Positions 1-64,000 of a DNA stretch of 64,000 nucleotides are shown piece by piece; positions within the stretch are counted from its first letter, which is position 1, and every line of letters starts with the position of its first letter. Made by a program: the position numbers and the translations under genes. This DNA comes from Mytilus trossulus (Eukaryota). The notes under the pieces are model-generated. The model worked only from the letters and a program-made list of their open reading frames with translations. It was not told where the DNA came from and searched no databases. The stretch covers positions 50,902,001 through 50,966,000 of the forward strand of contig NC_086381.1 of assembly GCF_036588685.1 (NCBI RefSeq). Direction: 5' to 3'.

Positions 1-424
1 AGGTCGATAAGTCACCTTTCAAAATTCTAAAATTTTTCACAATTGATTATGAGAGTGATTCCTCTACAAAGTTGTTTTGAAAAATAATTGTTGGGGCCGT
101 GATGGCCAAGTGGTCTATGTAGTACAACTACTGCATTACTAGCTAGTCAACCCTTGACTCCAATGTAACTGGTTTGGAACACTTTTTCAGGATTTCAAAT
201 TATGAATTTTTGCGTTAATGAGATCGTTTTCTGTTTTAATGATATTTTACTGCTATAATTGATAGCGCTACATGCATTGTAAAACTATGGCTGCTAAATA
301 ATTTAATCAATTTAAAATTTTTGTGCTGTGCTTACTGCTATAAAAACAAGATTTTTTTCAAATGTTTATTATTTATTCATGAGATTGTAGAAATATAAAA
401 ACCAATTTATTTTTGTTTTATCTT

Positions 425-524
425 GGTTGAGTTCAATATCGTAGCTGCTATCAATATCTATGTAACAACTAGTCTATAGCTACACGTTCAAAACTATGTA
501 GCTGCTACGATATTGAACGCAACC
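425..524. repeat. Short inverted-repeat element (~26-bp arms)
   Basis: ggttgagttcaatatcgtagctgcta pairs with tagctgctacgatattgaacgcaacc. Confidence 0.6.
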
Positions 525-2722
525 CATATCTAATAGTTAGAAAAAAAAGAATAAAACAAGTCACCTTCAATAATAAGCATTTGTAATGATACAGAGTGCT
601 GTCAACATAGAATATGTTTAATTCAATTATTTCATTTAAGTTTGCATCTTATAATTTATATGTTCCATGTTTCATTGTACTTGTAAATTAAACATTTATT
701 TATTAGAAACTTTTTTGAATCTCAGCGCATTATCTTACATAAGCCATGGTGTGAGTGAAAAATTTAAAACTTATTATTTAATTAAAAAGATGGTAATCAA
801 ATTTTTTTTAAATACTTCCAATTTTTATTTTGTTTTGATTTTTAGAATATTTTGGTGTTTTAACATAAAGAACTGTTCTAAACTTTATGTCAGGGGAGAA
901 AAGGTGGGGTCTAACCAAAAGCCATCAACAATATACCTTTAAAAACATTCCGACTGATTATTAAAGCTGATGTCAAAACATACAATAACCCATCAAATTT
1001 TAATTGTACCTCCACTTATATCATGTATATAGAATAGATCTAATTGAAAAACTAGAATATATTGAAGAATTAGAATGTTTTAAAAAGCTGTTCAACATTT
1101 TTATTCAAAATATTTTGGGCATTTTTTTTTGCAATAAAAAATTAAAGATTTAAATGATTTGAATAATTTTGTCAAAGAAAATCAAAAGATTAACTCTTTA
1201 ACTAAATAAAATAATTAAGATTACTGTTTCAATTATGAATTGAATAAGTGCTCTGTCAAAATGAATATTTAAGATTTGTTCCACTAATTATTGTATAGTG
1301 GGTTTTGTAAGGCTTCATGTACTGTCTTAATGATATGAGAAACAGAAATTTCTATTCATACAATGTTCTGCCTCAAGTAAACTTGTATAATGGCTTAAAT
1401 AGGCTAAATCTAAAAGTATATCTATATATAAGAGCAAGTTATAGCATACTGAAGACTTTGTTATAATCAGTTGATCATTTCTATTCATACTTTTAATTTA
1501 ATATTAAGAACTAATAAAAATAAAAGGTCTATTGTATTGTCATTTTTTACTTGCCATTATTTGAATTTCAATGAGGCATTATTATGGCTGCCTAGCCCTA
1601 ATGCTTTAAAGGAAGGGAAGCAAGCCATTGGAGTTCTATTTGTGCTTGTGTGAAGGTTCCACTAAGAAACACCAGTATGACAGACTTTTCTATAAAAGAG
1701 AATCTTCATTGAAACCATGATTAACTTGATTCATATTTTGTTAACTTATCTGATGTGTAGATGAAGATAAAAATTAAGAAATTATGTGCCCCCAAATCGC
1801 TTTTCCAGATTCAAATTCATCAGGGACACTCAAATTTATAAACAATTAAAAGTCAGAGAAGTATTAATACAATTCAGTGTTGGCAGCAGAAACAACAAAA
1901 AACATTTGCATACAGTTTAATATTTTAGAAGGTGGAAGACCTGATTACCTTATACCTGTAAAGCAGATACCTTATGTTACAAAGTTTCTGTCTGTCACAT
2001 GCTCATTGTCCTTGATCTCATTTTCAGTGACTGCAAGAAATAAAAATATAGATTTTATATACGACCGCAATGATTATTATTTTTTTGAATATTGGTATCA
2101 TGGTGTTGTCGTCATAAGGATATAGCAAAATTTTTTTTTTTGATATTGGTATCACGGTGTTGTCGTCATCAGTCTCATCCGAAGACAGATGGTCTCCGGG
2201 AAATAAATTTAGTGTAAGTAATTAGCAATCGATTTAACACAATGTTTATAACCACAAAAGGAAAGTTGGATATTGATTTTGGGGGTTATGGTCCCTAAGG
2301 TTTAGGAATCAGGGGACCAAAAAAAACATTTATCTAGTTTCAGGACAATAAATTGTGTATAAGTATTCCAATCGCTTTGAAATTGTACCACAATGTTAAA
2401 TACCATAAGCAGAAGGATGGAATTTGTTTTAAGGATTAATGGGCAAAAAGTCTAGGAATAAAGGGCCAAAAAGGGGCCAAAAACAAGTATTTTTGTAGTT
2501 TCAAGACAATAACTTGAGTAAAAGTGTATGAAATTTTCTGAAATTATACCACAAGATTCCATACTACTAAAGGGTGGTTAGGATTGACTTTGGGGGTTAT
2601 TGCTCAAACCATATATGAATTCGGGGCAGAAAAAGGCAGTTTAGACAATTTGAAAGCAATGTAAGGGAGGTAATCAAAAAGTAATGTTGGAACTACTTCA
2701 CACTGCTTTAAAAAATGTGTAT

Positions 2723-2880
2723 AGGAAATTTGCCAATAACTTCAGTATTTATAAACTCCATTGGAAATTTGCACATAACTTTAGTATAATTTACTCCATT
2801 GGAAATTTGCACATAACTTTAGTATAATTTACTCCATTGGAAATTTGCTAATAATTTAAGCATAATTGGAAATTTGCCAA
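2723..2880. repeat. 38-bp tandem repeat (~4 copies) within a larger degenerate repetitive element (~2130-3230)
   Basis: ttggaaatttgcacataactttagtataatttactcca repeats at 2761, 2799 and 2837. Confidence 0.85.
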
Positions 2881-4299
2881 AAAATTAAGTACAAGTAAAT
2901 ATAAATCTATGAAATTTAAACACAAGGTTTGAAACCACAAAAGGAAGGTTGGGATTGCTTTTGGGGCTATGGCTCCTTTGGATTAGGAATAAAGGGTATA
3001 AAAGGGGCCCAAATAGGCTTTTTTCTAGCCAGTCAAGGTCGTTAAAAACTTCCATTAGTTGTTGTTTTTCTAGTGTCCAGACAATAACTTGAGGAACAGT
3101 ATATAGAATTAACTGAAATTGAATCAAAATGATGGTTAGGATTGGGATGGTGGAGTTAAAACTCAATCTGTTTAGGAATTAGGGACAAAAAAGGGGGAAC
3201 ACAAGGGTTTTCCAGTTAATGGAAAATTTCTTAAGCATTGGCTTTTATGTTGGTACTATTTGCTATTTGTTTGCTAGTTCTAGTATGAAATATTTTAAAC
3301 TGTTCCTAGAAACATTGATCAGTGATGGAGAGTTGCCTCATTGTCACTCATACCACATTTTCTTTTATCTATATATCTTCTTCTGCCAGCTATTGGGAAC
3401 CGGATTCAAAAGTTGAATGTGATTGCTTCCGCACGGTATATTTGCAATCTGTGATTGGCCATATAGATATCTGTACTGTTTTTGATCTTTCTCGGTAGAA
3501 GTGTTTACAATAAAGTGAGATGTTTGGTCTGTATTGTTTATTTTCACAAACTTGCTGCTTTAATTAATGCCTTGTTCTTATTTTGGTTTGTTGGATCCCA
3601 TACTTTGCATGCATATATTCCACTGCAAGTCTTTCAATGGAGACATATTCAGCTGCCTTTACAGCTTGCTCGCTCCATCTTTTGATCACACCCTAAAAAG
3701 TAATGCATATGTGATTTTTTTTTAACAATTTTATTGTTTTGCTGCTTGAGAATAAATGTTGTGGCATTGCAACTTTTTTGCAGAAAGAAGATAGTAACAA
3801 CACTTACGAAGGTCAGTTATAGTGTTAGGAATATTGTCAACTTGTAATTCCTTAAAGGACATTGTAACATCTGTGTTTAGGCAGCATTTATTTTGATTCG
3901 TCTACATACGAACTCACGAATAGTCGGACAATAAGCATCCTTTCTGCATAATAAAGAACCTTGCATCAACAGGGAAAGAAGTCTGTAAATGCTAGTTGAA
4001 AGACACCATTTTTGTCCTGATCTTCATACTTTTTTCCAATGACAAAACAAGGAGTATTCAAAATCTTCACCCTGTTCAACCAACACAGAAGAATCTACCT
4101 GCTAGATTTATTTGGTGGTTTCGTGGTAGATTGATCTAAGTATAGGAGGTTTTGATTTAGATCCTATGAAAAATCAAAACGAATACTTGAAAATTTGTAC
4201 TCACTGATGCTTTGTTAGGTATGCATCATTCAGGAGTAAGACCATAGAAAAGTCGACACAGAGAGTCAGAAGTATACGCAAAAACACTATGTTTATCGT

Positions 4300-4660
4300 T
4301 AAATGATTACATTAGATGTATGTTTCATTATAGTACGTTATTCCGATTGGCTAACATCACGTGTTATTCCTTTAGCTATTGCATTATACAATAAAATTTA
4401 TCATTCACGATAACACGAGGTCCGACAATAAAGTGCACATGTGAATTAAATACACAAAAAAAAAATGATAAAAATCTTGATTTTATGATCCTAGCTGAAA
4501 AAACGTAATTATAAGTATTGAATGCTTCTTTTTGTAACTTCATAAGGGTGTATAAGTGATGATCGTGTGCACATTTTTAGAATGAAGCGCTTCATACAAA
4601 ATGTACTTCGGTGAACGCTTTTACACTCCAATGAAGTTACAAAAATAAGCATTCAGTTCT
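4300..4660. mobile_element. ~360-bp interspersed element, present in duplication unit 1 only
   Basis: Absent at the equivalent site of unit 2 (atcgttaaataatgtat, ~14901-14917). An inverted copy lies at ~46710-47080 in the last intron of copy 3. Confidence 0.75.
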
Positions 4661-6999
4661 AAAATAATGTATGTAAACCTCCAGATGTATTTTGGTCTGC
4701 TTGTCTTGTTAGGTCTTGCTGATGTTTTCCCCAACTTTACATGCATATACTGAACATGTACTGTAGCTACATGTAGTATCAATATTTATTCATTATTTCT
4801 TTACTTCATTTTTCAGCTTTACTACTACTTATAACATTACAAACGCAACACAAATAGTGGAATGAACCTTAACAGAAACAAAAGATCTGCAAAATGTTTA
4901 AAAGAATATATTATCTTTCAACTTATTGCTTTGAATATTGCTACCTTTGTATCAACAATCTTCCTCCATCAATAAAACTGACTGTCACGAAATATAACAA
5001 TGGTGCTCAAGTTGAAAGTGGCTTTAAACATTAATCAGTCAATCAAATAAAAAAAAAAAAAACCCAGTTCGGCACTTTGGACTGATAACTTTCCGACGTG
5101 AATCCGTAGAACCTTAGTATTCATAAAAAAATCAGTTTAACAATTGTAAGAATTATGATATATATGTCTAAAATAAATGATTTTTTTGTATCAAATTTTA
5201 ATTCTTGATGGGCGGAAAACGTTCCTACATGCTTAGCCTTTTTTCAAAAATAGATACTTCTAATGTAATAAATATAAAAGTTATATCACCTATTTTGACC
5301 TTGTATTTCTTTACTTATTCAGAAACACGGGTCCCTGCCGAAAAAGAAGAACAAAATTTCTAGAAATCCAAATCCTGGTTGTATCTTAAATGTGCATTTC
5401 CAAAATGTATTAACAACTTATTTATAGTATTCAAAAAATGGCTGATTTAAATATGCTAGTATATTTTTTTAAAAGGAAATCAAACATTTGTGTCAAATAC
5501 TAAAAAGGAACAAAAGCAAACATATTTTAACATAGCAAGGGGACATTCAAAACTACAGGTAGATGACAACATCATGGTGGGCAGAAAAAAGACATAAAGA
5601 CAAATGAACAGTTAATAAAACTAACCAAAATACTGCAATAATATTGACTACCTTGAGCGGCTTAATAAGCCTATGTACCCTGTGAACAAAATCTCAAGGC
5701 AGAATTGTTGTATGAGTTCTGCTGCCATGTATGGTTGTAAAATAGCAAAACACATTCGGCGTTTTGCATTTGCGCCGATTTTTTCTACATTTGAGCCGAT
5801 ATTTTTCTATTCTATTCGAAAAGCATCCATAATTGCGTTATACATTGCTTGTGTCTATATCCGGGAGAGATCACAAATTATTTACATATCACTTCATTAT
5901 ACTGTTCATCTTTCGCTGGTAATAAAATGGCGTAAATATGAGGTACGTAGTTTCCATTTTTACATCCGTGTAAAGTATATATAACGGATAAAAGTATGTC
6001 GGACAACACTTCAACGGTCCATCTATAAATATTGCAGACATATCATTGCAAAGACATTTAAGTTGAGGTGTGTAGAAAAAATGAGTTTACCTTTTCGCAA
6101 TCGTTTGCACTGACCTTCCAATGTGTATGGCCAGTATTTAGCTCACCCATATTAAACTGTAAATGCAATTAGGAGCAAATATAAAATCGGCGCAAATGAA
6201 ATAATGAAATCCGCGCAAATTTAGAATTTTTTTTTTATAAATTTTGCGCAAATATCATACGCCCAACACAATGTGTCTACAATTTTATTTAGGTCAGCAA
6301 ATTTTGATGCAAGAATCAAACTTACTAAAGGAAACTTCCAATTAAAAGTGAACAGATCTATGTGATATTTTATTATTGTCACTCATCTTTTTACCAAAGC
6401 AGAAAATGTTTTTTCGATTCAAATTGTTTTGAACTTTAAAGAACTCGGACAAGTAAAATTCATAAAGGAATCTTCAGAATATTGATTTATTTTATGCTAT
6501 AGCAGGAAAAAAACATACAGTGACTTCTCATTTTTCTTTTGATATTCCGGAAGCATTTTATAAGTGCTATCATCACATATTTTATTTCAAAATTCAATCA
6601 TCTGTTTTACCTTCTATTAACATTATCTTGTCTTTTCTCTGATTAATCCGTGTAAAGTGTGTTATTTTGTCACAAATTTAGCTGGAAAACTAGCGTTGTG
6701 GCCTATCATCTTTATTACATTTTCAAATCTTTAAAAATATATATTTCATTTTGACAAATTTGTGAAAAAAGTCTATCATTTTGTGTACTGGTTATTAGGA
6801 CATCCCAGTATAACAAAATTGCTTTTCGGGCTTGACAGGATATATGGGCTCATATTCCCTGTGACGATTCCTAATTAACATATACTATTTTAATTTTCGA
6901 AAAATATTGATTGAACATGAGTTTTCTGAAACCGTTGTTAATAATCACATGATAAATTCAAAACATATCGTGAGGAAAATTACATTTCTTAAAATTGAA

Positions 7000-7222
7000 A
7001 AAAATCCCCTTTTGCTTTTTTCATCAATTTTTTTTTTCAACTAAAGAAAAGCACTTTGTATTTTCTGACTATAATTTGCTTTATCCAAGTGGCCATCATA
7101 GTCAATGCGTCTTCCTGGTCAGAAGATCTACTCATCCAGGAAGTTTCAAGACTATAAATGACTGGACCACCATTATAGACTAACACTATTAGTGGATTGT
7201 AATTTGAGGAGTAATTAAACAA
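7000..7222 (+). promoter_or_regulatory. Promoter and non-coding exon 1 of precursor copy 1 (kB-like site, Ets-like site, TATA)
   Basis: AAAAATCCCC at 7000-7009 (GGGGATTTTT on -), CAGGAAGT at 7137-7144, TATAAA at 7153-7158 and donor AA|gtaagt at 7222/7223. The same order of motifs occurs at copies 2 and 3. Confidence 0.65.
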
Positions 7223-8191
7223 GTAAGTATTTGTTTTTGTTTTTCTTTCTGTGATTTAAATCTACCAACCAGTAATATAATAAAATATAAAAGTTCTTGA
7301 TAAATGTTGTTGCCTTGCTAAATACACTGACGCTAAAATCCATAGTTTGTTAAAGAAACGTTTTCGTAAAAGAGATTGCATCAACTTTTAATTCAATATT
7401 CTATTTAAGTCTCGTCTCTCAATAACAAATAATGCAAAATATCATTGATAAAATTCAGAATGAAAACAAAGATATATAAAGACTTCAACCGACTCAATAA
7501 AAAAATGATTCACATTTAATTAATTGGGATTATCTAGGAATTTGTATACTTTTTCAATACTGATATGCAATACAACGGATAACTTATGGATACAAAATTT
7601 CATTAGAACACAAAAATATCGCACAAAAACATACAATTCGCTTTAATAAATGGAAAATGATATCAAAACATTAGGAAACATGATTATAAGCGTCAAATAC
7701 ATAAAGGAAAAAGATAAATCACAAAAAAATGAACTCCGGGGAAAATTCTAAATGGAAAGTACTTAATCAAATGGCAAAATCAAAAGATAAAACACATCAA
7801 ACGAATGAATAACAACTGTCATATTCCTGACTTGGTACTGGCATTGTCTTATGTTGAAAATAGTGGATTATTTTCTTATGTTGAAAATGGTGGATTGAAC
7901 TTGGTTTTATACACATCTTGTTTTTAAAAATGAAAAAAAAACGACCAGATTAAAGAGGGTGGAAAAAATGAATTCTTTATTTGCAAGAAGCATATACATG
8001 CTATGGCAAAAGAACAATATATACAATACATGACAAATAAACGACAGCCGAGAACAGTAGTTACAGAGTATATGATTATTATATTGTATTAAGTCAATAT
8101 ATTACGTGATCTTATTTTCCAAACTGCAATTAAATAATTGCTTAGTTTGTTACTGTAGATTTTTTTAAAAATTACATTTATACACCTATAG

Positions 8192-10402
8192 ATGATGTTG
8201 AACCTGATCCGTACCATTGCCGTTTGTTTGATGATGCTTCACGTTAGCGAAGGATGTTTTAGACATGACATTAATGATCGACAATCAGTCCGTGGCACAC
8301 TGGAACCTCTCGGTGGAAGCAATTATAAAGTTGGTTTGGGATGGAATATGGATTTCAAACGACATGCACAGGTAAGATTAAGGGAAGATATTTACCCCCG
8401 CCCCCTGAACAATAAACAGCAAGCCTTGCTGTAAATCGCCAAGAGTCTGTATAAATTACGAATAGACTTATTTAAAAGAGCTTACGAACAATCTGTCAAT
8501 TTGACAACTACTAGATCTTAACTCGGAATACCCCAACAATTAACATTACTTTGTTATCGTACCGGTCGCAATTTTGGCGTTTGCTTTATTTTCGCATGTT
8601 TAATTTTGACATTTTCATTTGGGGCACCAATTGCAAATGAACCAAACTAAAACTACAATAAAAAAAAACCAATTTACGGTAACTGCATGCAAGTTATATT
8701 TGCATGAACAGAATGTACTCACAGAACACACAACAAATACACAAACGAAACCAATCAGGCTTCATATAATTAAACGAAAAGCATACATAACTCCCTAATA
8801 TAACACCTTTCACCCTTAAACCGACATATTTATGTCAATATAAGACCTTCAACAGTTATCAAGCGTGCGTGATGATCTGGTATGAACACTTGTTAATTTA
8901 TTTAAGTTATAATGTATGGTCCTCAAATTTTTTAATTGTGATTCCTCTTTGAACACAGTCTCATGTTTATGACTTTGTTACCATTTTTATGTTGTTAAAA
9001 AGAGTGTGAAAGAGTATACCTTTTAATCTTTTCCGGTAATATTTCTGAAGTTATATGTTATTATGTATTTTTGAATTCGCCTTTAAAACATTGTCCCTAT
9101 TGGATAATGGATTGGGATACCAGCCGATGAAATATAATTAAAAAATAAAATTTTGAAAAATCTAGAAGTAAGAAAAAAACTGTTAACACAAAATGGCTTT
9201 GAAATTATATAGTAGTACGCAAATCATTCCTCTCTATTTATTTTAATTTCTTTACGTGCTTTTTAGAAAAAAAACAAATTAACTATCAAAATATGTAAAA
9301 TATTACAAATCTTTCAATTAATTTAGGACCACCAGATGTTCCATGTAGATATAGATTATAAAGGTATTTCTGGACGCGACAGTCCACTTGACCCATGTGT
9401 ATTCAATCCGTATGACTTGGATGTCAAAGGTTATATTACGAAAGGGGATTTGGATAAGATATTCGTTTATTTCGGTGATGAAGTCAACACACCTGAAATT
9501 CTTCACACATTTTTTGCAGAACTGGACATAGATGAAGGTTTGTTATAGGGTTGTCTTTCGGTTTTAATTATCTACGAACTTCAAACAGAGGTAAAATTGT
9601 CCTACTCTTCGCTATGTTGAGTAATCCAGGATTAGCATAGCAAAATCACCGCTGCTTCGGAGTTTTAATCATTTCAAGGGGTTCATACAAACGTGACTGT
9701 GTATTTAAACATTAAGCACAGACAAAAAGCCGATACCTTAATTAGGTTTTGATTGAAGAAGTTCAAGTATCAATATTTCTGAATTCCTGTCAACCCTGGA
9801 TGTTTTTTACTTTTTGACAGATAATCGGAATCCTCTAGTTAAATCCATATGAATAAATGTCAATATAAATTTCGCCCGCTAACCTACCGTTTTCTTTTTA
9901 ATTATATTATACATAAAGTTTAAAAAGCAATTTTACAAATCTTACAAAATCCTTGTTATTTTCCCTAAATTTCGAGAGAAAAATGTGCCAGTGTTATGTA
10001 AATGAAAATTCTAGAGAGAATCATTTCCCGCCAAATTTTCAATTGATTTTATCTTAAAACCAAGGACACTTTCATGTTTTTTTGCTGTCAATTTGATGTT
10101 GTCTTTAAAAGTCAAAGCTTGTTATTTTGAAACAGTGGAGCGAACAGTATTTAGGCGTAAGGCGTTTTTGTCAGTATTGGTCATAAAGTTTTATTGGAAA
10201 AGAACGTAAAAAATCACTATTTTTATCTTAAACAATTTTCTCTTGAACTGATGATATTTTTTTGTACATACTTGTAGACAAAATGGTGACAAAAGAGGAA
10301 TTCGACCTTAAAAAGAAAGATGTCATAACCGAAGAAAGCTGCAGTATAATAAAGGACAAAGATGCAATGGCTGCTGAACAGAACATGACATTGTTGAAAT
10401 GA
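8192..10402 (+). CDS. Secreted peptide precursor, copy 1 (signal peptide - ~34-aa peptide - KR - two EF-hand pro-domain), 171 aa, 3 coding exons
   Basis: Exons 8192-8371 (tatag|ATG ... CAG|gtaaga, phase 0), 9327-9537 (tttag|GAC ... GAAG|gtttgt, phase 1) and 10278-10402 (tgtag|AC ... TGA) join in frame: MMLNLIRTIAVCLMMLHVSEG-CFRHDINDRQSVRGTLEPLGGSNYKVGLGWNMDF-KR-HAQDHQMFHVDIDY...PCVFNPYDLDVKGYITKGDL...LDIDEDKMVTKEEF...ESCSII...LLK*. Hydrophobic N-terminus, dibasic site and two EF-loop motifs; supported by two paralogs in the window. Confidence 0.88.
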
Positions 10403-13400
10403 TTTTGACGTTTTATATTTTCCCCTCAAGCCCAGACCTTATAGCTAATGCAAACTGCTCTCACAAACAACGCACTGAATTCCAAATGTTCAAATTGTGA
10501 TACATACGCTTCGATTAAAGTTGCATTGCCTTGCATTTCTCTGTATAATTATTTAATTTTGTATAGTCTTGTCTTGGCAATTTATATTTGCATCAAACTT
10601 ATATATTGTATTGTCTTTTTTCACTATATTCTACTTGACAGATCATGCCTCAAACAAGTATAAGTATTTCTTACATATTTTTTTTACAGACGAATTCAAA
10701 TATTAAACTTTCATCTGAATTACTATTGTTTTTTTTTTGATAAATCTGCAAAACATTTTTTTGGGTGCAAATTAGATTGTTGACCTGTACTTACAACAAA
10801 CGAAAAATGTACGTAAATGTATTTTTGGAATGGGTAATTTTGAGGTGAAATATGAGGTTTTTAGAGAAAAATTACTCAAAGATGTGGGTTAACCTGTCAT
10901 TATGCATCATTCAAAATATCAAAATTGAACTAATACTGGTAGCTTCTTGTGCAGTTTAAAGGTTAAAAAATTGAATGTATGTCGACTTCAAGATGTCACC
11001 TTTAGGGTTGCTGTTGGTTTAATATTTCACGACTTAGTTCACTTGATAAAAATACTCTACCATAGAAAGAATTACTTCAATGTACAAAAATCTTCTCCTA
11101 CTGTCTTGGAACTTACCAGTGATATAGCGATCTACCCATTCTAAAGAATATGAAAAAATATTTCAATGAAACACATAATGGATAAAGTCATGCCAGGTTT
11201 GGGATTTTTTGTTAGATGTGCGGACTCCTTTGTTTTTTTTTTAACCTACGATATGAATTGAGACCACAATAATGTCAATACTAAGTATAATGTTAATGTC
11301 CGAGTCGGCCTTTCACCTACATTTAAAGAAAAGAAAATATATCAAAAAGGAGTTCCATAACCTACCAATATTTCACCTTATTTAGCTCCCAACATGTTGC
11401 TCTTCTGACTTATAGCATCAATTAAGGAATTCTAGATTTTTTTTAAAATTTCGCTCTACTCATTGAATTTCTAAATTAAGTGTTGTATTACATCTTTGTG
11501 TAACATCTTTTGGGCGAACAATTACAATTGGCCAGTAACGTTAGGAACCACATAGCGTAGTTGTTGGTTGTCGTTGTCGTAAACTTTTTTTATTCCAAAG
11601 CTACAAAAATGAGCAAACAGAAACTGATTGCGATATAGGAAAAAAATGAATATAAACCAGCATTCTTAACAGCTGAGCGATTCAGGCCCGTATGATACTA
11701 TTGTTTCCTTTTATCTGTCTAACTCACATTATCCTAGAGTAACTTCTGCCTGTCTTTCTCTATGATACCAATCATATTTGCTGGACCTTCGCATGAAACA
11801 TATATATATGCGTTATTTGAAAAAAAAATTCCAGACTAAAAGAGAGATAAAAGATACCAAAAGGGACATCCAAACTTGTAAGTCGAAAATTAACAAATAA
11901 AGCCATGGCAAAAAAAAAAAAAGGAGGGAAAGAGACCAAAAGACAAACAGTATAGAAAACTGATCAAAAAAACCTAAAGACTAGGCAACCGCATAAACCA
12001 GCATTATCCGGGGGGATCTCGGTCGCTACGGAAGGGTAAGCAGATCTTGCTCCACACTTATTATGAGTAATATGATATCTATGTTTGGTATTAGTGTTCC
12101 TTGTCTATGTCATTGTCAGTTTATTTTCTAATCTATGAGTTTGACTGTCCCTCTGGTATCTTTCGACCCTCTGTTTGAAGGTCTACATATCTGACAAACA
12201 AAGTACACCTGACCTCGACCTCATTTAATGAAACAGTGATCGAGGTTACTGAGTTTACATTGTTAAGTTTGTATCTACCATACAATAAACCACACGTCAA
12301 CTATATTTGGTGTATGGAATGGTTGTCATGTGTACATGTCCAACTTGTAGGTTTGCTGACCTTAATAATAACCTCATTTTCACGGTTCATTGGTCAATTT
12401 TTAGTTTGTGTGGCTTGGTTTACTTCTCAGATACTGTGAGCAATAAGTCCACTGTGTTTTGTTTAAGGAATAATGATTGTAAGATGTACATGTCTGTCTT
12501 GCAATTTTCATATGAACTTGACCTCATTTTAATGTTTCATTAGTCAATGTTAAGTTTTCATCGTTTTGCCAGTTTATCAGATACTATAAGCAACAGGTAC
12601 GTATCTGTATAAATATCTGAATTTGTTTAATTCGCGTAGTAATCTTTATGATATATAAAAAAAAATGGCCGGTGAATTATCATTGATAAACTCAACAAAC
12701 ATTTTTTAACACGCAAACAACGAATAATTTGTACAAAATGTAAATTTCTCAAAATTCTTTTCAGATTTTTTCCTCGAGATGAAGTGCCATGTGTCCTCAT
12801 ATAATATACCAAATTGTAAAACAAACTGATGCATTCATTACTTCACAATTACAGAGATTTAAGCCATTTCATACAAAGCCATCATGTGCATCAATAAACA
12901 ATTCTTATCACATCAGAGGCATATACACTCATCTTCTTCTTTTTTTTTCTAGCTAGGGAATCGAAATCGAAAAATGAATGTGATTGGTTCCGAGTGAAAA
13001 CTTTACGCAGTGTTGGGTAACACAAAAAATTATCTCAGGCAACGCTCGCAATATTTTACAATTAAGATTATGTACAACTTTGTTTCTCTCAGTTTTTTCT
13101 CTCAAAGAACGCCTTTAAGGCAGCCCTTAATCAATCAACTGTGTTGGTCGATGATACTGATGTTGGTAGATTATTCCAATCCCTGATGGTCCTTGGAAAG
13201 AATTATTGGCAATATGCATCTGTACTGGTTCTGTCATCGCAGAAGGAACAAAGCACATACCGCATAGTCAGCTATAATAGGCCCCGAAATGAAAATGTAA
13301 AACAAATCAAACGAGAAAACTAACGGCTTAATTTATTTACAAAAAATTAACGAAAAAACAAATATGTAAAACATAAACAAACGACAACCACTGAATTACA

Positions 13401-16400
13401 GGCTTCTGACTTGGGACGGGCACAAACATACAGAATGTTGTGGGGTTAAATATGTTAACGGGACGGCAACCCTCCCCTAACCTGTCTTTTTCGTACAGAT
13501 GCAGTGGTGTAACAGTACAATATAAAAACGAACTATGAAAATCAGTTGAAAAAGGATTAACTCATCAAATGGATAAAAATACAAATACTACACACACAAG
13601 TGGACATGGCCAGTTACTTGTACATCCCAACAACTAAAAAGACATTAAGTACAGATCTGAGAGTACGTGCAGTTGCAGCTAGTTAAAAGCCACTAACAAC
13701 TAATAATAAAAAAATCATGCATCAAGTACACAAGTTGTTGTCCGCAAATCTTGACGCTCTTTTGCTGTACCTGCTCTATTGACTTAGTTTTATTTTGGTT
13801 AGTTGAGTCCCATACTGTACATGTTATTTCACACAAGGTCTTACCATGGACCATATGCAGCTGCTTTTAAAGGTTGCATTTACCATCTTTTGATCACCCT
13901 TTAAAATACCATATTTCCAACTATATTTGTGATTTTTTGAACATTAAATCGTCATAACAGTTTTTTGTTTGTTTCACTTTTCTCGGCTGCGTATAAACCT
14001 TTTTCACAACATACGCTCGACCTTTCAAAAATCCTAGCACGAGTGCTGAATTAGTTAAATATATGGATACGAATATAGAGATGGAAGGATGTTTATACGT
14101 TTGAATGAGAAAGATAGGTTGAAATATAAGTATAATACACTCAAAGTTTACAGGTTGCTCGCTCCATCTTTTGATCACTGCCTAAAACATAATGTATTTC
14201 TTACGACTTATGTGATTTTTTTAAACAATTTTATTGTTTGCTGCTTAAGAATAATTGTTGTGTCATTGCAACTTTGTTGCAGAAAGAAGGTAGTAACAAC
14301 ACTTACAAAGGTCAGTTATAGTGGTAGGAATATTGTCAACTTGTAATTCCTTAAATGACACTGTAAAACCTGTGTTTATTTTGATTCGTCTAAATACGAA
14401 TTCACGTGTAGTCAGAAAATAAGCATCCTTTCTGCATAGTAAAGTGTTTGTTGAATAAATGCACATTTTTACCCATATAGGTTGAAGGCATACATAAATC
14501 AACATAATAATTTTACAAAACATCATACAAAAAAAAAACAACATCAGAACAAAACATTATATACATGATAAAGAACCTTGCATCAACTATTAGAGAAGTC
14601 TGTAGATGGCTAGTTGAAAGATCCAAATGTTGTCCTGATCTTCATACTTTTTTCCAATGACAACACAATGAGTATTCAAAATCTTCACCCTGGCCAACCA
14701 ACAAAGAAGAATCTACCTGGTAGTTTTAATTGGTGGTTTCGTGGTAGGTTGATATGAGTGTAGGAGGTTTTGATTTTGATCGTATGAAAATAGGTATTTA
14801 CTGCTGCTTTGTTAGGTATGCATCATTCAGGAGTAAGACCATAAGAAAAGTCGTCAAAGAGTCGGAGAGTCAGAAGTATGCACAAAGACACTGTATGTTT
14901 ATCGTTAAATAATGTATTTTAACCTTTAGATGAACTTTGGTCTGCTTGTCTTATTAGGTCTTGCTGACTTTACGTTCATATACTCAACATGTACTGTAGC
15001 TACATGTAGTATCAATTTTATTCATTATTTCTTTACTTCATTTTTCAGTTTCTTACTATCACTTATAACATTACAAATGCAACGAAAATAGAGGAATGGA
15101 CCTTAATTAACAGAAACAAAAGATCTGCAAAATGTTTAAAAGAATACATTATCATTCATCTTATTGCTTTGAATGTTGCTACCTTTGTTTTATAAGCTTC
15201 CTCCATCAATAAAACTGACCGCCACGAAATAGAACAATGGTGGTCAAGTTGAAAGTGGCTTTAAACATGAATCAGTCAATCAAATTCATTAGAAAAATTA
15301 GTTCCAGCACTTCGGACTGATATTTTCTCGACGTGGATTCGTAGATCCTTAATAAGTAATATTCATAAGAAAAATCAGTCTTGACAGTTGTAGGAATTAT
15401 GATATATATGTCTAAAATATTTTTTTTTTTTTTATATCAAATTTTTTTTTTTATATCAAATTTTATAATTTTTGATGGGAGGAAAACTTTCCTTCTTGCT
15501 TGAGCCTGTTTTTCAAAAATTGATACTTCTAAATTGTAATAAATATAATACTTATTTGACCTATTTTGACCTATAGTTGTATCTCTTTACTTATTCAAAA
15601 ACACGGGTCCCTGCCGAAAAAGAAGAACATAATTCCTAGAAATCCAAAGCCTAATTACATTGTATATCTCAAAATAATATGCTTTTCCAAAATGTATTAA
15701 CAACTTATTTATAGTATTTAAAAAATGGCTGGTGTAAATATTCTAGTATAGTTTTTTAAAAGGAAATCAAATAATAATACTAAAAAAGAAACATGACATA
15801 GCAAGGGGACATTCAAAACTATAGATAGATGACATCACGGTGGGTAGAAAGAAAGACAAAAAGACAAATGAACAGTTAATAAAACACGTTTAATAATAAA
15901 ACAAACCAAAAAAAAAAAATGCAATAATATTGACTACCTTGAGCGGCTTAATAAGCTTATGTACCCTGTGAACAAAATCTCAAGGCAGAATTGTGGCATG
16001 GGTTCTCCTGCCATATATGATTGTAAAATAGCAGAACACATTCGGCAATTTGCATTTGCGCTGATTTTTTTTTTTAATTTGCGCCGATTTTTTTCTATTC
16101 TCTGTGGAAAAGCATCCATAATTGCGTTATGCATTTCTTGTTCAAAGTGAATATGCATATAACCTCGGCCACAAAGGAAAGATGTTTTTGACGGAAGAGA
16201 TCGCAAATTATTTGCATATCACTTCATAATACTGTTCATCTTTCGCTGGTAATAAAATGGCGTAAATATGAGGTACGCAGTTTCCATTTTTACATCTGTG
16301 TAAAGTATATAACTGATAAAAGTATGTCGGACAGCACTTCAACGGTCCATCTATAAAAATTGCAGACATATCATTACAAATACATTTAAGTTGAGGTGTG

Positions 16401-17430
16401 TAGAAAAAATGAGTATACCTTTACGCGATCGTTTCCCTTGACCTTAAGATGTGTATGGCCAGTATTTAGCTCACCTATATTAACTGTAAATGCAATTAGG
16501 AGCAATTATAAAATCGGCGCAAATGAAAAAATAAAATCAGCGCAAAAAAAAAAAAAATCTTAATTCGGCGCAAATGTCATACGCTCAACACAATATGTCT
16601 ACAATTTCATTTAGGTCAGCAAATTTCGATGAAAGAATCAAACTTTCTAAAGGAAACTTTCAATTAAAAGTGAACAGATCTATGTGATATTTTATTATTG
16701 TCACTCATCTTTTTACCAAAGCAGAAAATGTTTTTTCGATTTAAATTGTTTTGAACTTCAGGGAACTCGGAAAAGTAAAATTCATAAAGGAATCTTCAGA
16801 ATATTGATTTATTTTATGCTATAGCAGGGAAACAAACGTACAGTGACTTCTCATTTTTCTTTTGATATTCCGAAAGCATTTTATTAGAGCTATCATCTCA
16901 TATTTTATTTCAAAATTCAATCATTTATTTTATCTTCTATTTACATTATCATGTCTTTTCTCTGATTAATCCGTGTTAAGTGCGTTATTTTTTTTTCACA
17001 AATTTAGCTGGAAAACAAGCTCAGTTACCTATCATCTTTATTATATTTTTTTAAATCTTTAAAAATATATATATCATTTTGGCAAATTTGTGAAAAAAAT
17101 TGATCATTTTGTGTACTGGTGATTAGGACACCCCAGTATAACAAAATTGCTATTCGGGCTTGACAGGATATATGGGCTCATATTCCCTGTGACGATTCCT
17201 AATTAACATATACTATTTTAATTTTCGGAAAATACTGATCGAACGTGAGTTTTCTGAAACCGTTGTTAATAATCACATGATAAATTCAAAACATATCGTG
17301 AGGAAAATTAATTTCGTTTTTGATGCGTTTTGTTTTTTGATTTTGCCATGTGATTATGGACTTTCCTAATTGATTTTCCTCTGAGTTCAGTATTTTTGTG
17401 ATTTTACTTTTTACATTTTTTAAAATTGAA

Positions 17431-17654
17431 AAAAATCCCCTTTTGCTTTTTTCATCATGTTTGTTTTTTAACTTAAGAAAGGCACGTTGTATTTTCCTGA
17501 CTATAAGTTGCTTTATTCAAGTGGCCATCATAGTCAATGCGTCTTCCTGGTCAAAAGATCTACTCATCCAGGAAGTTTCAATACTATAAAGGACAGGGCC
17601 ACCAGTATAAACTCACACTATTAGTGGATTGTAATTTGAAGAGAAATTAAAAAA
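17431..17654 (+). promoter_or_regulatory. Promoter and non-coding exon 1 of precursor copy 2
   Basis: AAAAATCCCC at 17431-17440, CAGGAAGT at about 17569, TATAAA at 17585-17590 and donor gtaagt at 17655. Confidence 0.65.
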
Positions 17655-18595
17655 GTAAGTATTTGTTTTTCTTTTTCTTTCTGTGATTTAAATCTACCAA
17701 TCAGTAATATAATAAAATAAAAAAGAAGTTTTAAAGTTCTTGATAAATGTTGTTGCCTTGCTAAATACACTGACGCTAAAAATCCATAGTTTGTTAAAGA
17801 AACGTTTTCGCATAAGAGATTGCATCAACTTTTAATTCAATATTCTATTTAAGTCTCGTCTCTCAATAACATATAATACAAAATTACATTAATAAAATTC
17901 AGAATGAAAATAAAGATATATAAAGACTTCAACCGACTCAATAAAAAAAAATGATTCACATTTAATTAATTGGGATTATCTCGGAAATTGTATACTTTTT
18001 CAATACTGATATGCAGTACAACGGGTAATTTATGGATACAAAATTTCATCAGAACACAAAAATATCGCACATAACATACAATTCGCCTTTATTAGATGGA
18101 AAATGATATCAAAACATAAGGAAATATAACTATAAGCGTCAAATACATAAAGGAAAAATAAAAATCACAAAAAAATGAACTCCGCAGGAAAAATTCAAAA
18201 TGGAAAGTACTTAATCAAATGGCAAAATCAAAAGATAAAACACATCAAACGAATGGATAACAACTGTCATATTCCTGACTTGGTACTGGCATTTTCATAT
18301 ATTGAAAATGGTGGATTGAACTTGGTTTTATACACATCTTTTTTTTTTAAATGTAAAAAAAAAAACCCAGATAAAAGTGGGTGGATTGAATGAATTCTTT
18401 ATTTGCAGGAAGCATATACATGCTATGGCAAACGAAAAAATATATACAATACATGACAAACAAACGACAGTAGTTACAGAGTATATAGTAATATTAAGAC
18501 AATATATTACGTGATCTTATTTTCCAAACTGCAATTAAATAATTGCTTAGTTTGTTACTGTAGATTTTTTTTAAATTACATTTATACACCTATAG

Positions 18596-20992
18596 ATGAT
18601 GTTGAACCTGATCCGTACCATTGCCGTTTGTTTGATGATGCTTCACGTTAGCGAAGGATGTTTTAGACATGACATTAATGATCGAAAATCAGTCCGTGGC
18701 ACACTAGAACCTCTCGGTGGAAGCAATTATAAAGTTGGTTTGGGATGGAATATGGATTTCAAACGACATGCACATGTAAGATTAAGGGAAGATATTTACC
18801 CCGCCCCCTGAACAATAAACAGCAAGCCTTGCTGTAAATCGCCAAGAGTCTGTATAAATTATGAATAGACTTATTTAAAAGAGCTTACGAACAATCTGTC
18901 AATTTGACAACTACTAGATCTTAACTCGGAATACCCCAACAATCAACATTACTTTATTATCGTACTGGTCGCAATTTTGGCGTTTGCTTTATTTTCGCAT
19001 GTTTAATTTTGACATTTTCATTGGGGGCACCAATTGCAAATGAACCAAACTAAAACTACAATAAAAAAACCCCAATTTACGGTAACTGCATGCAAGTTAT
19101 ATTTTCATGAACAGAATGTACTCACAGAACACACAACACACTGCAAATACACAAACGAAACCAAACAGGCTTCATAAAATTAAACGAAAAGCATACATAA
19201 CTCCCTAATATAACACCTTTCACCCTTAAAACGCCATATTTAAGTCAACAGAAGACCTTCAACAGTTATCAAGCGTGCGTGATGATCTGGTATGAACACT
19301 TGTTAATTTATTTTAGTAATAATGTATTGTCCTCAAAATTTTTAATAGTGATTCCTCTTTGAACACAGTCTAGTTGTTATCTTCCTCATGTTGATGACTT
19401 TGTTACCATTTTCCTGTTGTTAAAAAGAGTGTGAAAGAGTATACCTTTTCATCTTTTCCGGTAATATTTCAGAAGTTATATATATGTTATTATGTCTTTT
19501 TGAAATCGCCTTTAAAATATTGTCCCTATTGGTTAGTGGATTGGGATACCGGCCGATGAAATATTATAAAAACATAAAATTTTGAAAAATCTAGAAGTAA
19601 GAAAAAAAACTGTTAACACAAAATGGCTTTGAAATTATATAGTAGTACGCACATTATTCCTCTCTATTTATTTTAATTTCTTTACGTGCTTTTTAGAAAT
19701 AAACAAATTAACTATCAAAATATGTAAAATATTACAAATCTTTCAATTAATTTAGGACCACCAGATGTTCAATGTAGATATAGATTATAAAGGTATTTCT
19801 GGACGCGACACGCCACTTGACCCATGTGTATTCAATCCGTATGACTTGGATGTCAAAGGTTATATTACGAAAGGGGACTTGGAGAAGATATTCGTTTATT
19901 TCGGTGATGAAGTCAACACACCTGAAATTCTTCACACATTTTTTACAGAACTGGACATAGATGAAGGTTTGTTATAGGGTTGTCTTTCGGTTGTTGAGCA
20001 ATCGGATAATTATTTACGAACTTCAAAAAAAAAGTAAAATCACAAAAATACTGAACTTAGAAAAAAATCAATTCGGAAAGTCCATAACCACACGGCAAAA
20101 TCAAATAACAAAACCAGCGGTTAAATTGTCCTCCTCTTCGCTATATTGAGTAATTCAAGATTAGCATAGCAATATCACCGTTGCTTCGGAGTTTTAATCA
20201 TTCCAAGGTGTTCATACAAGCTAAAGGCTTTTCAAACCCTGAACATGCATCGAGTCCGAATTCTGACCAAACGTTACTATGTATTTAAACATTAAGCACA
20301 GACAAAAATGCCGATACCTTAATTAGGTTTTGATTGAATAAGTTCAAGAATAAATATTTCTGAATTCCTGTCAACTCTGGATGTTTTTTGTTTTTTGACA
20401 GATAATCGGAATCCTCTAGTTTAATCCATATAAATAAATGTCAATACAAATTCCGCCCGCTAACCTACTTTTCTTTTTAATTATATTATACATATAGTTT
20501 AAAAAGCATTTTTTTCAAAATTTTATAAAATTCTTGTTATTTTTCGTAATTGTTGAAAAAAAAATGTGCCAATGTTAAATATATGAAAAATCTAGAGAAA
20601 ATCATTCCCCAACAAATTTCCCGCCAAATTTTCAATTGATTTTATCTCAAAACCAAATACACTGATCTTTCATGTTTTTTTTGCTCTCAATTTGATATAG
20701 TCTTTTAAATTCAAAGATTGTTATTTTGAAACTGGAAATATCTTTCGTAAGTAATTTTGTCCGTATTGGTCATAACATTTTATTCGAAAAGAGCATAAAA
20801 AATCACTATTTTTGTTCTAAAAACAATTTTTCCTTAAACTTTTGTTAATTTTTGTACATACTTGTAGACAAAATGGTAACACAAGAGGAATTCGACCTGA
20901 AGAAGAAAGATGTCATCACCAAAGAAAGCTGCAGTATAATAAAGGACAAAGATGCAATGGTTGCTGAACAGAACATGACATTGTTGAAATGA
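18596..20992 (+). CDS. Secreted peptide precursor, copy 2 (tandem duplicate of copy 1), 171 aa
   Basis: Exons 18596-18775, 19756-19966 and 20868-20992 have the same lengths, phases and GT-AG sites as copy 1. ORF intact; 9 amino-acid differences from copy 1. Confidence 0.88.
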
Positions 20993-22029
20993 TTTTAACT
21001 GTTTATACTTATGTCAATATTTTGCCCTCTTTCCCAGATCTTATATCTAATGCAAACTGCTCTCACAAACAACGCACTGAATTCCAAATGGTTCCAACAG
21101 TCAAATGAACGCTTCGATTATAGTTGCCTTGCCTGCCTTGCATTTCACTTTACTTATTTATTTTTTTATGTTTTTTTTTCTTCTTTCGGCAATTTATATT
21201 TTCATCAAACTTATATTGTATTGTCTTTTCTCATTATATTCTACTTAACAGACCATGCCTCAAATAATATAAAGCATTTCTTACACCTTTATGTCATTAT
21301 TTTTTTATAGACCAATTCAAATATTAAACTTTCATTGAAATTATCATTGTTTCTTTTTATGAATCTGCAAAACAAGTTTTTTTTAGTGCAAATTAGAATG
21401 TTGACCTGTAAGTAAATACAACATACGAAACATGTACGTGAATGTAATTTTTGGAAAAGGTAATTTTTTGGTAACATATGAGGTTTTTAGAGAAAAAATA
21501 CGAAAAACGGGAAATGAAGAAAAACATGATTTATAGTTACATCTTAAGAATATAAACTGGATGAAGACATAACAATTACCTTGTGTATATATTGTGTGTC
21601 CGCTCGTAATTAGTGTGACCATTAAGATAATTTTGGAGTGATATATGTGTGTTAACCTGTTTAAAAACTGTTACCCAATTATGCATCAGTCAACATATCA
21701 AAATTGAACTAACACTCGTAGCTTTTTTAAACTTTAAACTTTTCGTAAACTCCGTAGAGTTTAAATTCTGAAAAATTGTAAAACGATGAATAGTCCGAGA
21801 TTACTCTGACGTCCGACGGCTGTTTTGCCAGACACGATGGGGCCGTGGTACGTTAGAGCTCGTCCCATATCAAAAAAACAATTTGATTATATTGACATGA
21901 TTCATTTAACATCGTGCTATTACCGAAGAAGGGTATCTGTTACCCGAAATATCTAATATTTGTTCATTTTATAGTTATTAGATGGTGATGTTGTACCCTC
22001 TTTGACTTGTTATATATATACAACATATA

Positions 22030-22190
22030 CAAGTCGTCTAAACATCAACCAAACAATGTTAGATCTGTAAATTTGCTTTATCAATTTTTTTGTTTTTCCC
22101 TCGCGAGGTATCGAACCCATGCTACTGAGATATCGTGACACCTAATCGCCTGCATTGTATCCGATGCGCTTGACCACACGACCACCTTGG
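22030..22190 (-). mobile_element. tRNA-derived SINE-like element
   Basis: Minus strand has A-box-like GGTGGTCGTGTGGTC and B-box GGTTCGATACC, with an over-long middle region that does not fit a cloverleaf. Confidence 0.55.
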
Positions 22191-22913
22191 CTTCAGGAAT
22201 TTAAATATTCCACGAATTACAAATTTATAATGGCTTCTCTGCAGTCTTTTTGGAAAAAACACAAAATCAAATATCGACGAAAATACGATATTTCTTCAAA
22301 CTACGACAAATTGGTACTCACGAAAATAAATGTATCCACATTTGTATGTTTGCTGAAGAAGAAAAGAAAAACATAAAAAAAACTGAACTCCGAGGAAAAT
22401 TCAGACCAGACAAAAAAACTAATCAAATGGCAAAAACAAAGGCTCAAACACATCAAACGAATAGACACTAACAGTCATATTTTATAATGTAGAAAATGGT
22501 GTAATAAACCTGGGTTTATAGCTTGCTTAACCTCTCACTTGTATAAAGTTCGTATAAAATTCCATTATATTGACAACGATAATTGAACAAAACAAACAGA
22601 CGTAATAGGTATAAATGTCAAGCAAAGAGGTACATCACTCAACCTTAATCTGAAGTATATAAATGTAAATTTGACAAGTAAAACACGTCTACAATATTTT
22701 CCGGATTTAAACACCAAAATAATAAAAAAAAAAAAAGCACAAAAATACTGAACTCCGAGGAAAATTCAAAACGGAAAGCCCCTAATCAAATGTCAAGACT
22801 AAAAGCTCATACACATCAAACGAAAGGATAACAAATGTCATATTCCTGCATTGGTACAGAATAAACTCTTTTAGAAACTATAAGAAAACGTTTGTATGAT
22901 TTAATTAGCCAGA

Positions 22914-25900
22914 TTAATCATAAAGTGCATACACTTTGACCTCAGCCACATGTAAGAATTCTGTTCCTCGTATTGTCAATTTCACATAACGTGCCTTTTC
23001 TTCATACTGACATCCAAACACAAGATGTTCTCCGAGTTCAGCCGGTCCTGTGTAGTGGGTACATAGATGCAGGTTATTTAGTGAAGTACCAGCCATAATG
23101 TCAAGGTCATGCAGACGTCGTCCTGAAACAAAATAAAAGTTAATCTATTTTCCTGTTCGTAGATTGCAGTTTATTTATGTGTTCAGTTTTCGTATAAGCT
23201 ACAAGTACTCGGTCATTTGTAGTATTTGTATTTTTATCCATCTGATGAGTTAAGCCTTTTTTGAACTGATTTTTATAGTTTGTTCTCATGTTGTACTGTG
23301 ACACTACTGTACCAGGTTAGGTTAGGGTTTGGATCCCGCTAAAATGTTTAACCTCGTCTCATTCTCTATGTATGTGCCTTTCCCAAGTCAGGAGCCTGTA
23401 CTTCATGGGTTGTCGTTTGTGTTTAAGTTACGTATTTGTTCATAAATGGGGCCGTTAGATTTCTCGTTTAAATTGTTTCAATTGTCATTTCGGGGCTTTT
23501 TATAGCTGACTATACGGTATTGGCTGTGGTCATTGTTGAAGGCCTTACGGTGACCTATAGTTTTTAATTTCTGTTTTATTTTGGTCTCTTGTTGAGAGTT
23601 GACTCATTGGTATCCATACCACATCTTCTTTTTTCCTATTCCTTGTTTTTCATGTTAATGCATTGCCGTGTGCATTCAATTACTGATTTGAATTCTCCTC
23701 CTAATCTTGAATACGTTAGAGTAAACTATTTCGAAATGAGACTTATATAGCTAGAATGCTTTCGAACAATTCTCTGTAACCACCAACTAATTACTAAGTT
23801 GGGTCGGCACGCATAATCACCGATTTTCAAGAAACTAAGCCAACACATGTAATCATGTTAAAAAGTAAGAAAAATGCCGACAAAATTGTTTATAGGTAAC
23901 GGTTGCCGATTAAATTAGTTTTCCCGTACATTTTGAGGAATTTAGCTTCGAAAAAACAACTACTTTCAGTCATTTAAAATCAAAAGCAGGTCTAATTTAA
24001 TATATTTTCAAAAACATTAAACTTTAACAATCAAAACAGCATTCATTTCTAATAAATTTAGCTGAATATGGTCACACCCACAGAAGCAGAGGTCATTTTT
24101 CATTGTATTTGAGTAGACATATTCACCTACATTTAATTAAGCTGTGTTTATGAATAAAAAGTATCAATCTTTATAGTAAGAAAATTATAACAAAATATTT
24201 GGGATATTAGGTCTTAGGATGGTTGCGAGTGAAACAAAAATGCGTTTTTACCTGATGAAATTTCACCATGTTATTAAGATAATCCACATAAAGTAATAAC
24301 TATTGAATGACTATGATGTGCCAACCAACATGACCGCCACGGCTAAACATAGGGGTAAAATGCAGTTTTTGGTTAACTTTTCTGAAAGTGAAGCATTTAG
24401 AGAAAATCTGACTCTGGCTTAAAAAGGTTTAGCAGGTTGGGATCTATCTACACTTAAATTTTCAGTTGAATCAGATAACCCTTTGCTGGGATGCTGCCTC
24501 AGAACTAGTAATATAAAGGTAATTTTGGAATATTTGAATATTATTATAGATAAAGATGAACTGTAAACAGCAATGAGTTTCAGCAAAGTAATATCTATAA
24601 ATAAGTGAATAGGACCAAAATTGTTAATTGACCCCTTTAGGAGTTATTGGCCTTTAAAGGAAATGTTTAACAATTTTTCGGAAATTTTGGTTATCTGTTA
24701 AAGCAAATCTTCTCTCCTGAAACTACTGAGACAAATTTATCCAGACATGGCCACAACAATCATTAGGGTATTTAGATTAACAAATGTGTCGGATGATCTT
24801 GCCTGCCAACCAACATGTCTAACATGGCCAGAAACATATACACTAAAAAGGTCAAGGTCATGCAAAATAAAAAACGATCTGCATAACATTCAGAGAATTC
24901 TTTTTTGTTTAGAACGTAAAAAGCATGCCAAAAAATTAACAACTCAAATTACGGAAATTTACCATAAAATATAGGTAATCGACCTTAGACGTAAACTAAG
25001 CATAGATACCAGTTTTAACATTTTGTAAGCTAATCGTGCGTTTCTTCCACAAAATACTGACCAATGACGCTCGAATAAAAACATCAAATAGATGACCTAA
25101 TACGAAAAGTAAAATCACAAAAATACTGAACTCCGAGGAAAATGCAAACGGAAAGTCCCTAATCAAATGGCAAATTCAAATGAAAAAAATCCACATCAAT
25201 CGAATGGACAAAAACTGTCATATTCCTAACTAAGTTAAAAACCATTGAGTATATAACATTCCGAAAGATTTTGTCAAATAGACCGTGGTTGGTCTTCAGC
25301 CTTTTCGGGTTGTTGGCGACTGCGTTTTTGCGTTTTTGCGTTTTCGATTTTGTTATTTGACCAGGTTCTTATTAACATAAACATGTTCTATTTGTTGCAA
25401 GTTTGCCTATGTATTAGGAAAGTATAATACATATATATATTTCCTTAAACTTTCTTCCATAATTGTTCAATAATGAAATAATATAAGAAAGAACTAACGG
25501 AAACTTCTAAAATGTCGTTATAGGTTCAATCTTGAAACAAATACATGTTATAAAATAATCATGTGGATATGACAATACTGCAACAATTCCTATATTCTTA
25601 TTACGTTCTTCCTATAGAACAAGAAACGCAAATACGCGAAGAAGTGAAATCACGAAAAGGCGAAATCGTGAAAAGGGGAATAGCCAAAATCACGAAAACA
25701 CGAAAGGGCGAAAACACAAAATCGGAGAGAAAAATATTTCGAGTTTTAGCGATATAGGATATGAAGGGTGAAAATGTGAAAAAAAAGAAATGGCCATTAC
25801 CGGCCACCAAAGACATATGACCGATGTATGCCATCATGTTATTAGCTCTACCCACCTGTGTCTCTAGAGCCACGATTTCTGTTGAATATTTCGATCCGCT

Positions 25901-28900
25901 TTACTTGGAAAAATTTTCCAAGGTCAACAAACCAGTATGGTAAATGATTTTTGTCAGTGTGCGCATATGTATTCAAATCTCCATCAACAGCCTTCGAAGC
26001 ATATTCTACCCCAGCGGTTGAACTTTGTTTGCATGACTTTCCGTAGGCAACTTCCGTCAATGGGCTTTCTTTTATGTTGGAAATAAAGAAAAGGATAAAA
26101 AAGATAAAAACCTTTATCAAATTAAAAGTGGTAACAAAATATTACCTTCTGCTTAAAGATAAGATATATGAAAAAAGTAATCTTTATACACATATTTCAC
26201 TGGGTGTGTCCACATGAAATGACAAATTTATCATGAAAAAAAAGAGAACTAATTTTATTTTCAGTTGAAATGTGGGTTTGAATTTTAATGATCATCATAT
26301 AATATAATTAGGCAAACAGTACGCAAACGATTAATAATTTGAAAAACATTTTACAAAATTTTACCCTCCATCCCTTTGAGGTGTAAATCTACTTAATCAT
26401 ACTACGTCACATCCGGTCAAAAAAAATTCTAAGAGGTGTAGGAAATTAATTTTTCCTTTCATTGAAATAACTAATATCTGATTAATAAAACATATATCTT
26501 TGGTGTTTAAATCACCATTTTTTTATTTGGCGTTTCTTGGCAGAACACTCATTGAGAGCTTCAATGGTACAATGGAATCCGTATATAATTAAACTTTACT
26601 CATGCCAAGTATTTATTTATTTGAAAGAAAAGAAAATTCTACACAACTGTTTGAAAAGTGCAAATGTAACAAAGAAAAGTTATTCCTTTGAAATAGTACT
26701 TTGAAATGGTGGGCTTGACTTTCAGTCTTTTTGTTAATACACAAAATAGATCCAGGATGGCGTTTACAAAATAGACGATAATAGCAAAGAAAGATAATGA
26801 TTAGAGAAAAAAAGAACGAAGGACCTCTGATCCATACCTTCATAAAACATTTGTTATATACTTACGCTGGCTCTTTTCAATAGTCTGTACATATACAGGG
26901 ATGCAGGTGTAAGTTAGTGACAGCGGGAAACACACTTCATTAGGCTTACATCCATGACCTTTACATGGACCAGCCAATTCCTAAAATCATCAACAAACAC
27001 GACTTTGATATTTCACATAGGTGTGTACAAAAGAAATTAATGGGCTAAACATTCAGGAAAAAACGAATAAAAGGATATAAAAAATTAGACCAAAATTAAC
27101 AGAAAAGAAATTTATAATGGAAAAAAAGAAAGATAGATTAAAATTTCATAAGATATTTTCTTAAATAATGAAATGAATTACCTCTATTCAGACCCTTTAA
27201 ATTCTACTTCTTTTCCTAAGACTTTCGATATTATCATCTCTAGTGATTACGATTGCTCATATTTTTCTGAGTGATGGCAAAAATTATGTAACTTCAATTT
27301 TCTTTTCATAGAACATAAGTTGTTTTTAAATCAAAAATATTTGAAAAGAAGAGAAAATTGAGGTCATCATGTAATCTATAATTTAATAGAAATCTGAAGT
27401 TTCGAATATATGATCATATATTTAGGTACTTCTGTTCTGTAACTTCTTACTACCACATGTACTAATGAGAAGCTCATCCAAATAATTACTCTATTTTTCC
27501 TCAATGCATAAAGTTTATATGCTTATGAATACTTATATATTATTGACTTTCGATTTTTTTTCGAGTTTTGATCGTTAAATAAAAAATCCTTTGAACGCAG
27601 CAAACTCATAAAGTGTTATTTTTTTAATCACAGTTATTATACTGTATGTGGTTATTCGAATTCGTCTAAACAAACAGTTAGGTGTGTTTAGCATTTAAAA
27701 CGACTTTAGATGATAGCACACAAAAGATTCAACAACAAATATTGTGAAAAAAAATAGTACCGTTAATGCTCTTACTCTCACTGGGTCGATACCTCTGCAG
27801 TTGGCCTGTTGGTCCCGAGGGTATCGTTAGTCAAGTGGCATTAAATAAATAGGCATTACGCACCATGTTGTTAACGTATTCTGATTTCATAAAAAATCGG
27901 CTTTTGAAGGTTTTAATAAGAAAAATACAGGAAATTGTACCTGAAGTGTTTTTTTTTTTAAAATCTAAAAACAACGAAGAAAATGATGGCTTATTGATTT
28001 TTATTGATTTTATAAAGTTTTTTCAATCAGTTTTAGCAATACCAAAAAATCTAATATTTTTTGTGTATACGGTTAACATACAAACATACCAGTTCTTCGA
28101 GTATTCCCTTTATTTTCGGATACTTACAAGGACATTACACATGACAACACTATATCATTAGAGAAAGAAACCCAATGTGACCAAATGTTCCAGCTGGACC
28201 GTTTTCAGAGGTTACATCGCCCGCCATTTTTTCGTTGGGCGCCCTGTGCCCTTTGAAAGTTTCAGTTACACCCTTTGCCTTTGTTAAGGAGCCTTGCGTT
28301 TTTAAAGATCGACTGTATTTTATTTTGTTCGTTTTAAATGATCCGCCATTACGAGATTTTACATAGCGACAAGTTTATGACTCTGTTAACGACCACATGC
28401 TAATCAATTGTTACACCAGGTGTCAAAATTTGTTGTTTCAGATAATCCGTTGATCGGATTGGTCATTATTGATCATCTATGTCTACATACGGTTGGCTTT
28501 ATAATTTATAATTTTAGTTTTTTTGAGTTGTGGGGAAAGTTGTAGAGGGTATACGTACACGAAGCAGGATGGATACTTGGTCATCTGTTTCTGCACTCGT
28601 AATTTTTACTTCAAATCCACTGTTCACTTAATTCTAACATTGTGCATTTATTGAGCACAGCAGAGGTAGAAAGGATTTTTTCACAAGTAAAAGCACCCTT
28701 CGAAACATACTGCATATAAAGCTCTATTCTGATAAGCAAGAAAACTTGTGTGAGAAGGTGCTAGATAAGTTTTTCATTATAAAAAAGATTGAGTTTGATT
28801 TTTTTTTTGTGAATTTTTTATTCAGTAATTAGGTTTTTACAATCCCTGTACATCCCCGCCGGACTATGGTGTTAAGGGTTTTGATATATGAATAAAAAAA

Positions 28901-31771
28901 TAAATAATTTACTACATGTTTTTTTCTACTGTGAATATATATTATATGCAAATGTTATCTGTGTAAAGATCTGCTCATAATAAATATACTGTAAGTGTCA
29001 TTTTTTTATGATTTGAATCAAAAGTAACTGCTACTATTCAGTATAAATGTAATATACTGGGGCCCAGAATTTAAAACAAAAGGTGTGGTTCTATTTTTCT
29101 TTGCTTTATAATGTTCATTGTCCTAATATTTTCTGATTTTTGCTAGATACCCTGTTATACTTGGTTTCTTTTTATACAGTTTACATTTGTATATATAGTT
29201 CTTTGCAATGGTAATCGTCAAATTCAACAGTAAACTCTCGTTATGAAGGCCAAGTAAAATGGTTTTTTTTTAAGATAATCTAAACATGGTAAAGTTCACA
29301 AAATATTGTTTCAATTTTTGTGAAAAAGATTGCCATATAAAATGTGTTATAGGACATTCATAGACTAAATGCTCAATGGTTTCATAAGAAACCTTACAAA
29401 AAGTACAAAGCTTTGAATCTTTAAGTTTAACATTATACAAAAAAGTATGAGTTGTTGCAATTATTTTGTGTAAAAATGTGTATTAACAAGTTCTATAATA
29501 AGCACCTTTACAGGATTTTCTTTAAATAAATTAACATTCTGACCAATCTTGATTTCAAAACCTAGTGAGTTCTGCCATTGTAAGAACTTTTCTTTTGGCA
29601 GTTGCACATTTTTGTCAACAAGATCTTTGTACACACACTTTACCTTTTTGTTAAACAATAATCTTTCAAAAAATTATCAATATAGTTAAAAGGTTAACAA
29701 TTCACATGAGTAATGTTTTCGTTAATATGTTCCCTCATTTACTTTGGAATGTTTTCAATGAGAACTTAATACTTTATTTTCGAGTTTTATGTGGGCTTAT
29801 CATTTTGTACTTGTATATATATATAAGTAAACAGTGATTTAATGAATGAAGATAGAATTTGATTGATATCTTATTTAAAACATGCCCTTTTCATATTAAT
29901 ATCATATTATGCGTTCAATGCCATAATTCAGAAATCCTAACTGGAACACAGGATGTGTGTAAGAAGTGAATAACTCTTTTTTCGGACCGGGTGTGCCTTG
30001 CAAGATGTCATTATTGATTTTCAACACCAAAGTTATATCACACCCTTACGACAACAGTTCATAATGCACTTATATCAAGAACACTATGTTTTCAAATTAA
30101 TGAAAACGCATTTCCTTTTGTTAAACAAGTCTGGAAACCTGAAGTAAACTAGCGATTCCCACGAAAGCCTCGAAATCATTACCAAACACCTATCCCAAAG
30201 TACATTACCACAACAACTTTACAAAACATCTTCTGAAATGTGACATGCGTCCTTATATATAATTTGTACGGCATTCATTGGAATAGCAATCTCATTTATA
30301 ACATTAAAAAAAATAAACTAAGTGTACGAATGATCTTCAAAGGTTTCCAATCATAAAACTTAAAACAAACATTTTATAATAAAAATTCCGAAGTTGGTAA
30401 TAAAATACAATGAGCAGTGACGTGTAATGCATATTTGAACGCAGAAATGAACGCAGTATGATTGATTCCAAATTGCAAAAGAATATTTTATGTTTTCAAT
30501 TATGTTTTATCGAATATCGATGGGCGTTGAAAGAAAGTTTTCCATAATGTCACAATTTTAATTTTAATCTGAATTTGTCAGAACCATGTTGTTACAGATC
30601 ATCAAAAAGAATATAAACAACATCATTTGTTCGAGAAAAAAAATACCAACTGTTGGTTCATAACTATTCATTGGATACCAATTTTCGTGGGTTTCGTTGG
30701 TACAGTTGAACAACGAATTCAAATGTTTAACGAATTACAAATTTTCTTTAGGCTTTGTAAGCAGAGATTGGCAAATCCACGAAAATTAATACACACAAAA
30801 ATAAATGAATCCACAGTATAACTTCAAATTCCTAAGCAAAACGAACATTTCGATATATATGAAATGAAGAGTAATGAACACATTATCAAAATAAAACGGT
30901 CACATGGTGGTTCACCACTATAATGTCACACTATCGTTAAAATATGATGTTTTTGACGTTCTCTCTTTAGGTAATGTATGTTTGCGTTTTGGTGTTTAGA
31001 AACGTACCTATTTTATGAAACGATTACCTAAAATATGAATCTTCACTACTTTGTTTACTTCACTTTGTTGAAATGCATTCCTCGTTTCAATTTAACATTG
31101 TTTTTTGGGAATGAATCCTGATTTTGAGAACATTTCAATTTGACAGCAACTATACAACAACCAAAAAATCATACTATTTACACAGATCGTGCGATTACAA
31201 ATGTTGAAATTCAAATACAACTTGCATCGACCATGTATAACAATCGTATCAATTAGAATGCTGATCAATTTTGACTTCTAATAAATTGACCCAAACTGCA
31301 AAAATACAAATTGGAAGATTTCTCATATTTGCGATTATAGCTACAGTTAAATTAGGCGTTGCCTAGGCCATTACAGACTTCCTCGACCAGTATTACAAAC
31401 CTTGGACATATAACAGGGTCATCATAAAAATGACCCTTCATTAATATTATAATGTAACTTACCTTAGGGAATGCTGAGGCTCCTAGAAAGCTATTTCCAG
31501 TGCTTTTGATGAGCTTACCATGGTAATTCGTTTCCCCTGGTTCATCATCAAATATCTGACAAGACTTATTCACTGTGATAAAGTTTATAGATTTACATAA
31601 TTGTACTCTGGAGCAAAACTGGGCACACACTGACCACATTGGCAACGTCTGTTCAAACAGGATATGTCCTGTATATATTTTGTCTTTTTGTTTTTTGATG
31701 ACGACTATTTCACACAAAGTCCAGACAAAAAGAAAAACCAATAATAAAATCAACATGATCAAGCGATACAT
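22914..31771 (-). CDS. Secreted PAN/apple domain + short Cys-rich (EGF-like) module + F-type lectin (fucolectin/FTP) domain protein, ~281 aa, 4 exons
   Basis: Exons 31771-31463 (signal peptide, CAQFC..VQLCKSINF..SCQI PAN pattern), 26980-26866 (ELAGPCKGHGCKPNEVC..YTCIP), 26068-25856 (VAYGKSCKQSS..AVDGD..YAHT..PYWFVDLG..IEIFNR) and 23122-22914 (RRLHD..LCTHYTG..ARYVKL..LHVAEVKVY*). Phases 0/1/1 are compatible. The exon-3 acceptor is purine-rich (aaaag) and less certain. Confidence 0.8.
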
Positions 31772-34700
31772 TTTTGTAAACAGTTCCTGTGTGATGTTTT
31801 CAGTGCTGTTCTGAAAACATTTTCCAGATCCTTTCGTAAGGACTTAAATCTTTTTTCGGTTGTCACGGGAGATTCTTTTTTAAATAAAAATAATTTAATT
31901 TGAATCCCTTTTAAACACTTAACAACAAATGGAGTGCAGTCTTAATTGCTCATTAGGCGCTGAACAGATGATTTTTCCTACATTGAAACATATACTCAGT
32001 ATCATCTACGATTTAAATGCAAAAGTAAGTTGTAAAATGATATGCAATTTCAAAATTATCGTTTTCAAAATTTCAATCTATAGAATAGCTAATGGAATAT
32101 TTCCATGAGAATATTCACAGTTCTATGCAAGCAAATGACTAATCAAACCAGAAAATATACTTATTGACCGGCTATGATGACAGAGCAAGTTTATTGGCTC
32201 TTGAAGCGCCAACAATTTACCAACTCGAGGCGGAGGGACATAATAAGTTGCCGTCAATTTGCAAGTTGGACAGTAAATTTGCTGATGTCCTAATAACCTG
32301 TATATAAGTGTTTTATTGTACAGAAAAACTAGTAGATAAATTCGGTATGGACGTCATAATCATTTTAATGCTCATATAGCACAGTAGCAGTATCAGACTC
32401 CATACAGTATTATCGTTCGGATTATACTTCATTTTCTCTGCATAAAGTACAGAAAAATATCCCGTTAAACCACTATTTTTTGTTAGGAATTGGCTTCTTT
32501 ACAAACATTCAAACTGAACTAACACAATACATGTATGTAACTGACAGAATTTCCCTACTGTTGATAGTAAACAAAGACAATCATAGTCTCTGATCACATC
32601 GGCAAACTTTACATAGTATAAATTCATATGCGCAAAAACTTCTAACTTGAGAATAATTTCAGATAAAGTTTCAGTTAAATATTGCATAAAAGGATCAAAT
32701 AAATAATAAAAATTAAATATCGGACAATAACAAATGAATAATATCCGACAACACCAGCTATCATCGCCGACTTCTCATAGAAAAAAGGAAAAACAAACTT
32801 GCATAAGGAAATAATGGACCCACAATTTGAAAAACAAGGTTGACATGTTCTCGCTTCTTAATTAGAAACTGAGTGTAGAAAGCGGCTGGTTAAAAAAACG
32901 CGTAAGAAGAAATATATAACAAACATCAATTCTTATTATTAATTTTAAATCACTCTTATCTTAAAATGTTATTGAAATCAGCAGCATTAGAGAGAGGTTA
33001 ATAGGTAAGTAAGCTTTCACAATATCGAAAGGAAAAATATCTTCATTTCAAATAAATCAGCTGGTGAACATCTTCCTGTGAGATCTTCCTGAATTAAATA
33101 ATATAACTTTGAATGCTATGTTCTGTTTATGAGATTGTGATATACGGTAGGTCATCTACACAACTACTTTTCCACCTGTCTATTTTCATTACTACACATT
33201 TACAATACTAAACATGTACTAAAAAGTGTAGTGTAGTACCAAGTCAGGAATATGGCCATTGTTTTTTTTATAGTTCGTTTCTATGTGTGTTACATTTTAA
33301 CGTTATGTCGTTTGTTTTCTCTTATTTTTGAGTGTGTGTTCACATTACCTTCAGAAGTGTCACGGTTCTTGTCTATCCCAAATTCATGTGTTCGGTTTTG
33401 ATGTTATGTTTGTTGTTTTCGTGGGATTTTGTCTGGTGCTTGGTCCGTTTCTGTGTGTGTTGCATTTTGATGTTGTGTCGTTGTTCTCCTCTTGTATGTA
33501 ATGCGTTTCTCTCGGTTTTTGTTTGTTACCCGATTTTGTTTTTTGTTCATGGATTTATGAGTTTAGATTGCGGTCTTCTACTGTTGCCTTCATTGACGCA
33601 GCAATTTCAAATTTGTCAACCTTAACAATACTCGATGTTTTCTTCCCATTTCATGTACAGGTTTTGTACTATTAACGAAGGTTCCAAAAGTGTATAGTAC
33701 TTTTTTTTTATTACAATTTGATATGAAATTTTATTAAAATGTTAAATTTTAAAAGAACTGTTCTGGTACAAAATTGTGAATACCAAAAATGTACTACAAT
33801 GTATAGCACATACATATTTAAAGTATAAAACTGATTTGTATAGCATTGCTATTTGATTAATTGTCTAAATTGTATAACACTTTTTTCACGCGTAGAAAAC
33901 CATGTTAGTGGATTCCTTACTTCTTATTGCTTAATGATCTTGAGGGATCAGCACAAGTTAACGTGCCATGTGTGCCCTTCCTTTTATCATTAACTTTCGT
34001 CTTGATAACTTGTGATTCTAAAACATTGCGTGAAATTTAAATTTCCCAACCGCAAACCTCCCTTTATTTTATCTTTACAAGTAGTTTTGTAAATAGATTT
34101 TTTTTAGTTGTGCAGATTTTTTCTCCCCACCTTTGCTATTATTTGTCATTTATTCAATTGATATCATTTTAGTTGATGTAATTTCGTATTAATTATGTAT
34201 TATGATTGCATATTAATCATTAACTTTTATGTCAAATGTTTTATTTGCAAATTGTATTTTTTTTGCATTTTATGATTTTGAAATAATGACCTTTTTTCTT
34301 CAATCTTGATTTTATAGATATAGCAAAACAAGCTCAATGTCTGGCTGACATATTTATATGTCCATAGGTTTATAGTTTCTGTCTGTCTGTCTTAAATTGT
34401 GTCACTGAAATTTGTTAATAATTTCGATGTACCATAAAAGTACCACATTAATTTTGTACTTTAAATTTATAGTACTAAAACATTAAAGTATGCTTTACCA
34501 AATCGTACAATTTGTGAAATGTACTCGCAATAGGATGCATAAAGACAAACTTTGCAACCTCCTTCAATCAAACAGGAAAGTTTGTTATGGCAATGTTGAA
34601 ATTATCTCTAAAGACATTTTGGAATGATTGTTTTCCATTTTGTACCGATACAGTAAAGTGTAAAAAAAGAAACCAGTATAAACAAGTATTATTTACTTTA

Positions 34701-37009
34701 TTAAGCTATAGTTGTATAAGTTAAATACATTCCGCATTTGATAAACTCAGAAATATCAACAGTAAGTTAATACTTAAACTCCAGCAATAATTGTAACACA
34801 TGTCCAATCATATTTTTTCAATTTTCAATTTTTTTATTTTTTTCCATAGAAAAAAATGCATAACTTACAGTAAAGAAAAAAGTTGAGCGCAGTTACAATG
34901 GTTTTGCAATCAGATAGTTCGACCATTTTGCATTACCTCAACAAACAAAAATATTGTCATTAACTTTAATTGCAACAATAGAATTTGAGATCTACTTGAT
35001 TAAAATACCACTCACATGATTTAATTAATCTTTTTTTTTTATCAGATAATGTTAAACAGTACTGTATAATGTAGACACATTATAAATGTCCACTGATATT
35101 AATGGATGAGTTTTTCTAAGACTCACAAGAGATGTTCATATAAAAAATACTCCATATCTGTGTTTTATAGAATATATTATAATTTTGAATAATGATATGT
35201 TTACGGAAGAAGTAGCTATGGTAATAAGTACGAATGTCTAAAAGGAGTTTATTTGACAGAAGATAATTGTGGGATTCATAAATAATAATTTAGCTTAGAT
35301 GACCAATACAAATCAGATCACAAGGATAATGGCTCCACGCTTTAATGTATTAGTTTTAGGTTACTTGGTTTTATTTTATGTATGATTTATAAATAGTTCT
35401 CGACAAAAGCTTAAAAAGGAAAATTACACCCTGTAGGTTGCACTTTGTAAATACAGCTGTTTCTGAAAACACGCCTCTTTTAGGGAGAAATTGAATATTC
35501 ATAGAAAATTAATTTTGTTTACATACTGGTTCCTAGATATATAAAATGTATGCTCTCTGTGTTCCATATCGTAGAGACAGAACTTGGGAATTTTACCAGT
35601 AAATACACATGTGCATATTGTTAAAATTGAAATCTGTGGTAACTTTTCATTCGAGGTAGGGGTAGTTAAGAAAATTAGTGTTAGTTTAAACTCTGAGAAG
35701 TTCAGGGCATAGGTGATTAGAAACTAAACAAAATGATAGAATTGTTAAATACTTCAGGAAAAGATAGCTTTCAGAAACTGCTTTGAGAATATCAAAAGAA
35801 AAGAAAGGGTCACCGTACGTTTTTCCAACTAAAATACAAAATAGGAAAATTCCTTGTAGAACCCTTCAGAAAATGCACTGTTTTAGAGCTACCTCTCCTT
35901 AAAATGCCAGTTTTCAAAATAAAGAAAAACAACCAAAAATTGTTAACATTTGCAAAAATATTAATATTTATTAGTTATAGTCTTATAAATTGGTTCTTAT
36001 AAATGAAAATTCACATTAAATATCTGCATTCCTGCATCAAATTTTGCTAACTTGATAGAAAATCTGGACCTTTGGTTCTCTGTTTTTTTACAATCCAAGA
36101 TGGAGGAAGACACCCATACCACCTTAAAGGATGACTGTAATATATTTTTCTGTCTATGAAGAAATAACATTTTAAATGTTAAGCACGCTGAATAACGCGT
36201 GTAGCTGGTTATTTTCAAGTGAGCACGGCATGTTTCATGTTATTTCGAATGGAAAGATAAAATATTAAAGTCATTCCTTATAATTTAATTCTAAATTCCA
36301 TTTTCAGCTGCAGAACATCACGAAAAAAAGTTGATGACGTCACGGTTTCATGTCAAAATTACGTGTATGAGTTGATAGACAAAACAACGTCAGTCAATCA
36401 GAAAACGCGTAACATCCAAATGAATTATTTAGCCAGAATAATCATAAGGTGCATACACTTTGACCTCAGCCACATGTAAGGTATTTGTTCCTCGTAGCAT
36501 CAATTTCACATAACGTGCCTTTTCGTCATATTGACATATAAGCACAAGATGTTCTCCGAGTTGAGCCGGTCCTGTGTAGTGGATACATAGATGCATGTTA
36601 TTTAATGAAGTACCAACAATAATGTCAAAGTCACGCAGACGTCGTCCTGAAACAAATTATAATTAAAAGTTATTATTTTCCCTATCATTAGATTGCAGTT
36701 TATTTAGGTGTGCTTTTTTTGTATAGACTTTTTCTTGTTTGTCATGTTAATGCATTGCCTTTTGTTCTAGTTTAACACTGACGGATGGATTGACATCTCC
36801 TCCTTATTTTGAATACACAAAGTACGTTAATAGTATCTTTTTCGAAATTTGACTTATTTAGCTCTAATGCTTAACATCTGTATCAATTTCAGCGGATTCT
36901 GTTTCTAAGAACGTAAAAGGCATGCCAAAAAAATACCTAATCAAATATCTGAAATATGTCATAAAAAATAGATAATATAAAAGTATTATACCAGGTTAAA
37001 TTCGATATC

Positions 37010-37520
37010 AAAAGTACCATGATTATAATTCAGTACGCCAGACGCGCGTTTCGTCTACATAAATCTCATCAGTGACGCTCATGTCAGAATATTTATAAAG
37101 CCAAACAAGTACAAAGTTGAAGAGCATTGAGGATCCAAAATTCCAAAAAGTTGTGCCAAATATGGCTCCGGTTATTTGTGCCTGTAATAAAAAAATCATT
37201 AGTTTTTTGAAATATTCAAAAGTTTTGTAAACATGAAATTTATAAAAATGACCACATTATTGATATTCATGTCAACACCGAAGTGTTGACTACTGGGCTG
37301 GGGATACCCTCGGGGACGAAACGTCCACCAGCAGTGGCATCAGTTTTTTTCTACTAAAAGATAGATATCAGTTTTTTTTCTACTAAAAGATAGATATCAG
37401 TTTTGACATTTTGTACGTCAGATGCGCGTTTCTTTTACAAAATACTGATCAGTGATGCTCGAAAAAAACCTTAAACAGACCACCTAAAGTTCGAAGTTGA
37501 AGATCATTGATAACATAACA
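37010..37520 (-). mobile_element. Hammerhead-containing repeat (retrozyme-like), one full unit plus a degenerate second hammerhead
   Basis: 37035-37080 reverse complement is gagcgtcaCTGATGAgatttatgtagacGAAAcgcgcGTCtggcgt; a degenerate copy lies at ~37415-37460. Further decayed copies at ~25030, ~41705, ~51775 and ~55000. Confidence 0.65.
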
Positions 37521-39779
37521 TTCTGAAATGTTTTGCCTAATACAGAGTGGTGGTGTGCTAAAAAAATCATACATTGTCAATTAGTATATAAAAGATTTAT
37601 CGGTGGCCGGTATGCGCCTTCATGTTCTATGTTGCGAAAACGCGAAGTCCAAAAGACGATTTTTCTTACCGATTTCGCCTTTTATTATTTAACCAGATTA
37701 CTGTTTACATGGACATGTTCTATCTATTTGTGGGAATGTATTAAAAGAATATAATGCACATTTCTATTTCCTTAGGAATTCATTCATAAAATTCAAGCAT
37801 TTTTTTTTCAAAAAAGAAAAAAACTAATAAAAAAAGAATTAAAGAAAACTGTTAAAATGTCGTTTTTGATGTAACCTTAAAACAAATGGTTCTAATAAAA
37901 TTATAATTCAATGAGGAAATTACAATATTGTAACAATTCCTATATACTTATTACTTTCTTCCTATAGAACAGGTTCATGTAAATCTGATCAATTAACAAA
38001 AGGCGAAAAGTTGAAAATGTTAAATCGCAATAAAGATAGAATTGCGAAATGATGACATCTCGAAAAGGCGATCAAAAAGACGAAAGGACGAGAACTCGCA
38101 GTTGAAACGCGAAATCATAAAGAAAAAAAATCGCGTTTTAACGTTTTCGACATCGCGATTTCGCCTTTTTACGTTTTTGAAGAGCAAGAACGCGAAAAAT
38201 CGGAATGGCATTGACCGGCAACCAACGTGACCTGACCGATATATCCGATCACGTAGATAGAGCTTTACTCACCTGTAGCTCCAGATCCTTGCTTTCTGTT
38301 GAATACCAATCTGCTTTATTTGGTATGTGTTTCCATGGTCAACAATCCAGTAAGGTGAATAACTGCGTTTTGTGTGCATATATGTATACAAATCTCCATC
38401 AACAGCCTCGGAAGTAACCCCATGTGTGTTTGAACTTTGTTGGCATGACTTTCCGAACGCAACTTACTTTACACGGATTTCTTTGAAGTTTGAAAAGGAT
38501 AAAATAAGATAAACATATTTATAAAAATATAAGGAGGTAACAACATGTAAACTACTGCAGAAAGATACAACATACATGTAAAAAGCATCTCTAATTAACA
38601 GATATAGCTGGGTGTGGCCACATAAAATAAAACTAGATGTTTCAAAGCAACACGAATGACCCCGTCCCAAAAAATGAAAAATCTGCAATTCTAATAGCAC
38701 ACTTGGACACAAAGATGATGGTAGTCTCACATATAAAAAATCAGCTCAAAATCTGGAGGTGTAAAGTCTGTAATTTTAGCAAAATTATCGGAGCGGAACG
38801 AAACTTAAACTTGATCTGTAACTCATCATGGTTAACTCACATACCAAAAATCAGCCCAATATCTGAAGGTGTTAAGAAAAAAATGCGTATATCTGTGATT
38901 TTAAACAATTTCGAAAAGTCCTTAGCCCATAATTTTCGCAAAAAATAGTGAGCGGAACGAAACGTAAACTTTATCTGTAACTCATCATGGTGAAAACAAC
39001 TCCGTGTAATGGTTTATGACGGAATGACAGAATTACGGAATGACAGATAAGGGTAAAACTGTATGGCATCGACAACTTCGTTGCGGGGTCATAGAAAACA
39101 TATCAGGGTTTTGACTATAAAATATATATATGTGGCTTTGTTGTTCTTTCTTTCAAGATGAGAGGAAAAGAAGGGGTAGTGGAGCAAATTAACGTTTATT
39201 ATTCTAATAGTTATTTTTTTAATTTTATTTGTTACTTTTTATGACATTGTCGTATGCAATCTACGTCGAATTTAAGTTTAATCGCTACTATATTATGTAT
39301 GTACTCTTATATGTTAAAAATGCATGCTATCAGAGAAATTTAGTAGATAGCTTTAGAGTCTCGAAAACACATTTTAAGAGAAAGATGCCTTGAAATAAGG
39401 ACTCTACCAGAAATATGAGAAGACAGAGCAATCCATACTTAGTGTTGTGGGGAGCCTTTTCAGACGTGTTGACCTAATTCTAATATTTTGCTATAATACA
39501 AAACTTTCCCCTTTACAAATATACAGTTTTACGTAAATGAAATTATATGTGTAACAATAACAACAAATTATTCACCAAAAGAGAAGCATTTATGACCCTA
39601 TTTAGAGTGCGGCTTAAATTTCAGTTTTATTTAAGGACAAATTCAAACCTCCAAGTCAGTAATATAAGATGTTTTGTTTTAGGTTGAACACTTCGGTTTC
39701 TCATTTATTATGACATTTTTTGGGCATAAACGCGTGAAAGTTGTCCAATAGACCAAAAAATCAAAGACGTTTATTAGTA

Positions 39780-40590
39780 GTTGGAATTAGTTCGAAAAAC
39801 TAAAGAGTTTCCTATCCCAGGCATAGATAACCGGGGCAGTATTTGGCACATTGTTTTGCATCCTCAATGCTCTTCTACTTTGTGCTTGTTTGGCTATATA
39901 ACTATTTAGTTCTGAGCGTCACTGATGAGTCTTATGTAGACGAAACGCGCGCCTGGCGTATTAAATTAAAATCCTAACTATTAAAGCCGTTAGATCGATG
40001 CCACTGCTGAAGGACCTTTCGTCCCCAACCGTATCGCCAGCCCAGTAGTCAGCATTTCGGTGTTGACATGAATATCAACTATGTGGTAATTTTTATAAAA
40101 AAATAAATTTGTTCGAAAAACTAAGGATTTTCTTAACCCAGGCATAGATAACCTTATCAGCATTTGGCACAACTTTTTTGAATATTTGGTCCTCAATACT
40201 CTTAAACTATGTGCTTTTTTGGCTATATAACTATTTAGTTCTGAGCGTAACTGATGAGTCTTATGTAGACGAAGCGTGCGTCTGGCGTATTAATTGATAA
40301 TCCTGGTACCCTAGATAACTATTTACACCACTGGGTTGAAACGACTGCTGAGGGAAGTTTTGTTTCCGAGGGTATCGCTAGCCTAGTAATCAGCACTTTA
40401 GTGTTTACCTGAATATCAGCTATGTGGTCATTTTTTTTTTGATTTCCTGTTTTAAAAACTTTGAATTTGTTTGGAAAACTAAGGAATTTCTTATCCTATG
40501 CATATATAACCTTAGACATATTTCGCACAACTTTTTTTGGCATTTTCGGTCCTCAATGTTATTTTACTACGTACTTGTTTGGCTTCATAA
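39780..40590 (+). mobile_element. Tandem ~330-bp hammerhead-containing repeat (non-LTR retrozyme-like), ~2.5 units
   Basis: gagcgt(c/a)actgatgagtcttatgtagacgaa(a/g)cg..cg(c/t)ctggcgta at ~39914-39960 and ~40243-40289 (period 329), with surrounding sequence also repeated. Each hammerhead carries one core mutation. Confidence 0.7.
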
Positions 40591-43500
40591 AATTTCATCT
40601 TTATTGGTCCACACAATATATTCTATGATGATGCTGCTTGTTTTGAACAACGGCCAAGTATCTCGATGAAGTGGTATTTGAATCCCTCTATATGTGGTGT
40701 TAAACAATAAAACATTTGTTTTTCTTATATACTTACGTTGACTGTTTTCAATAAACTGTACAAATACAGGGATGCAGGTGTAAGGCGGTGACTGTGGAAT
40801 ACACACTTCAGTAAGCTTACAGCCATGACCTTTACATGGACCAGCTAGTTCCTAAAATCATCAAAACAAATACAACTTTAATATCTTACATGGAACTTTA
40901 ATATCTTACATGGTTGGTGTCTACAGAAGAAATTGATGGGGTTAAACATCATGAAAAAACATAATAAAAATAATAAAGAATAGATACAAACAGGCCAACT
41001 TCAACAGACTAGATAATAATGGGGGAATAAATAAAGGATTAAGTAAAATTGCCTTAAATATCTTTAAAATACAGAAATGAACGAACTCCGATGCATACTC
41101 TTTTACATGCATTTCTTTTTCTTTTTTCAAAGACTTTCTATATTATAGCGCTGATGATTACGACTGCTGATATTTTCTAAATGACGTCAAACATTATGAA
41201 ATCTTCCAATTGTTTACAGAATATAACTTGTTTTTGAAATAAAAATATTTGATAAGGAGAGAGCATTGAGGTTCACATTTAAACACTAGTTTAGTAGAAA
41301 TATAAAAATGTCGAATATATTATCACATGTTTAGGTATTAAAAAACAGTATTTAAAAAAATGATATGTGCTGAGCACACACCCAGTGAATGACTTATCGT
41401 GATTTGTTTCAACAATATTTTGAATAAAAAAGGAGCGAGAGATACCAGAGTGACATTCAAACTCATAAAACGAAAATTAAATGACAACGCCATTTCTCTA
41501 TTTATCGCTTTAACGTTGTAAATAGTGTTATTGATATACATATTTTATTGAATGCATTTCCTAATATCAAGAGAAATTAGTTTATAAAAAATGCACTTTA
41601 ATAAGTATGTGTGTTCTCTTTTCTTTCTCAATGACTGAAAATAAAATGTTTAGGAATATTTATAAATAAACTCATCAAAGATACCAGGATTAAACTTTGT
41701 ATTTACGCCAAAAGCCAGTCTCATCTACAAAAGACTCATCAGTGACGCTCGAATCCAAAAAAAAAATAAAAAGGCCAAATAAAGTTCGAAATTAAAAAGC
41801 ATTGAGGACCAAAATTCATAAAAGTTTTGTCAAATACAGGCAAGGGTATCTATTTCTGAGGTCTAAAACCTTAGTATTTGAAATGTTCAAACGATTTGTA
41901 AACAGTAAAGCTATACATATGACAATATCAATGATAAAACATATCAGCGCAGAAGTGCTGACTACTGGGCTTGTGATACCCTTAGGAAATTAAAACTCCA
42001 TAGTTTGAATTTGATCGTTAAATACAAATTCTTTTAACACTGAAAATTTTTAAAGTTTTGTTTTTGTTTATTCCATTCACAATACACAGTATGTGCTTAT
42101 TCGAACTCGTTTCAAGTAAGTGGTGAGTTGGATGAAAATAACTATAGACATGATAGATGATGACGCAAAAAAGATTCAACAACAAAAACTGTCTGCCGAA
42201 AAATTGTTACGAAAGCACATCGAACTATCTTATTCCTGCTTTTAGGGATATGACGCCAAAACTGGTCAAACAAATTATTGCAGTATAAATACATACATTT
42301 AATTATACATACCTGAGGGAATGTTGAGGCGGCTACAAAGCTATTTCCTGTACTGTCAATGAGTTCACCATAATAATTATCTTCTCCAGGCTCAGCATCA
42401 TATATCTGACAAGACTTATACGACATGATAAAGTTTATTGATTTACATAATTGTACTCTGAAGCAAAATTGGGCACACACCGACCACATCGGCATCGTCT
42501 GTTCAAACAGCTTATACCCAGTTTATATTTTATCTTTTTGTTTTCTTATGACGACTATGTCACACAAAATCAAGTCAAAGAGAAAAACTAATACGAATAT
42601 CAAGTGATACATTTTTGTACTTTGAAATACCCTGTTAATATGTTAATTTTTCAGCGCTGTTTCGCAATCTGATAACATATGTGTGTCTTTCAGATCTTTT
42701 CATGTGAACTAAATGTCTTTTCGATGGTCACGGGCGATTTTGTTTCAATTGAAATTCTTTAATTTGAATCCCTTTCAAACTCTTAACCATGTTAATTAAT
42801 GAATTCTAAATTGTTCTTCCATGCGCTAAAAAGATGTTTTTTCTTCCAAATTGAAATATATCATCAGAACCATCTACTATTTAAATGCACAACTACTGTA
42901 AAATTCATAGGTAATTTTAAGATAATCGTTTTCAAAATTAAAATCCATGACATTGCAATTACTGGATTCTAATGAAATATTTCCATTTAGAATATAAAGA
43001 GTTTCATATATGCAAATGACTAATAAAACCAGGAAGTACACTTATTGAATTATGGGAACATTAGCAAGTTTATTGTCCCCAGAGATGCCACCTAGTTCCA
43101 AACTCAAAGCGGAGGGAAATAGTTGGTCGTCCAGTTGGACAATAAACTTGCGGATGTCCGAATAGCCAGTAGATAAGTGTTTTATACAGAAAGTTATTCA
43201 TTTTCTACTGTTACTCTCACAACTGTTCTCAATGACATATTTTGGATTAACCTTTTTTTATTTGAAGCAGACGCCGTAAGATTCCAAAAAGCTACATTCT
43301 GTAGTGACGTCATAATAATTTTGATGCACACAAATAGTACAGGTGCAGTATCAAACTCTTTACAGCGTTATCGTTCGTTTCCCGTTAAGAGACTATTTTT
43401 GGTCAGTAGAGGTCTACTTTAACTTGAAAAGGGTGAATTCGTGCAAGACAACTATAACAATTCGATTTATGTTTTTCTTATTGTTTACGATCATGCGATC

Positions 43501-44340
43501 GTTCATCCAATCGTTAATTAAATAAAACCGATTCCGTTCCATGTCTATTTAAAGAATGGCTATAAGCTGATAGACAAAACAACGGTCAGCGAATCTGAAA
43601 ACGTGTTACATCCACATTTTAATTATACCAAAATATAATAGAGAATAGTAGAGAAGGGGATTCACTCGAGGATGGTCAATTACTATAGACCAGCAATTGT
43701 TACATCATTGTCCTTTTGGTGACTGCTGTCATGCCACATATAATTATTCTATATATTGACACAAAACATTTAGATTTGAAAATTTATTTTACAAAGCTGT
43801 GGGAAATTGAAAATTTAAAAACTAAAATCGTCTTTTTTGTCTTGGATTATTGTACTAAGATGACCGTGTATGTCAAATTCGTGGTGGACTATGTTACTGG
43901 AACCCAATCAAAATATTTTGGATTGTTAATAGTAAAAACATAGTAAAGGTTATTTTACCAATGTTGTCATAAGATCTTTGAAAATAGTTTACATTGGCAC
44001 TGATATCGATTTTATCACTAGCAAATTAAAAACATAACTAAATTTATATTCTTTTAAAACGGGAAGAATAAAGACACAGATTCGTTCATTTTTATCTATA
44101 AAGAGGTAAACTCCTAACTGTCTTGCTGCCTGTTGATACATTTATTTTTGGTATTGCACAAGTCAAGTCTTCTTTGACTGTCCATGACGTTAACATACTA
44201 AATCCCTGAGATCTGTTTTAGTTCTCATGCATGCTTTTGTTTTACTATTAATTGTTTTGTCTTTTAACTAGTTGTCAGTAGCTTCGAGTACTCTCTAATT
44301 GTACTTTTTTGCTAATAAAATTAACGGTATCAATTTTCTT

Positions 44341-44384
44341 GCACCAGATGCGCATTTCGACAATACATGTCTCTTCAGTGATGC
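44341..44384 (-). ncRNA. Minimal type I hammerhead ribozyme (intact core) within a dispersed retrozyme-type repeat
   Basis: Minus strand reads GCAUCA-CUGAAGA-GACA(UGUAU)UGUC-GAAA-UGCGCA-UC^-UGGUGC: stem I GCAUCA/UGGUGC, core CUGANGA and GAAA, 4-bp stem II, palindromic stem III and an AUC cleavage triplet. Confidence 0.75.
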
Positions 44385-45717
44385 TCGTGGCCAAAATATT
44401 TGAAATCCAAAGCTTATATAAAAGATGAAGAGCTATAATCCAAAAGGTTCAAAAAGTAAAGCCAAATCCGTGAAAGGAATCAGAGCTTTGCATGAGGGAG
44501 ATACATTCCTTAATTTATAATAATTTCTAATATTTTGTAACAGCAAATTTTAATAACACAAAAATCCGTATTCATGCCAGTACCGAAGTACTGGCTACTG
44601 GGCTGGTGAGTTGACCTGTTGATGCTATTTATAATGCATTTACGTTATTAAATGTTAACTTGTAAATGTGGTATATACCAGTTTGATTTCTTTGAAATTA
44701 CTATAAATTTTCTTTTCTTCGTACTATGAACATCAAAATTGTCCCCTTTCTCCTTTAGAACTGTATATACATCACAATAACGGCACCTGTACCTGAAAAC
44801 CCGAAGTTTTATCGAGCACCAATTGTATAGTTGTATTATTGATATTTACGCCACGTGTACCAGTTTTTAGAATATTTTTTATTGATATGCAAGAATTTTC
44901 TATGTATTTCTGAACGGAAAATTATACAGACAGGTATTAATTTCGGTACAAAAGTTTTCTAAAGATATGTGTAGAAAAAAAGGAATTACACTTTGTTAGA
45001 TATCGATGCAATAGGTAACTCAATTATACACAACTAGAACAAATACGTTTATGAATACAACGTTGAAATATTTATTGTCAAATCAATTATGATAGGAAAA
45101 GCAAATGAAAAATAGATTTAATTACTATTTACATTGAGGGGGTACAAATAAGGTATGTAAAATTAAATCAGGGCGACGAAAAGCATAGTCGATACACAAA
45201 TAAAGTGCGTAGTATTTTTCAGGACTTGTTAGAAGCTGGATGATTCACCCACACAAAATGCAAATATAGACATAACAATAATCATCCACAATTAATTTGA
45301 AACTGTCATGTTTTTCTTTTCTTCAGCACTACTTTTTTGTCTTAAAGCTTTATTCTTTTGCAGTTTTCTTGTCTTAAAATATTATGGTTATTAAAAACCA
45401 GAGACGGTAAACAAATGAAATGAGTGCGATTCTTCCCGAATTAGTCCAAAACTTCACGATTCACTTACACAAAAAGAAACATATTGGCATTAAAACCATC
45501 AATTAAAATTAGTTTGAAACTGTAATGTTTTTATTTTTTCAGCACTACTATCATCTGTGTCTTTCTTCTTTCACATCTTTATTTGCTTAGAATAGGGTTA
45601 TTAAAAAGCAGAGACGGTAAACAAATTGAGTGAGTATTATACTTTCCAAAATAGTCAAAAACTTAAAGATTCAACCACACAAAATGCAAAATATTGGCAT
45701 TAAAACAATCAATTGAA

Positions 45718-46055
45718 GAAAGTAAAAATTCTTAACTCCGAGGAAAATCAAATCATCAAGTCCCTAATCAAATAGCCAAATCAAATGACAAACGAATAGA
45801 TAACAACTGCCATATTCCTGACTTGGTATAGGCATTTTCAAATGTAGAAGATTGTGGATTGAACCTAGTTTTATAGCGCTAAAACTCTCACTTATATGAC
45901 AGTCGCATCAAATCCCGTTATATTTACAACGATGCAACCTAGTTTTATAGCGCTAAAACTCTCACTTATATGACAGTCGCATCCAATCCCGTTATATTTA
46001 CAACGATGCGAGAACAAAACAAATATAATAAACAAAAGTCAAAATATGGGTACAG
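45718..46055. mobile_element. Copy of the most abundant interspersed repeat in the window (aaaatcacaaaaatactgaactccgaggaaaattcaaaacggaaagtccctaatcaaatggc...)
   Basis: Related copies at ~7716, 17311 (inverted), 18162, 20028, 22375, 22735, 25107 and 46255. This copy has an internal ~75-bp tandem duplication (~45862-46008). Confidence 0.7.
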
Positions 46056-46070
46056 TAGAAAAAAAACCAA

Positions 46071-49000
46071 TTAATTTGAAATTGTCATGTTTTTGTTTTT
46101 TTCAGCACCTCTTCCATCTTTGTTTTCCTTTCTCTTGCAGCTTTCTTCGCTTATAACATCGTCTTTCATTATGTTGAATTCCTCTTTTGTTACCATGTTG
46201 TCTACAAATATGTATAAAATGATAAATATTATCATATTGTATTAAGTTAAATAACAAAAATACCGAACTCCGAGTAATCTGCAAAACGGAAATTCTCTAA
46301 TAAAATGGCAAAATCGAAAGTAGAAACTGAACAGAAAGGAATGGAAAACAACTACAACATTCTTGACTTGGTACAGACATTTTTATCATGCAGAGAATGT
46401 TTGATTAAACCTGGGTAAATAAAACTATTATATATGTTACTACTATCATATCATACAGCCTATTCAAGACATTATCTATAACAAATATGTCTATATTATA
46501 ATGAAATTATATAGACAACAATAGTGCATTGACTTTTAGCCGAGCTTTTCCCCCAAGTCAATGCACAATGATTGTCTTAATACTGCAATCTAAAAAAAAT
46601 GTTTTAGACTGTTGTTAAATACGTTAATGTTATCATTTGATTTAAATATTGGGAAACTCCCCCCTTTCACAAAAAGGCCTCATATCATGCAGGCGGAGTA
46701 ATATACTTGAGAATTAAATGCTTCTATTTGTAAATTTATTGGGGTGTAAAAGCGTTGACCGAAGTACATGTTGTATGAGGCGCGGAAGCGCTTCATTCTA
46801 AAAATTTACGCACGATCAACGACTTAACAACCCTATAAAGTTACAAAAAGAAGCATTCAATACTTATAATTACCTTCTTTTTTTTTTAGCTAGGATCATT
46901 AAAACATGATTTCTATCAATTTTTTGTTTAATTCACCTGTGCACTTTATTGTGGGATCTCGTGTCATCATGAATGATAAGTTTTATTGAGTGATGCAATT
47001 GCTTACGGAATAACATGTGATGTGAAGTTAGCCAATCAGAAGAACGTATTATAAGAAACATGTATCTAATGTAATTATAACACGATGAAATGTAAATTAC
47101 CTGTTGAAATTCCCAATCGATAGTGAACGAATATGTTTAAGAATGAACATGATGAATTAAAATATCAACAATAAGCATAAAACATAATGATTTGTAGTTT
47201 GCAGACCAGAAATATTAACAAATGAAACATGTTTTTTTTCCAAAAAATTGCAAAATAAATAAGTTTAAGTCGTTGTATACATTGAAAACATGAACAGGTT
47301 GAATATAGGTCGTATGAATAATCAATTATAATTTCGGAACTTTCTATAAATATTCATGAGGAAAAGTGATATCATGTCAGTGACTTTATATGATAAGAAA
47401 TATACGGTCAACGCATTTTGACTGCTCAAATAGAACGAGTGCAGTATAATCTGTATTAAATTTTATATTGGTCTTAAATATAGTATATTGATACCAGTAT
47501 ATTACCGAAGTTATCTAATCGAGAGTGAGATTATCAATTTTAAAATTTTAGCTTTGACGAGGACTTTAAAATTCATAATTTAACCATCGAGTTACTATGC
47601 AAGAATCTGTGTCTGTAATGATTAAAAGTTTTTATTTTCTGTTATACCAAATACTACCCCTTGGAGTGCCCTCCACCTTTCACAAAGTTGTCAATTTCAG
47701 TAACTCCTGTTAGCATATGATTAATTCAGTTGGCTGATAAAGGTCACGACCTTAAAATTATTCCAATCATCTTTTGAGATCACCGGAAACCACACGTTAA
47801 TTATCTTTTTTATATGATGAGTGCAGATTGAAATAATGTCAACGATTTAGAGAAGATCACTTATAGCGTTTTAACCAACATTTTTTTTTTGGAAAAAAAC
47901 TTCTACAGGATTAACAGGTACATTGCATTTTTTGTAGATGACAGACTGAATATAGCACCAATTTTCAAAAGTATGCTAAATCACTAATTTGAAACTTTCT
48001 ATCATTCATTATTTTGTCAATTGTTTATCGATTACAGTTTGAATTTGTTTTATAAGAAGAATAGATTATATGAATTTGAAGCAAATATGGGACAGAAGAT
48101 ACACAAGTGATATCAAACTCACCAGTCGATATGACAAGCTAACAACACCATTGCAAAAAAATCTCCAACGAAAAAAGATCAATAGAAAAACAATCAGTAC
48201 GCAAAACATAACAAAGCTATAGACTGAGCTATACGAACCCCATTGAAAAAATACCGGGTGATCCCACGAGCCGCGGAAGCAGTTAATCGATAATCATAGT
48301 GCATACATCCATTGAGAAAAAAAAAACACTTGAAGGTGTAAAACAACTTGGTGAATCGTATGAACTCCAAAAGTAGCGAGAAATGAGCGTGCTAAGGAAG
48401 TAAGCGTCACCTGATAATCACGTTAGTTTCATACTTTTAAAAAAAACCAACATGATTTTAATGGAAATATGTACTATGCAATCAATTCTCAATTCCTTAG
48501 AGGTATCTTTTTCCGAACATGTCACAATCGTGAATAGAACACGACCAACACTGTTGCTTTATATATCAGACGAACACTCTGTTGTTTAATCATCTAAGTT
48601 CACGACAATATGTCGCTGGTAAATTAAGACACAGTTAAAACGTTTTGTATGAACAAACCTGATGATAACCGAATACCATATAGCGTTTTTTTTTCGCGTG
48701 GTGCAAATTTTCGCTCATTTTCGCGGATAAAAAATACCGCCAATTCAAAACGGCCCATACAAAGGTATTGATAAAAAATTTTAAACCGCCAAAATAATAA
48801 CCACCAAAATATTTCGTATAGTTTACCTTATTTAAGAAAAATGTTACATCCGCAAAAATAGCCAGCTGTACGGTACTTTATGTTGTAAAATTATAAGATG
48901 TGATACGATTTACACATAAAACAACTTTAACCGAGAGACTAAAGGATGTAGACGTAAGCAATAACCGGTCACCAAACGACCTTCGACAATGACCAAAATC

Positions 49001-49953
49001 CGACTCAATATACAAACAGTTCAAATAAATGATAAAACTGTAAACCTGATATTTGTACAAAACAAAAATTGAAACAAAAGATATGATAAACCTCAACAAC
49101 GACAACAACTGAACTACAGGCTCATGACATGAGACAGACAAATAAACAATGTTGCAGGGTGGATTGACATTCAAGAGTGTTTATAACCCTAAAAACTTTG
49201 AATTGATTAAGGTTAAATAGTCTAACTAAGAGACACAAATGTAGAGTTTCAAAGAATGCCAGAATATAAGAATTTAAAAGAAACCATACATGCCCTGAAC
49301 ATTTTCTATGGTTTCCCCAATTGAAGAATGCAGTTTTTATCAGTTCAAATCAGTGTTTTGATGATGCCACTTTTAAGAACTTAGACTCAACAATATATCG
49401 TTCTGCATTCCTAAATATTCGTACAATGAAATATATAATAAAAGTATTCTTAAATTCACATCTCTACAATTCGAAAAACAAATTAAAATAATGAAGGATA
49501 GCATTTGGACATCTTCATAGGGAAAGAAAGGAAATTGTATTATCTTTTTAACATACCTTCGTCGATGTCCAATTCTGCAAACAAGTTGTGAAGAATTTCA
49601 GGTGTGTTGACGCCATCATCCAAATTTACAAAAATCTTCTCCAGATCGTTTTTCGTTATATAACCTTTTCCATTTGAGTCATACGGGTTGAATACACATG
49701 GATTGAGTGGAGTCTTGTGTTGATTGTTTCCATCATACTCCATCTCCACATGAAACTTTCGGTCTTTAGATTTTACCTCCGAACTTCTCTTGAATCTTGC
49801 TGAATATTCAATATGAACTTCCCAGTTATGGTTGTTGTCATAAGACGCTCTGCCCCTAATGGAATGGTTTACATTTCTATTGCTATTACACTCTTCGCTG
49901 ATGCCAAAAAACAAAACCAGATATACAGCGATGGTACCAATCACTTTCATCAT
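46071..49953 (-). CDS. Secreted peptide precursor, divergent copy 3 (signal - peptide - KR - EF-hand pair), 175 aa, 2 coding exons
   Basis: Exons 49953-49557 (ttaag|ATGATG ... GAAG|gtatgt, phase 1) and 46201-46071 (tgtag|AC AAC ATG GTA ... TAA): MMKVIGTIAVYLVLFFGISEE-CNSNRNVNHSIRGRASYDNNHNWEVHIEYSARF-KR-SSEV...FHVEMEY...PLNPCVFNPYDSNGKGYITKNDL...LDIDEDNMVTKEEF...EESCKRK...ISN*. Pro-domain clearly homologous to copies 1 and 2. Confidence 0.88.
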
Positions 49954-50257
49954 CTTAAGTAACATAGTTTATAGAAATGTAAATACCAGTAATAATAAAT
50001 TTTAATCAATATACGAAACAAATAAGTATACAGTATGAATCTGAATGAACAACCGATATTTTATAAAGGATTAGTGATATACACCATTGTTAAACGTATG
50101 ATAATATACCCGAACTACTGTCATTTTTTAAATCTGCTCACCCAACCGATCGAAGCCCTTTAGATCACTTAGTTTTTGGTGGGTCTCGTGCTGTTTAGTC
50201 TTAAGTTTTCTATGTTGTGTTTTTTGTACGTACTTTTTGTTTGTCTTTTTTCATGCA

Positions 50258-51450
50258 AGCCATGGCGTAGTGCTCGACATATGAGTAGCCGTGGCGTAGT
50301 GCTTGACATATGAGTAGCCGTGGCGTAGTGCTTGACCGGCGAGTAGCGATAGCGTAATGCTCGACTTATGAGTAGCCGTGGCGTAGTGCTCGATTTTTGA
50401 GTAGCCGTGGCGTAGTGCTGGACTTGTGAGTAACCGTGGCGTAGTGCTCAATTCATGAGTAGCCGTGGCGTAGTGCTCGATTTATGAGTAGCCGTGGCGT
50501 AGTGCTCGATTTATGAGTAGCCTGGCGTAGTGCTCGACTTATGGTTAGCCTGGTGTGGTGCTCGACGTATGAGTAGCCTGGCGTAGTGCTCGACTTATGA
50601 TTAGCCTGTCGTAGTGCTCGACTTATGAGTAGCCTGTCGTAGTGCTAGACTTATGAGTAGCCTGTCGTAGTGCTCGACTTATGAGTAGCCTGGCGTAGTG
50701 TTCGACTTATGAGTAGCCTGGCGTAGTGCTCGACTTATGAGTAGCCTGGCGTAGTGCTCGACTTATGAGTAGCCTGGCGTAGTGCTCGACGTATGAGTAG
50801 CCTGGCGTATTGCTCGACTTATGAGTAGCCTGGCGTAGTGCTCGACGTATGAGTAGCCTGGCGTATTGCTCGACTTATGAGTAGCCTGGCGTAGTGCTCG
50901 ACTTATGAGTAGCCTGGCGTAGTGCTCGACGTATGAGTAGCCTGGCGTAGTGCTCGACGTATGAGTAGCCTGGCGTAGTGCTCGACGTATGAGTAGCCTG
51001 GCGTAGTGCTCGACGTATGAGTAGCCTGGCGTAGTGCTCGACGTATGAGTAGCCTGGCGTAGTGCTCGACGTATGAGTAGCCTGGCGTAGTGCTCGACTT
51101 ATGAGTAGACTGGCGTAGTGCTCGACGTATGAGTAGCCTGGCGTAGTGCTCGACGTATGAGTAGCCTGGCGTAGTGCTCGACGTATGAGTAGCCTGGCGT
51201 AGTGCTCGACGTATGAGTAGCCTGGCGTAGTGCTCGACGTATGAGTAGCCTGGCGTAGTGCTCGACGTATGAGTAGCCTGGCGTAGTGCTCGACGTATGA
51301 GTAGCCTGGCGTAGTGCTCGACGTATGAGTAGCCTGGCGTATTGCTCGACTTATGAGTAGCCTGGCGTAGTGCTCGACTTATGAGTGATCGTGGCTTAGT
51401 GCTCGACTTATAAGTAGCCGTGGCGTAGTGCTCGACTTATGAGTAGCCGT
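50258..51450. repeat. CpG-rich minisatellite, 28/29-bp unit (tatgagtagcc(g)tggcgtagtgctcgac[g/t]), ~42 copies, in intron 1 of precursor copy 3
   Basis: Direct head-to-tail repetition with no unique spacers. Confidence 0.95.
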
Positions 51451-51915
51451 AGAATCGTGCCTTTAATTGACTTGATATGAGTTTAAAATAATATAGATTA
51501 TTAAATATGCGACAACAACACTTAATAAGGACAGACACGTTTATGCGTGGTGAGTTTAATGTTACTATAAATTATTTGTTGAAGTAATCCATCCTACTTG
51601 TTATTTTTCTCGATCAGTTGTTCAGAGAAAAAACGTTGTGTGATAAAATCAGATGGGAAACTCTGCGAACTAATGTTATTGCAAAAAAAGGTTACAATAA
51701 AGCAATTCGGGGAAGAAAAAAAAAAAGAAACTAAATAAATTCAGCAAAGTTATTTGGATTAGCATTTCGTAAACCAGATGCGCGTCGTCAAAAGTTTCAT
51801 CAGTGACGTTTTATACAGTTTTTACTGAAATAATAAGATATGAATTCAGTAAATTAGCAGTGTGTTTTTCTTTTGTCTTCCTAGACCTAAAATATGAAAA
51901 CATGCAAACACTTAC

Positions 51916-52139
51916 TTTTTACAATTTTTCCTTAGTATTACACCAGTCGAAATTTCCAGTCTGTCGATATTTCTTTACTTTTATAGCAGATGATACTTCC
52001 TGCATTATTAGACAGTTTGCACAAGGAAGATGCATTTTAAAGTACTTATCAATTATGCAACTTATATTGAGGAAACATCATTATGCAACTCTTCACATTA
52101 TTTAAAAAATAAAAGCACATTTATAACTAGGGGATTTAT
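51916..52139 (-). promoter_or_regulatory. Promoter and non-coding exon 1 of precursor copy 3
   Basis: GGGGATTTAT at 52130-52139 (+); on the - strand ATGCATCTTCCT, CAGGAAGT (52002-51995), TATAAAA (51985-51979) and donor gtaagt at 51915. Spacing matches copies 1 and 2 although the flanks are divergent. Confidence 0.65.
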
Positions 52140-53543
52140 TTCAAAATTTTCTTCCCGATTAGGATGTGCTTTGAATCAGTCATTTTGTGATATCATAATA
52201 TTTATCGGTCGTCCCACTGTCTATATCACTCTGCTCGGCTCTTAATAAAATTGTATATCACGGCTTTGTGGTGTCAAATACAAAATAAGCATAAGTAAAC
52301 AAATGTTAGCCAAATGTGTGATATATGCCTAGAAAGGTAAAGAAAACAGCTTTTATGATGAGTGTATTTACAACCACTGGGTCGATGCCACTGCTGGTAG
52401 AGATTTATTTCCCCGAGGGTATCACAAGCCCAGTAGTCTGCACTTGTTGTGTTGACATGAATGATCATTGATATGGTTATATTTATAAAATAACTGTTTA
52501 CAAATTCTGATTTTTTTGAAATAGTAAGGCTTTTCTACCTCAGGCATAAATTTGGCAAAACTTTAAGGAAATTTGGTCCTCAACGCTCTTCAACGTCGTA
52601 ATTTATTTGGCCTTTTTAATGGCATCATTTACTGTCAGCTTTTTGGGAAATTGAGCGTTGATTTTTAGAGAAAAAAGAAAGGAGTAAGGACTGATTTTGG
52701 CCTCAAATTTAAGTTTCATCTGACGAAAGATTTTGACCACTTTTTAAACACTTAAGTGTCTATTTCATATGATTCAATTAATTTATGTGCAAGATTTTAA
52801 CTTATTTAGTCATTAAAAACGATCTGATTCAACCTCAAATATGAAAAATCTACCAAATATGCGAAAAAATGTCAATTTTCAGATGTTTTTTGTAAGAAAC
52901 GAAAGTGGCCGCATCCGTGTTCATCCTCAATCTTTTTTTTTTTTAAACAATTAGATCATCTTTATTGCACTAAATGCTGTTTAACAATTTACCTAGCTTA
53001 CAGCTTTAGGCTAAGTATCCCTGTATATCAATTATTATACATCCAGGGAGAATATATAATAAAATATTATATTAATGTTAGTATTTTACAATGAAACATA
53101 ATACATTATATAAATAAACATCAATCTTTACATATGTTATGTATTATCATCAAATATAACTTCCATTTTAATATTTTGGATGTTTTTGATTGAACACGAA
53201 TGCGGCCACTTTCGCCGAAAAAAAAGCTGAACATCAAAATGGACGCCATTTCCATGAGCAAAGCTCAAAATCAATTTCTTAAGTTTTAGTTGCAAAGGAT
53301 ATTAGTTATGTAGTTTGTGTACAGAGGATGGTAAAAATCTGTGACATAGGTGCGAACACTAATGTTGGTCCTTACAGAGAATGGCTCTTATTAACTATAA
53401 CCGGACATATCAGCAACGGCATAAATTAATGTTTGAACCGGTGTTGATCAGTTTGACCTGAACTTATCAAGTCAACTTCCGGTTGCTGGTGAAACTAAGA
53501 AAACACTTCGAAAAGACGCAAATACAACCCGATAAACCGATTA

Positions 53544-53694
53544 TCAGGTTATCTGCATATTGATATTGTAAAATATCAGCTGCTCGACACAAAATGAAGA
53601 CTTTTTGATCTCGTTTGCTGCGCTTACTCGACAAAAATCGTCATATCGTGACTCGCAGCTGATATTTTACAATATCAACATGCAGACAACCTGA
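53544..53694. repeat. Inverted-repeat (MITE-like) element with ~40-bp arms
   Basis: tcaggttatctgcatattgatattgtaaaatatcagctgc pairs with gcagctgatattttacaatatcaacatgcagacaacctga. Confidence 0.75.
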
Positions 53695-54096
53695 AAGCGG
53701 TACGTATAAGGTCAACATAGATACAAGGTTTTGAATTTTGTACGCCATATGAGTGTTATGTCTACAAACAGTCATCAGTGGTACTTGAATAAAAAAGGTA
53801 AAAAGGCCAAAAATGTTAGAAGTATGAACATGAACGACACAAAATTCCGAAAGGTATGGTAAAAAAAAGATAAGGTATCTATTCCTTGTAATATACCACT
53901 GTAAAAATTCCAACGTATGTCTATGCTCGTTAAATTTTCTATTGAGTAATAAGAAAAATACATGAAATAAAAGCTATGTTTTGATAATCATAATCATTTA
54001 TAAGTATAGGACTGGTATGCTCACAAAGCTTAGTCAAATACTAGTACTCAAAGAGAGTAACAACAAAGCAATACTAGATAAACTCAGCATCGATAC

Positions 54097-54229
54097 TAGT
54101 CCAAATAATTATGACGTCTGGCAAGGCTATTTTAATTTTTTTCTGGGACGCCTTCCTACAACCGTCGTAGGAAGGCGTCCCAGAAAAAAAATAAAATAGC
54201 CGTCCCAGACGTCATAATTATTTGGACTT
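54097..54229. mobile_element. Fold-back (palindromic) MITE with 9-bp target-site duplication
   Basis: Arms agtccaaataattatgacgtctgg...gggacgccttcctac and gtaggaaggcgtccc...ccagacgtcataattatttggact, flanked by CATCGATAC at 54088-54096 and 54230-54238. Confidence 0.8.
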
Positions 54230-54259
54230 CATCGATACCAGAATTACAATTATTATTTT

Positions 54260-55210
54260 ACACAAAAAAAAATCGACCAAAAGACAAAAAAACAACAGTT
54301 AACAAAAAACGAAATAGAAATCTAAAGACTGAACAACACGAATCCAACCAAAAAATTCGGGGTAATATCAGGTGCCCCGAAGGATTAACTGACTTTGATC
54401 TGCACGTGGCATCCGTCATATTACTCATGTAAGTACAAATCAGGTATTACTCTTACAAGCCATGCATGCCATACTCGAGAGAAAAAGGACGGAACTGTAA
54501 AGCAGGTACTCCACATTAGTTTATCAACTCGTAATGGAGTCCGTTAAAATGTTTAAAGGAATGACTTCAACTACAACTGTTGAATCATTGATTACATGGC
54601 TTTCTAGTTAACAGCAACCCCCTCTATCAAGATAATAATTCTACGAAATGCAAGTAGTGGAATATTATATCAACTGCGAAATATACTTCATATGCAGGCA
54701 ACCTTGAATGTTTAGTTGCTACATGGAAATGGAAAATTTACAATTTTGAACTTGAAATCATCGTTTTTGTTGTTAAGTTTTCATCTAAACTTCAAGGTTA
54801 TTTCAATGCTTTCATTACAGCCACCAAACTTTGAATTGTGTAGTCGGAGGACATTATCTTTATACTTGAACGTGAATATTAGGATAAATGCTACCTTCTT
54901 AAAGTTCTCCCTTAGGTGTATTATGCAAAACCTTTCTAAATGTTTGTCCCTCAATGTTCGTCATCACATACTTGATTTGGCCTTTAAGTTTTTTATTCGA
55001 GCGTCACTGTTGACGAAACGCGCGTCTGGCGTACAAAATTATAAGCCTAGTATCTTGATGACGTTTTCCACTCAGAAGCTCCTAGTATATGCATTTTTGT
55101 TTTATTTAATTTAGGGAACACATCGGCTAGAGGTGGTGCACTAATGGTTCCCATGAGGATGCCGATTGTTTGTTGAACCACATGTCGTTCAAATGTGACG
55201 TCAATCAAGA
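54260..55210 (-). mobile_element. Decayed Penelope-like retroelement (RT fragment plus 3' region)
   Basis: Minus-strand translation VTFERHVVQQTIGILMGTISAPPLADVF (~55110-55205) resembles the PLE RT motif QxxGIPMGxxxAPxLAxLF. 54520-54770 gives DDF..IVNFPF.CSN and AY.VYISQLI-like remnants with stops and frameshifts. Confidence 0.65.
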
Positions 55211-55777
55211 AAGGACCGATTTTGGCCTCAAATTTCAGGTTCATTTGACGAAAGATTTTTACCACTTTTTAAACACTGAAGGGTCTATTTCATTTGATTC
55301 AATTAATTAATGTGAAAGATTTTAACTGATTTAATCATTAAAAACTATCCGATTCAAGTTCAAATATGAAAAATCTACCAAATATGGCGAAAAATGTCAC
55401 TTTTCAGATGTTTTTTGACAAAAAAGAGAGTGGCCGCATCCGTGTTCATCCTCAACCTTTATATATGTTATGTATTATCATCAAATACAACTTACATTTC
55501 AATATTAAGGATGAACACGAATGCGGCCACTTCGTTTTACACGGAAACCGTCTAAAATTTAACTAAAAAGCTATAGTTTTGAAGATTTCAGTAATTTAGT
55601 ATGACTTAATGGTGCTACTACTCGACATATGTGCATTTAATAGTCAAAAATAGCCCATATTTATGTAGCAGAAGCATTCTTCTGTCCAATAAACAACTAA
55701 TAGTTTTCATTTTAACAATTTTGTAAAACTGCTATATTTTTGGGCCAAAAAGGGGTCTTACTGAACCTACTCCTTTA
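55210..55777. mobile_element. MITE-like element with internal inverted repeat (gtggccgcatccgtgttcatcct / aggatgaacacgaatgcggccac)
   Basis: Ends in cctactccttt, complementary to the aaaggagta start of a related copy at ~52678-53215. A third decayed copy lies at ~61340-61700. Confidence 0.6.
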
Positions 55778-57044
55778 TCATGTTGGCAATTGAAGTTTAA
55801 GAGTATTATTTTTTAGTTGAATCAAAGATATTTAGCCATCTTTTTTTACGAAGTAAGACCAATTTTTTAAATCTGTAATTAAGTTTGAAATAGCAAATAC
55901 TGTGTAAGGAGTAGAAAAGTAAATTGTCTTCGATGTATTGTAAGCGGATTTAAGGAGAACTCGAATATAAGTTATCGAACAGATCTCTTTAAATTTTAAT
56001 CTGATTCATACCACCCCTGGAGTGGGAAATTTCACAATAAATCTGAAGCCCGGACTTACCGGCTGTTAAAATTGATGTCAGTAGCTTAGTAAGGCGTTGT
56101 TTCGTGAAAAACTTGAAGAACCAGGAGTATAACTTTGTAATGAGACTTTTGCATTTAAGTACTACATGAAGTATCTAATAAAAGAGGAACGGGTTCTTTT
56201 TTGATTAGATTTTTTAATAATACCTTCTTTACCGCATTGCCCAAAATATGATTGATTGATTGATTGATTGGTGTTTAACATCACTTTCAGCAATAGTGTG
56301 TAGCTTGTTTGAATCTAACCTACTTTACACAGTTCTCAAACGAGAGCTTACTTTGGAAGTATATTTATATTCGGTTATAGCTATATTAGCAGGGTTGATT
56401 TTTTTCTTATGTATAACCTCAATCTACTCAAATTTCTTTGTAATATATATACTAGTAGTAACATGGATATCGTTTTTGGGGACCTTTATAGTTTGTTGTT
56501 CAGTGTGAGCCAATGCTCCGTGTTGAAGATCGTACTTTGGCCTATGATGGTTTACTTTTACGAATAGTGACTAAGATGGAGAGTTTTCTTATTGGCACTC
56601 ATACCACGTCTTCTTATATTATTCTGCTCATAATTAGCATTTTACTTTGCAATGGCTACAAAGGTGATAAATTTTAATATATACAGCCTCCTCCATTTAT
56701 AACTACTGTTTCCTTTGAATCTTAAATAAGAAATAAGATAAAACAAAAATTTGCGTTATAACGCAAAGGTTTGCGTTCAACGCAAACATAGGAAGAAAAA
56801 AATATGTGTGGCGCTAATACGCTTCCGTACTATTTTTTGGTTTCAGAATTTTTATTTTGTTTTGTAAATAATCGTATATGAATGTTTAGCCGTTAAAATT
56901 TCAGTTCTCAATATTTCATAAAGATGGATTTTTAAAAGGCTTTTGACATGAACTCGAATAAGAAATTTCCTATCAAGGTTTCATTAATTATAAGTATAAG
57001 TTACATAATCCATAAACTTGATTTGAGTATAATATATATACGGA

Positions 57045-57161
57045 TTAAGTGATATAGATACAATGGATAAGCGTTGATTCTTGAAAAAGAAACCATGAGC
57101 CCGCAGGGCGAATGGTTTGTTTTTCATGAATCAACGCTTATCCATTGTATCTATAACTTAA
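57045..57161. repeat. Near-perfect palindrome (fold-back element) bounded by TTAA
   Basis: tatagatacaatggataagcgttgattc pairs with gaatcaacgcttatccattgtatctata; short GC hairpin at the centre. Confidence 0.75.
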
Positions 57162-59886
57162 ACTATTGTGATAATGTCTTTTCAAAATTAAAGCCTATTC
57201 TTAATTAGAAGGTATTGTAAGTGAGTTTAAATGACCATGTGATCGTGACAAACGGTTCATTACAATAAATTATAAATTTCAATTTTAAATGGTTAAAATA
57301 ACACAAATACTTGTTTTACACAAGACATCTGCCCTTAAAGATTTTCATTTATCAGCAATCTGCAAATTATATGTTTTGATAAAATGAGACATTTTTGATT
57401 TTCTTTCTAAAAAAATTGAGAATGAAAATGAGGAATGTGTCAAAGCCTGGAACAACAACTTGACAAGAAACATATATATAGAGCATATATATAAAGCATG
57501 TATCCGTAATTTTTAACAAGATGTCTTATTCTAGACACATCATGATTTTCTAGCTTAAGAATTTGCGAATACACAGATAAAATCATACTTTATTGATTAA
57601 TAAAACAAAAATGGACACTTGAAAACATTTTCGTTTGAAACATGTGGAATAGCTAACAATGATCCGATTATAAACGACCAAACACGAAACATTTCCACAA
57701 TAACTTAAAAACAAGAAACAAAACAGGAAAACTAGAGAATAGGAACAACAACAAAAACAAAACCAGGATTCGAACCTAAGCCGACAAGGTCTAACTCATT
57801 GAGCATAACCATGAAACCTCGCGGCTACCAACTCATACTATACGATTGCCTATTATTGTATATATAAAGGTGCTAGTCTAGTTGAAGCGTCAAATTAAGG
57901 CAACGGAAAAATCAAGGTTTACTATTTACAAATTGTGACTTGGATGCTTATTGGGGATATCAATCCAGGAAAGTGGAAGGATATCATGTTTACTGAAAGT
58001 GGTGCGGCCTAGTAAAAACAGCAAACAGAAAGTCGAAAAAAATAAATTTTGACTTCAGGGTTATATAACTTTTTATTCTTTGTGGCATAACTTACTTTTT
58101 CGAATTAGATCATAATTTCACATTAGTACATACATATTAAGATGAACATAGAAAAACTTCTTTGTGGTTTCTTTATTTCATTTTCAAAGATCAGCTGTTT
58201 AGCATGTAAGCCTATGGAGCAGTCAATTACAAGACTGCAACCTTTACATTGCTATTGGAATCAATACATAGGTCGAAATTTTGTTTCATATTTTGGTCAT
58301 GATTTGTTTAGAATATGAAAGTTGTTGTGCAATAAAATTGACTTTTAGATAGCCGAAGAATGATATAGCCTTCAAAGTGGGTTTATATGAACATCAAGAT
58401 TGTTCTTTGCGTGTTTTATATGCCTTTTTCTGTTTGGCAGTTTGTATTTTTTTTTTATATCCGTTCCACCCATAGGTCCAGAAATTATTGTAGTGTTTTT
58501 CAATATAAATGTATAAATTTGACCCTTAAAATTTTTAATTAAATAATTAAAATGTTATGGAAAAATTAGGCGAAATGATTTGTTATTGACTTGATAGATA
58601 AATGTCAATGATTTCACTAAAGTTTTTACTCTAATGAATTTGTATTCTTTTTTGGATAACATTTTTGGGACTTTTCTGACATTTTTACCCCTCTTTTTGC
58701 AATATTTTGATTAAAATAAATGAAGATTTTTGCCACGGTTACATCCAAAAGAGATTATATTTCACCATTATAACTATTGGAAATCAAATCTAGGAATGAT
58801 GCGGTTTCCATACATATGCACATATAAAACACAAACATTAAGCCTTATTTTTTGGAGAGCAAGGAAAAGAGGGTGGTTTTGAATTATAAGTGTCAGTTTT
58901 AAGTTTTTTCCTACCTGCGTATTGCTACCATTAAAAAAAAAGTATATACCAAGTACATTCAGTAATACGTCATTTGAGTCATAAATTACGCTTATATGAT
59001 TGATTAATTGTTGCGTGATGAACGCCCAGTGGAAACTATTTCATAAAAATTCAGAACGGTCGCCTATTGAAATCCATGTACCTAAATTTGTTGTTAACTT
59101 TGTAAACTCCTGGGTTCTTTTTAAAGGTTGTTTTCGGTCTTTGTTTAATTTTTTTTTTTATAATTAATATAAAATAAAACAAATCTGAACGGGAGAAATA
59201 AATGCCAAACAAAAAAGAAGAGAGGGGTGCGGAAAGAGGGTCAGGGTTTTTTTTGGGGGGTGGGTTGGGTTGGGGGTATGCAACGCAATCGTTTTTTCCG
59301 GCCTTAGTAAGCACACATCCAAATCGTGATAATTCTGTCAACAACAAAAGTGCAGCCATAAAAATGAATAAATCAACAAAGGGAGGTAAACCTGTCTAAA
59401 TACTTACGTTATCAACATTTAGATGTACGTCAATTAGTTAAAACATTGTTCTTTCTCATAAATCTACTACTTACCGATATTAAACAGCGTTTGATCCTCA
59501 ACATCAAACGATATATATTGACCAATCCCGGCTCTTAAGATCACTAAATAAATATTGTAAAACAAATTTGACACATGCACTTATATCAAGTGACGTGTTC
59601 CCCACAGTAGGTATAGTTTAGAAGGCATTGTTTTTCGTAAGTGTAAATAAAATACATCGTAAATGATTCATTATTTATATCCTTATTTATAGATGAAGAA
59701 TCAAAAGCTTGACCAGCTTTTTGACCAAATACCCCCAGCAACTGTTAAAATAGTCAAAACGTAAACGATTTTGGCTGCTGACAATTGTATTAAAACACCA
59801 GAGCAGAATTTTGATAGTTTATGGTAAACGGTATTGTATGATACTATCCATCGAAAATATATTTGCTTATCTTATCAGACACAAAC

Positions 59887-62442
59887 ATGACAATTTCTAT
59901 ATTAAGTATAGTAATGTGTGCCGTTTCAATTGTTTCATTTATTGGACAGATATTAAGTGTTCGCTATCCAAGATGGTGGACAATAGAATCGACTGTTAAA
60001 AACGTCACGGAAACAGTACATTTCGGGATCTGGGTAACATTAGACTGCTTTAATGGCGCATGTACTGAGAAAAGTTCTAACTCAAATGGAGAAAAGGGTA
60101 AATATCTTAAATTAGTTTGACCACAATGACCCATTTCTAATCGACTCCTACAGAAAAAATCATTTTGAGCTTGCAAAAACCAATAAAGCTATATGTAACT
60201 GCTCCCCTGAGTTTTATCTTCCATTTATTATTTATTTATTTCACCATAAAAAAAGAACCAACATGAATGAACTTGCAAACACTGAAATTTTAATATTCAG
60301 CAGGGTACAACTCCGAATTTTTTAAGGCAGTAAAGAAAAAACCCTAACAAAATAATAATAAAAACCCATAAAAAATGTGAAACAAATGTGTAGCAAACAA
60401 CGTGAACTTTCATTTACATCATACACATTGTTGTGTTACATGTATCTTTTATCAGCAAAACGTTCGGTTTTGGACATTTGAACCAGAAAGAGACAATATA
60501 GTACAGAAATTCATATTGCCACACAAAATGATGATCAGTGAAAAGATATTAATTTAAAGACTGAAAAGAAGACGCAATTAAAATTTCATTCCAAATAAAT
60601 AACTATCAAACATATCTGAAGGTGTTACTACATCGGGAAAAAATTATATAATAAATATAGGAAGATGTGGTGTGAGTGCCAATGAGACAACTCTCCATCC
60701 AAATAACAATTTAAAAAAGTAAACCATTATAGGTCAATGTATGGCCTTTATGAAAACAAATTGCTCTTTTAAAGAACAAGTATGTGAGAGGCTTTAAACT
60801 TAAGCTTTCAACATGTACATTTTGTTGAACTAAGCTGGTTCAATCTAAGTCACTAATAATAGTTAACAAAATAATTAATTTCAGCTTGGCTTGAAGGAGT
60901 TAAAGTAGTTGAAGTTTTCGCCGTAATATTCTTGTTTTCCTCCTCTGTCATTTCTGCTTTGACGATAGCATTGAGAAAAAGGCCGGCGAGAGTTTTGTTA
61001 TTATGGAAATTATTCACAGCTTTCAGTGGAGCAGCAGGTACATTTATTATCTACTTACTAAATTCCCTACGGTGTATTCTCTAAACTTTGTATTCTGAAG
61101 CAAATTATGCTTTCAAAACATCAATTTTGAGTTTTGGAATTTAACTGCTTTTTGTAACCTCAATTCTGCTACAATGTTTCTACAATGTAGTTACCAATCA
61201 AATCACTTTTATTGGTGAAGTCTAATGTTTGCGACTGTGACGCTGGCAAAGGAGAAGATCCGGATGATATTTTTTAAACGCTAAAGTGTTTTCTTCAGTT
61301 GATTCGTTTAGTTTATGTAATAGATTTGAAATGATTTGGCCATTAAAGACGCATAAATTCAAACTAAGATATGAAATTTTATCAAATATGCCTCAAAACG
61401 TCACTTTTGAGATGGTTTTTGTTTAAAATAGAAGTGGCCGCAAACTGAATACAAGTGCGACCACTTCCATTTTAGACAAAAATCGTCTAAATAAGCACAA
61501 ATGCTAAGATTGTGAAGATTTTAGGAGGTTTTCATGAATATTAATGATATTAGTACCTGATGAATATGCAGTGTAATGTCAAAACAACCCATATTTATGT
61601 AACAAGCCTTCTTCTTTCCAATAAATAATTAAAGTTTACATTTTCAACAAAAGTTTTGAAATGCACAATTTTGGAGCAAAATGTGGGTCTTATCGTGTCT
61701 ACTCCAACAATTATGTACAAAATAACAACTTGTACAACAATTATGTACAAAATAACAACTTGTACAACAATTATGTACAAAATAACAACTTGTACAACAA
61801 TTATGTTCAAAATAACAACTTGTACACAACATATCATGCATATTTATTAATCATTATTAATATTAAAACAAAAATTCGTCAAAACAATTAATATCAATTA
61901 ATGATATCCTAAATTAAATTAGCATGCATGTGTTCCTCTTTTGAGAAAGATTGCAGGCTATATACAGAAAAATGCATGCTAATTTAATTTGGGATATCAT
62001 TGAATAGATGTCAATTGTTTTGACGAATTTGTTATTTGCTTCATTCGTTAAGAGTGACCAATGATATTATATCAAACAGTTTAATGTACACATTTTTGAT
62101 TGTATGGTAACTTTATTCGGTAATTCATGTATCTTTACGCAGACTTTAAACGTTTTGTTTTTTGCAGGGACAGTTATCATAATGGGAGTTTTGATATTTT
62201 TTAAAAAGAAAGCTGGTCTGTCTCCATCGCAAGCCATATCAACGAAAGACGGAATAGCTGATTGGTCGATGATAGTATCGTCTATTTGCGGTGTTTTGTC
62301 AATCGTTTGCAGCGTTTTTATTGGTTGTAAACTTATAATGAAAGACTCTGACATGGATGATGAAACTGATTATTCAAAATGGCATGATAGTATTAAATCT
62401 AAAGAAGAAAGCAAAAAGAAAAAGGAATTATCCAAATTTTAG
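59887..62442 (+). CDS. Claudin/PMP22/EMP-like four-transmembrane protein, ~212 aa, 3 coding exons
   Basis: Exons 59887-60097 (TM1, PRWW...HFGIW..C....C claudin ECL1 signature), 60885-61037 (AWLEGVKVVEVFAVIF..., TM2/3) and 62168-62442 (TM3/4, charged tail). Phases 1/1 join in frame with GT-AG sites. Confidence 0.82.
61705..61826. repeat. 30-bp tandem repeat, 4 copies, in intron 2 of the tetraspan gene
   Basis: caacaattatgtacaaaataacaacttgta repeated with period 30. Confidence 0.9.
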
Positions 62443-64000
62443 TGTTTTTGTAGTTACTGTGCACTTTTCTGATCACAACTGTTTCTCAGTGTTTTTGTAC
62501 GAATAATTTCAGGAAATGGAATAATTTTAATCAACAATGAGTGTGTGTTATATTGTGGGAAAGGTTAAAAAACATCAAATGTGATTGTTTTCTGAGTTGT
62601 TTATTTTGTTTGCGACATCATATGTTAACAGTCGATACACAATAAAAATGTTGTGTTCCAGTAAATCAAGCAGTTACTGTTTCTATTCAGCGTTTATTTT
62701 GTGATTGTATGTGATGTTTATATCGGTAAAATCTTGTCTTTCCCTTGTCGCGTAAAATATCTCTCAATTTCAAAATTTCACATTCGGATATGTTTCAGGG
62801 ATAGAATTGAATCAGTGTGGTCTTAGGGTTTAAAAATAGTCAACTACCAATCCGCTATCGCATGATTCCCAATCACTTGATATAACTACCAATCTATTGT
62901 TTAGACGGGTATCACATGTAGAGCAGGATCTGCTTACGCATCCGGAGCACCTAATACCACAATGGTATTGCATTGGTTGAGTTTGTAATGTTCATTCTTT
63001 AGTTTAACATGTTTTGTTTGTATACTGTTGTTCACCTTTTCGTTGTAATTCGTGTTTTGTCAGTTGTTTCCAACTTATGAATTTTAATATACCTTTTATA
63101 TCGTTCTTCTCTCTTTTAATTATTTTCTCTTTCTAGATGTTCTATTATTCTATTATCAACCAGATTTCAGAAAGAAAATCGGTTACAGATTTTGGAATGT
63201 ACGGCGGGCTGATGGGTAATTCAGACATCCGGGCGGGTGGCTGCCAAACACTGTCTGTACATTTGAATTGTTTTACATTAGTCGTTTCAAGGCCTTTTAT
63301 AGCTGACTATGCGGTATGGGTTTTGCTCGTTATTAAAGGCCGCACGGTGACCTATATTTGTTTATTTCTGTGTCATTTAGTCTCTTGTGGAAAGTAGTTT
63401 CATTAACAATTATACCACATATTCATTTTATATTTATTTACTCAAAACTAAAAGGATCAGACACAAATAAAACATACATATATACGACATAGATTTTACA
63501 ACTAAACTAAAAAGGAATACTGAAAAAAGACGAGGGAACGAAGAAAGAACGACAGAGATTACGTTGATGATGATAATGATGATGAGATGCGTTTTACCTA
63601 TGTATAGGAATCGTTTTGATCTCTTTATAAAATTGAATATTTCAGTAGTCAGGAGCCTCTGGCCTTTGTTAGTCTTGTGTGATTTTTAATTTTAGTTTCT
63701 TGTGTATAATTCGGAGTTTAGTAAGACGTCCATTACCACTAAACTACTATACATATTTGTTTAGAGGCCAGCTGAAGAGAGTGCGAGAGTTTCTTGCTAC
63801 ATTGTAGACCCGTTGGTAGACTTTTGTCTGCTATATGGTCGGGTTTTTGCCGCTTTGACACATTCCCCATTTCTATTCTCAGTTTTATTGTTTAACAATT
63901 TTAACATTTTGATCACAAAAAAAACTTTCTTTTTCAAAAACCAAAATCGCAGCATTCAGGATCCAACTGAGACTACTAAACATAACAGCTCTTTCATTTA

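Follow-up and report, generated by a model that had tools for sequence, protein, structure and literature searches.

Does a bivalve secrete peptides that imitate the C-terminal beta-signal of bacterial outer-membrane proteins (OMPs)? This question was raised by the original prediction for a peptide encoded at 8255-8362 of a 64,000-nucleotide stretch of Mytilus trossulus DNA, referred to here as the window. Comparison of sequences points to a family of peptides that measurably resemble the ends of OMPs, and for which antimicrobial and BamA-directed roles are putative.

Three expressed precursor genes in the window

Positions 8255-8362 fall within the second exon of a four-exon gene on the forward strand (copy 1), whose product is identical letter for letter to P0003, an uncharacterised M. 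trossulus protein. The non-coding first exon (7086-7222, start approximate) is covered by an RNA contig piece and followed by a GT..AG intron reaching to 8192, where the second exon opens with a predicted signal peptide of 21 residues (8192-8254) that has a visible hydrophobic core in translation and would be cleaved after S-E-G. Directly downstream lie the predicted mature peptide of 34 residues (8255-8356), with Cys first, Phe last and the same letters as in P0003, and a KR dibasic site (8357-8362) at which cleavage is expected, this allele having no Arg at P4. As read from its sequence, the peptide has two alternating strands flanking a G/N-rich loop. Exon 3 (9327-9537), placed by RNA joints, encodes a pro-domain strand, a P-C motif and an EF-hand (Pfam EF-hand_7, E 0.0013), and the last coding exon (10278-10402), placed by tblastn of P0003, a joint in run X4 and splice sites, encodes the end of the second EF-hand, the last Cys and the stop; the EF-hand pair scores below the Pfam cut-off. 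The joints 7222/8192, 8371/9327 and 9537/10278 match splice signals and each was found in 1-4 RNA runs, the contigs coming from four runs of four studies; joint 8371/9327 occurs in contigs of 4 runs, one of which carries an extra base.

Copies 1 and 2 are a tandem duplication, with 91% identity between 6980-9597 and 17411-20040. In copy 2, also on the forward strand, one exon (18596-18775) holds the signal, the peptide (18659-18760), which differs from that of copy 1 at 1 of 34 residues, and KR, and it is followed by an EF-hand exon (19756-19966) and a last coding exon (20868-20992), both located by P0003 tblastn-based comparison and splice reading. Copy 3 lies on the reverse strand, where a single exon (49557-49953), unbroken in RNA contigs, comprises the signal, a 33-residue peptide (49890-49792), an R-F-K-R site and the EF-hand region; its last coding exon (46071-46201) is reached by joint 49557/46201, found in all 4 RNA runs compared. 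The intron after KR is thus present in copies 1-2 and absent in copy 3. Copies 1-3 are expressed Mytilus genes encoding secreted precursors composed of signal, peptide, KR and EF-hand pro-domain, and a search of the same genome at first-look sensitivity found no further copies of the window type.

Both 24-residue stretches on which the original prediction was built were recovered at their positions and align without gaps, and its coordinates for the peptide with KR of copy 1 and for the peptide of copy 3 are correct. The near-neutral charge it described was reproduced as well, with a net charge (K+R-D-E) of 0, +1 and +1 in copies 1-3, and one Cys is found in each window peptide. Its statement that no amidation Gly is present holds for the window, where no Gly precedes KR in any of the three copies, and fails for the family at large, several relatives carrying an amidation Gly.

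Some minor features of the window were also observed. At 49786-49750 (reverse strand), where copies 1-2 have their intron, copy 3 has a 21-base GT..AG stretch. RNA contigs and orthologues continue across it in frame, and it may be an intron that has collapsed. A 28-base tandem repeat (42 copies, 92% matches) occupies 50258-51448, about 300 bases upstream of the copy 3 coding exon. Between copies 2 and 3, at 22932-42495 on the reverse strand, a multi-exon gene is present twice; it carries a PAN domain as well as an exon rich in Cys. In the M. edulis model P0007 a gene of this PAN type is joined to a copy-3-type precursor, probably by annotation error.

A variable peptide on a conserved pro-domain

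Relatives were gathered by homology searches, a profile search of 1.84 billion representatives and cluster look-ups, and the family so obtained comprises two Mytilus clades, oyster members (P0028 and P0116 of Ostrea edulis; P0102, P0118 and P0122 of Crassostrea gigas) and the longer member P0077. All members share the precursor layout; Gly is invariant in their first strand, and their pro-domain is conserved. The oyster-type precursors P0037 and P0122 have 87 of 92 pro-domain residues in common (counted by eye), yet their mature peptides can barely be aligned. Judging from these alignments, the mature region is hypervariable and the pro-domain conserved, most markedly in oysters.

All 13 Mytilus precursors scored end in Phe, and a terminal aromatic residue stands at the predicted cleavage end in 19 of 25 precursors from Mytilus, oysters and other relatives, the remaining six having none; these counts leave out P0006 (annotated with the greater part of the peptide missing), P0008 (copy 1, its intron read through), the near-duplicates P0019, P0021, P0025, P0107 and P0115 and the EF-only fragments P0124-P0128. 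Many Mytilus members end R-F, with Arg at -2 in 11 of 13 sequences. The furin consensus is R-X-K-R, and since this Arg would also complete such a site, the column is explicable without mimicry.

The hairpin envisaged in the original prediction did not emerge from modelling. Single-chain folds reached a pLDDT of 44.5 (6 sequences) and 59.9 (23 sequences), with only the EF-hand part confident; the peptide region remained below 50 in both, and we therefore claim no hairpin from them. Foldseek with the fold returned EF-hand proteins only, none at E 0.001, and an Atlas search returned EF-hand clusters only (best score 0.78). The pro-domain itself opens with another alternating strand (9336-9400 and the equivalent in all members), modelled as a hairpin at a pLDDT of about 60-66, which could cap the free edge of the peptide before cleavage.

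A genome search with P0077 located pro-domain exons of a related kind in four further places, matching the family profile with a probability of 96% (E 1e-9, in an alignment that includes P0077, the sequence used for finding it). Upstream of three of the four lies an exon for a signal and a Gly-rich peptide of 81-82 residues, with 16-17 Gly and no Cys, ending G-F-K-W-K-F followed by G-K-R. The long peptide gave 12 matches, which lie in G000:C9:77.87-78.22 Mb and in C19:3.36-3.39 Mb, the stretches of this second cluster being L076-L078 and L083-L094; C19 may represent another haplotype of the C9 stretch, the peptides of L083 and L084 being identical. By eye, this second cluster contains a six-strand form with a net charge of +7 to +12 and a four-strand form of 56 residues with -2 to +1, the lengths ranging overall from 56 to 83 residues, and frameshifted copies are present. 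When the frameshifted L087-L089 and the duplicate L084 are left out, Phe is last in 5 of 6 intact peptides, L091 having Gln after Phe, and this terminal Phe is reached in three ways: a bare basic site, Gly plus a basic site, or a stop codon. In fact, TAA and TGA stand directly after Phe in the four-strand genes at L090:1498-1500 and L092:1498-1500 (-), with the KR codons persisting behind them; the stops reflect one event or two, and these genes may be dead. A first-look search found no EF-hand exon for them. As two paralogues end at Phe by a stop codon, the peptide can therefore exist without the EF-hand.

Profile-profile comparison gave no support for shared descent of the peptide parts of the second cluster and the window type (probability 1.2%); the cluster is joined to the family by layout, ending and pro-domain. 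According to the available part of PMC12294457 (2025), bivalves have no known antimicrobial peptide of the glycine-rich kind, and among those of Mytilus only the myticalins are linear. The second cluster would thus provide the first candidate Gly-rich antimicrobial peptides in a bivalve, filling the gap stated there even without any action on the BAM complex. A further pro-domain exon of the same type (G000:C2:44836960-44837121, L079), for which no upstream peptide exon was found within 9.9 kb, may be part of a different family, for instance that of mytimycin.

Precursors of this kind need not be immune. They could be neuroendocrine or matrix precursors, or uncleaved calcium-binding secreted proteins, whose strands serve receptor binding or self-assembly and whose likeness to OMPs is coincidental, which we consider unlikely. 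The R-F endings of many Mytilus members, the missing P4 Arg of window copies 1-2, the similar opening strand of the pro-domain, which might be the partner of the peptide if the protein stays intact, and a snail gene joining neuropeptides to an EF-hand (cited in the available part of PMC8398477) are all in keeping with such a role. Against it, an amidation Gly follows R-F in 0 of 13 Mytilus sequences, and copies 1-2 end D-F, so that the RFamide pattern is missing. Hypervariability, tandem expansion and broken copies also set these genes apart from neuropeptides, which are typically conserved, as do the two paralogues that stop at Phe, unless they are dead genes.

A full-text literature search, covering few subscription papers, returned no description of the family or of an animal beta-signal mimic, and six oyster gene or protein identifiers were absent from the papers it reached; the six mussel peptide families named in the available part of PMC7653742 do not include the present one. 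The bivalve peptide family is real, expressed and apparently undescribed. An origin from bacteria by gene transfer was considered and not supported: phage searches gave no matches, plasmid searches gave 5 weak unrelated matches only, 0 of 105 pattern matches in GTDB genomes were confirmed, the long peptides had no match in the PDB, and NCBIfam gave none either.

Likeness to outer-membrane-protein C-termini

For comparison with OMP ends, 937 ORFs were called in 61 stretches of E. coli K-12 chosen around OMP genes; 76 of these ORFs have Phe or Trp as their last residue, and Pfam identified 39 OMPs in this set, while two ambiguous ORFs, one TonB-like without a Pfam match and BcsC, were excluded. 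When the final 11 residues of 8 mussel peptides were made into a profile, OMPs took ranks 1-15 of the 937. With Phe excluded (positions -11 to -2), the profile told 33 OMPs apart from 24 further proteins ending in Phe at an AUC of 0.86, a value equalled by 0.45% of 2000 column shuffles. The terminal Phe and the alternation pointed out by the original prediction are therefore kept above chance in the larger alignment. An HMM built from the 8 peptides matched the E. coli chromosome weakly at 2 places, both internal and not at a C-terminus.

A profile trained on the OMPs themselves (leave-one-out, 39 OMPs) ranked P0005 and P0026 at the 95th percentile of true OMP ends, P0009 at the 85th, P0023 at the 82nd, P0077 at the 74th and P0004 and P0119 at the 54th, and the scores of P0005, P0009, P0023, P0077 and P0119 were exceeded by none of 896 other C-termini. 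The same was true of the second-cluster ends (26th-59th percentile, 0/896), and orthologues ending G-V-G-[LF]-N-Y-R-F fell at the 82nd-95th percentile of E. coli OMP ends. Copy 1 reached the 10th percentile (shuffle p 0.06), copy 3 the 5th, with 15 of 896 other C-termini scoring higher, and seven short-turn oyster peptides the 3rd at most. By these scores, the window alleles are weak mimics of OMP ends and the likeness is stronger in their relatives.

The beta-signal motif G-x-x-hydrophobic-x-aromatic, as defined in the available parts of 10.64898/2026.09.25.754295 and PMC13067283, corresponds to Gly at -6, a hydrophobic residue at -3 and a terminal aromatic. It occurs in copies 1-2, in 10 of 25 precursors (counting His as hydrophobic) and in 3 of 6 second-cluster peptides, and is missing from the copy-3 clade, which has Glu and not Gly at -6; Gly at -6 is itself found in 15 of the 33 Phe-ending E. 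coli OMPs. The original prediction had also matched the last heptad of copy 1 to darobactin through a shared Trp (W3) and Phe (F7). Trp at -5 was found in only 3 of 13 Mytilus sequences and in 0 of 33 E. coli OMP ends, and position -7 is L, V or I, so that a conserved W-x-W core like that of darobactin is lacking and the match is incidental.

Specificity for the last strand was judged by asking whether the C-terminal segment scored best within each OMP, as compared with shuffles that keep the in/out alternation. The copy-1 clade picked that segment in 11 of 39 OMPs (4 of 500 shuffles) and the second cluster in 7 of 39 (24 of 500, marginal). The pooled subfamilies picked it in 7 of 39, without beating the null (55 of 500 shuffles; 24 of 100 in another run), and among 35 proteins that end in Phe or Trp without being OMPs, the pooled profile chose the C-terminus in 5. 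The copy-3 clade picked it in none of the 39. Three unrelated library searches returned a weak gapless match to Pla (269-292, E 1.5), the second of two distinct proteins, a weak match to TamB (324-380 of 381, E 0.061) and a match of 3 of 6 second-cluster peptides to YadA_anchor (PF03895, 13-60 of 60; E 0.0087; best 16.5 bits against a cut-off of 22.7), each lying at the extreme C-terminus of an outer-membrane beta protein and all below curated cut-offs.

In these comparisons the likeness to OMP ends is real and strongest in the copy-1 clade, P0077, P0119 and the second cluster, and it is in part the family-wide likeness of a generic membrane-type strand. The proposed beta-signal likeness thus survives when more sequences are aligned. 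A preference for the last strand is seen in the copy-1 clade and marginally in the second cluster, and is not seen in the copy-3 clade or the pooled family.

Another explanation is that antimicrobial amphipathic hairpins or meanders insert unaided and oligomerise into beta-barrel pores, the OMP likeness following from the general needs of a membrane strand (alternation, Gly, aromatic ends). The failure of the pooled profile against the alternation-preserving null, the high charge of the six-strand members, the existence of amidated and non-aromatic ends and the YadA-anchor likeness, which fits small self-assembling barrels, all agree with pores. We nevertheless regard them as somewhat unlikely, because the window and four-strand peptides are near neutral, the copy-1 clade favours the last OMP strand over internal ones and stop codons stand exactly behind Phe.

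A possible decoy on the BAM machinery

The mytimycin precursor consists of a signal, a mature peptide, a dibasic site and an acidic EF-hand extension, one member being without the extension (available part of PMC8004829). The present family has this same layout and is likened to mytimycin by layout rather than by EF-hand sequence, the mytimycin peptide having about 12 Cys and the family peptides one or none in alternating Gly-rich strands. Because of the shared layout, antimicrobial peptides freed by a convertase are the most likely products, and by this analogy the peptides are probably antimicrobial.

Our leading reading, to which we give a probability of roughly one in three, is that they may act as antibacterial decoys that engage the BAM complex by imitating a beta-signal. 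Following signal cleavage, a convertase cut at KR would free the peptide, and carboxypeptidase trimming, amidation or a stop codon would expose the terminal aromatic residue. The peptides of the window copies would fold as a hairpin and those of the second cluster would have four to six strands, the sticky strands presumably being kept soluble until release by the acidic EF-hand pro-domain. The final strand could then dock on BamA strand 1 or on BamD as an OMP beta-signal does (motif and mechanism in the available part of PMC13067283), and docking would stall outer-membrane protein assembly. In longer members, two to six strands may resemble a nascent OMP and be partly folded by BAM as dead-end substrates. 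The tandem copies, the frameshifted copies and the 12 second-cluster matches are counted in favour of an antimicrobial decoy. Access across the outer membrane is the main weakness of this idea: according to the available part of PMC13067283, the binding of linear peptides to BamA is poorer than that of cross-linked darobactin, and a target in the periplasm can be reached only through the outer membrane. The bivalve peptides have no delivery domain like that of the lectin-like bacteriocins (Llp).

A broader form of the decoy reading, in which two-, four- and six-stranded bivalve peptides copy the C-terminal end of OMPs and kill Gram-negatives as dead-end BAM substrates, would make them an animal counterpart of darobactin and L-type pyocins and possibly explain the OMP shutdown by attacin; we hold it to be doubtful. 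BamA is a leading antibiotic target, and the natural beta-signal mimics described so far, in the sources as available to us, are bacterial. If the decoy reading is true, a gene-encoded animal family may offer a large natural library of unmodified candidates against BamA, and with it one could ask directly if OMP assembly is exploited by animal immunity.

Perhaps, the peptides are antimicrobial and their strand is added to a different target of the envelope, be it LptA/LptD, a porin, the TAM system or one in fungi, with variable ends tracking different targets, although this seems quite unlikely. Thanatin, for example, targets LptA/LptD. This reading would accommodate oyster peptides that vary extremely while their pro-domain stays fixed, the short-turn oyster subtype, which ends F-L-F-K-S/G and not in an aromatic residue, and the antifungal activity of mytimycin with its same layout (PMC8004829, available part). 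Set against this, no likeness to such targets was found and the only recurring likeness is that to OMP C-termini.

Turning to known systems that bear on the decoy reading, attacin, diptericin and hymenoptaecin are Gly-rich, like the bivalve family, and mainly active against Gram-negatives, and attacin inhibits membrane-protein synthesis without entering the cell (available part of PMC7924397). Pfam Attacin_C (PF03769) gave no match at E up to 10 for the window peptides, P0077 or the second cluster, in a HMMER search whose filters drop most matches above E of about 0.1. The strand pattern and aromatic C-terminus of these insect peptides do resemble those of the bivalve peptides, and we know of no insect Gly-rich peptide precursor with an EF-hand pro-domain. 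Magainin-2 is a helical cationic peptide. It was reported to bind the BamA barrel cavity and to impair OMP folding (cited in the available part of PMC11591259), so that an animal peptide acting on BamA has precedent; acting in the cavity, it is not a beta-signal mimic, unlike the role proposed here, and PMC13506288 adds, in its available part, only lowered BamA levels. Myticalins are Cys-poor mussel peptides with tripartite precursors and a hypervariable mature region (available part of PMC12294457); they resemble the bivalve family in being Cys-poor and hypervariable, and differ in being highly cationic, with no defined beta structure, a low-complexity pro-region and no EF-hand.

Darobactin is a beta-signal mimic ending in Phe, as many bivalve peptides do, but it is a cross-linked bacterial heptapeptide whose affinity rests on its cross-links (available part of PMC13067283), and none are implied in the bivalve peptides. 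The Llp (lectin-like bacteriocins or L-type pyocins) have at their C-terminus a hypervariable peptide that is not modified and for which pairing with, and blocking of, BamA strand 1 is proposed (10.64898/2026.09.25.754295, available part). They are bacterial and their lectin domain binds BamA loop 6, whereas the bivalve peptides have no loop-binding domain; moreover, nothing but the hydrophobic dyad is retained in Llp tails (6 of 246 have Gly, and the aromatic is never last in the part available), whereas many bivalve members keep Gly at -6 and the terminal aromatic. The short-turn oyster subtype (P0037, P0102, P0117, P0121 and P0123) ends in F-L-F plus one or two residues, and these ends resemble the capped hydrophobic dyad of Llp tails as described in that same part of the source.

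Follow-up and report, generated by a model that had tools for sequence, protein, structure and literature searches.

Bivalve secreted precursors with a variable N-terminal segment and an EF-hand domain: a gene family in mussels and oysters

Introduction

When a secreted precursor joins a variable segment to a conserved domain, which of the two is the product? This question is raised by a 64-kb stretch of a Mytilus trossulus chromosome, hereafter the window, which contains an intact gene in three copies, a tandem pair on the forward strand and a diverged one on the reverse strand. A preliminary description took them for precursors of a diversifying peptide, borne by the same kind of EF-hand carrier as the mussel antifungal mytimycin. 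We followed up this proposal at the level of gene models, transcripts, relatives, divergence and predicted fold. Our results support an undescribed, expressed gene family with a precursor layout.

Results

Gene models and transcripts

The three genes are intact and spliced, as initially proposed. The models (Table 1) have canonical splice sites, their spliced products are identical to the M. trossulus RefSeq proteins XP_063399354, XP_063399355 and XP_063398207, and an RNA contig is available for copy 1. RefSeq models of the three loci, all labelled "uncharacterized", are the present gene models; that of copy 3 starts at a Met located four codons downstream of the first ATG. The six sequence blocks reported as shared between copies (PCVFNPYD, KGYITK, VNTPEILH, AELDIDE(D), MVTKEEF and EESC) were all found at the loci and on the strands given for them. 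One correction concerns copy 3, which has two coding exons rather than three: intron 1 is missing, and the first coding exon also spans the post-site strands, the first Cys, EF loop 1 and the start of EF loop 2. In the three-exon genes, exon 1 holds the signal peptide, the peptide and the site.

In copy 1, exon 1 ends in CAG and is followed by the donor GTAAGA (phase 0). Exon 2 includes at its 3' end the four leading residues of EF loop 2 and stops in phase 1 within the D131 codon. The acidic tail encoded by exon 3 contains a conserved NMT sequon, and the 3' UTR extends to about 10531, with ATTAAA at 10514-10519. AG dinucleotides directly 5' of the ATG in copies 1 and 2 suggest an additional exon upstream; no GT..AG joint to such an exon was seen in either copy. 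The tandem units behind copies 1 and 2 share 82-93% identity, depending on the megablast block, and their introns differ by 4-11%. No further copies were found in the 1.3-Gb M. trossulus genome.

Table 1. Position and content of the three genes in the window
Feature	Coordinates	Strand	Product or content	Remarks
Tandem duplication behind copies 1 and 2	3658-21501	+	Units about 3658-10875 and 14147-21501	
Copy 1 (LOC134683982)	8192-8371 / 9327-9537 / 10278-10402	+	171 aa	Canonical splice sites
Copy 1, exon 1	8192-8371	+	Signal peptide (codons 1-21); peptide C22-F55 (8255-8356); KR (8357-8362); then HAQ	
Copy 1, exon 2	9327-9537	+	Predicted post-site beta strands (FHVDIDY); Cys84 (9396-9398); EF loop 1, D90-D101 (9414-9449)	Pfam EF-hand_7
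Copy 1, exon 3	10278-10402	+	EF loop 2 remainder to E138 (10298-10300); Cys152 (10340-10342); acidic tail; stop TGA	
Copy 2 (LOC134683983)	18596-18775 / 19756-19966 / 20868-20992	+	171 aa	Canonical splice sites
Copy 2, exon 1	18596-18775	+	Signal peptide; peptide (18659-18760); KR (18761-18766)	Equals P0098
Copy 2, exon 2	19756-19966	+	Predicted beta strands; Cys; EF loop 1; start of EF loop 2	
Copy 2, exon 3	20868-20992	+	EF loop 2 remainder; second Cys; tail; stop	
Copy 3 (LOC134683077)	49965-49557 / 46201-46071	-	179 aa, counted from first ATG	Canonical splice sites
Copy 3, first coding exon	49557-49965	-	Signal peptide; peptide C26-F58 (49890-49792); KR (49791-49786)	Equals P0101; EF-hand_7 38.4 bits
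Copy 3, last coding exon	46071-46201	-	EF loop 2 remainder; second Cys; tail with NMT sequon; stop TAA	

The existence of spliced transcripts, on which the proposal depended, was confirmed for copy 1. A 600-nt contig (contig 14 of RNA run X7) spans its three exons with at most two mismatches per exon. The joints of this contig, 8371/9327 and 9537/10278, show both GT..AG introns removed exactly at the modelled junctions. It covers exon 1 from 8237 to 8369/71 and reaches 10531 at its 3' end. In contigs of run X1, which is RNA by guess, word depth peaks near 43,000 on the exons, compared with about 10 in intron 1. In the raw-read RNA runs X21 and X22 there were almost no reads on the exons, and the gene is not expressed in those samples. 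The sole tissue label among the RNA runs holding the gene is "invertebrate gut metagenome".

Family range

Database proteins corresponding to the joined models of copies 1, 2 and 3 (P0003, P0098 and P0101, respectively) were used as queries together with the exon sequences. Within protein databases and Logan transcript contigs, relatives were found only in Mytilus (M. trossulus, M. galloprovincialis, M. edulis and M. coruscus) and in oysters, with two genes in Ostrea edulis and three in Crassostrea gigas; the Logan contigs also carry family members. Two oyster genomic read-through ORFs, P0118 and P0083, have both introns at the same positions as the mussel genes. P0006 and P0040 were discarded as members, being instead long multi-EF-hand repeat proteins. 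Literature searches by gene and protein identifiers and by family-specific motifs returned no paper naming the family, and transcriptome papers on the digestive gland and on Mytilisepta gave domain counts alone. The earlier impression of an unrecognised family is upheld.

Precursor layout and processing site

Each copy shows the layout that had been read from the window: a signal peptide, a segment of 33-34 aa, KR, and an acidic domain of 114-119 aa with an EF-hand pair and two Cys. Copies 1 and 2 have the Cys at residue 22, a peptide of 34 aa, KR at residues 56-57 and a domain of 114 aa (pI 4.5). Copy 3 has a peptide of 33 aa and a domain of 119 aa (pI 4.9). All three have both EF loops and the pair of conserved Cys (C84, C152). 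Signal peptidase would cleave exactly before Cys22; in copy 3 the -3/-1 rule is better satisfied between ...GIS and EEC.

An alignment of 18 members extends this order of parts to the family: conserved signal peptide, hypervariable amphipathic beta segment of 17-34 aa, RxKR/RRKR site, two short beta strands and EF-hand pair. One Gly and one Val are invariant in the N-terminal segment, and its residues alternate as in a beta strand; in other respects its sequence and length are hypervariable. Invariant in the alignment are G, V, F.V, L.PC, the Asp/Glu residues of the loops and the final Cys. The basic site is conserved in 18 of 18 members. It reads RFKR in most Mytilus members, copy 3 included, DFKR in copies 1 and 2 of M. 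trossulus, and RRKR, RRQKR or RKKKRNKR in oysters. The importance first attached to the dibasic site was thus well placed, as from mussels to oysters it is the sole invariant feature inside the variable region. According to sequence and AlphaFold models, a proprotein-convertase motif (R-X-K/R-R for furin, K-R for PC1/3 and PC2) is present there and predicted to be exposed.

Across the 18 peptides, net charge ranges from -4 to +2, with at most one Cys each. They do not resemble cationic antimicrobial peptides, as charge is near neutral and no intrapeptide disulfide can form, although the amphipathic beta pattern is present.

EF-hand domain and predicted fold

The acidic domain is predicted to be a calmodulin-like, Ca2+-binding EF-hand pair. 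Matches to Pfam EF-hand_7 (PF13499) range from 28 to 38 bits around a cut-off of 30 bits: copy 3 (P0101, 38.4) and the C. gigas proteins P0106 (35.3) and P0082 (31.3) are above it, and copies 1 (28.6) and 2 (28.1) just under. The family profile matches calmodulin in its C-lobe with 45-48 bits (E 8.6e-12). EF loop 2 is canonical (ligands 1-3-5-12) in all members, with the sequence DIDEDKMVTKEE in Mytilus and DINKDNKISAME or DMDNDQKISLTE in oysters. EF loop 1 is non-canonical: position 5 is Lys in Mytilus, oysters lack the Gly of position 6, and position 12 is Asp in every member.

In AlphaFold models of two members (P0003 and P0082; pLDDT 65-69) beta strands flank a basic loop of low confidence, where pLDDT falls below 50 at residues 54-60 (P0003) and 34-49 (P0082). 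In these models the peptide joins a single beta-sheet with the strands following the site. Fold searches with the P0003 model, by Foldseek against the PDB and by VIA, retrieved EF-hand pairs alone, covering residues about 80-157 (Foldseek best E 1e-2, probability 0.99; VIA Z up to 4.7), and no match to the N-terminal beta part. In the ESM Atlas, the whole protein fell into generic EF-hand clusters at 0.80, and residues 22-83 gave no usable match. Folding the peptide (22-55) and the domain (58-171) as two chains gave a score of 0.02, under the mark, in a run performed without controls, and was given no weight in either direction.

Divergence and selection

Copy 3 had been described as keeping long identical blocks in the pro-domain while the peptide is largely replaced. 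This holds for the EF pair, which is 78% identical between copies 1 and 3 compared with 24% for the peptide, but not for the beginning of the pro-domain. The 25 residues following KR are only 28% identical between the Mytilus paralogs, diverged like the peptide, and consequently the variable part is not confined to the "peptide". Across Mytilus orthologs the peptide is indeed more variable than the EF-hand domain, as anticipated, with identities of 65-67% versus 88-95% for the EF pair. Comparison of the three C. gigas genes with one another gave identities of 80-90% in the signal peptide, 19-29% with indels in the peptide, 100% at the site and 76-85% in the domain. No such excess of peptide divergence is seen between the two O. 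edulis paralogs (89% vs 85%).

Region-wise dN/dS, computed on the three paralogs of the window, gave for the peptide 0.75-0.9 between copies 1/2 and copy 3, with saturated dS, and 0.26 between copies 1 and 2, a value resting on two substitutions only. All these values are below 1, and therefore there is no signal of positive selection within the window. The initial proposal of an immune effector found no support in these ratios, in the charge and Cys content of the peptides, or in the single tissue label.

Discussion

We propose, with a probability of about 0.45, that these genes encode small secreted proproteins, restricted to mussels and oysters as far as databases show, which are cut by a convertase and whose N-terminal peptide is the diversifying product. 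In the secretory pathway, a furin/PC-type convertase would cut at the basic site, which the models put in a flexible loop. The cut would separate the variable N-terminal beta piece from an EF-hand domain stapled by a Cys84-Cys152 disulfide. The N-terminal piece would be the diversifying, target-facing product, and the acidic Ca2+-binding domain its conserved partner, which may help the peptide to fold, direct its sorting or keep it in place as an extra beta strand until it is released.

Several observations speak against this proposal. The peptides, with net charges of -4 to +2, are not cationic and have no stabilising disulfides, and a disposable propeptide would typically be arranged in the same way, as a variable N-terminal piece ahead of RxKR. 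Positive selection is not seen in the window, the O. edulis paralogs show no added divergence in the peptide (89% vs 85%), the models are of middling confidence (pLDDT 65-69), and runs X21 and X22 are near-silent.

The roles could also be reversed. The mature product would then be a conserved secreted EF-hand Ca2+-binding protein, and the N-terminal piece a discarded, fast-evolving propeptide, chaperone or lid. We consider this possible although somewhat unlikely; such a protein might serve, for example, in calcium handling, in matrix or mucus, or as a digestive secretion. Secreted molluscan EF-hand shell proteins do exist, such as Hdh-SMP5 (PMC10741955). The domain and its Ca-ligand positions are kept from mussels to oysters, transcripts come from runs labelled gut metagenome, and a peptide dN/dS of 0.75-0.9 combined with variable length fits relaxed constraint. 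The order signal, pro, RxKR, mature is, moreover, the commonest one among proproteins. The models pair the peptide with a hydrophobic post-site strand, and a sheet made of the peptide and the post-site strands is what a propeptide preceding a mature EF-hand protein could also form.

Against the reversed roles, the C. gigas peptides are only 19-29% identical, with indels, next to a signal peptide that is 80-90% identical. Signal peptides are themselves weakly constrained. Since this one has diverged far less than the peptide, simple relaxation is not an easy explanation. In addition, the retention of the beta pattern, and of one Gly and one Val without exception, indicates constraint on the peptide.

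It is improbable, in our opinion, that the protein stays uncut, as a single chain in which a four-stranded beta subdomain adjoins the EF-hand pair and the basic loop binds, for instance, an anionic ligand or surface. Both AlphaFold models do build one sheet from the strands flanking the basic loop, and M. trossulus copies 1 and 2 have KR (DFKR), short of a full RxKR. However, every oyster member has RRKR/RRQKR and most Mytilus members RFKR, that is, a furin consensus in a low-confidence exposed loop, and the position of intron 1 marks off signal peptide, peptide and site as a module.

What the family would mean depends on which part is active. Bivalves live in water rich in pathogens and survive there by means of secreted effectors, whose repertoires are large and evolve fast; new families continue to be discovered. 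If the peptide is the active part, the family would be a new effector class. It would also be a second, independent case of an EF-hand carrier in molluscan secretory precursors, beside mytimycin (and pleurin/HCS2), and the unexplained role of the mytimycin EF-hand extension would become testable by comparison. It is tempting to picture a class of secreted effectors, common to mussels and oysters, in which a hypervariable, uncharged beta-hairpin peptide forms an extra strand of an EF-hand carrier until a convertase frees it. It would be a diversifying system for recognition or defence, with calcium-coupled storage or release and a scaffold that no known AMP or toxin resembles; in this detailed form the idea is speculative and rather unlikely. 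If the EF-hand domain is the product, we would have an extracellular calcium-binding protein that is specific to these lineages and whose propeptide evolves fast, a case of narrower interest.

Comparison with known systems

A molluscan precedent for peptides joined to an EF-hand region is the HCS2 precursor of Helix lucorum (Bogdanov et al. 1998, cited in PMC8398477 and PMC6425005). Pleurin/HCS2 and the new family are alike in being molluscan secretory precursors with peptides directly after the signal peptide and, in Helix, an EF-hand region. A Gly before the basic site in some oyster members could, besides, be an amidation signal. We nevertheless find it very improbable that the genes encode a neuropeptide or hormone precursor of this kind. 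Pleurin peptides are neuronal and end in PRX-amide, a signature not found here, the PRXG motif being absent from 18 of 18 family members. Even alleles differ in this Gly (P0082 vs P0033), and Cragi-pleurin is a separate transcript, XR_899589.3, with the peptide LFYTSSKENDYPRF-amide. The family was not found in the accessible text and tables of the oyster ganglion neuropeptide catalogue, and hypervariable paralogs with very high depth in non-neural-looking libraries would be atypical.

Mytimycins are antifungal precursors of Mytilida with a signal, a peptide, a dibasic site and an acidic EF-hand extension (PMC8004829). Both families are multigene sets of secreted mussel precursors with the same order of parts, the new one also placing an acidic EF-hand extension (pI 4.5-4.9) after its dibasic site. 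The likeness ends there. The mature part of mytimycin has 10-12 Cys and a CNIFxCxC core, whereas the new peptides have at most one Cys and a beta-strand pattern; searches with the motif CGYxxCNIFxCxC located mytimycin genes elsewhere in the genome, on other chromosomes than the new family, and none in the window. Four M. trossulus mytimycin pro-domains scored 8-14 bits against the family HMM, under every generic EF-hand protein tested (calmodulin, 45-48), and the hhalign alignment, with 23% identity over 57 columns at 72% probability, was no more than a generic match of EF pairs. In mytimycin, EF loop 1 is interrupted by a phase 2 intron, whereas in the new family the intron interrupts EF loop 2 in phase 1; mytimycin also lacks both the beta strands between site and EF pair and the two flanking Cys. 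In spite of the identical order of parts, membership of the genes in the mytimycin family as divergent antifungals is therefore refuted by HMM scores, missing Cys core, intron position and phase, and chromosome, and the "same kind of carrier" of the preliminary description reduces to an analogy of layout.

With a calmodulin-like EF-hand pair, the family shares the pair-model match (28-38 bits), the C-lobe match and a canonical loop 2. Unlike calmodulin, its proteins are predicted to be secreted, have a single pair with a non-canonical loop 1 and two invariant flanking Cys, and carry beta strands and a predicted cleavable variable peptide before the pair. The abalone shell matrix protein Hdh-SMP5 is likewise a small, acidic, secreted molluscan EF-hand protein; its published description gives it an all-helical structure and three EF motifs, without a basic processing site (PMC10741955). 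A relationship with SMP5 was discarded, as SMP5 is all-helical and its C. gigas homolog, XP_034301324, differs from the three proteins found here.

Conotoxins, mussel MgCRP-I (PMC4558851) and myticins resemble the new family in the way conserved elements, signal peptide and processing site, frame a hypervariable segment, and also in tandem multigene organisation and high expression. Of these traits, the tandem paralogs of the new family occur in two old bivalve lineages, and its very high depth comes from one run, X1, whose RNA status is a guess. Those systems vary a disulfide-rich mature peptide. The variable piece of the new family, in contrast, has no disulfide scaffold and sits N-terminal to a large conserved folded domain. 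The predicted scaffold, an uncharged beta piece joined to a disulfide-stapled EF-hand pair, is without precedent among conotoxins, myticins and CRP-I.

Results

The preliminary description of the window had claimed three intact spliced genes, and reading the splice junctions confirms them: all three models are intact, with canonical splice sites throughout, and every motif block quoted in that description was found, at three loci. The spliced products are identical to the RefSeq M. trossulus proteins XP_063399354 (copy 1, LOC134683982), XP_063399355 (copy 2, LOC134683983) and XP_063398207 (copy 3, LOC134683077), each labelled 'uncharacterized protein'. The family genes are annotated already but without a name, and no mention of the family's identifiers and motifs was found in the literature searched. 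When the whole 1.3-Gb assembly was searched in six frames with the copy 1 protein, these three were the sole genes matched. The genic and architectural description of the three-gene family is secure.

The window, at 50902001-50966000 of C9, has a GC content of ~0.31 and is AT-rich eukaryotic DNA. A tandem duplication alignable over ~7 kb contains copies 1 and 2. The two lectin-like genes between the copies, with PAN and F5/8-type-C exons, are neighbours only, and no result of the analysis points to immunity. In M. edulis, the model CAG2196649 (P0005, 295 aa) joins such a lectin-like gene and the ortholog of copy 3 in what is a probable annotation chimera. The GC spike at 50-52 kb is due to a minisatellite with 42 copies of the G+C-rich 28-bp unit AGCCTGGCGTAGTGCTCGACTTATGAGT (92% matching), which starts 292 bp upstream of the ATG of copy 3. 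The interspersed repeat immediately upstream of copy 1 reaches very high depth in all four sequencing runs (word depth up to ~44,000), with many loose ends on both sides; its reads thus come from many genomic or transcribed copies elsewhere.

Coordinates of the three genes and neighbouring features in the window
Feature	Position	Strand	Remarks
Copy 1	8192-8371 / 9327-9537 / 10278-10402	+	3 coding exons, 171 aa
Copy 1 intron 1	8372-9326	+	counterpart missing from copy 3 (49557-49965, -)
Copy 1 ATTAAA	10514-10519	+	
Contig of run X7	8237-8369 / 9325-9535 / 10276-10531		0-2 mismatches in each piece
Copy 2	18596-18775 / 19756-19966 / 20868-20992	+	3 coding exons, 171 aa
Copy 3	49965-49557 / 46201-46071	-	2 coding exons, 179 aa from first ATG
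Tandem duplication	3658-10875 and 14147-21501		holds copies 1 and 2
Interspersed repeat	7616-8003		
Lectin-like genes	22914-31771 and 36420-42495	-	
PAN/apple exons	31352-31771 and 42142-42495	-	lectin-like genes
F5/8-type-C exon	25848-26120	-	lectin-like gene
F5/8-type-C exons	22896-23196 and 36420-36725	-	similar to each other
Minisatellite	50258-51448		

Copy 1 is transcribed and spliced. A 600-nt contig (depth 25) from run X7, an RNA library labelled 'invertebrate gut metagenome', matches it in three pieces, skips two stretches that are both GT..AG introns exactly at the modelled junctions, and ends 12-17 nt past the ATTAAA. Contig word depth in run X1, whose library type is only a guess, is about 6,800, 22,000 and 43,000 on the copy 1 exon bins and ~10 on intron 1, suggesting a transcript of very high abundance. 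Expression is not ubiquitous, as the deep raw-read RNA runs X21 and X22 contain almost no reads on the copy 1 exons. Within exon 1, loose contig ends of X1 encode signal-peptide and peptide variants of the database proteins P0102 and P0004, and exons 2 and 3 in this run differ from the window just once or twice. Consequently, exon 1 is the variable exon at the nucleotide level too.

The copy 1 protein consists of a hydrophobic leader (1-21), the peptide (C22 to F55), K56-R57 and a 114-aa acidic part (pI 4.5; 26 Asp+Glu vs 13 Lys+Arg). The latter contains a strand-like FHVDIDY, P83-C84, EF loop 1 (D90-D101), EF loop 2 (D127-E138, interrupted by the phase 1 intron 2), C152 and a tail with a conserved N-M-T sequon. 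Judging from the sequence, a signal-peptidase site between SEG and C would suit copies 1 and 2, and one between GIS and EEC would be better for copy 3. The Pfam EF-hand pair scores 28.6, 28.1 and 38.4 bits in copies 1, 2 and 3 (cut-off 30), and against the family profile the calmodulin C-lobe reaches 45-48 bits (E ~1e-11). The ligands of EF loop 2 are canonical; in loop 1, position 5 is Lys in Mytilus and position 12 is Asp in all members.

Relatives were sought by a word-based search, an exhaustive HMM search of 1.84 billion representatives and a profile search. Across the three, full-length relatives occurred only in Mytilus (M. galloprovincialis, M. edulis, M. coruscus, M. trossulus) and oysters (Ostrea edulis LOC125662589 and LOC130046301; Crassostrea gigas LOC105346605, LOC105317653 and LOC105317652), plus Logan transcript contigs; their other matches below E 1e-3 were generic EF-hand proteins, with no further family members. 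All members follow one order: signal peptide, segment of 17-34 aa and basic site, then 'F-x-V-x-h-x-h' with another short strand after it, L-x-P-C, the EF pair and V-x-S-x-x-x-C. Twenty columns are invariant across 18 sequences, and one of these, a Gly, falls within the variable segment. Mytilus members carry RFKR or DFKR as the basic site, and oyster members RRKR, RRQKR or RKKKRNKR. Two oyster genomic-contig ORFs run into introns at the Mytilus positions, P0118 directly past RRKRHIA (intron 1) and P0083 past ELDMDN (intron 2). Thus the exon plan is ancestral, and the absence of intron 1 from copy 3 is a loss. Signal, variable segment and site together make up exon 1 as a module. The M. edulis protein P0103 (156 aa) is identical to P0102 except that it is without 16 mid-peptide residues (TLESLGGYDYKVSVGL), a difference due either to faulty annotation or to alternative splicing inside exon 1.

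That the peptide is more variable than the EF-hand domain holds in Mytilus and among the C. gigas paralogs, and fails in O. edulis. Identity between copies 1 and 3 is 24% in the peptide, 28% in the linker, 78% in the EF pair and 48% in the tail; for peptide and EF pair it is 65% and 88% between copy 1 and P0004, and 67% and 95% between copy 3 and M. coruscus. The three C. gigas paralogs share 80-90% of the signal, 19-29% of the peptide, with indels, 100% of the site and 76-85% of the rest. Diversifying secreted peptides are known for this pattern, in which the signal peptide and the remainder are conserved and the piece between them is hypervariable; the two O. edulis paralogs do not follow it (peptide 89%, rest 85%).

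The suggestion that the peptide diversifies like a defence peptide found no backing in dN/dS by region, which gave no signal of positive selection among the window copies 1-3. Between copies 1/2 and 3, Nei-Gojobori omega is 0.75-0.91 in the peptide vs 0.21 in the EF pair, with saturated dS; between copies 1 and 2 it is 0.34 overall, from just 16 substitutions. The latter two diverge by 1.7% in exon 1, 7.0% in pooled introns and 3.9% in intron 1, so that exon 1 is less diverged than the pooled introns and not clearly less than the adjoining intron 1. These values do not establish positive selection on the peptide, and neither do they leave it free of constraint. Between copies 1/2 and 3, dS is 0.58 in EF-pair codons vs 1.2-1.8 in those of the signal, peptide and linker; the low value could reflect an earlier gene conversion of the domain exons or constraint acting on synonymous sites.

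Discussion

By its composition, the peptide resembles neither a cationic AMP nor a disulfide-rich toxin: net charge ranges from -4 to +2 among 18 members, there is one Cys (Mytilus only) or none, and hydrophobic and polar residues alternate, as in GEVKITGTVSVTVTVPG and EWSFEGSVNFDSESGVSVSFSASFSY. AlphaFold2 was fed with the family alignment. The model of P0003, the copy 1 protein (pLDDT 68.6, pTM 0.62), has strands at 30-37 and 45-52 before the basic site and at 64-72 and 78-81 after it; that of C. gigas P0082 (pLDDT 64.8) has one long strand (22-39) before the site, and 46-63 and 69-72 after it. In both, the EF helices come after the strands and the site lies in a loop with pLDDT < 50 (54-60 in P0003). 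With middling confidence, these models suggest that the variable piece pairs with the conserved hydrophobic strand behind the cleavage site, presenting the basic motif at an exposed turn. Since oysters have these two Cys only, C84-C152 is the natural pairing for a putative staple. This would leave the Mytilus Cys22 unpaired, perhaps for dimers.

We propose, at a probability of roughly 45%, that a convertase would cleave the precursor at its conserved basic loop and that the diversifying product would be the variable beta piece; in the same proposal the EF-hand domain, acidic and stapled by a disulfide, would serve as the conserved, Ca2+-dependent partner that folds, sorts or holds this piece. 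The main rival reverses these roles: the EF-hand protein would be the product, and the beta piece a propeptide to be discarded; we consider it rather unlikely, although the two readings are not mutually exclusive. A single-chain protein that is never cleaved appears improbable. A neuropeptide precursor would be more improbable still. Beside mytimycin, HCS2/pleurin is a further molluscan example of peptides combined with an EF-hand region (Bogdanov et al. 1998, as cited in PMC8398477); its PRX-amide signature is absent from the present family, and oyster pleurin is a transcript other than the oyster members.

The preliminary description had also likened the genes to mytimycin. We turned the conserved core of the mytimycin alignment (PMC8004829, supplementary file 4) into a degenerate genome-wide pattern, which gave nine matches in M. 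trossulus and none for the reversed control. Six of the nine are mytimycin-type genes, a three-gene cluster on C11 (55.70-55.72 Mb) and single genes at C11 65.24 Mb, C2 102.14 Mb and C1 6.07 Mb; none of the six lies close to the window. The mytimycin locus L017, with a stop soon after the Cys core, may be a pseudogene. Four mytimycin genes were spliced locally from fetched flanks. Their pro-domains score 8-14 bits against the present-family HMMs, the lowest of ~105 test proteins and far from the 45-48 bits of calmodulin, and hhalign returned a generic EF-pair alignment (72% probability, 57 columns, 23% identity). In all four, one exon runs from the signal peptide through the mature peptide and the basic site to the fourth residue of EF loop 1 and is followed by a phase-2 intron, whereas in the present family the intron follows the fourth residue of EF loop 2, in phase 1. 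With such scores and this mismatch of intron position and phase, membership of the mytimycin family is rejected as next to impossible. Of the proposed mytimycin-like carrier, the precursor layout stands and a specific relationship of the EF-hand part does not: the two families share layout, not specific ancestry, and the present one belongs among the secretory precursors in which a peptide is coupled to an EF-hand extension.
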